From positions 496,001 to 547,137 of the forward strand of contig JAHRHZ010000282.1 of the NCBI GenBank assembly GCA_024137785.1: a stretch of DNA of 51,137 nucleotides, read 5' to 3'. The position numbers and the translations under genes were made by a program. The notes beneath the pieces are model-generated. The model ran no database searches and had not been told where the DNA came from. It saw nothing but the letters and a program-made list of their open reading frames with translations. This stretch comes from Ginglymostoma cirratum (Eukaryota). Positions 1 to 51,137 of the stretch are shown here, piece by piece (positions within the stretch are counted from its first letter, which is position 1; each line of letters opens with the position of its first letter).

Positions 1-1494
1 TGGCGAATGTGAGAACAGGAAAGGAAAGCTGAGTGTGAGGCTGCCTTTGTTTTGCTACTCTAATATTCACATTGAGAAATAGCGATAAACATGACTATGG
101 CGACCTATAGCGGTGTCCCTGGGAAAATTACACTGTCAGGATAAAGTATGGACTAATGTAAATTATTATTATCCTCAGGGTAATTGAGAGAAGGTAATTT
201 ATGATTTGAGAGATTATGATAACTGACTTATACAATCACAAGTGATAAAATTACCTGCAATTCAGCTTATTCCTGATTTTATTTTCTCTGCCTTGAATTT
301 CTCTTTAACACTTGTGTTTGACACTCATGTTTTTTCAATGATTTTATGGTCATGTCTTCAGTAGCCTCTTTTTCTGTCCTTAGCAATTTCCTCTTTATTA
401 TTGTGTCTTGCTTGTTTGTCTTCTAAGCCTGAGTCTGTGTCTTCTCAGTCTATTAATTTAGGTCCATTCTGAATTGCCGTCTTCTTTTTTCCTTCTGATT
501 CTCTCTACCTTTCAGATATGATAACTGGGCCGTTTTAAATATCTGTGAATTTTTGTGGAGATGTTTTACCTGTTCATTACTTTCAAGCCTTAGTGCAAAG
601 AGATGGGTGATAATATCTGTCACTTGGCCGTCTCTGAATTGGTATAATTTCTTCATATACTCATTTACAGGTAATGATACAATAGTAATAGAATGGACGA
701 ATCAGAATTGAAATATGCAATGAACAATAAAAGGGTGATGCGACTTAAATATGATGATTTTGTTACCGAAAAGCCTTAAGTTTCAACCATCTTCCAGAAG
801 AATTATATTCAGATTAGAATTTGCCAACGACTTATTTTAATCAAGTGAAAACATTCACCCATTTCCCTCTCTTGGTAACCGTATTGAACTACATTTTCTG
901 AACATTTTATAGTTTTTCCAGCTCAAAATTGTTAAAATATTCAGATCAATGCGGCCTCTTTCATTGTTTCCATTTTGTGCTTTACTTATTGTTTCATTGT
1001 TTTCTGGAGGCATTTCATGGTGAGATTCTCCTCTGACATTTGCGTGTCATTTGTATCCAGTTTCATGTATTTTTCGCTTCTCTGTTGGCCTTAGAAACGT
1101 AATTCCTTTATTGTTAATTCTGGCTTGAAAAGATGTTAACATTCTGTCAGTGCTGTGAAATGGAAGTCCACAAATTCTTTCCGATTACCACCGCACACTG
1201 AGAAGAAATGGTACCAACTACTTCTACAGACTATTATGATTGCATCATTACATTTGGGCGAGGCAATAATTTGTGATGCAACAAATTCTCACAATATGAT
1301 TTGGTTCAGGCTGTCAACACCATCAGTTTTTAAATTTAATCGGCTTTGAATAGTTAAGGGTTTGGGTTAAATTAATTGGCCAAATTCAAACTCATTGTCA
1401 AAATATCGATAAAAAGCCTGAGGTATCTATCAACAGTCTCAATTGTTACATGTTTCAAAGTTAGAACTGTCAATATTATTGCCCATTTGCTCAC

Positions 1495-1820
1495 AGTTCG
1501 CTTCTCCGTTTAATTCTGAGCATAAAATACTTTACCTGTTAAAGGGACCAGCCTTTGCTTTGCAATTTACGATTATTCTACCCAGCTTTGCAACACTACT
1601 CATATCCGTTTACCACTGCTTTGTTCACACTGGCTCAGACATCATTCATGATCGATTAACCACAATGACCCTCTTTTTTTTATGGAGTTTCGTTTTGGTA
1701 TATTAACGCAGTTATTGGGCCCCGAGAGGAGCCCCTTCATGCCGTAAATTTAGCAGCTGACACTTTCACTTCTAAAGCAATGCAAGATGAGATTGTATCT
1801 TTCTGTGTGTTTTCACGGGA
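1495..1820 (+). pseudogene. Possible highly decayed Ig-superfamily V segment relic
   Basis: Manual translation gives QLCNTTHIRLPLLCSHWLRH (C-x13-W). After frameshifts it gives QLTLSLLKQ..DEIVSFCVF, about 58 codons after the W, then a heptamer-like CACGGGA (1814-1820). No correctly spaced nonamer. Confidence 0.3.
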
Positions 1821-2159
1821 GACTGTTCAGCTGTGAACTGTTCGTTTTTGCAAAAGTGGAAGATAATTGAAATTCTTACTCAACGACATTGAAACAGAAA
1901 AAAAATTACCGAGCTCCTATGGACGAGTTTCTGAGGAAAGCGGTATACCGATGGGTAGAAGCAGTGCACCCGGCTGGGCCGTTGCCTAGTTGTCACCTGA
2001 CCAGCAAACAGGCAATTCTCATTTCAAATCCTGGCAGTGCCTTTTCCTGAGTTTAAAGATACTTTTTTTAAACTTCCTTTGGATGCAATGTCGTTGATAC
2101 AATCCTGAATCAAATGACGTGTCACGAGTCAGCACATTTCAAAGGAAACATCAAGATTG

Positions 2160-3480
2160 ACCGTAATCATTTTCCATAAATTCTCGAACTCTGGAAAAGT
2201 ACGAGAGTATTGGCTAATGGTCAGGTGGACACATCCAATCAAAAGAGGCAAGGATGCAAAGCACGGGTAAGTTCAAGCCATTTAGGCTGATATTGATTGT
2301 TGGAAAAATACTGGAATAAATTATTAAAGAAGTCAAGCTCACGTTGGAGTTTAGTTTTCTAATCAAAAAAGGGACAACATGGCTGTCTGAAAGGGAAATC
2401 GTGTCTGACTAATTTCTAAGAGTTTTTTTTAAGAAGTCTCAAACAGAATAGATAGAGCAAAACCAGTAGATGTGTCTTTTGGAGTTTCCATAATATGTTC
2501 GACATTTACATCACAAAAGATTAAGCCATAAGATAAGAGCTCCGCTGTGTTGGAAGTATTGTATTGGCATGAATAGAGAATTGGCTGATGGCAGGAAACA
2601 GCAAGTGGGGAAAAGAAGTTCTTTGTATGTCTCGTAACCTGTTATCATTGGGGTTCCACAGGTATCAGTACTTGGACCATAAATGTTTACACTACATCCT
2701 GTGTTGGAGCAAGGAAGAGAATGCACTGTAGCCAAATTTGCTGATGGCAACAAAACAGGTGGAAAGGAAGTTGTGCAAAAAGGGACTCACGGTTTAACAG
2801 CGATATTGGTAGGATAATTAAGTGGGAAAACTGTTGGTAAATGGAAAATAACGTGGGGAAATGTGACATTGGTCATTTTTAAAAGAAGAGCAAAAGAACG
2901 CGTTATTATTTAATTGCATAAAAACTGCAGAAAGTTGCAACACAAAGAGACTCTGGGACACTTGTGCACGGAAAACAACAAGCTAGCTCACAGGTGAAGC
3001 AGGTAGTCAGGAAGGCTAATGCAATATTGGCCCTTAATTCCAGGTTGTTGAGGGTTCAGAGTAGGCAATGGCTACTGCTAATCTACGGAGTTCTTTCAGC
3101 GATCACTTCTGGAGAACTGTGAGTAGTTGTTCCTTTACTTAAAGAACATATAATTTTGTTTTATTCAGTCCAGAGAAGGTGTACTGGGGTGATTCCTGGT
3201 CTGGGGAGATTTTCGTAAGAACAAACATTAAACAGGCTTGGCGTCTACTCACTGGAGGTCAGAAAAATGAGAGGTGTTCATATTGAAACATAAATGATTC
3301 TTAAGGAACCTGAAAATGTAAGTGCTGTGAGGAGGTTTTCACTCATGGAAGACTCTAGGCATAGAAGACATAGTCTCAGAATCAAGTGGCACCAATGTAA
3401 GACAGAAGAAGAAGAATTCTGTCTCTTAGGGAGCTCTAAATCTTTGGAACTTTGTCACAGATAGCACTGTGGGCAAAGTT
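2160..3480 (+). mobile_element. CR1-type LINE, decayed ORF2 RT/3' portion
   Basis: Disrupted CR1 RT motifs: QHG..KGKSCLTNF (2375-2416), GVPQVSVLGP (2650-2679), AKFADG (2730-2747), and a C-terminal RLGVYSLE...RMRG-like segment. Confidence 0.85.
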
Positions 3481-4155
3481 CCATGAATATTACACGTAAA
3501 ACTATTTTGAAATTAGCCTGTGTCTTAAGGACAAGCTAAAAATTATGATAGTTACATTTAAAATAATTACATGAAAGGTGACCATCATGAGGATATGTAT
3601 TCTTTCAATGCGTGATGGTGTTGTGTGCACTTTATTCCATAATTGCCCTTGGACGAAGTGCCTTGAAAATTCACCAGCTGAAATTATATTCCATCAGGCT
3701 ACCGAGGTGCAGAGCCTTATTCTGAGACTCTGGATTACTTGTACAGTAATATTGCCATGACACCATCATCCGCCCTGGAAATCTACATTGCATCATCATG
3801 TTTTGCTGACCCTTCTTTCATTATTTATCTTTTTCGATATGAAAATGATCAAAGAAATTTTCCCAGATCTAAATTCAAAAGGAAATGAATTTCGTTTATA
3901 GTCCTTGATTTAAAATGTGACGGAGTGAATATGTGCATGTGTGAAGTAAAGATGGTGGATCGGCTGGACATTGTGTTGTCTGTTACTCTGCCCTGGCTGC
4001 ACTTTTAACCATTCCCGAAACCCGGACGGTATAAATGGCGCTAAAATTCAGAAATGTTATTTGCCCTGTTTAAACTTCCATCCGGATCAAACACCCAGTA
4101 GCTATTACAAAACATGTAGAATATTGAACCATGATAATTAATGTTTCCTGTTTAG

Positions 4156-4448
4156 AGTGCAGGTCACAGACTGGAGACACTGCTGTCACTCTTGCCACTC
4201 CATCAGCTCGAGAGCAACTGACAATCATAGCATATATCGTCAAATTCAGTCTGTGGTATCTCCACCCATAGCTTCTATTTCTTGCTCTATACCTCTCTTC
4301 CTGTCCTTCTTTCTGGCCCATTGTGTTCTTGGAAAGATTGCTGCTACCAATACAATTTTATCATTGTTTGGATCAGCAACGTCGTGGGTTGTGGAACTGA
4401 TTTTATGCTCTGACAGTGAATTTCTTGCTCTGCAGAATTACAAAGTCA
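4156..4448 (+). pseudogene. Decayed TCR-like V relic with degenerate RSS
   Basis: Acceptor tttcctgtttag ends at 4155. Translation gives GDTAV.. then CHSISSRATDNHSIYRQ, and ends ..ISNVV..GT.F.YAL. Followed by GACAGTG (4412-4418), 21 nt, ACAAAGTCA. Confidence 0.4.
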
Positions 4449-4457
4449 GAAATCAAC

Positions 4458-4974
4458 ATGGGGAAATGTCTCTCACAGTATCTCATCATTGTATCCATTC
4501 TCAGTAATTATCTCCTCAGAAAATAAATAAGTGTTACAATACAAATGTTATTGCTGTTTGATATGATAGGGACGATCATTTTGATCAATATAGGGCTGAC
4601 GTTCATTGAAATTTCTTTTTACCTTACACACGTCAGAATGGAACCAGATACATTAGGACAGCCGTTTGCTGAAATGACGTTTGAAGAGGGAAGGATATCA
4701 TGCTAAACTGCAAGTTGAAGACAATCAGGTCTAACCTTTATGCACACTGGTACGCTAAATATCTTGGCAACCGCCACCATACATGTTTTGGCTTATTAGG
4801 AGTGGTGTGGGCAAGAATAATTGCATCAGTGGTCCATTTTCTTCTGTGATTGATGAAACTATCAATATCACCAAACTAATAATCATCAATATTCTCATTT
4901 CTGACAGCACTGTGTATTTCTATGCTATGGAGCCCAGTTTGCTGCAAAGATATTGCGGATCCTGTGCAAAAACT
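4458..4974 (+). pseudogene. TCR alpha/delta-type V pseudogene (leader + V exon + degenerate RSS)
   Basis: Putative leader 4458-4503 (MGKCLSQYLIIVSIL, phase-1 GT). V exon from ~4637: DTLGQP..EG/DIMLNCKLKTIRSNLYAHWYAKY/..FSSVIDETINITKLIIINILISDSTVYFYAMEP, with frameshifts and Cys104 changed to Tyr. Nonamer GCAAAAACT at 4966-4974; heptamer decayed. Confidence 0.8.
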
Positions 4975-5299
4975 CACCCTGAGAATTCCAGTTAATGTCC
5001 ATAAAAGGACGCTGTCAAGCCCAAAATCAAAAACAGCTGGGAGATGATCACAATACTTGTTAACGATGATGAAACGCAAAACGTTGAACGGGAACAGACG
5101 ACGTTCACTTGCTGGGTTAGTTTATGTCAACGCACACTATTTATTCTATCAGCTAGCTTGATAAATTGTTCTCTGGTACCTGCTAGTTTCTGGTTTCTAA
5201 ATCTAACTAATTGAGCATTGTCAATAGCATCCCCACTCTTCAACTGTATTTGTAACAATTTACTTCGCAGAGAATTGATATCACTTCACAGTAAGCATT

Positions 5300-5800
5300 T
5301 TCATCTCAACGAAAATCTGTTCTCTTCTGACAGGTGTAGCCGAGATATTTTTGCCCTGCGTTGTCTTCAGCTTCTGGAATGTTGTTGAAATTGGAGAGTA
5401 TTCCATCACACTCATGACTAGGGTCTTGCGGATGATAGACAGTCTTTGGCAGTTAAGCAGTGAGTTACTCGCAATGTGATTCTGACCCCCTGAATTACTC
5501 TTGTAGACATGGCATTTATAAGGCTGATCCAATGCCTGTGAATAGAAGCCCTCGGAAATTTGCTTTTGTGGTTCTAACGATGGCGATGTGATTGACAGTC
5601 TGGGACAATGGTTATGTTCACCTTTTTGAAGCTGGTCACTATCTGGAACTGGTGTGACACGAATGTTACTTTAAAATCTTCAGGCCACGTGTGGAAGCTG
5701 TCTTAGTATTTCTGCATATGAGAACGAACTGGTTCAATACCTGAAGATCACAATATAAATATTGTGTAAGTGTCAGAAAATATGTCGACTTCTGACGATC
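5300..5800 (-). mobile_element. LINE fragment, apparently the same family as 44100-45370
   Basis: Reverse complement resembles the endonuclease-side part of the common shark LINE. No ORF. Confidence 0.45.
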
Positions 5801-6109
5801 CAGGCCAAGGTAGTACAGTAGGCAACAATAAGTGCCACTCTGAACTGTCGCAGGCTCACAGTTATTAACTGTGGTCATTTCAGGCGGTGGTCCTGCATCA
5901 CTGCGGCCTGTGTGTGTGTTCGTGTACTTGGTCAGGGAGCAGGTCCATAACTTCTATCTCTGGGCCTGCCGTCTGATCTCATGATGGACAGAATATCATT
6001 GATGAAGTAAATGAAAACGGCGGGTTCTTGGCACTAGTCCAAGGAACTCCTGAAGAATCGGCCCGGGCTGAGATGACTGACCTCCAAAAACCACACAATG
6101 TCCTCTGTG

Positions 6110-6305
6110 ATAACACGTTGTGGAGCTGGATGAACACAGCAGGCCAAGCAGCATCAGAGGAGCAGGAAAGATAACGTTTCGGGTCGTGGCACTTCTTCAG
6201 AAAATGCTCCTCTGATGCTGCTTGGCCTGCTGTGTTCATCCAGCTCCACAACGTGCTATCTCAGATTCTCCAGCATCGGCAGTTCCTACTACCTCTGCAA
6301 CGATT
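6110..6305. mobile_element. Penelope-derived palindromic mini-element with minimal hammerhead ribozyme
   Basis: Inverted arms (gataacacgttgtggagctggatgaacacagcaggccaagcagcatcagaggagca and its near-complement). HHR core CTGAAGA..CCCGAAACGTT on minus (~6172-6200). 9-bp direct repeat tcctctgtg at 6101-6109 and 6306-6314. Shares sequence with the Penelope ends at 30911 and 34200. Confidence 0.8.
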
Positions 6306-6559
6306 TCCTCTGTGTTTAGTATGACTAATCAGCCAACGGTGTTCCCTGCAATCTTCACTGAGTCGATGCAAGAAGTGAAACGTTGCTAACAAAAATACTT
6401 ATTGTAATGCCAGCTGACAGCTGGGTCACAGGTAAACTGACCGTTCTGTAAATTGTCATCACAGACAATATGCTGCAACATAATGCAATCTTTTGTATAT
6501 TGGCTCCAACATGTCTTCACGAGTATTTCTGAATGATTTTGCTCGATTATTATTCTACC

Positions 6560-6880
6560 TCTTAATTTTGGTTGCTATTAATTCGATTCTGCGATGATTA
6601 GTTTGAGTTCTACCGATTATCCACATTATTAACAAAATACATGCTCATTGACACAAATCAGATTGACTTCACAGTAGTAATTCCACCCTTGATGCTTATA
6701 TCTGAATTTTACAACGCAATTTCTGACAGCTGGATTGTGTTAACAGTGAAAGTAGAAGACCCTTCCCAGCTATCCAAGGATACTTTAAACCTTCCGTTAA
6801 TTCTTCCATCCCTGAATGTGAAGACTTGGGAACTTCACTATATCAGAGTGCAAAGTTGTTAGAAGCAAAATTAAGCTTGT
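6560..6880 (+). pseudogene. Decayed V relic
   Basis: TCSLTQIRLTSQ** (TAG TAA at the WY position), then ..VEDPSQLSKDTLNLPLILPSLN/EDLGT. Heptamer-like CAAAGTT at ~6851; no nonamer. Confidence 0.4.
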
Positions 6881-7054
6881 GTTGAAGGGAAACTGACTGC
6901 GCGATTATTCCCTGATAAGATTATATCAGTACTCTCTCTGAATAACAAGAATTAGCCGCAAAATCAAACAAAATTAAACAAGATTCACATAATGATTTAT
7001 ACAAAGTGAATTCAGCAAAATGTCTGTGTATACAGGCGGAATACATCCCCGTAT

Positions 7055-7115
7055 CTCTCTCTCTATCTATCGATCTGTCTGTATATCTTTATCTATCTAT
7101 CTATCTATCTATCTA
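7055..7115. repeat. (TATC)n/(TC)n microsatellite
   Basis: Direct reading. Confidence 0.9.
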
Positions 7116-7360
7116 GTCATTTGGAAGGCAAATTCTTTTTCTGGTGGTCTTTTCACTTTATACAAAGCAAAATACAACTGACAACATTTGTTTGAAGATT
7201 TTTGCTGTAAATTATCAGTGGAAAAAGTTATTAACATTTTGTTGGTTAATCCAGAGGCAAGTTTAAATCTCAGAGAATAACTTATCTTAGTATCACCGTT
7301 ATCTGTAAAATTTATCTTATAGAAAAGGTTTAATGCAACAGCAGAAGCATTGTACAGCAA

Positions 7361-7703
7361 AAATATTGTACAGACGGATCTGCAATTTATCACACCATGC
7401 CTGCCTTCGCACAATGATGCAATTCGGTGTCCTCGACCACAGTGTCGCCTATAGAAATAGAAAAGTTTATCATAGATATGATGTTGAACTTCTTTATTCG
7501 GTCAAAAGACACGTGTAGCGGCCTGTAGTCTGAATACCCTCGCATATGGAGCCAATAAACGGTGGAACCACTGACCGTATTTTTATTTTACGAGGCTATT
7601 ATTTCCCCAGTACCAATGAACAGCCGACAATGAAGTTCAACATATTTTCTTTCCAGCGACAGCGTCTGATCAGTCTGTGAGCTCTAATCCTCACAGAAAG
7701 CCG
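7361..7703 (-). pseudogene. V pseudogene with correctly spaced 23-RSS
   Basis: Acceptor tctcttttgtcacag; exon 7703-7400. Translation AFCED*..KYVELHCR..(AVHWY in another frame)..NFSISIGDTVVEDTELHHCAKA. RSS CATGGTG (7399-7393), exactly 23 nt, ACAATATTT (7369-7361). Confidence 0.75.
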
Positions 7704-8107
7704 CTGTGACAAAAGAGACAACATTCAAACACCAGGAGCTATTGAGGAATGGTAAAGCAAGGTGGCTTGTTGAAAAAAAAACTCACACAATATCAAGAAC
7801 ATTAGAACTGCAAATGGGAATAAGTAATTGTTGGACTCTCTGTTCATGACAATGAAGATGGACAGGTCACAAACCAGTCAACCTGTTGCTTCTAAGCCAG
7901 GTCTCGGTATCGACGCCAGGACTCTCAGTGATGGCGATGGAGGAGCAAAGTGAAGAGCTTTACATGCTCCTAATACAACAAGAGACTGGGTGGTATTCTG
8001 AAAAATCGGATTTCTTTGGGATTTTATCATGAGATTTCATTAAATATCACACTCAGGGACTGGATGTCTCAAATCATGTCCTGCTGATACCATAGGAGAA
8101 AGGTTTT

Positions 8108-8450
8108 GGTTTTTCTGTCTATGTCTATCCTTCTCTGAATCTCTCTCCCTCTCTCTGTCTCTCTCTCTCTCTCCCCCTTTTCTCTCATTGTGCAGCAGCG
8201 GATGAAATACTTCATAAGATTTGGTCTTGCTTATATTTCCAACTGAAATACTTATTGCCATTTTAGAATTATTAAATCTGACACAATTACTTGTTTTTGT
8301 TTCTCTCAATCGCTGCCTCAGAATTCAGGAATCCTTTCGCTGATTTAGCTTTTACTACAAGTTTGCTTAAGATCCGCATTCAATGCTTGATAAGGTTAAT
8401 TTTCGGGTGCTGTCGCTATGGTATTTGATCAATATTGTTATTGGGGTTAA
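8108..8450 (-). pseudogene. Decayed V relic whose RSS spacer is occupied by a (GA)n microsatellite
   Basis: KLTLSSIECGS*ANL**KLNQRKDS*IL...VRFNNSKMAISISVGNISK. Heptamer CACAATG (8192-8186), 69-nt GA-rich spacer, nonamer-like AGAAAAACC (8116-8108). Confidence 0.45.
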
Positions 8451-8520
8451 TCAAACTGGGACAACTTTTATGAATTAACTTTCAACCCCATGTCAAATTG
8501 AAAACACTGCATGGCTACCT

Positions 8521-8536
8521 TGCTGCCTGCTGGTGG
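8521..8536 (-). promoter_or_regulatory. CTCF-like motif
   Basis: CCACCAGCAGGCAGCA, between divergently oriented V relics. Confidence 0.4.
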
Positions 8537-8784
8537 AATCTGGATTGTGTATGTTCAATTTGTCATACTTCGTGTTCATTTCCACAATTATTTAACCAGT
8601 TTTCATTGCCATGCTTTTTATTATAGATTGGATGTCTATTTCAAAAAGAGATCGTGTCATCAGAGAGACAGAAACCAAGGCAAAGAGACACAGGCAAAGC
8701 GATGTTAGAAGACAAATAGTCAGAGGAAGTTAATGTCAGCAGTTTTCATTAAATAAAAAACGGAAAGAATTGCAGTTGCTCTAA

Positions 8785-8970
8785 ATCAGGAACCAAAACA
8801 GAAGTGCTGGAAAAGCTTAGCAGGTTGTGCAGGTTCTGTGGAGACAATAATCAGAGTCAACGTTTCGGGTTAACTCAGAAGGGCCTCAAGACCAGAAACG
8901 TTAACTCTTATATTTTCTTCACAGGTGCCATCAGACCTCCTGAGCTTTTCCAGAAACTTCTGTCTTTGTA
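8785..8970. mobile_element. Penelope-derived palindromic mini-element (decayed HHR)
   Basis: Inverted arms acagaagtgctggaaaagctta.. / ..tgagcttttccagaaacttctgt, with aacgtttc / gaaacgtt HHR remnants. Confidence 0.65.
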
Positions 8971-9143
8971 GCACTCAATAATTGTCATTTAGCTGCCATC
9001 AATGCCGACAGAGATCATCCAATTGTAGGCAAGGGGAACACCCAATGTTCTTAGCAAGCGAAGTCTGAACTTGATCTGGGTTACACTTAATATCGGGCGA
9101 GGAGGATCAACATTCTCCTGTTCAACTCTAAACCCAGCGCCAT

Positions 9144-9619
9144 TTGCTTCCTACGGCCCTCACCGATGATACGTGTCTTGTTGCCTTGTATTGTGAGTTT
9201 GTTTTTAAAAAGTTTTTGCACGTTCCAGGTGTTGAATTTATTGCTCATCATTTGAGACATTTCGTACCTGGATTACAGGACGAATTGTAAAGCTTTTAAT
9301 TCACAAGATGAATTTAAATTACCAATTCAGAGAGAGAGATGGCATAAATCTGGATTCCGTCATTCGACAATGTCCTCGACAACACACTCTTTCTGTACAC
9401 CCGGTATCACTGGGAATCTCCAAGATATTTATTGTAGATGCATAGCAAGGGGAATGAACAGAAGTCTTCAGTTTTAGAAGGAAGGTGCTCTGATAATTTA
9501 TCCAAATTTTTAAAGAAGGTACTTTCAATAGCGCCGGAGTTCTGCCCTACAGTGCCGTACATCTCTGTGCTGTGCAGCCCAAAACTCTGCAGAGATGCAG
9601 AGAAGCCTGTAGAAAAGCT
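9144..9619 (+). pseudogene. TCR alpha/delta-type V pseudogene
   Basis: Leader 9144-9192 (TTG in place of ATG, phase-1 gtgagt). Acceptor gattacag ends at 9278. ERDGINLD../TLFLYTRYHWESPRYLL*MHSKGNEQKSSVLEGRCS../YSAVHLCAVQP. Decayed RSS ending cctgt AGAAAAGCT (9611-9619). Confidence 0.75.
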
Positions 9620-9643
9620 CACGCTGATATTGCCAGTCTGTAT

Positions 9644-9658
9644 CCACCAGAGGGCGTT
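9644..9658 (+). promoter_or_regulatory. CTCF-like motif just downstream of a V RSS
   Basis: CCACCAGAGGGCGTT, about 25 bp 3' of the nonamer. Confidence 0.55.
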
Positions 9659-9794
9659 CTAACACCGATAAACAAAAAGAAGAATTATTCAGAGATAAAA
9701 GTAGAAAGTTCTGTAGAGACTGGAAAGATCTGGCACCGTGTGTGTAGAGAGAAACACAAAGTTAAAGTGTCAAGTCTTCTGACACGTTCTTGAA

Positions 9795-10205
9795 ACCATG
9801 GAAGTATGAAAGAATTCAGCCAGTGCCCCCACAATTTCTGTACTCATTTCTGTCAAAGTCCTTGGATATATCTTTTCCGATTCCAGTGCCTTGTTAAATT
9901 CAAGTGTCAACAGTCTATCCAGTTCTTCGTCCTTCTTAATTTTGAACTCTTCTGGTGAAAACATTTCCTCCTCTGTCACCATAGCCGATACAGAAACCAC
10001 CTCTTTTTGTAAAGATAGATGCAAAGTACTCTTTTTACATCTGTGCCATGCCCTCTGCGTACTTGTGAAAATCTCCCCTTTTTGTGCGTGTTTGGCTCTA
10101 ACCCTCATTTATAAAGTCATAGAGTTGTCTGGCATGGAAATAGACCCATTGATTGAAATTGTCCAGGTCAACCAAACATTCCAATCTGACTTAATCCCAT
10201 AAAAC
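9795..10205 (-). mobile_element. CR1 LINE ORF2 fragment plus a LINE/SINE 3' tail
   Basis: ORF 9770-10108: ..LDRLLTLEFNKALESEKIYPRTLTEMSTEIVGALAEFF, matching the CR1 RT N-terminal KALGPD.HPR.L.E...I...L motif. Confidence 0.75.
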
Positions 10206-10879
10206 ATCCCTTTTCTGTTTATATGCCAAGAGAAGAAAAAATGAGATTTCCTTCGTTGAAGTTCTTCGTCTCTTCTCTAATTCATGTGAGTTTGTCTGCA
10301 TGAATATAGGTATGCTTGTGTTTGAAACTCTGCACGTGATGGCAGATACTCAGATTGGAGATTGAATGAATTAAATAGACAAAAATCTGTCCATTGCTGT
10401 TGCTTGCTGTTGTAAATAAAATAACATAATGCTGCAATCTGCTGACGATTCGATTCTATTGCATAACAATATTTGAGAGGGTTATTTTTAGGGATTCTCT
10501 TAGCTTGTTTTTCTATGTGGCTACATTTTGATCTTCATGGGTTCTTTTCCATGCTCACTGACTCCTTCGTTTTGTGATGCCACCAGCAAGTAACAATATC
10601 AAGGAGAAGTAATTTGTTAGGTTGTAACATTTTTTTCACCCACAGGCTGCTATCTCCCGTCTATAGTGAGAAGCACGGTACTCGGAATTGGAGAAATAAT
10701 GGAGGTACGGACACACCTGTCATATCTTCAAGTGAGCCTTCGCATGCTTCCATGGACGACAGAGGAGTCAATCCAATCTATGAATGCAGAGAGAACTCCA
10801 ATTTGAGAAAGTACATTCGGGATGGGCAACAAGTGCTGGATATACCAATAATGCACAATTCCCATAAAATATGACGGAG

Positions 10880-11165
10880 GTTATGGCCTACTAGTATTAT
10901 CGCTGGACTATTAAGTCAGAGACCCAAAAATGTTCAGGGACCCAGATCCGAATACTGCCATGGTAGATGGTGGACTTTAAATTCAATGAGACACAATCTG
11001 GAGTTAAAAGGTATAGTGAAGACCATGAAACATTTGTTCATTGTCGGTTTTTAAAAAATCTGTTTCACTAGCTGCCATTCTTACTTGGCCCAGAATACAC
11101 GTGAATCTAGACCCAGAACAATGTGGCTGTTTCTAAATGCCCTCTAGGATGGCAATAAATAATAA
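10880..11165 (+). mobile_element. tRNA-derived shark SINE
   Basis: tRNA-like head (tagtattatcgctggac..gggacccagatccgaatac) and tail (gccctctaggatggcaataaat). Same family as 49432-49750. Confidence 0.75.
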
Positions 11166-11487
11166 TAAAACAAAATAATTGTGTCTGCAAGAATCATTAC
11201 TGATACCTGAAAATCAACTTTGGGCCGTTGGTGATTTGAGAAACGCATAGACCTGTAACAGCATGGGAGAGGAAATGGGAATGTATTCTGGACAGTTTCC
11301 AATCAGAATTGTACAATGATTCAAAAGTGCGATGTCCTCGGTATTCTTAAAGCCATCTACTTGGTAAGGATCTAAGAGTGCATGCGATTTGGAAAGGCAT
11401 ACCTCGCAATATTAAGTGAGTTTACGAAAAATAGACATTAGTTGCAATTTATCGTTGACTTATGTTAGGCTTTGTTATTTTCAAGAT

Positions 11488-12220
11488 TTACACAATTTCC
11501 CAAGAATTCCCATTCTTTAACTCGGCTCTAAATTTACTCTGGGTCCCGGCATAAATAAATGGGTTGGTGCAGGAACTCATAAAGTGATACAGGTATCCAC
11601 TTTCCTGTTGAATAAATGCTGACTGACTTAAATTGAAACCTGAGAAATAAGGTACGTTCGCAATTCGGACATAGATGGCAGTTTTGAAGAAGATAACAGG
11701 ATGAAGCTGCTCGATATCGTGGAGAGTAAAACCATGGACTTTTTGCACTTTTCCATCCCTGGCTCCATCTGATTTTCTCCATTGTCCTGAGTTTGGAGTC
11801 TCCTGAGGGCTTTATTGGCCACTACGATATATCTGACAAGTGGACCATTGAGCAGTAAAATGAGGATGAATCGGAGACAAGGGCTTAAAGTGGTAGCAAT
11901 TCAGTCATATGATGACCATGCAGGTGATGTATAAAATATTAATTTACGTTTGCAGAACTAGGGTACGTTATTAATTACATAGAGAAGTTCATTTTTCTGA
12001 AAAAAAAAACATACATTTTATGTAGCTGAGTGCTGTCACGTTTCCATTAACCAAAACTGCTGTTACTTCCATGCAGTGCTTTATTTTCAGCTTCGGACAA
12101 CAAACGGACACGAATCGAACAAATGTGAAAGCAACAGTTAACCATGCTGAATAATCAATAGCTGTCTAAATGATGACATCATGCGTACTGCACACTGGAG
12201 TGATGTACAAGAAACGTGAC
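11488..12220 (-). pseudogene. GPR139/GPR142-like GPCR pseudogene 1, exon 2 (TM3-TM7; 5' part deleted)
   Basis: SRFLYITPVCS..LTVAFTFVRFVSVCCPKLKIKHC (degenerate DRF motif)..LRRLQTQDNGENQMEPGMEKCKKSMVLL..SSCTNPFIYAGTQSKFRAELK (NPxxY). Frameshifted. Confidence 0.9.
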
Positions 12221-12221
12221 G

Positions 12222-12535
12222 GGCCCTGCTGTTTCTCAGAATCAGGGACCCTTGTTTGATTCCAGCCTTGGCAGACTGATTGTGTGGAGGTTGCACATTG
12301 TCTCTGTGTATGTGTGGGTTTCTTCCAGGTGCACCGGTTTCCCCCTAGAGTCCAGCGCAGGTTAGTTTGATTGACGATGTTAAATTGTCCCACAGTGTTC
12401 AGGACAGTTTAGGCTAGGTGGGTTAATTATGTTGAATGTGAGGTTATGGCGATTGGTTGGGTGGGTCCTCGGACGGTGGGAGAACATTTAATGGATTCAA
12501 TGGCTTATCTGCACAGTAGGGATATCATGAATGCT
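12222..12535 (+). mobile_element. HE1-like (V-SINE type) tRNA SINE, 5'-truncated
   Basis: cagggacccttgtttgattcc B-box-like motif and central tgtgtggaggttgcacatt..tgtgggtttc core. Same family as 39195-39525. Confidence 0.75.
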
Positions 12536-14841
12536 GATTTGAAATCAAACAAACCAATGGAATAAGAATACAAATTAATATAATAACATACAACAGAGAT
12601 AAAAATACATCGAAAATAAGATACTAAAAATGGTCATAGTGACAAAGTGCTATGGGAATATATCCATGTTGAGAGATAGTAAATTAATCCAAAAGAAATC
12701 TGGAAACTGAAAAGAAAACAATCATATTTGTCTGAAGGTCAAAAGTTATCCTGTCTGACAAATTACTGCAAAATTATTTGCAATTAGAAATATCGATGTT
12801 CAAAGAAAGGGAAATGTTCAGAGAATCACACTGAAAATATTGAGATTGGTGAAATTAAGAATGGTTTATGAAAACATTTCTCTTGTACTACTTACATATC
12901 CGTGAGCAACTCAGTACGTATTTGTACTACTGTAATAAATCAGGTGCACTTTAAATTGTGAAACACACGCTTTTTGGTGTTTAACGTTTTTCATATGAAT
13001 GCTTGCAATCTTTCGTGTGTACGATGTTCAATTCCCACTTATTTGCATGGAATATCCAAAAATGGATAAAAAGTAAAATGAACAATAACCAGGCTGAACT
13101 GTCAAAAGATAGAGCAATTGAGCTAAAATGGAAATTGCTTGCATCTACTAGATATAAAACTGAATGAGAAATAAATGACAGAATCCAGTCTAATATTGCA
13201 GCAATTACCATGACTAAGATACCGCCACCATGAAGGAAACCAGCTGATACTGATAATACGAGTAAAAATGGAGCACCATCAGTGAATTAATTAGTTGATG
13301 CAGAAAGAGAGAGGGAGACAGTAAGAAAGAGAACAAGAGAGAACGAGTAAGAGAAAGAGAGATGGGGAGAGACATTTTGTGCGAGATTAAGGGAGAACAC
13401 GACCGTTAGTGGTTCAACTCCCAACAAATTCCCCCAGCCATTTTGCAGGACTCGGTATCAGAGGCATTTATTTAATATGTTATCCTAAGTTATAAGTTAT
13501 TTCTTATTCTGCAAACGATCAAACTACCATTAAAATATCAATTACATGCGCCAGGTCAATGGAATACTAATGCATTCTAATAGAGTTAGACCTATTAATA
13601 CATTCGAATTGAATTAGATCTAAGGAAGAAACAACAAGGAAGGTAAAATAAATGGACCGAAACACAGGCATCGAATAAACGAGAAAACGAGTGTTATGCG
13701 ACATTGTGGAAGATAAGGAAGGAAGAAAAAAACAAAGGAGCGAAGAAAGATGTAATAACCTCATCTTCCGATATTTCAAACGCCTTCATTGTCTCTCCAT
13801 TCCCGTCCCAGTCACATTCTATGACATCTCAGATCTCAGCGTTTCTCTCAGTCTGCTCCCTTCTTCTTTCCTCATATTCAAATCTCCATCAGTTTCATTC
13901 ATCCAGTTAACTGCTACAGCCTTACTATTTTGAAATTATTTCTTCAATCACTCTCGTTCATTTTTCACAATGTAAATTATAATCTAACTTCTTCATCAAG
14001 AATGTTTTTGTCTTGCATATTCATCTGTGTGTCTTTGGGAAAGAGTGTATTGGATAAACCTCTTTGAAAATTCCAGCACATTCACTACAACAACTGCAAC
14101 TCTATCTTCTAAAGTGGAATCTAGTGATTGACAATTAAGAATGCCATGGAAGACTCTCGTCCTACTAATAATAAATAATATAGCTATCCAAAATGAACAA
14201 ACCTATCAGACAAGACAATATGCGCAGTAAACTAAAAAAATTGCACATGCACTTTTACACATTTCCGTTCTTAATTCCAAAGATTATATTAGGAATGAGG
14301 AAAGCTCAGTTAGAGCTCAGCATGCAGAAGAAGAGTACTTCATTCGAGGTCGCACTATAGATTCTTGCAATCGGCAAAACTAATTTAATGTTGCAGTGCA
14401 GTTAATACAGTGATTATATTCTCATAATTCATTTACTATACCAGTAAGACCACAGTACAATCTACATACAATTGGCATACTACTTCCAAAACAGAAAAAA
14501 AAAAAACTCATGGTTTGCTATTGTAGATTAAGATTTAATGTCCAACAATATAACAGATTAATGTGACAAGGCCTGACACAAAGATCCATATTTCACCCAT
14601 ATGCAAACGGTATATCCATAAATACATAATAATAAATTGAAATAAATCTCAATTGATGTACTATAGCTCACCATAACAAAGGACAACATCATGCATGGCA
14701 CGTACATACATTGTTAATTGGTTGAATTCCCTTACATTCAGATAGCGTTGGATGTTGGAAAAATTCATCCTGATCCTGAAGGGGGAGATAAATTTTCCAG
14801 AAATATAAATACGAATAACTTACTTGAGATTTATTCCTTTC

Positions 14842-14914
14842 CAGGAATACCAAAAACTACCAGAATCGGATTTCAGATAACATAGAAAGAACCAATAGCT
14901 TGTCCATGCATCAT
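14842..14914 (-). pseudogene. GPCR pseudogene 1, exon 1
   Basis: MMHGQAIGSFYVI*NPILVVFGIP+G, 73 nt. In-frame stop, and donor mutated to gaaagg. Confidence 0.85.
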
Positions 14915-15179
14915 CTTTCAGAAACGAAACCATTTTCCAAAGTTGTGGAGCTCAGCTCTGCCCCATATTCAAGGTGACACTCATTGCACCTAGTGAAAGT
15001 CTCCAGACGGACAATAAAATTTCAACCTGCACCTTACTTACAATATACTGAACACAAGTTTAGATCACTATTCAACGCCTACCCTTTTCAAAATTGCAAG
15101 GAGAATGATGTTGTTATACTTGTAAGCAAAATGCTGGCTGCCTCGCTTTCACCATAACCCATCTCTTTTAGCCTCTGTC

Positions 15180-15957
15180 TGTTTAGGTTCTTTTTCGGAG
15201 ACCCTCACGGATTTGATGAAATAACAAGACACTGACCTGTTTAGAAAAACACAAATCCTTTATTACAAAGCAAGTACAAGCTGTGGAGGATAACTACTCA
15301 ACCCGGCACAGAGTGCAGAGTCTCGTAAGCGATTCGCCCCGAGCAGCGGAGAGTCCCCACTTTTTATACCTTATCGAGTGCATAATACATTAAGCAATTT
15401 TACATCTCACAATGGCATGTTACATGACACAATCACGACATCGGACAATGACATGATACACAAACAATTACTACATCGAAAACATAAAGAGAGCAGGATA
15501 CAGTATCGATCAAAGTGGCTGCTAACGGCAGGAGGCGATTTCAAGTTGCCAAAATGACAGAATGTAGTTTCAAGCCGCCGAAGTGTCTGGCTTCAACAAA
15601 AGTCAGTGCCCTGGCCCTTTCAGCAGAAACAGAAGTTACATTCATTATAGGATTTCAGAAGTCTCACACCTTTACAAACGCTGCCCACCTAATCTTATTT
15701 GAGACAGTTTCCACATACCCCTGTGCAGAAAGATAAAGATTTACAAAGTTTATACCTAATTCTATTCAGGTAGGAAGCTTAAGGCGGTGTTTTTCTACCT
15801 ACGTGTAAGAAGATAAGGATTTACAAAGTTTTACACCTAATTCTAGTCGGGCAGGAAGTTTTAAGGCAGTGCCTGTATACCTCTGTGTAAGCAGATAAAC
15901 AGCATTAATTTATAGGGAATATAGAAATCAATGGGATGTTATCCCAATAACATCTCA
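15180..15957 (-). mobile_element. Solo LTR (retrovirus-like), copy A
   Basis: On minus it reads TGAGATGTTATTGGG...AACCTAAACA, with TATA (ggtataaaaag), AATAAA and internal tandem U3 repeats. TSD tgtc/tgtt (4 bp, one mismatch). Highly similar to 20185-20970. Confidence 0.9.
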
Positions 15958-16140
15958 TGTTATGTGCAACTGCTTATTTTAGATACTGAGCTGAGGTCTA
16001 ATGACTAAATAAAAACATTTCATTCTCTTGGCGTCCATGATCTAAATTGATCTGTACATTTCTGTGCCTACTCAATTTGTAACGTTAGTTTATTAGAATG
16101 TTTTAATAGTTCTGATTTGGAGTCACTTAAGTATTTCAAG

Positions 16141-16425
16141 CGAGTTATATCAAATCTGTTTGAAGACAGTATACACAAAATACAAGAGTATCCGAGGGGA
16201 AGACCATCTCATGCAAATTTTGTGGCAAGTGAAACTGCAGATCTCTTATTTATTGCTGGTAAACTGTACATGCAGGAAAAGAGTCCAGATGTTTCTGCCT
16301 GATTAATGGTATTAGATGTTGTAATACTTCACAAATGGCATGATGCAGTGCAAATAGAGTTATCGTTAAGTGACTTCATACACGATAATGCCTTAGAGTG
16401 AAAGCATCAATATACCTGTAATGGA
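16141..16425 (+). pseudogene. Decayed TCR-like V relic
   Basis: One frame reads VSEGKTISCKFCGK*NCRSLIYCW*TVHAGKESRCFCLINGI...CSANRVIVK*LHTR*CLRVKASIYL*, preserving V-domain C/W/YxC spacing. Preceded by EDSI and an AG acceptor. RSS lost. Confidence 0.5.
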
Positions 16426-16751
16426 AACATGATTAATATAATATCAAATATCACATGCTCTGGGATTGTACTAACCGAGAACGTGCCTTACGTACTGTGA
16501 GCAGTGACAGTTATAATTGAGTATTTAAAGCGGTCTGGCCGCGTGTAGCAACAACTAACAAACTGCATAGTGCAATATGAATGCAAACGCTTTGAATTGT
16601 GGAGATTAACCATTTGTTTAATCAGAAAATAGACACGTATTGTGCAGGAGGGGCCAATGTTTTACTCTTGGATGGACGTGCCAAATAATTATAAAGCATG
16701 ACTACAACAGCGCATAATTTAAAAACACATAGTCGAGGTAATGCCGAATCA

Positions 16752-16850
16752 TAGATAACACAGTGTGGTGCTGAATGAACACAGCCAGCCAGGCAGTATC
16801 AGAGAAGCAGGAGAGCTGACGTTTCAGGTGGGGACCCGTCTTCGGAACAA
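16752..16850 (-). mobile_element. Penelope-derived HHR mini-element fragment
   Basis: gataacacagtgtggtgctgaatgaacacagcc..gctgacgtttcaggtgggaccc, the same terminal sequence as 6110 and 30911. Confidence 0.7.
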
Positions 16851-17622
16851 ACAGTACATATAAAAGTGTTTAAGTTTCTTTTTAACTCCAAGTTGAGACG
16901 TGAAACTTTTGGTCTGGATAAAATAAGTCAATTAAAATACGAGATAAATTTCTTTTTTTTCCCCAGAGTCGAAAGCATCACAGGCTTTTCATGATATTGA
17001 TAAGGCCTTTGAAGCAATCTATTGGAACAAGCGGCACTAAGTTGAGCATTATTTTTTATTGCAAAGACATTTGAACAAGTTGCTCTTCAAAACCGGATTA
17101 ATCAATGTTTCCATGAAGTGGTTGCAGTCAGTTTTTTTGTGCAATAAGTTTGGTCTTGCTAGTGTGACGTGGAATCTGCCATGTCTGTGTGACCTACTGT
17201 ACCCCAGAAGTTCCCCTTTTTCCCTTATCCTGTTGCTATACCTCAGTGTCTGACGTTTTGCTCAACTCCAATCCATCCAATTTATTCTTTCATTCAACAT
17301 TAACTCGAAGCCTGGGAAGAGGGCTTATTATTCAGTGCATGTATCTATAGTAGAAATGTTTACATACAATAGAGTTGAATAGTTTGTACCTGTAATATTT
17401 AAACTTCGCTGAAATCACTGTTCATCATTTTCGCAATTCTTGCTTCATTTCTGTGTTACTACAAGTGACAACTCCGTACGTTAGAGGCCTGGAGTAAATA
17501 AGTACTGAAGTACAACTTATTTTAAATTCAAGACATTGACGAGGACAGGAGAGTTTAAATAAGGTTGAACGTTAAATATTTTATCAGTTGCATTTATATG
17601 CCTGGTAGTTATTGCTAAATTT

Positions 17623-19400
17623 TGTTATGGGTTAGGCCAGACCCACGTCAACATATTTTAAGATGGTAGCCCAGACCATCACTTTTTTTTTTTTAATTTT
17701 AAGCATAAACTGTCCGCTCCAGGTGAAATGCGACTGATCAAACTACTCGACCTTAAGCAAAAAAAAAAAAATTGCTTTAACACTGTAGTTAAAATACAAC
17801 CAATGAAAGGAAATTAGAATAACTAAACTCCACTGGAAAACTTAAAAGAATACTGCTGTGTTTGGTTCACTCACCGAGATGGTTCATTAGTTTGCGAACA
17901 TTTCATTACCCTTCTGGGTAAAATCATCAGTGCAGCCTCCGATGAAACGTTATTGTATTTTCCCTGTTGCTATTTAATCTCTGGGTCTGTTGGAGTTGAT
18001 TACCTCATTTCCAGATTTTCTTTGCAGTAGTGTGCATATAGAGTCTAATTCTATGTGTTTATTGATTGCCTTCATGGTGGAGAAACATTCTCTAAAAATT
18101 CCCGTACTTGTCTCTGTTTAGCTTGCCCTAGGATTCTGACGCTGTCCCAAACCAACTGGTGGTCCTCCTTGTTTGTATGTATGGAGACAAGAGAGTAGTG
18201 GTAGCGTCTTGTTGTTACTAATTGGTGTTCATGTATTTTCGTAGCCAGTTTTCTTACTGCCTGCCCAAAGTAATGTTTGCTGCAGTCCGAGCATGGGATG
18301 TTGTCTTTAACTTTGGTTCTGTCCATAGTAGGTAAGGGGTCTTTGGTTCTTGTTAGCAGTTGGAGCAGGATTGATATAAGTTTGTGTGCCACTCTGATGC
18401 CCAGTGGCCGTTGGAATCTTGTGGTCAGTTCAGATATGTTCATGATGCATGGTAACGCGACAAGTGTGTCGGGGCATACTCTATCTTCCTGTTGTTGTTT
18501 TTGAGACAGGCATTGTCGGACCCAGCTGTTTGCCTATCTGTTGTCGTTAAATGCTTGGTGGAGGCATTCTTCTTCATCTTGGCGTAGTTCTGGGTTACTG
18601 CGTTATGGCTTGTTTGAATAGTGTTTTCAATCAACTCTGTTTGTGAGTGTTGGGGTGTTTAGTGTTGAAATCTAGGACTTGATCAGTTTGTGTGGCCCTT
18701 CTGTATACCTTGGAAAGAAATTCCCCGTTCGCCCTGCGTTCTCCGATCGCGTTAAAGAGTGGGAGCTGTTTGTTCTTTTCTTCTCCTCTGGTGAATGTGA
18801 TGGTGGTTAAAGTGCTGTTTATAAGTAGATGTGTTTCTTCAGGTTAAGTTTGTTTGATGCTGATGGAAGTGTAGTTCACATACTGGAGCCATAGTTGGGG
18901 TTGTATCTATGGAATGGAAATGCTTTCAAATCTCTGCTTCTCTGCTTCTGCTATTAGTCTAGAAATGGTTGACCGCACCGGTTTCCCGTTTATTTGTTCA
19001 TAGATCTGGCCAATTTCAAATCCAACGGACCTCAGAGTTTAAATAGCAAGCAGGAAAATACCACAGCTCTTCATCGGAGGCTGCACTGATGCTATTACCC
19101 AGAAGGGTAATGAAACAAATACAAACTAATGGAGCGGCTCAGTGAGCGAACCAACCACAGCATCCATAAACCGAGATACAAATCTATTCAATAATATTAA
19201 CAGAATAATTACATAATTGCTCTAATATAGTAACATCCACAAAAAGACTTCTTGGTAAAAAGGCAATGTCAGGCAAATATTTTCACAGACAATTATCCAA
19301 TCAAAGAGAAAAACATCGAAAGAAAATTTAGGGAAAGTATCAGCCAAGAGCTGTTCACTGAAGCTTCCAACTGTTTTGAGACCCCAATAGCTTCTGCATT
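17623..19400 (-). mobile_element. Partial Gypsy-type LTR split by a Penelope insertion
   Basis: 17623-17852 plus 19197-19400 are colinear with the LTR at 36924-37562 (tgttatgg..agacc..; ..aagcttccaactgttttgagacc). Confidence 0.7.
17853..19196 (-). mobile_element. Penelope-like retroelement (RT C-terminus + GIY-YIG) with inverted pseudo-LTRs
   Basis: ORFs 18072-18634 give IPCSDCSKHYFGQAVRKLATKIHEH (GIY-YIG). Inverted termini at 17853-17947 and 19070-19165. HHR CTGATGA-tt-ttaccc agaa gggtaa-t-GAAA (17896-17930, minus). TSD-like ttaaaagaata / ttaacagaata. Confidence 0.9.
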
Positions 19401-19404
19401 CAGT

Positions 19405-22058
19405 TGAACTAGAAACTAGTTTTTTTTCTAGGAAATAGGAATCTGAAATTCGGATGTTTGCATTGGTGTTGTTACTAATGGTCGGTGACCCCTTCAAAAG
19501 CAACATATAGCGGTCCCTATCAGATTGAGAAGAAGCTGTGTCAGGTCAAATATCTGGTAAAGATGCGAGGTAGGAAGAAAACTTTATCGGGTCTGTCACG
19601 TGAATATGTTGAAACCCTATTAATACAGGGACAGGAAAACGGAGAAGCAGTTATTAGTTACTGCCTCTCACAGTGGGGAATGAGAATCTGAATCATTTGA
19701 TTTTGATGCGAACCAAAGTAAGTTAAATAATGAAAAAGTCCTTTGAGAACGGGATAGGATAATAAGATATCTGTCTCAGAAACAGGGAACTGAACTGAAA
19801 GGCCTGTTGGAGCAATATGAGTCCACAGGTGGGAATAGAATGGGAAAGACTAATACTATAATGCATGACGTTGAAATCGGGAACGTAGCTTCGACAAAAC
19901 AACATCCCTGCAAGCTCAATCCACTTAAAGCTACATAGATACAGAAAGAAGTGGAAGCGATGCTGCAAGAAGACGTCATTGAGTCGAGTCAAAGTCAGTG
20001 GAGTTCGCTGATCATGTTGGATCCGAAGCCTGATGTCTCTCAATGGTTCTGTGTTGATTATCAGAAGGTCAATGACGTAACTAAATCGGACTCATACCCA
20101 ATTCCAAGACTGGAAGACTTGTGGAAAATGTTGGACAAGCCACTTAAATGAAAAAGTTGGACTTGATCCGCGGTTGCTAGCAAGTGAAATGTTATTGGGA
20201 TAACATCCCATTGATTTCTATATTCCCTATAAATTAATGCTCTTTCTCTGCTAACACAGAGGTATGCAGGCATTGCCTTAAAACTTCCTGCCCAACTAGA
20301 ATTAAGTGTAAAACTTTGTAAATCCTTATCTTCCTATACTTAAGTGGAAAAGAAAATGCCTTAAGCTTCCTGCCTGAATAGAATTAGGTATAAACTTTGT
20401 AAATCTTTATTTTCCTGCACAGGGGTATGTGGAAACTGTCTCAGATAAGATTAGGTGGCAACGTTTGTAAAGGTGTGAGACTTCTGAAATCCTATAAAGA
20501 ATGTAACTTCTGTTTCTGCTAAAGGGGCCAGGGCAGTGATCTTTGTTCAAGCCAGACACTTCGGAAGCTTGAAATTACAAACTGTCACTTTGGCAACTTG
20601 AAATCGCCTCCTGCCGTTAGCAGTCACTTTGCGAACAATCGATACTGTATCCTGCTTTCTTTATGTTTTAGATGCAGTAATTGTTTGTGTTATCATGTCA
20701 TTGTCCGATGGAGTGATTGTGTCATGTAACATGCCATTGTGAGATGTAAAATTGCTTTCTGTACTATGCACTCGATAAGGTATAAAAAGTGGGGACTGTC
20801 CGCTGCTTGGGGAAAATCACTTACAAGACTCTACACTCTGTGCCGGGTTGAGTACAGTGATCCTCCACAGCTCGTACTTGCTTTGGAATAAAGGATTTAA
20901 GATTTCCTAAACAGGTCAGTGTCTTGTTGTTACATCAAGTCCGTGAGGGTCTCCAAAAACGAACCTAACACAAGTACTTTTGTTGGAGAGATAGAGAGAG
21001 ACAGAAGTTTCTGCATTTGTTACTCCAATGGGCTGTATCAACTTAAACAATGCCCTTTGGTATGAAGAACGCACCAGCCACATTTCAAAGACTTGTGAAG
21101 CGAGTTGTGGCAGAATTGACTGATTGTGCTGTCTATATAGATGACGTCGTGATCTTTAGCCATTCATGGAAAGAGCACACACTGTACTTGGAAGCGCTCT
21201 TTGAAAGATGACAGGAGGTAAAACTTATAAACTTAGGAAAAACTGAGTTCGCAAAGGCAGAAGTGATGTTCTTGGGACATAACATCGAAAATGGATGGAT
21301 GACTCGAGGAACACAAATACGAAGGCCATCGAGGAATTTCCAAGCCCATACACGAAGAAAGAGGTGCTTCGATTTTTGGAACTGAACGGACTCTACTGGA
21401 AGTTTCTGCTGACCTTTCTTAACATGGTGGCACCGCTGACGGATTTGCTAAAGAAGAATTCGAAATTTTGGTGGACAGGACAATGCCAGGAGGCATTTGA
21501 GAATTTAAAAGCTGTATTAACCACCGCACCAGATTTCTCTAAAACCTTTAAAGTCGTTATTGCAGCTAGTGATAAAGGTGTTGAAGCTGTGCTAATGCAG
21601 GAGGATGATGTCGAAACTGAAAGGCAAATTCGAGACTTTTCAAAGAAACTCAATATTCATCAGATCAAATGCTCCACCTTTGAAATGGAATTATTGAGTT
21701 TGGTATTGGCTCTACAACATTTTAATGTCTCTGCTACGAACAATGTTTTGGAGCCCGATGTGTATACAGACCGGAACCCTCCCAGCTTTTTGTAAACATT
21801 TAAGGACAAAAATATGAGAGCATTTCATTGGAGGCTCATGCTACAGCCTTCTAACTCGATTGTACATGTTTTAGATCGTAGACATGCTGTTGCAGGTGTG
21901 GTATCATGATTTTAGTAAAATGTGTCGATAAATTAGTATGAAAAGGTATAACATTAATGTACTGAACTATGTGTTTCATGATAATAGTGTTAATATTCAA
22001 AAATAAATGAAGCCATCTTTTCATAACGATAGTTAATTTTCTTTCCTGAGGGGGGAGG
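19405..22058 (+). mobile_element. Gypsy/Gmr1-type LTR retrotransposon pol remnant (IN-RT-RNaseH order)
   Basis: Integrase C-terminus SGPYQIEKK...CHVNMLKPY (19500-19620) precedes RT (FCVDYQKVN..SYPIPR, MPFGMKNAPATFQ, AVYIDD at ~21130) and RNase H (ASDKGVEAVL..ELLSLVLALQHF..YTDRNP). PPT gaggggggagg at 22048-22058. Confidence 0.9.
20185..20970 (+). mobile_element. Solo LTR (retrovirus-like), copy B, inserted in the Gmr1 RT
   Basis: TGAAATGTTATTGGG...GAACCTAACA with perfect 4-bp TSD caag (20181-20184 and 20971-20974). Interrupts the DLxRGxxQV motif. Has TATA and AATAAA. Confidence 0.92.
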
Positions 22059-22540
22059 TGGTGCCCAGCTGGGTAGAATAATTGTGAATTAAAACGCAAA
22101 GTGTGGTCTCTTTAAGAGGTAAAATGTTTTTTAAGCTTAGAGTTAAAAAGAGAAGAGGTCTGTGAGCAGATGTGGAATAGTACAGACAATTCTAAAATGG
22201 AAACATGTAAGAATTAATTTAAACCAAACACGCAGGCTTCAAAGTCAAGTGAATTTAAAAACTGATTGTGTTGAGAGGTAATTCTCAGCAAGGAACCTCC
22301 AATCCCTTCAAAACAGGTTCGGCTTGTGGTTAAGCTTAATTATCACAGGGATTTGGCTATTCCCCCTCCGTAATAGTAGTGCCAGGCAGGGTGCAGTGTT
22401 TGTATTCTCAATGAATGTCAGTAGCGAGTTCCCAGAGATTCCCAAATAAACAGTAACCAATTCGGTTCTCAAGCAGACAATACGATATTCAGAATTAGTA
22501 TTCGGCATGAGCAACTTTAAGTGGTTTGTCCTTTGGGCAT
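22059..22540 (+). mobile_element. 3' LTR (probably truncated) of the Gmr1-like element
   Basis: Starts TG directly after the PPT; AATAAA at ~22445. Right boundary uncertain. Confidence 0.55.
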
Positions 22541-22625
22541 TTCTTCCTCACAAGAATGTACCGTAGTGCCCGTGTGTATGTACAAACCTCAACAACCAGC
22601 AGCTGTGACCTAAAAAACCTGTGGC

Positions 22626-23111
22626 AGTTATTGTTCGAAGTTTTCTCTCACTATCATCAATGTGAGACTCATTGCACAGTAATAGACGGCGGTGTCAAAT
22701 AGCAGCACCCTGAAATGTTCGATTGGTACAAATTGTCTGACTGTTGGATTGTATCAGAAAACCGGACCTAAGCAAAGTCCGCTTTCAATTAATCACCACC
22801 GCTCTTGAACCTCCAGACTGCGAACTCAGGCCGTCTGCCTGCGGACTGACGGTAATAAAAGAAGTAATCAGCATCATCAGTGTCGGTGCAGTTTAAAGAG
22901 ACATCTTCTCCCTCTGTCTGTGTGAGCGAGGGTTCCTGCAGAGCAACGGATCCCCCATTGCTCAGATCTGTAACACAGGTTAGAGAAAACGGCAATCAGC
23001 GATGAAATGTTTGAGTGAAACAAACAAAATTTGAAAATTCACGGTATTACCTAAAGAAAGGATAGAAATTAGAGCAGAAAATCTCATGCAGAACGTTAGG
23101 CATATGTCCAT
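22626..23111 (-). pseudogene. TCR alpha/delta V pseudogene with near-intact 23-RSS
   Basis: Leader 23111-23051 (MDICLTFCMRFSALISILSL, gtaat donor). V exon 22967-22665: GSVALQEPSLTQTEGEDVSLNCT..YFFYYRQSAGRRPEF..*..*VRFS../DTAVYYCAMS, two stops and a frameshift. RSS CACATTG-23-ACAATAACT. Confidence 0.93.
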
Positions 23112-24568
23112 GTGTATAATAACCACAAGCATGCTTCCTTTTTTCCCTCTAATTCTACCAGGAAATCTTTTCATTTCGTTCTCCCTCGTGTGTTCATCTG
23201 GTCTCCTTTTAAATTCATCTTTGTTGTGCAGTCTAGATATTCTTTTTGGTAATGACAAAGACATTCTATCTGATTTCTGGCTAAACAAAAGTCTCCTAAA
23301 ATCGTCATTGGATCCTTTTGTGCCATTTAAATTTTCTATTAAACTTTCAGTTCTGGAGTCCTCCTGAAGTGGACTATTCCACTCCAAGTTCAGAACCTAC
23401 GATGTTTTCAACTTTGTAAAGGCAACAGTCAGATTACCCATAGTATTCTCGTTAGTACAGAAAGGAACCCAAGTCTTCACATTATTTTCTGTCAGTTGTA
23501 ATCTCTCAATTCCAGCACCACAACTACAAATATTGTTTTTTTCTCGTTGTGTTTTACGTTCCTTCATTCCTCCTGAAGAGACAAAGGCCAGAATTGCGCA
23601 CCAAAAACCGGGTATTTTCTAATCCAGCTCCCGTACTTGTCTAACTTGAGTATACATTTTTACAAATTTATTCTTCCAGACATTAATCCCTCTTTTAAAA
23701 TTTAAACCCTTACCAAAAGTGAAAGTCGCCCAGACCAAAAAGGGAAGGGACAGCTGCATTGCTGCTGCTCCGGACTGCGAGGGATTTTTCTGTGCCTCAG
23801 AACCCTGCAGGCATTGGACAAAGAAAAGTTGACCATATTGTTTGTGTTTAATTTGCTGTCACCTCCTGAAAATCATGCAATAGGATGATCTGGATCGGAT
23901 GGTACGATGACGTTAAAAACCACAAGTCTGTTTTTTTATGTTAGAAGCGAGAGATAATAAGGTTGCACTCTGATGAGTAGAAAAAAAACATGAGTAAACA
24001 GAGGTAGTTGTCGTTATAGGGGAAGAGAGAAAGTTTGATCGCTCATTTGATGTAGAAACATTTCGATCTCTAATTGACCTGGGATGCAGCTTGATGTCTA
24101 ACTGAGGTGACAGACGTTTTGGCTGTTATTGAATTGAAGTAACTGGTTTCAATGAAAGAATGCAGTTGATGAAATTAGATTGAGAGATTATGTTTCACTG
24201 TCACTGTTCAGTCTCAGTTTGCAGAGGAATTGGTTCTGAGAAACTTCTAAGCGGGGCACATAGGGAAAGATATTCGCATGTCACTCCGTGTGAGCAGCAT
24301 CAAAACACAGATGGGAAAACTTACCAATGAACAGGAGAAACTAAATATTGATATGCATTTCAATGGATGACTAATAACTTCACTGTTTTTCGCCAGCCAA
24401 CTTCTCACCATGGAATTAATTGAAACCTGGAATTTCCCTAAGTTGTTCAGAGCTGATGAGAGCAGTCGTGTACAAACTGTTGTCTGATTGCACTTAGTTT
24501 GTTAAGTACTGGTAATCAATATATTTCTTCCCACATTCTTTTAGTTGTTCGTCTTGCCCCAGTGATGT

Positions 24569-24607
24569 TGTTCTTGTACGAGGCTCCCTCTGGTCTCTGT
24601 CACTGTG
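24569..24607 (-). other. 23-bp spacer recombination signal sequence
   Basis: CACAGTG (24607-24601), acagagaccagagggagcctcgt (23 nt), ACAAGAACA (24577-24569). Confidence 0.95.
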
Positions 24608-25126
24608 TCTTTCACTCCGCAGTAATACACGGCATTGTCAGACAGTCGCAGATCACGGATGGTGAAATTCCCTTCACTTTTCACATCGTCGAAATTAGCA
24701 GAAAATCGAGGCCCCACACCTTTAGCTCTGATAGCATCGCCATAGTTAGGGATGTAGATCAAGAATGTTAGGGTTTTGTCGTGATCCTGACGATATAGTT
24801 GCAAAGAATATGTACTAGCAGTGGTCGAATAATTGTAACTAATGGTCACCAATTCATCTTCAAATTTCATCGCTGAAAACGGCTCCTGGGAGATCGAGTC
24901 TGCACCACCAACACCTGCAGAAATGTATGAATACAGAACATCAATATATTATCCGTATGCTATGGTATGTAACATTATCTGGTAACTGAATACTTTCAAA
25001 ACAGAGAGAAAGTGCATTTAAAACAATATCAGTAATGCCTGTAAGTGGAAGAGTGTGTATATTTTAAGATGAATTACCAGTTATGAGAGCTGCGGTAGTG
25101 AAGAAATAGTATAGAGTAACCGACAT
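24608..25126 (-). CDS. TCR alpha/delta-type V gene segment, open frame, non-canonical (leader 25126-25078, V exon 24914-24608)
   Basis: MSVTLYYFFTTAALIT/GVGGADSISQEPFSAMKFEDELVTISYNYSTTASTYSLQLYRQDHDKTLTFLIYIPNYGDAIRAKGVGPRFSANFDDVKSEGNFTIRDLRLSDNAVYYCGVK. GT-AG phase-1 intron, no stops. Cys23 is Tyr and Trp41 is Leu. Confidence 0.9.
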
Positions 25127-25224
25127 GTTTGTATTTAATTAATGTGGGCTTGCACAAAGCAAACTGATCTTAAAATTCTTAAACTCGAGAAATGTGTTAA
25201 TTGTGAGTAACATCCGGAGCCTCT

Positions 25225-25310
25225 GCCTATTGGCTCGCGGTTGTCATTGTCAGCAGGTGCCACCCAGCAACTCACAGCTCAAACTGATTCGACAGTTCCT
25301 GACATCAGAG
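25225..25310 (-). promoter_or_regulatory. Putative V promoter: CCAAT box, CTCF-like site, CRE-like TGACATCA
   Basis: agccaatagg (minus, ~25226-25235), TCAGCAGGTGCCACC (25250-25264) and TGACATCA (25300-25307), 100-180 bp upstream of the leader ATG. Confidence 0.45.
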
Positions 25311-25344
25311 GGGCAGCAGTGAATGGAACTGGGACAGGACAGGA

Positions 25345-25600
25345 ATTAAAGCAATATTTCCCCTAAATTACTTCTGTTTGGGAGGTGGATAGAGTGAGTG
25401 GATTAGCTCTTATGCTGGTATCAGTAGCGAAGGTTTCCATTAAAGTATCTGTGCTGTGACCATCCAGATCCATACAGCTAATACAAAACGGAGTGTAGAT
25501 GAACAGTACGATTATGGCAATTTAAATTCACCGACACTGCAAAGATTTTATGGCCTCCGACTACATGAAGTTGGGAGTGATTGATAGGATTCAAAGGAAT
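25345..25600 (-). pseudogene. Possible decayed V relic
   Basis: ..VSVNLNCHNRTVHLHSVLY* (C-x12-TAG), then DTSIRANPLTLSTSQTEVI*GKYCF in another frame. Shorter than a full V; no RSS. Confidence 0.3.
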
Positions 25601-25919
25601 GATGGTTTATGAGCAGTAGATGTGAAATCGTAAACTATGAGAGCTGTGCTGTTCTGCCAGAACAAAATCACATATGCATAATCAATTAATCGATCCTTAG
25701 ACGGTTTATAACGAAACACAACATGTCTTCTCTGAATTTCAATTGTTGCTGCCGCCTGTGGAAGCATGTGCTTCGATTGGGAAAACGAAGGCTCTTTACT
25801 GTCGATTGCTACAAAGCAGAAGAAATCCACTTTTGAGTCCAGCACTTGCCTGCAGAAAATACTTAGCTAAAATGAAAACCATGAATGTTGCAATTTCTTT
25901 AATTGCATCTTCCTTATTT

Positions 25920-26060
25920 TAACTGACAGAAGAAAACACAGAGTTAACGTTTAGAGCTGAGTTAGTTCTCTTTTCATAGACATTGCCGGACCTGCTGAGT
26001 TTCTCCAGCAATTTCTGCTTTTGTTTCAGAACTCCAACACCCGCAGTTCTTTGTTTTATA
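25920..26060 (+). mobile_element. Penelope-derived mini-element remnant
   Basis: cagagttaacgttt..gacctgctgagtttctccagcaatttctg..tcaga.tccaacacc.gcagttct, related to 8785-8970 and 45710-45830. Confidence 0.6.
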
Positions 26061-26129
26061 TTACTTGAGAATTGGTTTAATTGTGATTGAGTCGGTGGTT
26101 CAATCAAAAGTCTGATTTTCACAGGAAGA

Positions 26130-26486
26130 AACTTTTAAACATTTACCCAGAATAATCGATCAATCCAATGTGTTTGCACATTCTCAGTGAAACCAGCCCT
26201 GGAGACAGATTTCTCATTTATCCTCTCCAAGAGAAAACAGATTCTGCAATACCTGCTGAATTACTGGTGGAGCACCATCTCGATAGTAGCCTTCACTTCT
26301 GCTGGTTCTGAGGTTAATTCCAGCTCCAGGCGGACAGGGTCGGTATCCCCTCTCGTGAAAGCTGGGTACTGGAAGGGACGTCGGTCGGACGTTGACAGTT
26401 CTGTCTGTTTAAAGTGTTACAGTGCAATGGATGCACATGTGCTTTGTCTGTTCAGCCTGACCATGTCAGATTCTTGCCATTTTCCT
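26130..26486 (-). pseudogene. Possible decayed V relic
   Basis: Acceptor-like aaatacag. TVTL..NCQRPTDVPSSTQL../GYRP.P.G..YYRDG..QNLFSLGEDK../SVSR..TENVQ. No convincing YYC or RSS. Confidence 0.25.
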
Positions 26487-26714
26487 GTATTTAGACAGAA
26501 TCTACAAAGTAAGTGTGGACCAGACTTGATTTTGACAACAGATGACTTGATGTCAATGAATTTATTTTATGAGGCCGATTGTTCTGTGCATGGATAGACA
26601 TGACTTCTTTGCACTGGGTGTACACTACTGATTAAAACTTGCTTCCACATGACTAACTAACACTAACTTCTGGAATGCACTGGTCAAGGAACAGAATAAT
26701 ACTTTTACGCTCCA

Positions 26715-27145
26715 AAGAAGTGGAATAGATTATAGCGCCATCTGGTGGGCCATAGGGACAAAAGAGAGGTCTGAAGAGGGGACCAGACTCCAAACGTTGA
26801 CTTTGCTGCTGCTCTGATGCTGCCTGACCTGTTGTGTTACCCCAGCTTCACATTGTGTTGATGTAGGATAAGTACTTGCCTTTACGTGTGAGAAGATGCA
26901 AGCAAGAAAAAGATTGAGACTCGATATGCTTCGAAGAAGTGTAATAGATTGGAGTGTCATCTGGTGGGCCATAAGTTTAAATACTTGGAGATAGGTCTGA
27001 CGAAGGTGCCAGAGTCCAAACGTTGACTTTACTGCTCCTCTGATGCTGCCTGATCTGCTGTGTTCCCTCAGCTTCACACTGTGTTGACCAGGGATAAGTA
27101 TTTGTTTTTACGTGTGAGAAGATGTAGGCAAGAAAAAAGATTGAG
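26715..27145 (+). repeat. Tandem duplication (period ~219 bp); each unit has a CTCF-like motif and an HHR mini-element
   Basis: Both units run aagaagt..aatagatt..catctggtgggccata..ctga(a/c)ga..ccaaacgttgacttt..aagattgag. Motifs CCACCAGATGGCGCTA (26748-26733) and CCACCAGATGACACTC (26967-26952). Confidence 0.85.
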
Positions 27146-27334
27146 TCATAGGGAGGAACATTAAGGGGAGTCAGCAGACAAAAACTGATAGATTGTAGGG
27201 AATAGACAATGGAAAGAAAGTGGTAAAAATTTGGGGAAAGACAGGCAGATTAGGCATAACTGCATGGACGTACTTATATGACCTTCCAGTGAGAGAATAC
27301 ATGCAGCGATATGGAGTGAAGATGTAAGGACTGA

Positions 27335-27495
27335 TAATCCTGGAAGCCAGAGTCAATAGATATGAAGCTGGAAAAGCACAGCACTTCAGAGAGCATCCGA
27401 GAAACAGGAGCATCAATGCTTCTGCCCGAAACTTTGACTTTCCTGCTCCTCGGATGCTTTCGGAGCTGTCGTGAGTTTTCAACTTCACACCTATT
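27335..27495. mobile_element. Penelope-derived palindromic mini-element
   Basis: Arms aatagatatgaagctggaaaagcacagcac..gcatccgaga and ..ctcggatgc..ttttcaacttcacacctatt flank cccgaaact. Confidence 0.6.
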
Positions 27496-27758
27496 AACAG
27501 CAATATGGAGTCCAAGAGACGAAAAATTAAACAGAATCAAACGAAAAATCGGTGATAAGAGTAAATTCAGAGAGCCACTTGAAATTAAACTGTGGCCACA
27601 GCAAAAATGTGCTATGACACATCAGGAAATTGTGAATATTAAAGCTTTAGCTAAGATTTGGGATCCGTTTGATTCTACGACACACAGCATTCGAAAAATC
27701 AAATGGACGGATGATGAAATCTTAGAATCTGTTTGCAAATAACTGAAATAAGCTGAAC

Positions 27759-27791
<33 letters not shown>

Positions 27792-27835
27792 GGAGAGAGA
27801 TGGGGGGGGCGCGTGTTTGTCTGTGTGTCTGTCTG
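27759..27835. repeat. (GT)n(GA)n microsatellite
   Basis: Direct reading. Confidence 0.9.
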
Positions 27836-28267
27836 TATGCTCAGGAAGAATCAAATTTCTTTGAGGCACTGCTTTGATTAACTTTGATTCTTCAAGGCTA
27901 ACTGTGATGGCGGCAGATTTCTTTCCCTCCTTTAAGTTAATGAATTGGAATCTTAAGGCGATCCAACAGTTTAATGGTCACCAGTTTAACTTCATTTCCT
28001 TGTGATAATTGATTAACTAAATTTAATTTTTTATATTGCTATCATCTGAATCTAAGTCAGGAATAATAATAGATATTTCCCGAATTACTTGCTTGGGAGC
28101 ATGACCACGATATTATTGAATTAGTTTTCCCAATATAAAGTATGATCCTCTTCAAAGTAAATGTTTCACACGATTTCCTCTAAAGCATGATCTTTTTAAG
28201 AATTTTCCAATTCGCACAGTTTCTCATACGGATTTTTTAGTCTTTCGTTATTTCCCGTCTCTGATAG

Positions 28268-28500
28268 GTAACATAGTGGTAGTTTTAGTTCTGTCTCGGA
28301 GAAGATACAGTCTGACTGGTTGTACCATTTATTACCCGATTTCCGTAACGTCATCAGATCTCCTGGTCTTAGTCAATTAAACTGTGAATTGGTGGAATTT
28401 AATTCACGTCCAGTTTCCTGTCTATCACACTAATGAACACTCTTCATTTTGTCTTAACCTCTGTAGCTGTACTTTCATCTACTACCACCCTCTGTCTTCT
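28268..28500 (+). pseudogene. GPR139-like GPCR pseudogene 4, 5' fragment of exon 2 (TM1-TM2)
   Basis: Acceptor ctctgatag, then GNIVVVLVLSRRRYSLTGCTIYYPISVTSSDLLVLVN*, homologous to the exon-2 starts at 41044 and 47869. Truncated at a CR1 fragment. A possible decayed exon 1 lies at 27260-27323. Confidence 0.75.
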
Positions 28501-28504
28501 ATTG

Positions 28505-29035
28505 GACAGTCAGTTTTGCATCCAGACAGCCAGATTTTCCTGAATCCTATGTCTCCTTACTTTCTGAAAGAGCCGACCATGTGGAGCCTTCTCGAATGCC
28601 TTGCTAAAATCAATATAAACCACATCCACTGCTCTACCTTTGTCGATGTGTTTTGTCATATTCTCAAAGAATTCATTAGGACTTGTGAGGCATGAACTGC
28701 CCCTCACAAATCCACGCTGCCTATTTCTAATCACATGTGCTTTTCCAAATAATCATAAGTACTATCTCTCGGAACCCTCTTCAATAATTTGCCCACCACA
28801 GAAGTAAGACTGACTGGTCTGTAATTTCCAGTATTATCTCTATTCCCTTTCTTGAACAAGGGAATGACATTTTCCAACCTCCAATCTTCTGGCACGACTC
28901 CAATGGAAAGTGAGGACGCAAAGATCATTGTCAAAGGGGTAGCAGTGTCTTCCCTTGTTTCTCGTAGTAACCTTGGGTATATCCCGTATGGCCCAGGGGA
29001 CATGTCTCTCCTCATGCTTTTCCAGATTTCTGGCC
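28505..29035 (-). mobile_element. CR1 LINE RT fragment
   Basis: SPGPYGIYPRLLRE..VPEDWR..NVIPLFKKGNRDNTGNYRPVSLTSVVGKLL and QRGFVRGSSCLT..VDVVYIDFSKAFEKAPH. Confidence 0.95.
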
Positions 29036-29059
29036 CATCCTTCTTCCTAACAACAACCT

Positions 29060-30316
29060 TTTGGAGCAGCAACAACCTGTTCGAGCACCGGAACAGTCCA
29101 CCCTGCCTTCACGATAAGATTATCATCACCACTATGTTAGCTTCGGGTGATAAAAGAGAGATAGCAATATTTGTAGGCAGGGCGGAAATTACAGCTAACG
29201 GGGCCTCGTGTTATCTCTAACTTATCACCTTATTTGAAAGAGATAATGAAATGGAAGGCCGTTACATTATTCCTGATACTAATGCCTTCCTCACTGGTGG
29301 TTATGCATTTAGCTAACAAGGCCCTAAACTCTGGAATTTTCCTCCTCGATGGCACCATCTCTCTCTGTCTGCTTTAGGACATTCTTCATAATCTAAATGT
29401 TTCAATCAAAGTTTCGTCCAGTTGTCTGCTTATGTACTTCCATCATATATTTGCTTTTTAAAGCTGCTGTAGAATGGATTACTGTGCAAACTAGAGATGT
29501 TAAATTAAAGTCAACTTTCTCAGTTGTGCCACAACCTGAAAAAGAAAAAAAAATCCTCTTTTGAGAAACTTATAAATCGTATCATCAGAAAGCGAATGGT
29601 TTATAAAAGTAATCTTAATTTTCAACTCACCTGTGCCAAATAATTCCAGATTGAATAGACAATTCCACATTATTAATGGTACTGTTCGATGGGAACGCAC
29701 AATGTAGCCACCACTGCATGCTACCTGATGTCACACTGTAAACTGTATAATGACTAGATGTGCTTTTGTATTTCAATGCACGTAACAGAATGACTGAATG
29801 CAAAATTGCATTTTCTGATAATCTGCTACTATTCGTGCTCAAAGACGTTTATTTTTACAGCGCAATGATTCACGATTATACCACATGACACTAAAATCGT
29901 AAGTTTGCATTTGCAAAGTTAAAATAAAACTTGAATTACAGAACTGGTCACTATTCATGCAATGTCACAGGAGATTTCATTCGTCAGAAATTTAATAAAT
30001 GCTATTCCATCAATGTGAAGCATAATACACCGAATAACGTCTAGTAATACTCTCTACAGCAAGTATAAGCACTTCATTATAATTCATTTAGCAGCTTTAC
30101 AATGCCACCTAATACTTCCAAGTATAGTTCATTCCGGTTTAAGTCCATCACACTGGGAATAGACTAATAATTTTGGGCCGATTCTGAAACAGAAGAAACC
30201 GCTTTTTAAAAAACGAATAACTTTAATGTGAATGTTTGCTTATCAGGAGCACAAAAAAAAGCCATAATATGGATAACAGATTTTTCAAAGAAGAGGCAAT
30301 TTGATGGTCCATGCAT
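29060..30316 (-). pseudogene. GPR139-like GPCR pseudogene 5: exon 1 (30316-30244) and 5' stub of exon 2 (29140-~29060)
   Basis: Exon 1 MHGPSNCLFFE..(CYP in the adjacent frame)..MAFFCAP+G, donor mutated to ataagc. Exon 2 starts after ccgaag: ANIVVMIILS*RQGGLFRC. Truncated at the CR1. Confidence 0.75.
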
Positions 30317-30789
30317 CGTGTTTTACAACAAAACCAGTTCTTAAATTGTAGCACAATTTTCTTCCAGAAATTTGTATCAATGTTCATTTTTACAGAGTGA
30401 GAGTCCGCAGACGAATAATTAAGTTCCAAAATGCACCATAGTTAACTTTCAGTGAAAGAAAAGACTACCTCATATCTGTAGCAACGTCAAAGTGAATGCT
30501 TCCATTATATTTGTAGGCGAACAGCTGACTGCAAATTCTGTGATTTCCCATTCTCACAAACCATGCCTTGGCTTCGTCATCAAGTACAGTCAAACATGAT
30601 AGATCAGAGATGCTGTCCGATTTCTGACCGAAAATAAAGTGGCCGTCTCTGCCACGTTCCCAATTAATTCGTGCTACTCGGAGTAAAATTATTGTATGTG
30701 TTTAATTCAATGGAAAGTTTGGTGATCATGGATTTGATATTGTATAAATATTTGAACAGAATTCCTCATGCAAAGATCGAGGTTAAAAA

Positions 30790-30871
30790 AAAACTAGCAC
30801 GCAGATACAGCAGCTAATGAGAAAGACAAATCGAACTTTGTCACTTACTGCCAAAAGAATAGAGTATAAAA
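30790..30871 (+). mobile_element. CR1 fragment, left part of the host of the Penelope palindrome; continues at 34227-34400
   Basis: cagcagctaatgagaaagacaaat..gaatagagtataaaa resumes at 34227 as agagtataaaagc..actagattgatccc, colinear with the CR1 3' region at 3000-3230. Confidence 0.6.
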
Positions 30872-33800
30872 TCGCTTCAGAGATAATAGAAACTGCAGCT
30901 GCTGGAGAATCTGAGATAACAAGGTGTAGAGCTGGATGAACACAACAGGCCAAGCAACATCAGAGGAGCAGGAAAGCTGACGTTTCGGGCCTAGACCCTT
31001 CTTCAGAAATGGCGGAGGGGAAGGGGGTTCTGAAATAAATAGGGAGAGAGGGGAAGCGTAGAGAAGATGGATAGAGGAGAAGATAGGTGGAGAGGAGACA
31101 GACAGGTCAAAGAGGTGGGGATCAGGTCAATAAAGGTGAGTGCACTTGGGGAGTTAGGGAGGAGATAGGTCAGTCCAGGGAGAATGAACAGGTCAAGGGG
31201 GCGGGATGAGGTTAGTAGGCAGGAGTTGGAGGTGGGGCTTGAGGTGGGAGGAGGGAATAGGTTGGGAGGAAGGATAGGTTAGGGAGGCGGGGACGAGCTG
31301 GGATGATTTTGGGATGCGGTAAAGGGAGGGAAGATTTTGAAACTTGTGAAATCCACAGAGATACCGTTGAGCTGCAGGTTTCCCACGCGGAATATGAGTT
31401 GCTGTTCCTGCAACTTTCGGGTGGCATATTTGTGGAACTGCAGGAGACCCATGATGGACATGTCGTCTGAGGAATGGGAGGGTGAGTTGAAACGTTCGCG
31501 ACTGGGAGGTGCAGTTGTTTAGTGCGAACCGAGCGGAGGTGTCCTGCAAAGCTGTCCCTAAGCCTCCACTTGGTTTCCCCGATGTAGAGGAGGCCACAAC
31601 GGGAACAACGGATACAGTATACCACATTAGCAGATGTGCAGGCGAACATATGCTTAATGTAGAATGTCTTCTTGGGTCCTGGGAAGGGGGGAGGTGTAGG
31701 GGCAGGTGTAGCACTTGCTGCGGTTTCAGGGAAAAGTGCCGGGTATGGTGGGGCTGGAGGGGAGTGTGGGGCGGACAAGGGAGTCACGAAGAGAGTGGTC
31801 CCTCCGGTAAGCAGATAAGGGTGGGGAGGGAAAAATGTCTTTGGTGGTGGGGTCGGATTGCAGATCGCAGAAGTGTCGGAGGATGATGCATTGTATCCGG
31901 AGGTTGGTGGGGTGGTACGTGAGGATGTGGGGGATTCTGTTTTGGTTGTTGTTGCGTGGAGGGGGTGTGAAGGATGAGTTGCGGGAAATGAGGCAGACAC
32001 AGTCGAGGGCTTTCTCGACCACTGAGGGGGGCAAGTTGCGGTCCTTGAAAAACGAGGATATCAGAGATGTACAGGAGTGGAATGCCTCATCCTGGGATCA
32101 GATGCGGCGGAGGCAAAGGAATTTGGAATAGGGGATGGCATTTTTGCAGGAAGGTCCATGGGAAGAGGTGTATCCTCGGTGGCTGTGGGAGTCGTTGGGC
32201 TTGAAATGGATATCGGTTTCGAAGTGGTTGCCAGAGATGCAGACAGAGAGGTCCAGGAAGGAGAGAGAGGTATCAGAGATTGTCCACGTGAACCTAAGGT
32301 TGGGGTGGAAGGTATTGTTGAAGTAGATGAGGGTGTCAGTGAAAGGAGACTGGTCGGGCCTGCGGGACAGGAAGAAGCGGAGAGCCTTTAGGCCATCAGT
32401 ACGGGGAATGCAGGTGTAGAGAGGCTGTACGTCCATGGTGGTGTTGGGGTGCCCAACACCTCATCTTTACCATGGCGTCCAGTCTCTGTACACCTGCATT
32501 CCAGATACAGACGGCCTAAAGACCCTTCGCTTCTTCCTGTCCAGCAGACCCGACCAGTCTTCCTTCACTGACAATCTTATCCACTTAGCCGAACTCGTCC
32601 TCACCTTCAACAACTTCGCTTTCAATTCCTCCCACTTCCTCCAGACAAAGGGGGTGGCCATGGGTGCCCGCATGGGCCCAAGCAATGCCTGCCTCTTTTC
32701 AGGTTACGTGGAACAATCCATCTTCCGTAGCTACACTGGCCCTAAACCCAACCTCTTCCTCCGTTACATTGATGTGCTCCCACGAGGAGCTTGAACAGTT
32801 CATCCACTTCACCAACACCTTCCACCCTAACCTTAAATTCACCTGGATCATGTCTAATACCTCTCTCTCCTTCCTGGACCTCTCTGTCTCCATCTCTGGC
32901 AACCACCTGGAAACCGATATCCCTTTCAAGTCCACCGACTCCCACAACCACCTAGAATACACCTCCTCCCCCACACCTTCCTGCAAAAATGCCATCCCCT
33001 ATTCCCAATTCCTTCGCCTCCACCACATAAGCTCCCAGGATGAAGCATTCCTCTCCCTTACATCTCAGATGTTCTCGTTTTTCAAGGACCACAACTTGTC
33101 CCCCTCAGTGGTCGGGAACAACCTCGAACGTGTCTCCCGCATTTCCCGCAAGTCATGCCTCACACTCACTCCTCGCAATACCAGCCAAAACTGAATCCCC
33201 CTCATACTCACGTGTCACCCGACCAACCTCCGTATCCAACGCATCATCCTCCGACACTTCCGCCATCTGCAATCCGATCCCATCTCCAAAGACATTTTTC
33301 CCTCCCCACCCTGATCTGCTTTCCGGAGGGACTATTCTCTCCGTGACTCCCTTGTCCCCTCCACACTCCCCTCCAACCCCACCACACCCATCACTTATCC
33401 CTACCACCGCAGGAAGTGCTGCACCTGCCCCTACTCCTCCCCCGTCACCCACATCCCAGGCCCCAAAAAGACTTTCCACATCAAACAGATGTTCACCTGC
33501 ACATCTTCTAACATGGTATACTGCATCCGCTGTTCCTGTTGTGGCCTACTCTACATCGGGCAAACCAAGCAGAGGCTTAGAGACAGCTTTGCAGGACACC
33601 TACGCTCGGTTCGCACTAAACAACTGCATCTCCCAGTCGCGAACCATTTCAACTCCTCCTCCAATTCCTCAGACGACATGTCCATCCCGGGCCTCCGGCA
33701 GAGCTACATCGATGCCGCCCAAAAGTTGCAGGAACAGCAACTCATATTCCGCTTGGGAACCCTGCAGGCAAATGGTGTCACTGTGGACTTCACAAGTTTC

Positions 33801-34226
33801 AAAATCTCCCGTTCCCCCTACCGCATCCCAAAATCATCCCAGCTCGTCTCCACCTCCCTAACCTATCCTTCCTCCCACCTATCCCCACCTCCCACCTCAA
33901 GCCCCACCCCCATCTCCTACCTACTAACCTTATCCCGCCCCCTTGACCTGTCCATTCTCCCTGTACTGACCTATCTCCTCCCTACCCCTCCACGTACACT
34001 CACCTTTACTGGCCCCATCCCCACCTCTTTGACCTGCCTGTCTCCTCTCCGCCTATCTTCTCCTCTACCCATCTTCTATCCACCTCCCCTCTCTCCTTAT
34101 TTATTTCAGAACCCCCTTCCCCTCCCCCATTTCTAAAGAAGGGTCTAGGCCCGAAACGTCAGCTTTCCTGCTCCTCTGATGCTGCTTGGCCTGTTGTGTT
34201 CATCCAGCTCTACACCTTGTTATCTC
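30872..34226. mobile_element. Penelope-like element as a head-to-head fold-back palindrome (left arm minus, right arm plus)
   Basis: Both arms encode PLE RT (MDVQ.LYTCIP; QTKGVAMGARMGP; RYID) and GIY-YIG (NVVYCIRCSRCGLLYIGETK). Centre ggtgttggg-gtg-cccaacacc (32440-32460). HHR-bearing 3' ends. 11-bp TSD agagtataaaa at 30861-30871 and 34227-34237. Confidence 0.93.
30979..31006 (-). ncRNA. Minimal type I hammerhead ribozyme (Penelope pLTR)
   Basis: CTGAAGA-A-GGGTC TA GGCCC-GAAA-CGTC: intact core boxes, stem II and a palindromic ACGT stem III. The right-arm copy (34133-34160) has CTAA. Confidence 0.75.
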
Positions 34227-34479
34227 AGAGTATAAAAGCGCAGTATTTTATCTGCAACAATTTCAGGCATAATTGAGACTGCACCTACAAATGTTGCACA
34301 AATTTATTCCCTCACCTGAAAAGGGACATTTTTTTTATTGGTGGACGTTCACGGGATGTTTACTAGATTGATCCCGGACATAATTGGTTTATCTCATGCA
34401 GATATATGTCTTATAACGTTGAAAAGCAATGAAATGCTCCCCGCTTGCGTGAATGATTGCGTTTCCAAAAGCACCCAAG

Positions 34480-34875
34480 AAGATCGACACCATTCAGGAC
34501 AAAATATACCACATGATTGTCATCACACACAAGCTTCCATACCCCAACTGCCGATACTTAGGAGCAGCACTGTGCGCAATTTACCAAATGTACTGCAGAA
34601 ATTCACCAAAGATCCTTCGATAGCACCTTCCAATCACATAAACAGTTCTATTAAGAAGGTCAAAAGCAGCAGTTTCATGTACATCACGTTCCCCTCCGAG
34701 CCACGGACCATCCTTACTTGGGAACTTATTACGGTTCCATCAGAGTCGCCCAATAAAAATCCTGGAATTACAGTCTTAAGGGCATTGCGGGTCAACAACA
34801 GCACAGGGACTGCAACAGTTCAAGAAAACAACTGACTACCATCTTCTGAAGAGCACCTAGGGATGTCGAATGAGC
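34480..34875 (+). mobile_element. LINE 3' end (tail shared with SINEs)
   Basis: ttcccctccgagccac..atcctggaatt..ggactgcaacagttcaagaa..accatcttctgaagagcacctagggatg. The same tail occurs at 41480-41975 and 42690-42870. Confidence 0.7.
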
Positions 34876-34929
34876 TGGCTTCGAAACAATTACATTCTTT
34901 CTCAAATAAGGGGAACTAAAATTATCGCA

Positions 34930-35770
34930 ATTCTCCAGGTGTTGACTCTTAGTGTTTTACAATGGACAATTCAGATGTGTTGATCAATAGCAAATAGAAT
35001 TGAATTCAGACAGGTGTGAGGATATGTACTTGGGAAGGACAAACAGTCGAAGGAGTAAATGATATCCTGTGAGGATTGAGGATCATCAGGACCGTGGTGT
35101 GCCAGTCCCTTAATGTAGAAGGACTGGTAAATGAAGAGGGTAAGAACATATTAAGAACAAATGCCTTTATTATCCCTGGTATTTCGTTTAACAGCAAGGA
35201 TGTTATTCAGGAACTGCATAAAACATTGGTTAGGTCACAGCAAAATTGCTGTGCACATTTGTGGAATCACATTACAGGAGGGAAATAATCACACTGGAGG
35301 CGCTGCAGGAGAGATTAACCAGGCTGTTGCCTAGGCTGGAGAGTTTCATTTATGAAGAGAGATTGGATAGTGTTGGGCTGTTTGCTTTGGAGCAGTGGTG
35401 TTTGAACACGGTTCTGATTGTAATGACTAAAATAATAAAAGGGATCGATTGGGTAGTCAGGGAGGAACTTTTCTCCATGTTGGAGAACCAATGGCGAGAG
35501 ACATGTATTTCAGGTAAAGGGCAACAGATTTAGCGGGTATACGTGGAAAATATTTTCACCCATAGTGTGGTAGGCAAAGTAGAATTCACAGCCTCTAAGG
35601 GTAGACAAGGTGGAAAGAATAATAACATAATAAGAAGTACTCAGTTGTGACTTGCGTAACAAAGGCATGCAGGTGCTGGAAAGTGGGAATTAGAGTCGTT
35701 AGATTGTTATTTTGGCTGTCTTCGACGTAATAGGTCTAAGGTCCCTTTTCTGTGCTGTAGTAGTCCATTG
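34930..35770 (+). mobile_element. CR1 LINE 3' fragment
   Basis: LHKTLVRSQ..; LEALQERLTRLLPRLESFIYEERLDSVGLFALE (CR1 ORF2 C-terminus) and a 3' tail. Confidence 0.85.
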
Positions 35771-35914
35771 CTTTAACTTTTACTGACTCTAGAAACTCTT
35801 TACTACTCTACATATTCATGAAAACATTGTCCTGTAACTCACGTTGCAATGTTCACAGGACACCATTGTAAGGATCTTTGGGGAATGGTTTCATTGTGAG
35901 AGGCACTACAGGGA

Positions 35915-36340
35915 TATGCTTATTTTATATCTTATCGTTGTTTCACAATTGTATATTGGCACTTTTGTCATTTCCAAAGAGAATACAAGTTTATTCCTGC
36001 CCATAGCCTCCAAATCCAATTTTCTGTCAGAAAATGGCTAAGACCTCTTTTTACTATATAGCCTATTTCTTGAAGAATTCAAGCGCTTGCAAGTTCAGAA
36101 AAAAAGTGCCCACCCTCAATGGAGAACATTGGATCGTCAAGTCTGCAGCATTAATTCTGATAACCACGGTGGATAACCACAAGGGATCCCAACTAATGTA
36201 GAACCTTGGCAACGATGTTCATTGTTGTGCCTAAAGTCGATATCCATCACATTGAAATTGACTGTCTTTCTCGTTTGGTATGGTTTGGCCTGAATCCCAT
36301 GATACACATTAGAAAGACTTCTTTTTTCTCAGTATGTCAA
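35915..36340 (+). pseudogene. Decayed V relic with leader-like exon
   Basis: Leader-like MLILYLIVVSQLYI+G. CKFRKKVPTLNGEHW, then cattgg-atcgtcaa (HW[Y]RQ with a 1-nt loss), and QRCSLLCLKSISITLKLT..YTLER. RSS lost. Confidence 0.45.
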
Positions 36341-36923
36341 TTTCGCTATCGGCACATCCTGGCTATTTTACATTCAATTTTGATCGGGTCAAGAGACTTA
36401 GCCTGCACACCTTGTTAAGGGGGGGGGGTGCGGAAATAGCGATTGACCACATCAGCTACTGAAATGCTCCATCGAGTTATTCATTTCCAAACAGTGGATT
36501 TATCCAAAGTTGAATGACCGCTGACGTTTTAAACAATGTTGAGGAGAATCGAACTGTTAAGGAATAAAAAGGCCAAATGATTCCATGGTGTCTGTTGGGA
36601 CTCGTTCAGAAAACCAGAGAGCTACTTAGTTCTAACTAGGACTTGCATTCTACAAGGTAAGTGTTTCTCTGTTGAAAGAGGATTACATGTTCACACCCAA
36701 AAAAATGCTTATTATCGTATTTTGCGAATGATATGGAATAAATGGATGGATGGATGGAAGAATGGGTGGAAAATGGATTCAAGATGGGATGAATGGATAG
36801 ATGGAACGATGGGGAGAGAGCAGAAGAAAGAGGGATTGTGGTAAGTTGTACAAATATAACTGTACATTCTAGTTGACTGCTGTGAAGTTTACATTATTTC
36901 CCGAGGTCCCAGCCTTTCGCATT

Positions 36924-37562
36924 TGTTATGGACCAGACTAGACCCCCGCAAAATATTTTCAGAAAGTACGCTGCACCCTCACCTTTTCTTATTTTAAAGG
37001 CAAAGATAAAGTGTCTCAGATGCAATGCAACTGGTCAAACTATTCCACATTAAGCAACACAATTTATTTAAATACAAACAAAGAAACAGAAATTTAGAAT
37101 GAATTAACTCGGTTGAAAAACTTCACAGTATAATAGATGAAATAAGAATTCAAAAATTAACTGATCCAACATAGTATAATCTCATAAACACACCGCTTTG
37201 CAAAAAGGAAAATTCAGATACAGATTCTTACATGTAGTATTCCAATCCACGTGGAAACAACATCAAGATGAAATTCAGAGACTGTAACAGTCAAGAGACA
37301 TTCACCGAAACTTCCACCTCTTTTGAGACCGCAATACATTCTGCTTAAAGCTAACCCTATAAACTAAAAACAAATACTGGAACGCCTGGCCTGTGAGAAC
37401 TGGCCAAACCCAGACTGTTTCCATTTTGCCAATTTTAAAAACAACCCAAAGGCCTCACACATTGTTTACTTTCTTAGATAGAGTTTGCGGCCTCCGCCTC
37501 ACAACTTCTCTTCAGAAAAAAGGGACAAAATAATCTTTTGAAAGCTGCAGCGTGGTCTTACA
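36924..37562 (-). mobile_element. Solo Gypsy-type LTR
   Basis: TGTTA...TTACA termini; homologous to 17623-19400. TSD ambiguous. Confidence 0.7.
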
Positions 37563-38519
37563 TTACACCAACAGTTCAATTTCAAAATTACATCTGATAT
37601 GTAATTTGGAGTTAATTAATACTGAAGTGGATGAACCTAGGAGGATATCAACATTTGAGTTAAATTGTCGGACATGATTTAGGGGTTTTTTTTCAGATGG
37701 AGTTGTAATTGGTACATTTTGGTAGATTAATGGGGAGAAGCAATATGGCACTTTTGTAAAAAAAGTTGCACTTCTAACTAGGTTCATAATACCATTAAGT
37801 GCATGCGCACTAGTCTTTAGAGAGGACTGGGGTCGTTGAGATTGCTGATTAAAAATCATTTCTGGCTTTATTAAGTCTTGCAATGCGCAAAAGCAAAAAA
37901 GAAAAGTTATGCTGAACATTTCAGTATTGCTGATGAGAAGTATTGTGCTCAATTGCGAACACTAAACATTATTAATGAGGTCTGAGTGGGTGATTGATTA
38001 GAACAGTACCAGCGATCACTGACTATACCTTTGTGAGAAGCTAGGGCCAGCCAAATCTGTTCTCCAAAGATCAGTCAAGATTTACAGGCGATTTCATACA
38101 CGTTTTCAAAATCATCAATTGTTTTGAGGAATGTCGTTTCAGGAATGTGAGGTTTGTTTTGTGAATAGCAGAAAACAATTTCAAGTACTGGAGGCAAACT
38201 GACTTGTATTCGCATATTTAAAATGATTAGGAAATAAATTAAGTGAGGCAATCCCCTCTGAGGTGACAATTCGTGTAGTTTGGAATGTGCTGCCTGGAAG
38301 AGGAGTGGGAGCAGATGAAGTCAACATAGTCCACACAGGCAATAGGGCTGACCTGTTGTGAGAGACAGACTACTGGTGGCAGATAGCTGTGTGTGCCACT
38401 ATGACCAAGGCGAGGTTGAGAAGGAGCGTAGCTCATGGCAACCTCAGCTCGGGTAGGAACTAAATCACTTGTTAACATCAGCTTTTAATTGCCAGTCAGC
38501 CATTCAACCAAAGAGGTTT

Positions 38520-38760
38520 GGTAGTCCACCGGGAAATTCATCAACAGACATGTGGAAAAAGACCCCATTTACCAACCACTACGAAGCAGAACCTGAGGTG
38601 TGGTCAAGCACCACATTGGACTGAAACACATAAATAACAGTCAGAGCAAATACGCTTCATCGGAGGTACATTAATGATGTTACCTAGTACGGTGACGAAA
38701 CATCTGCAAACCAACATACCAGCTCAGCGACGAACTAAACAACCTCGGGAATTCACTCAG
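38520..38760 (+). mobile_element. Penelope 3'/pLTR fragment with decayed HHR
   Basis: cttcatcggagg..taatgatgttacctagtacggtgacgaaac..cagctcagcga, homologous to 19070-19165. Confidence 0.7.
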
Positions 38761-39194
38761 CCATCCAATCTACTGATAAACCAAAGGGTTCACATGCACA
38801 AAGTCTGGAAAGAGATTCGTTCACTCATCACACCTGGTGACACATCATCGAGTTCACACTGCTGACAGACTTTTTGCGTGGTTTGGTGTAAGTTAGAAAC
38901 TGCTGACAAGTAGCCAAGGCAACACTGATCAGGCATTTCATTCTACAGTGTCTACACATGGGAAAACTAAATCAGATCACGGGAAAACACAGAGTTATCT
39001 GGTATTCATCGGAAAAGAACATAAACCATGGTGATGAATCGAATAGATTAGATTCTTAAGAGCTGCGTGTACTGATAATTGTGAAAGTATGAGAAATAGC
39101 TGAATTAACAGCAGATACAACAGTTTCAAGAGTATGGCAACCTTACTGAGGAACAGAAACTGCGGGGACTAAGGGGATTTTTTTTAAAAGTAGA

Positions 39195-39525
39195 ATCCCC
39201 ATAGTGTGGAAGCGGGCCTTTCAGCTCAACAAGTCCATGAAAAGCCTTAGAATATCATCCAACCCAGAACTATCCCGGTAACCTTACATTGTTCCATCGC
39301 TAATGCACCCAACCGACACATGCCTGAGCATTATGGGTAATTTAGCATGATAAATACAGCTAACATGCACATCTTTGCACTTGGAAGAAAAGTGGGGCGC
39401 ATAGACAACGGTGGGGATGGAGGAGAAACTTGCAAACTCCAACACAAACAAACGCCTGAGCTGGGATTTGAACCCCGGCCTTTGTCTTTGCAAAGGCATA
39501 CTACTACCACTGAGCCACCCATGGG
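39195..39525 (-). mobile_element. HE1-like tRNA SINE
   Basis: Minus strand: gggtggctcagtggtagtagt (A box), ggggttcaaatccc (B box), V-SINE-type core and LINE-like tail. Confidence 0.8.
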
Positions 39526-41479
39526 GCCTTGTTAAACCCAGATTAAAGAATTTCCAGCTTTTACCCCTCACTTTCGACAAACAAAAATGAGCAGAGAAGG
39601 CGAAGAAGGACTGGGGCCAGAATGAAACACTCCACTGTCCAAAGATGAGAGAAAATTGATTTAAAGGGGTAATGGGAACTTGAGATACGAGACAGCAATT
39701 TCATAGTACCAGAGGTTTCAACAAGATGCTCACCTCATGTGACTCTAACCTGGTATGTTTCTGCTGTCTAATGGATAGGTATAAGTTATGATAAAGCATG
39801 AAAAATTTCATCAATTTATCATTCCCAACAAAGTTAGATTTTACCGTCTCCTCTCCTTTCGGCAGCTTAGAGAGAGACAATGAAAACACAACGCAAACCG
39901 CAAAAGCATCATTATTATCTCTGATAAGGGAAGATCCAATTGGTCCGTTACTCATTTTTTATTTCAATCTGAGTGCAGTGAGTTGGACTCCAGAAAAAAA
40001 TCGCTGCAAAGTATATATTTTCCTGTTGTAATAAAACTTAAATGCAGGACGTGTACTCTTCCAGATGATTCCTGAAATAGTGACACTAATATATATTCCA
40101 TGATTTAAGATCACATCCATGAAGACCACTGCTCAGATAATTCAGCATTCCTTCGTATTGCAAAGAATGAAATAGGTCTTATAATTCTACACACTGCACT
40201 GTTTATTAAGTAAAGTGATCCTGGTGAACTGACACACCAGTATCTTCAACTCCTTGCAGAACTTGTCCTGGCCCACCACACAAATAAAGAAGGTGTTGCA
40301 GGAACTAAGTGACTGGATCATGTTGATCGTCTCTTGAAGAAGTTACTGCCGGTTATTGAATCCCAGCTTGAGACGTACTCAACACCCGAAACAGTTCAGT
40401 ACAGGAATGGTGCAACGCACATGGCCGCACGGAGCAAAAAGTTGGAAGAGATGGCAAAGAACAGGACAATGGGCCTCTTGCGGTCTGAGTCTCCGCCATT
40501 TTCAGAAACCCGCAGCCTCTTACGGGCTTTGCACGCCGTTAAGGTATGTATCATATTCAAGACATTGAATAAACAGCAGAACGAGAAGGAATGGGAGAAA
40601 GGATGCGGTCAAGCCAGTCTCAAGTCTGCTGAGCGGGTGAGGTGTGGAAGGTCAGCTTGATATCACAAAACCAAGACACGATGTCCCGGATGTACAAAGG
40701 CTGGCAGATGAAATACAATGGGATTTCCTTCACACAGCTCAGATCACATATTACTCCAATAATCACTGAAGCAGTTTTCTCGATGCAGAATCTGGTTTTC
40801 AGCCTCTGGCAGATGAAAGATACAAAATTGTAAATGGTGAAGGCCAGACTGAGTATAGACCAGCGCAGCACTGAGGCAGCATTCGGGAGTTGTCGAGAAT
40901 ACACTGTAGCTAAAATAAATGCGTCCGATGTGGTTGAGGATGCACCCAGTGATGATGACACGGGTATGGCCACCAGTTAGTAGGTGACAGAGAGGGACAG
41001 GCCGAAATGTCTTTGGGATACGATTGCAATCGCCACAAAATTGGCTGTGAGAGATGAAAGGAGAACAATGTCTCCAAGTGGTCTCCAAATATGCGTTCCC
41101 ACCTGATACCGAATTTTACTTAAACTTTTCTGTCCAATCACATTTCCATCTCGAAACTCTGGTTGTTCCAATTGGCGATTATTCAGTTTCCAAAGTTCAG
41201 GTAACGTTTCTCAAAAGAAAAAAATATATAAGAACGCTTTCTTTCTCCACCATGAAAACCATGTCTAGGTCTCTCAGTCAATATCTGTGGCCAGATATCC
41301 AATTTAATTTAAATCCTCGTCGATTAACATCCCGTGTGTTACCACTGACCAGAAGCTGAACAGAACCAGATACATAAATGAAGCATTGCAAGAGCAAGTC
41401 AGCAGCTCAGACTGCTGCAGCACATAAATCACGTCTTGAATCCTCAAAGTCTGTTCACGATTTACGAGACTCAATTCGG

Positions 41480-41975
41480 GAATGTAATGAAATACTCACC
41501 AATTGAATCAATGTACGCAACTGCAACAACACTTAAGAAAATTGATACCATCCAGGACAAAGTAGCCCAATTTATTGTCACGACATCCAGAAACATCCAT
41601 TTCCATTGACGTTCGTTAGCAACACCATCTACAAGAGGCACTGCAGAAAATCACGAGATCCTCAGACAGCAACTTCAAACACACCAACACTTTCATTTAG
41701 AAGGACAAGGGAAGCAGACACCTGGGAACATCACCATGTGCGAATTCCCCTCTAGCCACTCACCATCCTGACCTGGGGATGTATTATTGCTCCTTCACTG
41801 TAATTGGGTCGATTTTCCTGGAAGTTCCTTCCTAATGCATTGTGGATCTACATACTGCAGATAGGCTGCTGTGGCTCAAGAAGGAAGCTCACAGCCACAT
41901 ACTCAAGGAACAAAGCGAGGTAGGCAATTAACTGCTGGCACAGCTAGGAAGGCTCAAATCCCACAAGAGATTTAA
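41480..41975 (+). mobile_element. LINE 3' end in the GPCR intron
   Basis: LKKIDTIQDKVAQFI-like ORF2 end plus the tail shared with 34480-34875. Confidence 0.75.
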
Positions 41976-42689
41976 AAAAGTTGCTGTTCAGCCAACCTTA
42001 CTTCCAATGATTTACGTTGTCTCCCATCAGGCATAATCGCAGTTTGGGTAATCTTATTTTTGGAAGTTTCAAATACATTCATAGCTCTGTCAATTCTACC
42101 CCGTTTACATTATGCAGCTTGCTCTGTTCTCAGGTGGCTGCAATTTGGATATTAATTCCTTCATCAGCTTTTAAAGCTGACCCGACCATCCCCACCCCCA
42201 ACAACGATCTCCAGAGGTCACTAAATCAACGTCCCCACCTGTCTCGGCTTCTTCAGGACGCTCTTCAATGATGTGCAGATGATATTTTTTATTCGTTTGG
42301 TTTGATCGTCCCTTATGTTATTCATCAACAGATTTGGATTTTAAAAATCCCGACCTTACACACTGGAATGGGCTGAGAAGCAATTCCAGACACACCTTCT
42401 CAAATGGAATTTAGTGATGAGCAGCAAATATTATGCTTGACTGTAACAGGAACGTTCTGTTATTTATAATTACATGTGATTCTCCTCAATGAAACTAAAT
42501 GCTCAAAATTTATCAGTACAAGACAAAACACATTAATCCACTTACCACTAATCATATCTTTCCGCAAATAATCAATTAAATCACGTCAAAAATGGAGATT
42601 GCCGAAAAGCAACGTGCTACATTGGAACTATTTCATCCTCTCCATGATTAGCACCACAGAGTCGTGTAATCAGTTAATGCATTATATGT

Positions 42690-42870
42690 TGCAATTCCTT
42701 CACTGTCAATGTGTAGAAATCCTGAAATTTCCTCCATAACTGCTCTGTGGATCTCATGGACTGCAACAGTTCAAGAAGGCAGCTCACCACCACCTTCTCA
42801 AGAAGCAGTTAGAGGTGGATAATTAACTGCTAGTCCAGCTAGCCAGCTCCGCATCCGACAGAGATTAAAA
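42690..42870 (+). mobile_element. LINE/SINE 3' tail fragment
   Basis: ggactgcaacagttcaagaaggcagctcaccaccaccttctcaag. Confidence 0.7.
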
Positions 42871-44099
42871 TGTTGCTGTTCGCACTTGACAACGTAATGA
42901 ATACACTGCAATAGTCTATTTTCTGATTCAATGATAATACCAGCTCAAGTTGCTGATTTACGATATAGGGAGTGATTATTATGCAGAGTTCTCAAGTACA
43001 GGCTAGTGCTTTTCCTCAAAAGCAGAATTGTGCCAAATCCTCAATAAAATATACAATTATGTTCACTTCACATCACACAGCGTACAATGCATATTTCATC
43101 AACCTACTAAAAGTACATTTTTATAAATGTACTGCAAAATATATTAAATCATATCCGTCAATTCACCGCATTGCGCTTACTTAATGCATGCTAATTAGAA
43201 TAGCACAGCACAATACAATACAATGAATGGGCTGATGTCCGTCTTCACTCATACAATGCTTATTATTATTATAAAGGTTTAGCCAATCTTGGAAGAACAA
43301 CACCACAATTTCCAACTAATTGCAAAAATGAGTCACTTACTTATTAGGAATATATTCCTTACCAGGAGCATCTATTACAGCTTGAATAGGATAGCAAATG
43401 GTATAGAAGAAGCTTTTCACTGGTCCGTGCATCATCTGTAAGAAGCTAAAACTGTATCCCTCATCTCGGTGGCATATTCAATGTATCCCTCATTTATTTC
43501 AAATGACAGTCTCCAGAGAAATAATCAAACTGCACAGTGCACCTCAGTTACAATTCAGTGAACTAACACATTAGTCCAACGTTTCATGCCATTCACTTTA
43601 ATCAACGGAAGGGTTGGTAGCTCAGTTTCAGTTGTCAGCTAACTGCTGGCTAGAAATTCCCCGCCTGTAAATCATAATTTTGCTTTTCATCAAGTGGGCT
43701 TGCTGATGTTACTGAGTGGAGTTTATATCTCTAATCTAAAGCTAACTCTGCCTATGTCTGCCACATTCTAAATAATTCCTTTCATTTGACTGTCAGATTT
43801 GTGAATGTAATTGGCAGAGCTTTACATTCTAATGCATTAACATTGCCTAAGAATTGTCAGAGATTCACGTTGAACTGCATGGAATTACTGTTGAAATAAG
43901 TGGAGGGTATTTGAGGTCGAACCATCACATGTTAATTCTGGGAAATGAGCAAACGTTTCAGTCTTCCTGGTAAACTAGAAACACAACAAAGGGCTCACAA
44001 ATGACAATGACTCCGAGTACCTGATGTCTCATGGCATTACATAATACGAGGGAAAGGAAAGCTTCTGATGATTATCATTCTTCACCCATTTAGCTGATG

Positions 44100-45370
44100 A
44101 ACTAGTGCGCTCCGTATTGAACATTACTTGGAGGATGCTCTGAGAATTTCAAAGGTACAGAAATCACTTTGCCTGGGGGAACTGCAACATCACACTATGA
44201 GTGGTTCGGCAGCCCTTCTAGTTATTGAACTAGTTAAATCCTAAAGGATTTATTTGTAAGGCAAGGTCTGCTGCAGATCGTGGGGAAACTAACAATAGGG
44301 AAAACATACTTGACCTTTACATCACAAATCGGCCTGCTGCAGAAACATCTGTACACAACAATACTGTCCATAGCAACGGCCGCACAATTCTTCTGGCAAT
44401 GAAGTTTCACCTTCACATTGAGAATTCCGTCCTTTATGTTCCGTAGCATTGTCGCTGTGCTGAATGGGACAGATTTCGAACTGATCCAGCAACACAAGAC
44501 TCGGCACCCGTAAGCCAAATTGGGCCATCAGCAGCAACAGAGCCCAACGCAATCTGTACTGTCATGGCACGGAACTTTTCCCACTCTCTCATATCACCAA
44601 GCAAAGGGATTATTCTTAATTAAAGGAAGAATGCAGGGGGCATGCACGGAGCAGCAGTAACACATAAAGTATGTTGCTATCCTGATGAAGTTACAAAACA
44701 GGGCTATTTGTATGCTCGACGGCAGAAGGAGCAAGTGATAGTCAGCGCTAAATGATCCCACTACCAAATAATCAGGCCTGCTACATCCAGTTGTAAACGG
44801 TGGTGGGCATTTTAAAAGTTCACTGGAGATTGAGACTCCACAAATATCCCTCGCCTCAACAAAAGGGGAGTCCAGCACGTCAGTCCAGAATATAAATTTG
44901 AAACTATCACTATAAACTACAGCCCTCCATCTCGCCTCCTCCAGTCGTCCTGAGCATCACAGATGCCTGTATTCAGTCATTTAGATACACTCCACATGAT
45001 ATCAAGAAATAGTTGGAGACACCGGACACTGGAAATGCTATGAGGCCTAAAACCATTCTGGTAATAGTCCTGGAGATATGTACTCCAGAATATTCCGTTG
45101 CCTTGGCCAAGCTTTTCCAGTACAATTACATAACAGTCATCTAACTGACAACATGAAAAATTTCCCAGCTTTGCCCTGCACACACAAAAAAAAATAAACA
45201 GGACAGATTCAACCTGGCCAATTACCACCACACCAGTCTACCCGTGACCATCAGTAAAGTGGTGGAAGGTACTATCAACAGTGCTATCAAGTAGCTCCTA
45301 CTCAGCAATAACTTGCTCATAGACTTCAAGTTTGAGTTCCGCCAGGGCATTACAGTTTCTGATCTAGTAA
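44100..45370 (+). mobile_element. Decayed LINE (APE endonuclease to RT start)
   Basis: LLQIVGKLTIGKTYLT (endonuclease), SNGRTILL (SDH-like), NAMRPKTILVIVLE.C.PE and NLANYHHTSL..ISKVVEG (NYRPISL-like). Confidence 0.75.
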
Positions 45371-45373
45371 GCT

Positions 45374-45466
45374 ATAACAAGGTGTAGAGCTGGATGAACA
45401 CAGCAGGCCAAGCAGCATCAGAGGAGCAGGAAAGCTGACGTTTCGGGCCTAGACCCTTCCTCAGAC
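45374..45466 (-). mobile_element. Penelope terminal fragment with HHR
   Basis: Near-identical to 30916-31006; CTGAGGAAGGGTCTAGGCCCGAAACGTC on minus. Confidence 0.85.
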
Positions 45467-46997
45467 AATGCGGCTGTGATGCATCTTGGATACTTTATCC
45501 ATTTTCTTTTGTGTGTCTCAGGTGTGGGAACAAACTATGCATCCGAAGCAACACAGAAAAGTTTAAAGTCGAATACTTCGACATCTAGTCGTGATTTGCA
45601 AACAAAAAATGGATTTTATCAAAATCGGCTAATAAATTCATAATCTTTTAATTATACGTTCAGAATTATCGTTAATTGTCTTTCCGATTATTGCCTGTGC
45701 CAGAATAATAATACAACGAACTCCGGATGCTGGAGACTTGAAACAAAACAAAAATTGCTGGTGAAAATCAATTGATTTGGCAGCAGCTGTGGGGACAAAG
45801 CAGAGTCATCGTTTCGAGTCTGTAACTGTTCATTACAACTGTCTATTTCAGTTGACATTCCATGAATATTAAAGTTACGTGTTGAAGTCAACTATTCAGT
45901 TCTTCTTTCATCCTTTCTGAATGATGGAACCTCCAATACTCCTACCTCTAATTCAGTGTGAGCAATAAGCAACAGACTTTCCGAAAATTTTCAATTCACA
46001 AGAATATATAGCACACATTATAAAAATTAAATGTAGTTTAAATTACTTAGTGTGATTCAAAACGAATAGATAACAACAATGATGTCCACAATACTTGCAA
46101 TGGAGGAATGACAGTTTCTCCTCATCATAATATAACTTTCACTGAAGAAAAGCAGTCATATACAATTTCAGTGACTGAAAATTGACGTACCTTACTTGGC
46201 CAAATCCACCACTATCCTTACCCCATTAAGAATATTCACAGAGAGAGAGTTGACAAATGACGATCACAACCTGTCGAATGTGTAGCGTAGTTAATGGTCT
46301 AGGGCACGAGGAAAACATAGTTTCTCTTTGCTTTGTTTAACATTGATCAAGATGTAAAGTTAAATATTGATGCAATAGTTCTTTTGTAGAGGAAAGGTGG
46401 AGCATGAAATTTAACATCAGATGCAGAATGTGTGCATACGGGATGGTGAGGGTGGTGGGGCGTGGTGAGTTCTCTGGAGCTGCTGACACGGTGAAAGACA
46501 TAAACTAAATTCTGAAGTTTATCAAGAGTGGCACAGGTTGTACGATCCAGACATGACATGAAATCGACATCACTGTTGAGGGCATAATAGGCGTTTCATC
46601 AGGCTGGTGTCAAAATGAATGACAATTTGAGCGGTTCAGGTAAATACATGCAATAGCCCTGAGTCGTGAATGAGGTAAATGTAGGAAGGGGGTGACAGAA
46701 GAATGTGATTGAGAAGGAAAGAGGAACGTGGAGAAAGAGATGTGTATGAAATGAAATGGCCTGGATCACTGGAAATCTGAAATAGCGATCACTATGCGTT
46801 AGCATTTCATCCTGAAAAAGACAACTTCTGGTAGTTTTATATTTCATAGTTTTAGCAACAACAGATGTCAAGTCTGGAGAATGGAGTGTTCATATCTGCA
46901 GTGGAGAAGCTTGAACGTACAAATGTTATTCAATTTTGAGAGAGAAACAGCCTAACACGCTGAGACACTCCGATGGAAGGAAAACAACGTAACAAAA

Positions 46998-48676
46998 TTA
47001 TTTGCACCCAGTGAGAGGTGTGAAAGGAGACAATAGCACCTTCTTCAGGTCGTCTCAGAGCTTGTTCTGGGACATTACATGAATGAAGACGTTGTCTCAG
47101 GAACGGAGCATTTTCAGCATGTTGGTCATCTTTTTGAGAACGAAATGTGGGTTATTCAAATCCAAACCACTGAAGCTGGCATCACCAGTAACCTGCACAT
47201 CGAGGTAGTGTCCGACGTATGTGATCCATTGCATGAGGAAGCCGAACACAATAATGAAGAGCAGTACAAGGTACCTCTTAGATTTGGCCGTCTCTGGGTC
47301 TCCGTGGCTCAATGTGCCCCAGGTCTCTACCTTCAGACCTTGCTGGCCGCCAGGAGGTATCTGACAGTCAACGTTTTGAACTGCAGAATAAGGAGGAAAG
47401 GAGAATAGGTCACAAATGTATTTCAGCCAGTCATACGACATGTGCCTCTGAAGACACAGAACCTGGATATCCCATTTACAATGGACAAGGTCTGGTAGAT
47501 GAAGTAGGAAGGCAGATTCTAGACGGATTTCAGGGCACAAGCCACTCCAATAAACAATGAGATAGTTTTCTTCATGCAGTATTTGGCCTTCAGACTCTGG
47601 CAGCAGATCACAACAAAACGGTCAATGGTAAAGGCCACAGTTCGCCAGGCATACTATCCAAGCTATCATGGATCATTACAGTGCTGAGTGCACAGACGGT
47701 GGTCCTACACAGGACATTATACCAGAACTTAATGCTGCAGAACCATTTGAGGATGCAGTCAGTGATGATGACACGAAAATTGCTGTGGAATATCCCTACC
47801 AAATAATTGGCGTGCACCGTGAGAATCCGCACCGTCTTCATAAAAGAATTACGATTACCAGTATGTTGGTTGTGAGAGATTGTGAAATATGACTGAACTG
47901 ACTTGTGTAACTACTGGATGTAATTTTAATGTACAATACAACCATAAAATCATCGTCTTCAATTGTCTTCAAAATTGTTATGAAATCTATGCATAAATTT
48001 CGAAAACAGTGATGGAGATTGTTCCATATAACAACAAAAACAGTACATTGTATTTTAAAGTGTTGCAATAGAACGTAATTTTGAGCAGTTTACCTAATTA
48101 ATGTTCAGGCAGAAGCATACAATACAATTCCTGTATTAATAATCTAATAAATAAGTGTTCTATAATTTCTCAGTATAATAGGTTGAATATAATCCTGCTA
48201 CATATTGCATATGGGTGTAATTCAGTATAACAATACATTTTACATTCAGGTAGTTCTGTTATAACACGTGTTTCATTAACACAGATTAACTGTAAAGTGA
48301 TTGATGAATAGTGGGCCCGGTTTGAATAACACATACATTCTGCTTTCCAGGTATAGAGATTTTCTATAGTGATCTCCCTACAACGCGATTTTCTATGGTG
48401 ATTTTCCATAGCGAATTTTTCTATAGCACGAGGTCACACAAGAACACAATTATCACGTTATAGGAGAACGACAAGAATTCATATGGGAACATCAGTTGAC
48501 TTTCCATCAGCTGGGAACATCAAAAAGTCAAGACTATCCTGATATGGAAAGGAAAAGACTTTGGTGTATTTAAAAACAACTATTGTTGGAGCCTGTGACT
48601 TACCAGGGACGCCAATAACAACAATTGTTGGATGATAAATGGCATAGAACGGGCCATTTTGCTTTTATAATTAAAT
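46998..48676 (-). pseudogene. GPR139-like GPCR pseudogene 3 (exon 1 ~48676-48604; exon 2 47869-46998)
   Basis: Exon 1 ..NGPFYAIYHPTIVVIGVP+G|gtaagt (ATG lost). Acceptor mutated to cacaa. ANILVIVILL*RRCGFSRC..VIITDCILK..VAFTIDRFVVICCQSLKAKYCMKKT..DPETAKSKRYLVLLF..NVFIHVMSQNKL. Confidence 0.9.
48247..48475. mobile_element. pogo/Tigger-like MITE
   Basis: Imperfect TIRs CAGGTAGTTCTGTTATAAC / GTTATAGGAGAACGACAAG and internal gattttctatag repeats. TA TSD not preserved. Confidence 0.55.
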
Positions 48677-49431
48677 CTCGGAACTCGTTGCCTCAACTAC
48701 GTAACACAATTAAAAAAAGTCTCTCATGTATTCCATGTCAGAGTCTCAAGAGGGTCGATTAGTTTCGAACATCTACTTTAGTTTCAGTTCAGTGAACAAA
48801 CAGAAAAGCTCACGGTTTCATGCTTTCTATTTGTAACGTCAAAAGATGCACAATTACATGCATTTTCTATGAGAACTTCTACCTACACATTCTGAAACCC
48901 ACTTCCACGTGTTTTGATTACTCCATCAAATGGAGTTCCTATCGCAAAATATGAGCTGAGGCCCCATGGCTAATTTTAAGGACATCTCAGTCCTTCTTTG
49001 CGATTATCCCAACTGTTTCGTCTTATTAGCTCTCAGATTACTGGAAGATTTTCGTTCTACAGTGGTGCCATCTTACCACTCGATTACGTTTAAAGCTATA
49101 CAATTTGAAATAAGGTTTAACCAATACTGGATGACATCTGTGGTTGGAGGCGTATATGCAAATCTTTTGGCAAGTCGGAATAGAATACTTGTTGCATTAA
49201 AGTTTTATAGTTCCTATCAAACATTTGTATTCCTCATAAATGTTCTTTCTATCAAGACAGAACATTAACAAAGCTAGAGCGTATCAAACAGCAACAAGAT
49301 AGGTTTGGCACTGAGAAAATATCTATTTACACTCTTCTATCACAAATTGCCATGCACAGCAAAGAAATGATACGAAATAAATCTTCTCAATTGTCCTTTT
49401 CCAAAGTCAATATGCACTAATTAAGGGGCCA

Positions 49432-49750
49432 ACAATGGCCTAATGATATTATCGCTGTTCCGTTAACCTAGTGACTCAGATAATGTTCTGGGGAGCCAGA
49501 TTCGAATCTAATTTGAATTTAATAAATATCTCGAATTAGGAGTCAAATTATGACCACGAATCCATTGCCTCTTTTCGGGCAAACCCATCTGGTTCACTAA
49601 TGTCATTTTCGGAAGGAAGTTGCCTTCCTAACCTGGTCTGACCAACATGTGAATCCAGACCCAGAGCAATGTGTTTGACTCTTAACCACCCAATGGGCAG
49701 TTGTTACTTCCAGACCATCGATGCCCAACATCCCATGAACGAATAAAGGG
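49432..49750 (+). mobile_element. tRNA-derived shark SINE
   Basis: Homologous to 10880-11165 (tattatcgct..gttctggggagccagattcgaatc..ccagacccagagcaatgtg). Confidence 0.75.
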
Positions 49751-50511
49751 AAAACAGGAATAGAATACGTCTTCACCTGCGTTGCCCGGCGAAAAGTATG
49801 AAATGGAACATAGGGAATGAAACAGTTACAGGATAAATTCCATCCACACTTCACCAGCAAGGATTTACAGAAAAAATACAGGTGGGGTAAAATACTGGAA
49901 ATTTTGGTTTAGCAAGATCTGATTACATGCGAAACTGTGAAAAAAAAACGCTCTGTTGTAACGAATTAGAAATATTTAAATTGCACATATTTCATGAATC
50001 TTAGTTACATATCGAAGGATTTTCTGAGCATTGTTTTCAATTCTGCAGTCTGCTGTCTTGTTGTCTCCTCAGACCTTAGATCGAGGAAGTTCTTGAAGAG
50101 GCTCTTAACCTCTTTTTTTCAGCATGTCTCACTGCACAGAAAAACAACGGAGCGACTGACTACCGATTTGTGTTAACAGTGAGCGTGATGGTGCCTTTCT
50201 CACAGTCTACAATTACTTTAAACCATCTTTCAATTCTTTCATCCCGGAATGTGGAGATGAGGAACTCTAGAGCTTGATTGGAGAGCTGTCTGTACAAAAA
50301 CACAAAGCCATTCGGGGTAATAGAAGAGTTGCATTGAAGATAAATGGTTTGTCCAACATTTCCATAATGAATAGAAAGCGGAAATGTTTCTGAGTTATAA
50401 GAAATAGCTGCAAAAAAAACGAACAGAAGTGAAAAAATTCAACATAATGGTTTCTTTAATGCGAATTAAATAAAATTAAATAACGTGTCTTTGAATCCAG
50501 GTTGAAGTTAA

Positions 50512-50749
50512 CATATCTATTTATCTATAGTTCTATCTATCTATCAATCTATCGAATTATCTATCTATCTGTCTATCTATCTATCTATCTATCTGTCTAT
50601 CTATCTATCTATCAATCTATCGAATTATCTATCTATCTATCGAATTATCTATCTATCTTTCGAATTATCTATCTATCTATCTATCTATATATATATATCT
50701 ATCTGTCTGTCTGTCTGTCTACCTGTCCGTCTATCTATCTATCGGTCTA

Positions 50750-50780
<31 letters not shown>

Positions 50781-50787
50781 GTCTATT
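50512..50787. repeat. (TATC)n/(TGTC)n compound microsatellite with cgaattat interruptions
   Basis: Direct reading; it accounts for spurious ORF 50502-50831. Confidence 0.95.
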
Positions 50788-51137
50788 TAAATCGTCATTT
50801 TTTTGTGTATCTCTCTGTCGTGGACATATGAAAGACAAAGCCGTACTTTCCTCCTTCAGTTAACTTTAAATGTAAAACAATAGAACAGAGAACATCAATT
50901 GAATATCCTTCCCACGCTTTGTCTGAAGTGATAGTTAATTTGATTTTATAGCTTCATGCTGGTGGAAATTTCGGGAACAGGAAGCAAGATTTTGGAATAT
51001 CTCTATCATTTGCAACACTTATCCTATGGAAAAAAGTTAAAAGCGCCAACAGAGATGTGGCACTGCCAATTATGGTGTAATGGGATTCACACCTTTTCTG
51101 TCTGAGTCTGCTTCGCTCAGTAACATATTTCAGAATC

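What the first reader, a model, noticed from the sequence alone, without database searches (positions are those of the whole stretch)
11488..48676. GPR139-like GPCR genes interleaved with TCR V segments
Seen: five two-exon GPCR copies (14914/12220, 28268, 30316/29140, 43435/41044, 48604/47869). Four have a recognisable ~73-nt first exon with a phase-1 intron. They alternate with RSS-bearing V genes and V relics across the window. Known: mammalian TRA/TRD has olfactory receptors mixed in at its V-distal end, and cartilaginous fish have large GPR139-like expansions. Inference: in this lineage a different GPCR family has co-expanded inside an antigen-receptor V array, possibly as V+GPCR duplication units. 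Intervening GPCRs would be somatically deleted or inverted by V(D)J recombination, and intact neighbours might be expressed clonally in T cells. All copies here are dead, so function is unproven.
Basis: partly seen in the sequence, partly recalled or inferred. Interest (0 to 1): 0.82.

Follow-up and report, generated by a model that had tools for sequence, protein, structure and literature searches.

The report
Dead orphan-receptor genes among shark TCR V segments
This stretch of a shark T-cell-receptor V-gene array really does hold five broken copies of a large, shark-and-ray-specific family of GPR139-like receptor genes, but here they are neutrally decaying relics and nothing shows that they were copied together with the V genes or act in T cells.

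Summary
Five GPR139-like class A GPCR pseudogenes lie at the stated coordinates. Four are on the minus strand; the copy at 28268 is a plus-strand fragment. Four have a 73-nt first exon ending in phase 1, which matches residues 1-24 of intact relatives.

They sit among one working V segment and three V pseudogenes. A database V-J-C protein is 100% identical to the working V.

The family is real and large: 752 protein clusters at E<=1e-10, and the 120 best listed are all sharks, skates and rays. Human GPR139 is its nearest solved relative, but only distantly, so it is a separate family rather than GPR139 itself. I found no paper that describes it.

The co-duplication idea is not supported in this window:
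- Paralogue homology covers only about -225 bp to the gene end, and no V lies inside it.
- The three best copies belong to separate old clades.
- The order is not strictly alternating.

A related organism holds copy 4 collinearly at about 92.5% identity, with equal divergence in exons and non-coding DNA. That is neutral decay.

First-stage notes of this scan, all unchecked, report the same theme elsewhere in this genome.

The parts
14842..14914 (-). c1 exon 1 (73 nt, phase 1). It reads MMHGQAIGSFYVI*NPILVVFGIP, has one in-frame stop, and the donor is mutated to GA.
11470..12222 (-). c1 exon 2 body, TM3 to helix 8 (family residues about 73-325). It has 2 frameshifts and 4 stops, and TM1-TM2 are missing. 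It ends in NPFIY...KFRAELK.
   Evidence: Best relatives are P0228 and P0225, 55-56% identity.
12996..13286 (-). Possible further relic (TM2-TM3) inside the c1 'intron'. It is either the lost 5' part of c1 exon 2 or another copy. The evidence is weak.
   Evidence: E 0.035-0.18
28268..28525 (+). c2: inverted fragment of exon 2 (TM1 to TM3) with one stop. It starts GNIVVVLVLSRRRYSLTGC...
   Evidence: 21 family proteins at E<1e-3, best 2e-6
30244..30316 (-). c3 exon 1 (73 nt), reading MHGPSNCLFFEKSVIHIMAFFCAP. The donor is mutated to AT.
29055..29140 (-). c3 exon 2 stub, ANIVVMIILS*RQGGLFRCSNRLLLL (TM1 to ICL1), cut off by a retroelement-like ORF.
   Evidence: E 0.013
28731..29054 (-). Retroelement-like ORF that ends c3. 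It contains ...NYRPVSLTSVVGKLL, which I recognise from memory as a LINE reverse-transcriptase motif. Pfam gives no hit.
43363..43435 (-). c4 exon 1 (73 nt), MMHGPVKSFFYTICYPIQAVIDAP, with ATG and GT donor intact.
40214..41044 (-). c4 exon 2. The AG acceptor is intact. There is a stop after TM1, and at least 3 frameshifts and 3 stops further on.
   Evidence: Best relatives are P0235 and P0200, 51-54% identity.
48604..48676 (-). c5 exon 1 (73 nt). The ATG is lost (...NGPFYAIYHPTIVVIGVP) and the GT donor is intact.
47001..47869 (-). c5 exon 2. The acceptor AG is mutated to AA. There are at least 3 frameshifts and at least 6 stops, and the 3' half is the best preserved.
   Evidence: Best relative is P0168, about 50% identity.
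43436..43651 (-). Block upstream of c4 exon 1 that is conserved with c1 (14915-15139), c3 (30317-30532) and c5 (48677-48823). It is a presumed promoter or 5' UTR of the GPCR unit.
   Evidence: about 60% identity, E 2e-9 to 1e-26
24569..25126 (-). V1, a working TCR V. Leader 25126-25076, V exon 24915-24608, heptamer CACAGTG 24607-24601, 23-bp spacer, nonamer 24577-24569.
22626..22964 (-). V2 pseudogene with stops and a frameshift. It ends ...DTAVYYCAMS and has a 23-bp-spacer RSS at 22664.
50124..50432 (-). V3 pseudogene with one stop. It reads ...YLQC...FLYRQ...FFCAVR and its RSS is decayed.
6712..6977 (-). V4 pseudogene of the same V family as V3. Both follow a tetranucleotide repeat tract.
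   Evidence: E 8e-6
37244..37354 (-). Possible extra GPCR relic (LSR..CGL.RG..., TM1 to TM2). The evidence is weak.
   Evidence: E 0.08
51035..51115 (-). Possible extra GPCR relic (ICL1 to TM2) at the window's end. The evidence is weak.
   Evidence: E 0.06

Best explanation
The stretch is a decaying piece of a mixed birth-and-death gene array inside the shark TCR alpha/delta V region. Two unrelated multigene families share it.

One is rearranging V segments. The other is a chondrichthyan-expanded family of two-exon, roughly 323-residue class A GPCRs, which annotation pipelines label 'probable GPR139'.

Each GPCR unit is self-contained. It has a conserved block of about 225 bp upstream, a 73-nt exon 1 that encodes MHGP... 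and half of TM1, a phase-1 intron of 0.7-2.7 kb, and one large exon 2.

All five copies in this window are pseudogenes that evolve neutrally and do nothing here.

Their presence among V segments is most simply explained by both families living in a region prone to duplication and deletion. This resembles the olfactory-receptor genes between TRAV1 and TRAV2 in mammals and needs no functional link.

Shown:
- identity and structure of the copies;
- their disablement;
- the size and taxon range of the family;
- neutral divergence of c4;
- that V1 is used in a rearranged product.

Inferred:
- that the interleaving arose by block duplication and decay;
- that V(D)J joining of V segments upstream of these copies to J segments downstream of them removes the copies from that allele.
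For: - Copies and lesions.
- Family: a TM3-TM4 profile built from three window copies found 115 representative proteins at E<=1e-3. Of the 30 I looked up by name, 28 are chondrichthyan.
- P0002 finds 752 clusters at E<=1e-10, and the top 120 are all elasmobranch.
- Intact members start MHGPAKGLFYAICYP..GAP|AN, which is exon 1.
- Nearest solved structure, by a profile of 50 members: GPR139 at 70 bits against PrRP receptor at 57.5.
- Neutrality: contigs of a related organism from 4 studies cover c4 collinearly (40191-45017). Divergence is 6.0-7.2% in exon 2, 7.0% in the intron, 7.7% around exon 1 and 5.7-8.9% upstream.
- The array is a true TCR locus. P0241 is the V1 leader and V exon at 100% identity, followed by a J motif (FGSGTQLTVEP) and the start of a constant region. 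Earlier notes place a NAR-TCR cassette 18 kb beyond the window (unchecked).
- The family is not exclusive to TCR loci: chimeric models with unrelated genes, and members on many contigs per species.
Against: - First-stage notes of this scan, all unchecked, report the same interleaving over more than 600 kb of this scaffold and on other pieces next to V segments and an Ig minilocus. Some of those copies are said to be intact. A recurrent association with antigen-receptor V arrays would be more than coincidence.
- The windows of this scan may be biased towards immune loci, so I cannot give a genome-wide background density.
- Expression was not tested at all.
Confidence: 0.78

Rival explanations
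1. V and GPCR genes were amplified together as V+GPCR cassettes, so the two families co-expanded inside the array.
For: - Four of five GPCR copies and all four V segments share one orientation.
- V3 lies 1.45 kb 5' of c5 exon 1.
- V3 and V4 are one V family, and each has a weak GPCR relic 0.6-2 kb on its 5' side.
Against: - No homology among the units beyond about -225 to -390 bp; only dispersed repeats match further out.
- c1, c4 and c5 map to three different old clades.
- Three or four GPCR copies lie in a row without a recognisable V between them.
- At about 60% DNA identity any neutral linker would be erased, so the test has little power either way.
Confidence: 0.12
2. The family is a working receptor repertoire, chemosensory or immune. 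Its residence in the TCR V array gives intact members lymphocyte-specific or clonally variegated expression through locus chromatin and V(D)J deletion.
For: - The family is large and lineage-specific, with many pseudogenes and a very short N-terminus, as in chemoreceptor families.
- Each unit keeps a conserved upstream block.
- Unchecked notes report intact copies nearby.
Against: - All copies here are dead, and c4 diverges neutrally.
- No RNA evidence.
- Each unit has its own conserved upstream block, which argues for control independent of V promoters.
- The family also lies beside unrelated genes elsewhere.
- A catshark sensory-organ study found no GPCR among the 50 most specific genes of its brain and olfactory epithelium library (PMC11979771).
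Confidence: 0.07
3. The hits are chance, or repeat-derived open reading frames rather than GPCR genes.
For: Pfam and single-fragment PDB searches on the stop-free pieces found no 7tm family.
Against: - tblastn E values down to 1e-60, collinear over TM1 to helix 8.
- The profile built from the pieces recovers 115 proteins. All 20 of them scanned against Pfam match 7tm_1 except P0039, where no 7tm_1 hit was listed.
- Exon 1, the splice sites and the upstream block are shared.
Confidence: 0.01

Closest known systems
Olfactory-receptor genes inside the mammalian TRA/TRD V region (human OR10G2 between TRAV1-1 and TRAV1-2, OR4E2 between TRAV1-2 and TRAV2; mouse Olfr1507-1509 between TRAV1 and TRAV2; PMC4574546)
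   Same: Class A GPCR genes of a birth-and-death family lie between rearranging V segments of the alpha/delta locus. No functional tie to T cells is known.
   Different: - The GPCR family is different: GPR139-like and two-exon, not single-exon ORs.
- There are many more copies, at least 5 in 51 kb here, and by unchecked notes they are spread over more than 600 kb rather than confined to the V-distal end.
- In this window all copies are pseudogenes.
Human GPR139 (PDB 7VUG and others), orphan class A receptor
   Same: - It is the best solved relative of the family: 70 bits with the profile and 42 bits for P0002.
- It shares the P-A-N-(I/L)-L..I.ILS motif in TM1 and T(I/F)DR(Y/F) in TM3.
   Different: - The similarity is only distant. 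For clade member P0228 the PrRP receptor scores slightly higher, 32 against 30 bits.
- The N-terminus is about 8 residues long.
- DRF replaces DRY, and TM6 has LLLW without proline.
- There are hundreds of paralogues rather than a single conserved gene.
Vertebrate chemoreceptor multigene families (OR, TAAR, V1R/ORA)
   Same: Lineage-specific expansion, tandem clusters, a high share of pseudogenes, and a short N-terminus.
   Different: No expression or ligand data exist. The gene has a coding intron in TM1. No paper in the searched library treats it as a chemoreceptor.

Membership tests
Rhodopsin-class (class A) GPCR, Pfam 7tm_1 | Seven-helix domain matching PF00001 above its gathering score | tested here: met
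   Nine of the ten nearest intact relatives scanned score 34-76 bits against a cut-off of 30.5; P0001, a 274-aa partial, scores 27.1. The window's own pieces are too short and broken to score in Pfam, but they align collinearly to those relatives from TM1 to helix 8.
Rhodopsin-class (class A) GPCR, Pfam 7tm_1 | Conserved TM2 Asp, TM3 D-R-Y/F, TM6 Trp, TM7 N-x-x-x-Y | tested here: met
   In the 50-member alignment D54 is invariant, and D107 R108 F109, W246 and N291...Y295 are nearly invariant. The proline of CWxP and of NPxxY is not conserved. c1 keeps NPFIY and c5 keeps TIDRF.
GPR139 orthologue | High, reciprocal similarity to vertebrate GPR139, one conserved gene per genome | tested here: not met
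   Intact members give only 30-42 bits to human GPR139. For P0228 the PrRP receptor scores higher. There are hundreds of paralogues per clade.
GPR139-like clade (nearest known relative) | GPR139 is the top solved hit for the family as a whole | tested here: met
   Profile of 50 members: GPR139 70.1 bits (E 1.6e-18), next PrRP receptor 57.5 bits.
GPR139-like clade (nearest known relative) | Same intron position as the human GPR139 gene (coding intron in TM1) | not testable with these tools
   No human or other GPR139 gene structure was available. The shark intron splits ...G(A/V)P|AN... in phase 1.
Chondrichthyan 'probable GPR139' expansion | 73-nt exon 1 encoding MHG(P)... to ...GxP, phase-1 intron, exon 2 starting (A)N(L/I)..I.ILSRGRCGLS | tested here: met
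   Seen in c1, c3, c4 and c5. Exon 1 matches residues 1-25 of intact proteins. 42 of 100 intact members start MHG.
Functional TCR V gene segment (V1) | Leader, V-set exon and RSS with 23-bp spacer; used in a rearranged transcript | tested here: met
   V-set E 1.2e-10. Heptamer CACAGTG, 23-bp spacer, nonamer with 2 mismatches. P0241 carries the V at 100% identity joined to J and C.
V+GPCR co-duplication cassette | Homology between units extends across both a V and a GPCR; V and GPCR trees are congruent | tested here: not met
   Homology stops about 225-390 bp upstream of exon 1. The copies fall in different old clades. Power is low because the duplicates are old.

The most novel reading that the evidence does not exclude
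The GPR139-like genes are a working, undescribed chondrichthyan receptor repertoire that has been tied to antigen-receptor V arrays since before the shark orders split. Intact members would be brought under lymphocyte-locus control, silenced, deleted or expressed clone by clone according to the V(D)J rearrangement of the allele. That would be a germline-encoded receptor family whose repertoire per cell is shaped by somatic recombination.
Probability: 0.06. Interest if true: 0.88.

Novelty: new variant of a known kind. Interest (0 to 1): 0.5.

Why it matters
Sharks and rays carry a very large family of orphan class A receptors that databases file under the name of one human gene, GPR139. I found no paper that describes it.

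By my own recollection, not checked here, elasmobranchs have very few classical odorant receptors, so an unstudied receptor expansion of this size deserves a look as a candidate sensory or immune repertoire.

Its residence inside the TCR alpha/delta V array extends the mammalian curiosity of olfactory-receptor genes among TRAV genes to another receptor family and to the oldest jawed vertebrates. It may say something about how V arrays grow.

This particular window adds only anatomy: gene structure, a conserved upstream block, and proof of decay. It adds no function.

Tried and rejected
- Pfam and PDB phmmer on single stop-free pieces gave nothing or only E of about 1. The pieces are too short, and a three-copy profile was needed.
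- blastn of the window against itself at default sensitivity showed no similarity between the copies. A word-7 search showed about 60% identity.
- I tried to tie family-rich scaffolds of other species to TCR genes through contig lengths, using V1 and V3 as queries. V1 returned only its own rearranged product and V3 returned nothing. A blank here means nothing.
- I looked for V-GPCR fusion models among 241 fetched proteins and found none.
- The look-up of sequencing runs listed only DNA-like runs of a related organism and no RNA.
- RSS-like hits at 14029, 38988 and 43533 were rejected as chance. 43533 lies in the conserved upstream block of c4, and 2.3 hits are expected by chance.
All searches used stop-free pieces by reference. 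For the same reason the copies were placed on the family tree through their best intact relatives only.
Full report
**What the window is.** The window is vertebrate DNA of about 40% GC without gaps. Earlier notes of this scan place a germline NAR-TCR cassette 18 kb beyond its end (unchecked), which would make this the shark TCR alpha/delta V region.

I confirmed the TCR character directly. The minus strand carries a V gene, V1:
- leader at 25126-25076;
- V-set exon at 24915-24608 (Pfam V-set, E 1.2e-10);
- a perfect CACAGTG heptamer, a 23-bp spacer and a nonamer.

A database protein, P0241, is 100% identical to this leader and V exon. It continues into a J motif (FGSGTQLTVEP) and the start of a constant region. 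So this V is used in rearranged receptors.

Three V pseudogenes share its strand: V2 at 22964-22665 with an RSS, V3 at 50432-50124, and V4 at 6977-6712. V3 and V4 belong to the same V family.

**The GPCR copies.** Stop-free pieces on the minus strand looked like class A receptors. They include TIDRF in TM3 and NPFIY...KFRAELK in TM7. Taken alone, however, they gave nothing in Pfam or against PDB sequences.

The TM3-TM4 pieces of three copies align with each other at 34-45% identity. A profile built from them found 115 representative proteins at E<=1e-3 in 1.84 billion. The ten top-ranked ones scanned all match 7tm_1, nine of them above Pfam's cut-off.

With these proteins, tblastn maps the following:
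- c1 at 12222-11470;
- c4 at 41044-40214;
- c5 at 47869-47001;
- a plus-strand fragment, c2, at 28268-28525;
- a short stub, c3, at 29140-29055, which runs into a retroelement-like ORF.

E values reach 1e-60.

They are 73 nt long and lie at 14914-14842, 30316-30244, 43435-43363 and 48676-48604. Each ends ...CCTG followed by GT, or by a mutated GA or AT. They match residues 1-25 of intact proteins, which begin MHGPAKGLFYAICYP..GAP|AN.

- c2 is inverted.
- c1's '12220' is not an acceptor. It is the point where homology resumes at family residue 73, so TM1-TM2 are missing.

Every copy is disabled by stops, frameshifts, a lost ATG or lost splice signals. Four further weak relics may exist, at 51115-51035, 37354-37244, 13286-12996 and 9093-9028. 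Each has E between 0.03 and 0.5 and none is relied on.

**The family.** Of the 30 representative proteins whose names I looked up, 28 come from sharks, rays, skates or the elephant shark. Most are labelled 'probable G-protein coupled receptor 139'. A salamander cluster and a nemertean sit at the weak tail.

P0002 alone finds 752 clusters (at 90% identity) with E<=1e-10. The best 120 are all elasmobranch, with many per species.

Intact members are about 323 residues long with an N-terminus of roughly eight residues. They show DRF in TM3, LLLW in TM6 and N.FIY in TM7.

A 50-member profile puts human GPR139 first among solved structures, at 70 bits, with the PrRP receptor next at 57.5. Single members reach only 30-42 bits, and for P0228 the PrRP receptor is marginally ahead.

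So 'GPR139-like' is a fair label for the nearest relative. These are not GPR139 orthologues. They form a separate, chondrichthyan-expanded family.

I found no paper that mentions it. Searches combining GPR139 with shark, cartilaginous or elasmobranch terms returned nothing relevant. A catshark sensory-organ study does not list it.

**Is it a V+GPCR cassette?** A sensitive DNA comparison of the four units shows about 60% identity from roughly 225 bp upstream of exon 1, through exon 1, into the first 330 bp of the intron, and again across exon 2. The weakest pair reaches about 390 bp upstream. Further upstream only a dispersed repeat of about 100 bp matches.

So the recognisable unit is the GPCR gene with its own proximal block, and no V lies inside it.

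The nearest intact relatives of the three best copies fall in different clades:
- c1: P0228 from a cow shark and P0225 from a zebra shark, 55-56% identity;
- c4: P0235 and P0200;
- c5: P0168 and P0151.

These clades lie 0.7-1.2 substitutions per site apart, against 0.2-0.4 within a clade. The copies are therefore old paralogues that predate the split of shark orders, not recent local duplicates.

The order along the minus strand is V3, c5, c4, c3, c2 (inverted), V1, V2, c1, V4.

This does not support cassettes. The duplicates are so old, however, that any neutral linker would be unrecognisable, so the test is weak in both directions.

**Neutral decay.** DNA contigs of a related organism (coded A) from four studies cover 40191-45017 collinearly at about 92.5% identity. 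Divergence by region is:
- 6.0-7.2% over exon 2;
- 7.0% in the intron;
- 7.7% around exon 1;
- 5.7-8.9% upstream.

Copy c4 was therefore already in place in the common ancestor, and it is not under purifying selection.

**Is the family tied to TCR loci?** Unchecked first-stage notes of this scan report the same interleaving from 373 kb before to 240 kb beyond this window. They also report it on other pieces of the genome, next to V segments, an Ig minilocus, zinc-finger genes and an MHC class I-like gene, with some intact copies. So the scan has found this theme before on other DNA of this genome.

Evidence from other species points the other way:
- Chimeric gene models fuse family members to integrin alpha-X-like, VSIG10-like-2 and sodium-channel genes and to a hemopexin-domain gene.
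- Within a species, many members of the P0002 subfamily share one scaffold, for example 10 of 11 listed whale-shark proteins on an 11.7-Mb contig.

I could not find out whether that scaffold is the TCR scaffold.

**Function.** V(D)J deletion of DNA between a rearranging V and its J is textbook. On alleles that use V1, c1 would be lost and c2-c5 kept, provided J and C lie on the low-coordinate side, as the V orientation implies. That placement is an inference.

Nothing suggests that this matters. The copies here are dead, each unit has its own conserved upstream block, and no RNA run was listed for the stretch. Clonal expression in T cells remains pure conjecture.

**Verdict.**
- The interleaving and the family expansion are real.
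- The co-duplication and T-cell ideas are unsupported in this window.

The closest known situation is the olfactory-receptor genes among TRAV genes in mammals (PMC4574546). Here a different and far more numerous receptor family is involved.

The more interesting lead is the family itself: a large, apparently undescribed receptor expansion in cartilaginous fishes.

Noticed in passing
window 24569-25126 (minus): V1 has Tyr where the first conserved Cys is expected and Leu where the conserved Trp is expected (...TISYNY...LQLYRQ...). It is nevertheless found at 100% identity in a database V-J-C protein (P0241, 150 aa), so this odd V is rearranged and expressed.
   Followed up: partly
window 43436-43651, 14915-15139, 30317-30532, 48677-48823 (minus): A block of about 225 bp upstream of exon 1, plus about 330 bp of intron 1 in c1 and c4, is conserved at about 60% among old paralogues. 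It includes ...GGTGCA...TTGATTATT..TCTGGAGACT.TCA...AATGAG. It is probably the family's promoter or 5' UTR.
   Followed up: partly
window 40191-45017: A related organism (coded A, DNA contigs from 4 studies) holds this locus collinearly at about 92.5% identity. It has small length differences, for example 4 bases at 40568 inside c4 exon 2, near one of the window's frameshifts.
   Followed up: partly
window 45374-45473; also 6104-6306, 16746-16847, 26706-27145, 30907-31015, 34125-34230: A dispersed repeat of about 100 bp with very high copy number (summed contig depth of 6-8 million in organism A). It looks SINE-like.
   Followed up: no
window 30910-32330 and 34229-32800: A 1.4-kb inverted repeat at 87% identity, GC-rich (up to 54%), with long ORFs on both arms (proline-rich, with a ...VVYCIRCSRCGLLYIGETK... 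motif) and no Pfam match. It is probably a retroelement inserted upstream of c3.
   Followed up: partly
window 21295-21792 (plus): A fragment of an LTR-retrotransposon polymerase (Pfam RT_RNaseH_2, E 5e-18).
   Followed up: yes
window 15183-15957 and 20968-20185: A 785-bp inverted repeat at 91% identity, flanking about 4 kb between c1 and V2. Not examined.
   Followed up: no
window 50513-50830 and 6937-7115: Tetranucleotide repeat tracts lie just 5' of both V3 and V4, the two V pseudogenes of one family. So at least the V plus its upstream tract was duplicated as a block.
   Followed up: partly
window 28268-29140: c2 (plus) and c3 (minus) face each other across a retroelement-like ORF, and both begin with the same part of exon 2 (TM1). 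This is an inverted partial duplication rather than a simple insertion. The events were not reconstructed.
   Followed up: partly

Follow-up and report, generated by a model that had tools for sequence, protein, structure and literature searches.

Can a TCR V gene that has lost both the first cysteine and the conserved tryptophan of its immunoglobulin fold remain in use, or is such a gene simply a recent pseudogene? This question is raised by a V gene on the minus strand of the nurse shark DNA analysed here, a stretch of 51,137 nucleotides that we call the window. The codons of this gene at IMGT positions 23 and 41 specify Tyr and Leu rather than Cys and Trp. The original prediction proposed that it might belong to a maintained V family that does without the disulfide. 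To answer the question, the gene was compared with published clones, sequencing runs, paralogues, relatives from a second shark species, and V domains of other vertebrates.

The V gene and its transcripts

The gene has the following features, all on the minus strand.

25126, minus strand: ATG start codon (sequence)
25078..25126, minus strand: leader exon of 49 nt, MSVTLYYFFTTAALIT, ending in a phase-1 donor (sequence)
24915..25077, minus strand: GT-AG intron of 163 nt (sequence; a contig from run X3 skips 163 nt here)
24608..24914, minus strand: V exon of TCR alpha V10.1, comprising the leader end and then the V region from 24900 (open frame)
24835..24837, minus strand: IMGT 23, Tyr (TAC) at the first Cys position (alignment; cDNA clones)
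24796..24798, minus strand: IMGT 41, Leu (CTA) at the conserved Trp position (alignment; cDNA clones)
24664..24672, minus strand: IMGT 87-89, Gly-Asn-Phe, family-specific E-strand residues and candidate compensation (alignment)
24619..24621, minus strand: IMGT 104, unpaired Cys (TGC) (sequence, alignment)
24569..24607, minus strand: RSS with a 23-nt spacer, CACAGTG-23-ACAAGAACA (sequence)

The leader and the splice sites are present and the V exon is open, much as the original prediction had described them together with the GT-AG intron and the RSS, and the exon scores 40 bits against the Pfam V-set model (PF07686), for which the curated cut-off is 26. The gene had also been called the only intact V. 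This is true within the window, but not on the contig, which holds open canonical V exons with RSSs (L018, L020, L028 and L030). Its neighbours were correctly described as broken: of the remaining V-like stretches in the window, five in all, each is frameshifted, interrupted by stops or fragmentary.

About 4682-4935: V-like stretch, frameshifted
6712-6840: V-like fragment
9360-9530: V-like stretch with a stop
22667-22968, minus strand: V-like stretch with stops and a frameshift
50127-50360, minus strand: V-like stretch with a stop

The two relics on the minus strand keep Cys23 and have Leu or Tyr at the Trp41 position, which is probably the result of decay. Elsewhere in the window, a long nested inverted repeat spans positions 30910-34229, and both of its arms, which are 84-94% complementary, contain frames with a GIY-YIG-like motif (VYCIRC..C..LYIG.TK). 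The arrangement suggests two inverted copies of a Penelope-like retroelement. The arms of a second nested inverted repeat at 15183-20968 total about 730 nt (89-93%) and enclose a degraded GIY-YIG-like frame at 18072-18533. A frame of 170 amino acids at 21283-21795 on the plus strand resembles the RT/RNase H part of Gypsy-type LTR retrotransposons. Isolated RSS-like motifs occur at 38988 and 43533 of the plus strand, and no V exon was detected upstream of either.

To examine the core residues, V10.1 was aligned with one paralogue and 13 canonical V exons from the nurse-shark genome. As predicted, Tyr stands in the Cys23 column and Leu in the Trp41 column. Cys104 is the sole cysteine of the mature domain. 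The loss of the two residues is not a chance feature because V sequences outside the family almost always keep them (Trp41 in 36 of 36 and Cys23 in 34 of 36). Sequencing error was rejected as the source of Tyr23 and Leu41, since the same letters are found in clones and contigs, and misalignment was likewise rejected because the flanking residues Tyr25, Leu39 and Tyr42 are in register. It is correct that CTA differs from TGG at three bases. However, this is not a triple hit, because 5 of 15 paralogues have TTG at codon 41, which is one step from TGG, so that the distance reduces to one replacement followed by synonymous drift. With the IMGT criteria for a functional V gene taken as given in PMC8559430, V10.1 has the hydrophobic residue at 89 (Phe89) and the second Cys at 104, and lacks the first Cys at 23 (Tyr) and the conserved Trp at 41 (Leu). 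Sequence rules alone would file the gene as an ORF despite its expression.

The V gene in the window is nurse-shark TCR alpha V10.1, the same gene as that presented in Ott et al. 2018 (PMC5931798). Supplement 3 of that paper contains 43 rows labelled aV10.1 and two labelled aV10.2, and the unmutated aV10.1 cDNA clones, when compared by eye, are identical to the window V. Also by eye, the alpha V10 leader primer MFC378 from the same paper matches the V10.1 leader exon. The window is most likely DNA of the nurse-shark TCR alpha/delta locus, because the clones read the same as V10.1 and the leader primer matches. Part of the published C-alpha primer matches the nurse-shark genome once.

The motifs containing Tyr23 and Leu41 are kept in all 43 aV10.1 rows of Supplement 3, and four heavily hypermutated clones from spiral valve retain positions 23, 41 and 104 (judged by eye). 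The clones derive from thymus and spiral valve and have many different junction starts. They stop at varied junctions just upstream of the V10.1 RSS, which indicates that this signal is in use. The rows end before the J; in the paper itself, 45 clonal-group sequences are reported, 13 of them alpha V10, all in frame and stop-free, with alpha V10 clonal groups of four and nine clones that carry hypermutation. Clone numbers are not a measure of V10 usage here because the primers included one for the V10 leader. A synonymous AAA/AAG variant divides the 43 rows (14 vs 29) and is present in run X3 as well.

A contig from public run X3 lacks precisely the V10.1 intron and is thus spliced, and the single letter by which it differs from V10.1 is synonymous. 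Its loose end is junction-like and reads in frame to an FG motif, although this end is a two-contig consensus with an agreement of 0.72, which limits its weight, and it does not match the genome when up to one mismatch is allowed. The V10.1 contig in run X1 is unrearranged, runs through the RSS and may be DNA. The search for productive transcripts that had been proposed for this V has therefore found V10.1 in rearranged transcripts, among the clones of Supplement 3 and probably in run X3.

Paralogues, bamboo-shark relatives and selection

A search of the nurse-shark genome returned 43 matches, of which 30 were inspected and 15 of these 30 were assigned to the V10.1 family by similarity. The family comprises at least 15 paralogous loci. 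A Trp41 codon is found in none of the 15, and Cys23 is absent from 14, with residue 23 being Phe in seven loci, Tyr in four, Leu in two, Asn in one and Cys in one. Because the residue loss is family-wide, a recent pseudogene confined to a single gene was rejected as an explanation. Two of the 15 loci look fully intact, namely V10.1 (L001) and L002, and 13 are broken; frames, splice sites and RSSs persist in both of the former. Runs X4 and X6 both contain spliced L002 (Phe23 and Leu41), and the X4 sequence reads on in frame into a J segment that is found in the genome 49 kb upstream of C-alpha, with an RSS and a splice donor.

Related sharks had been suggested as a further place to look, and proteins of the bamboo shark Chiloscyllium punctatum, a species of the same order as the nurse shark and of another family, also lack Cys23 and Trp41 (Phe23 and Leu41 in P0001; Phe23 and Val41 in P0021). 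Five family proteins from the nurse shark and the bamboo shark form one clade with support of 99/93 and have an overall identity of 52-58%. Both bamboo-shark proteins retain Cys104, as do L001 and L002. The loss of Cys23 and Trp41 predates the expansion to 15 copies and the split between the two shark families. The DNA tree contrasts a mainly Tyr subgroup of six members with a mainly Phe group of nine, and, as this tree is unrooted, the order of Phe and Tyr at position 23 is one that we infer. The ancestral change of Cys23 may have been to Phe and not to Tyr, because both bamboo-shark proteins and 7 of the 15 paralogues have Phe.

Two of the broken loci have features of their own. L019 (1500-1830, plus strand) belongs to the Tyr subgroup and is decayed, with TGC at codon 23 and no Cys104; it was considered as an intact ancestor that had kept Cys23, and was rejected on account of its position in that subgroup, its heavy decay and its missing Cys104. 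L006 (1500-1830, minus strand; near 391 kb of contig C282 in G000) corresponds by eye to the aV10.2 clone in the published rows. No normal AG acceptor is found at the expected position of this locus, its sequence reads YSC, and its heptamer is CACAGGA; the join in the aV10.2 clone, as given in those rows, removes Cys104.

Protein searches, by word index and by full HMMER, found family members only in C. punctatum. This is no sign of absence in other sharks, because protein annotation rarely includes V segments. Searches of the ESM Atlas gave generic TCR V clusters only, and the family motif was not found in 11 of the 19 supplementary files of PMC10322711, the portion that was covered.

The original prediction also called for an estimate of dN/dS, and the value among paralogues is 0.46 (omega 0.464 in a codon model for five paralogues, with 2ΔlnL of 19.9 over omega = 1), which is a tree-wide average over paralogues, some of them now broken, and not a branch-specific or orthologue-based test. 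Two canonical V sets have omega values of 0.557 and 0.709 under the same codon model. Pairwise dN/dS between L001 and L002 is 0.45 overall and 0.38 in the frameworks, and the overall range for eight canonical V pairs is 0.39-0.62. This constraint acted after both Cys23 and Trp41 were lost. Taken with the transcripts and the second shark family, the dN/dS values support the proposal of a maintained disulfide-less family as opposed to a recent pseudogene.

A proposed repacked core and its alternatives

Our main reading, to which we assign a probability of roughly 0.7, is that V10.1, which is transcribed, spliced and rearranged to J, belongs to an old V family of carpet sharks without Cys23 and Trp41, and that it likely keeps the V fold by means of a repacked, disulfide-less core. 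Gly87-Asn88-Phe89 is invariant in the five family proteins from two shark families, whereas among 36 other V sequences Gly87 is found in none and Phe89 in one. In V domains, residue 87 lies beside residue 23, and residue 89 beside residue 41; the 23/87 and 41/89 contacts considered here are predicted from this general geometry. An aromatic ring at 23 would fill the space of the disulfide, and Gly87 would give room to that ring. Phe89 and Leu41 together may stand in for the indole of Trp, and Cys104 would remain as a small buried hydrophobic residue with a free thiol. The resulting chain would presumably pair with TCR beta and appear at the cell surface in a conventional alpha-beta receptor.

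Summed side-chain volumes at positions 23, 41, 87 and 89 come to 580-630 for the family and 592-693 for 34 canonical V sequences. Core repacking is the likely mechanism because Gly87-Asn88-Phe89 keeps the summed core volume within the canonical range. Such a balance is not obligatory and may be a coincidence, because two teleost proteins that combine Tyr23 with Trp41 have sums of 728-755, above the canonical range. AlphaFold, when given an alignment of 41 rows (36 of them non-family V sequences, 34 of which have both hallmark residues), predicts an all-beta V fold with a pLDDT of 89.8 that matches V domains in the PDB. The model from the five family rows alone has a pLDDT of 48.8, and both models are without the J-encoded G strand. 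Of the two possibilities originally raised for the core, repacking appears to gain indirect support from the family-specific Gly87 and Phe89, but a free cysteine for interchain or ligand bonding is unsupported.

It is also conceivable, though unlikely, that the family is tolerated but marginal, with poor folding that is rescued by the beta and constant domains, and with Gly87 and Phe89 as incidental ancestral residues. The 13 broken loci and the poor family-only AlphaFold model would fit this idea, as would the teleost Tyr23 proteins, which manage without changes of the Gly87/Phe89 type. A natural antibody that is missing one core Cys, as cited in PMC6201861, works as a whole molecule and is unstable as a single-chain fragment. 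However, a marginal fold is difficult to reconcile with the conservation of Gly87-Asn88-Phe89 in five of five proteins across two shark families at 52-58% identity, and with omega values as low as those of canonical sets.

If V10.1 were instead a transcribed passenger, it would be rearranged and spliced while its protein went unused, and purifying selection would be a thing of the past. In-frame transcripts can ride along with a second alpha chain, an in-frame bias can come from decay of out-of-frame mRNA or from a second alpha allele, and the selection test is not specific to terminal branches. Even so, we consider this quite improbable. The residues were lost before the 15 copies arose and the two shark families split, with selection continuing afterwards, and frames, splice sites and RSSs are intact in L001 and L002. 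Furthermore, the hypermutated alpha V10 clones fall into groups of four and nine in PMC5931798, and the sole difference in X3 is synonymous. A use for the free thiol of Cys104, be it in bonding to another chain or to CDR3 or in capturing a ligand covalently, might be read into the retention of this partnerless residue in L001, L002 and both bamboo-shark proteins. Position 104 faces the core in V domains, though, and the AlphaFold model has Cys104 mid-strand in its usual place. The mature V regions of L001 and L002 contain no second Cys, and the teleost Tyr23 proteins retain Cys104 too, as would be expected from packing alone. We regard such a use as very improbable.

An expressed V10.1 with a repacked core thus remains our preferred reading, and it can be extended. 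In the extended form, carpet sharks rebuilt the V core with Phe or Tyr at 23, Leu41, Gly87 and Phe89 to give a fully stable, disulfide-independent TCR alpha that is peripherally selected and that arose independently of the loss in teleosts. This proposal is tentative, and we give it somewhat less than an even chance of being correct. If the domain is stable, a TCR V region can work without the disulfide and without the Trp that packs on it. The changes at 23, 41, 87 and 89 would then amount to a four-residue recipe, which is of interest for antibody fragments that fold in the reducing cytoplasm, and, if true, to a natural blueprint for redox-independent V domains.

Comparison with known receptor and antibody domains

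Loss of a core cysteine in a variable domain has precedents. Natural antibody VH domains without the disulfide, such as that of ABPC48, carry Tyr in place of one core Cys and still function, according to older work cited in PMC6201861. Unlike the V10.1 family, each of these examples is an individual antibody and not a germline family of long standing. The cysteine they lack is the second one, and Trp41 is reportedly retained in them.

Salmonid TRAV1, as described in Edholm et al. 2021 (PMC8559430), has a consistent Cys23Tyr replacement, undergoes productive rearrangement and is common to several species, and the authors there report no further structural peculiarity. To this extent, TRAV1 of salmonids and other teleosts is like V10.1 in being a TCR alpha V with an aromatic residue at 23 that keeps Cys104 and is productively rearranged. 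Unlike V10.1, two teleost Tyr23 proteins, which may be members of TRAV1, retain Trp41 and Leu89. The two proteins cluster with a Cys23-containing teleost V (100/98), apart from the shark family. An AU test on a 96-column alignment, from which columns 23 and 41 had been removed, modestly rejects a clade of teleost Tyr23 and shark proteins (p = 0.036). These trees modestly favour a loss of Cys23 in sharks that was independent of the loss in teleosts. A motif scan identified 14 proteins outside the shark family that have Tyr or Phe at 23 together with Trp41, including P0163 and P0101; two of the 14 are known to be teleost. The teleost family without Cys23 appears to be widespread.

The main text of PMC5931798 uses 'cysteine' twice, for B2M primers, and 'tryptophan' or 'disulfide' never, and the residue loss goes unremarked there. 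Text look-ups in PMC5931798, PMC12227049 and PMC6795676 gave no remark on the loss of Cys23 or Trp41, and our literature search at the level of titles and opening lines of abstracts, with incomplete coverage of the central shark TCR papers, found no description of this loss in shark alpha V10. V-gene numbering and the assignment of functional status both rely on Cys23, Trp41 and Cys104, so that rule-based annotation would demote the expressed V10 family.

The alpha V10.1 gene and the loss of Cys23 to Tyr in a salmonid TCR V are already known. What appears to be new is the additional loss of Trp41 in a maintained, expressed family with fixed neighbouring changes. Together with the teleost case, the shark family suggests that the disulfide has been lost repeatedly and independently in the TCR alpha V genes of fish.
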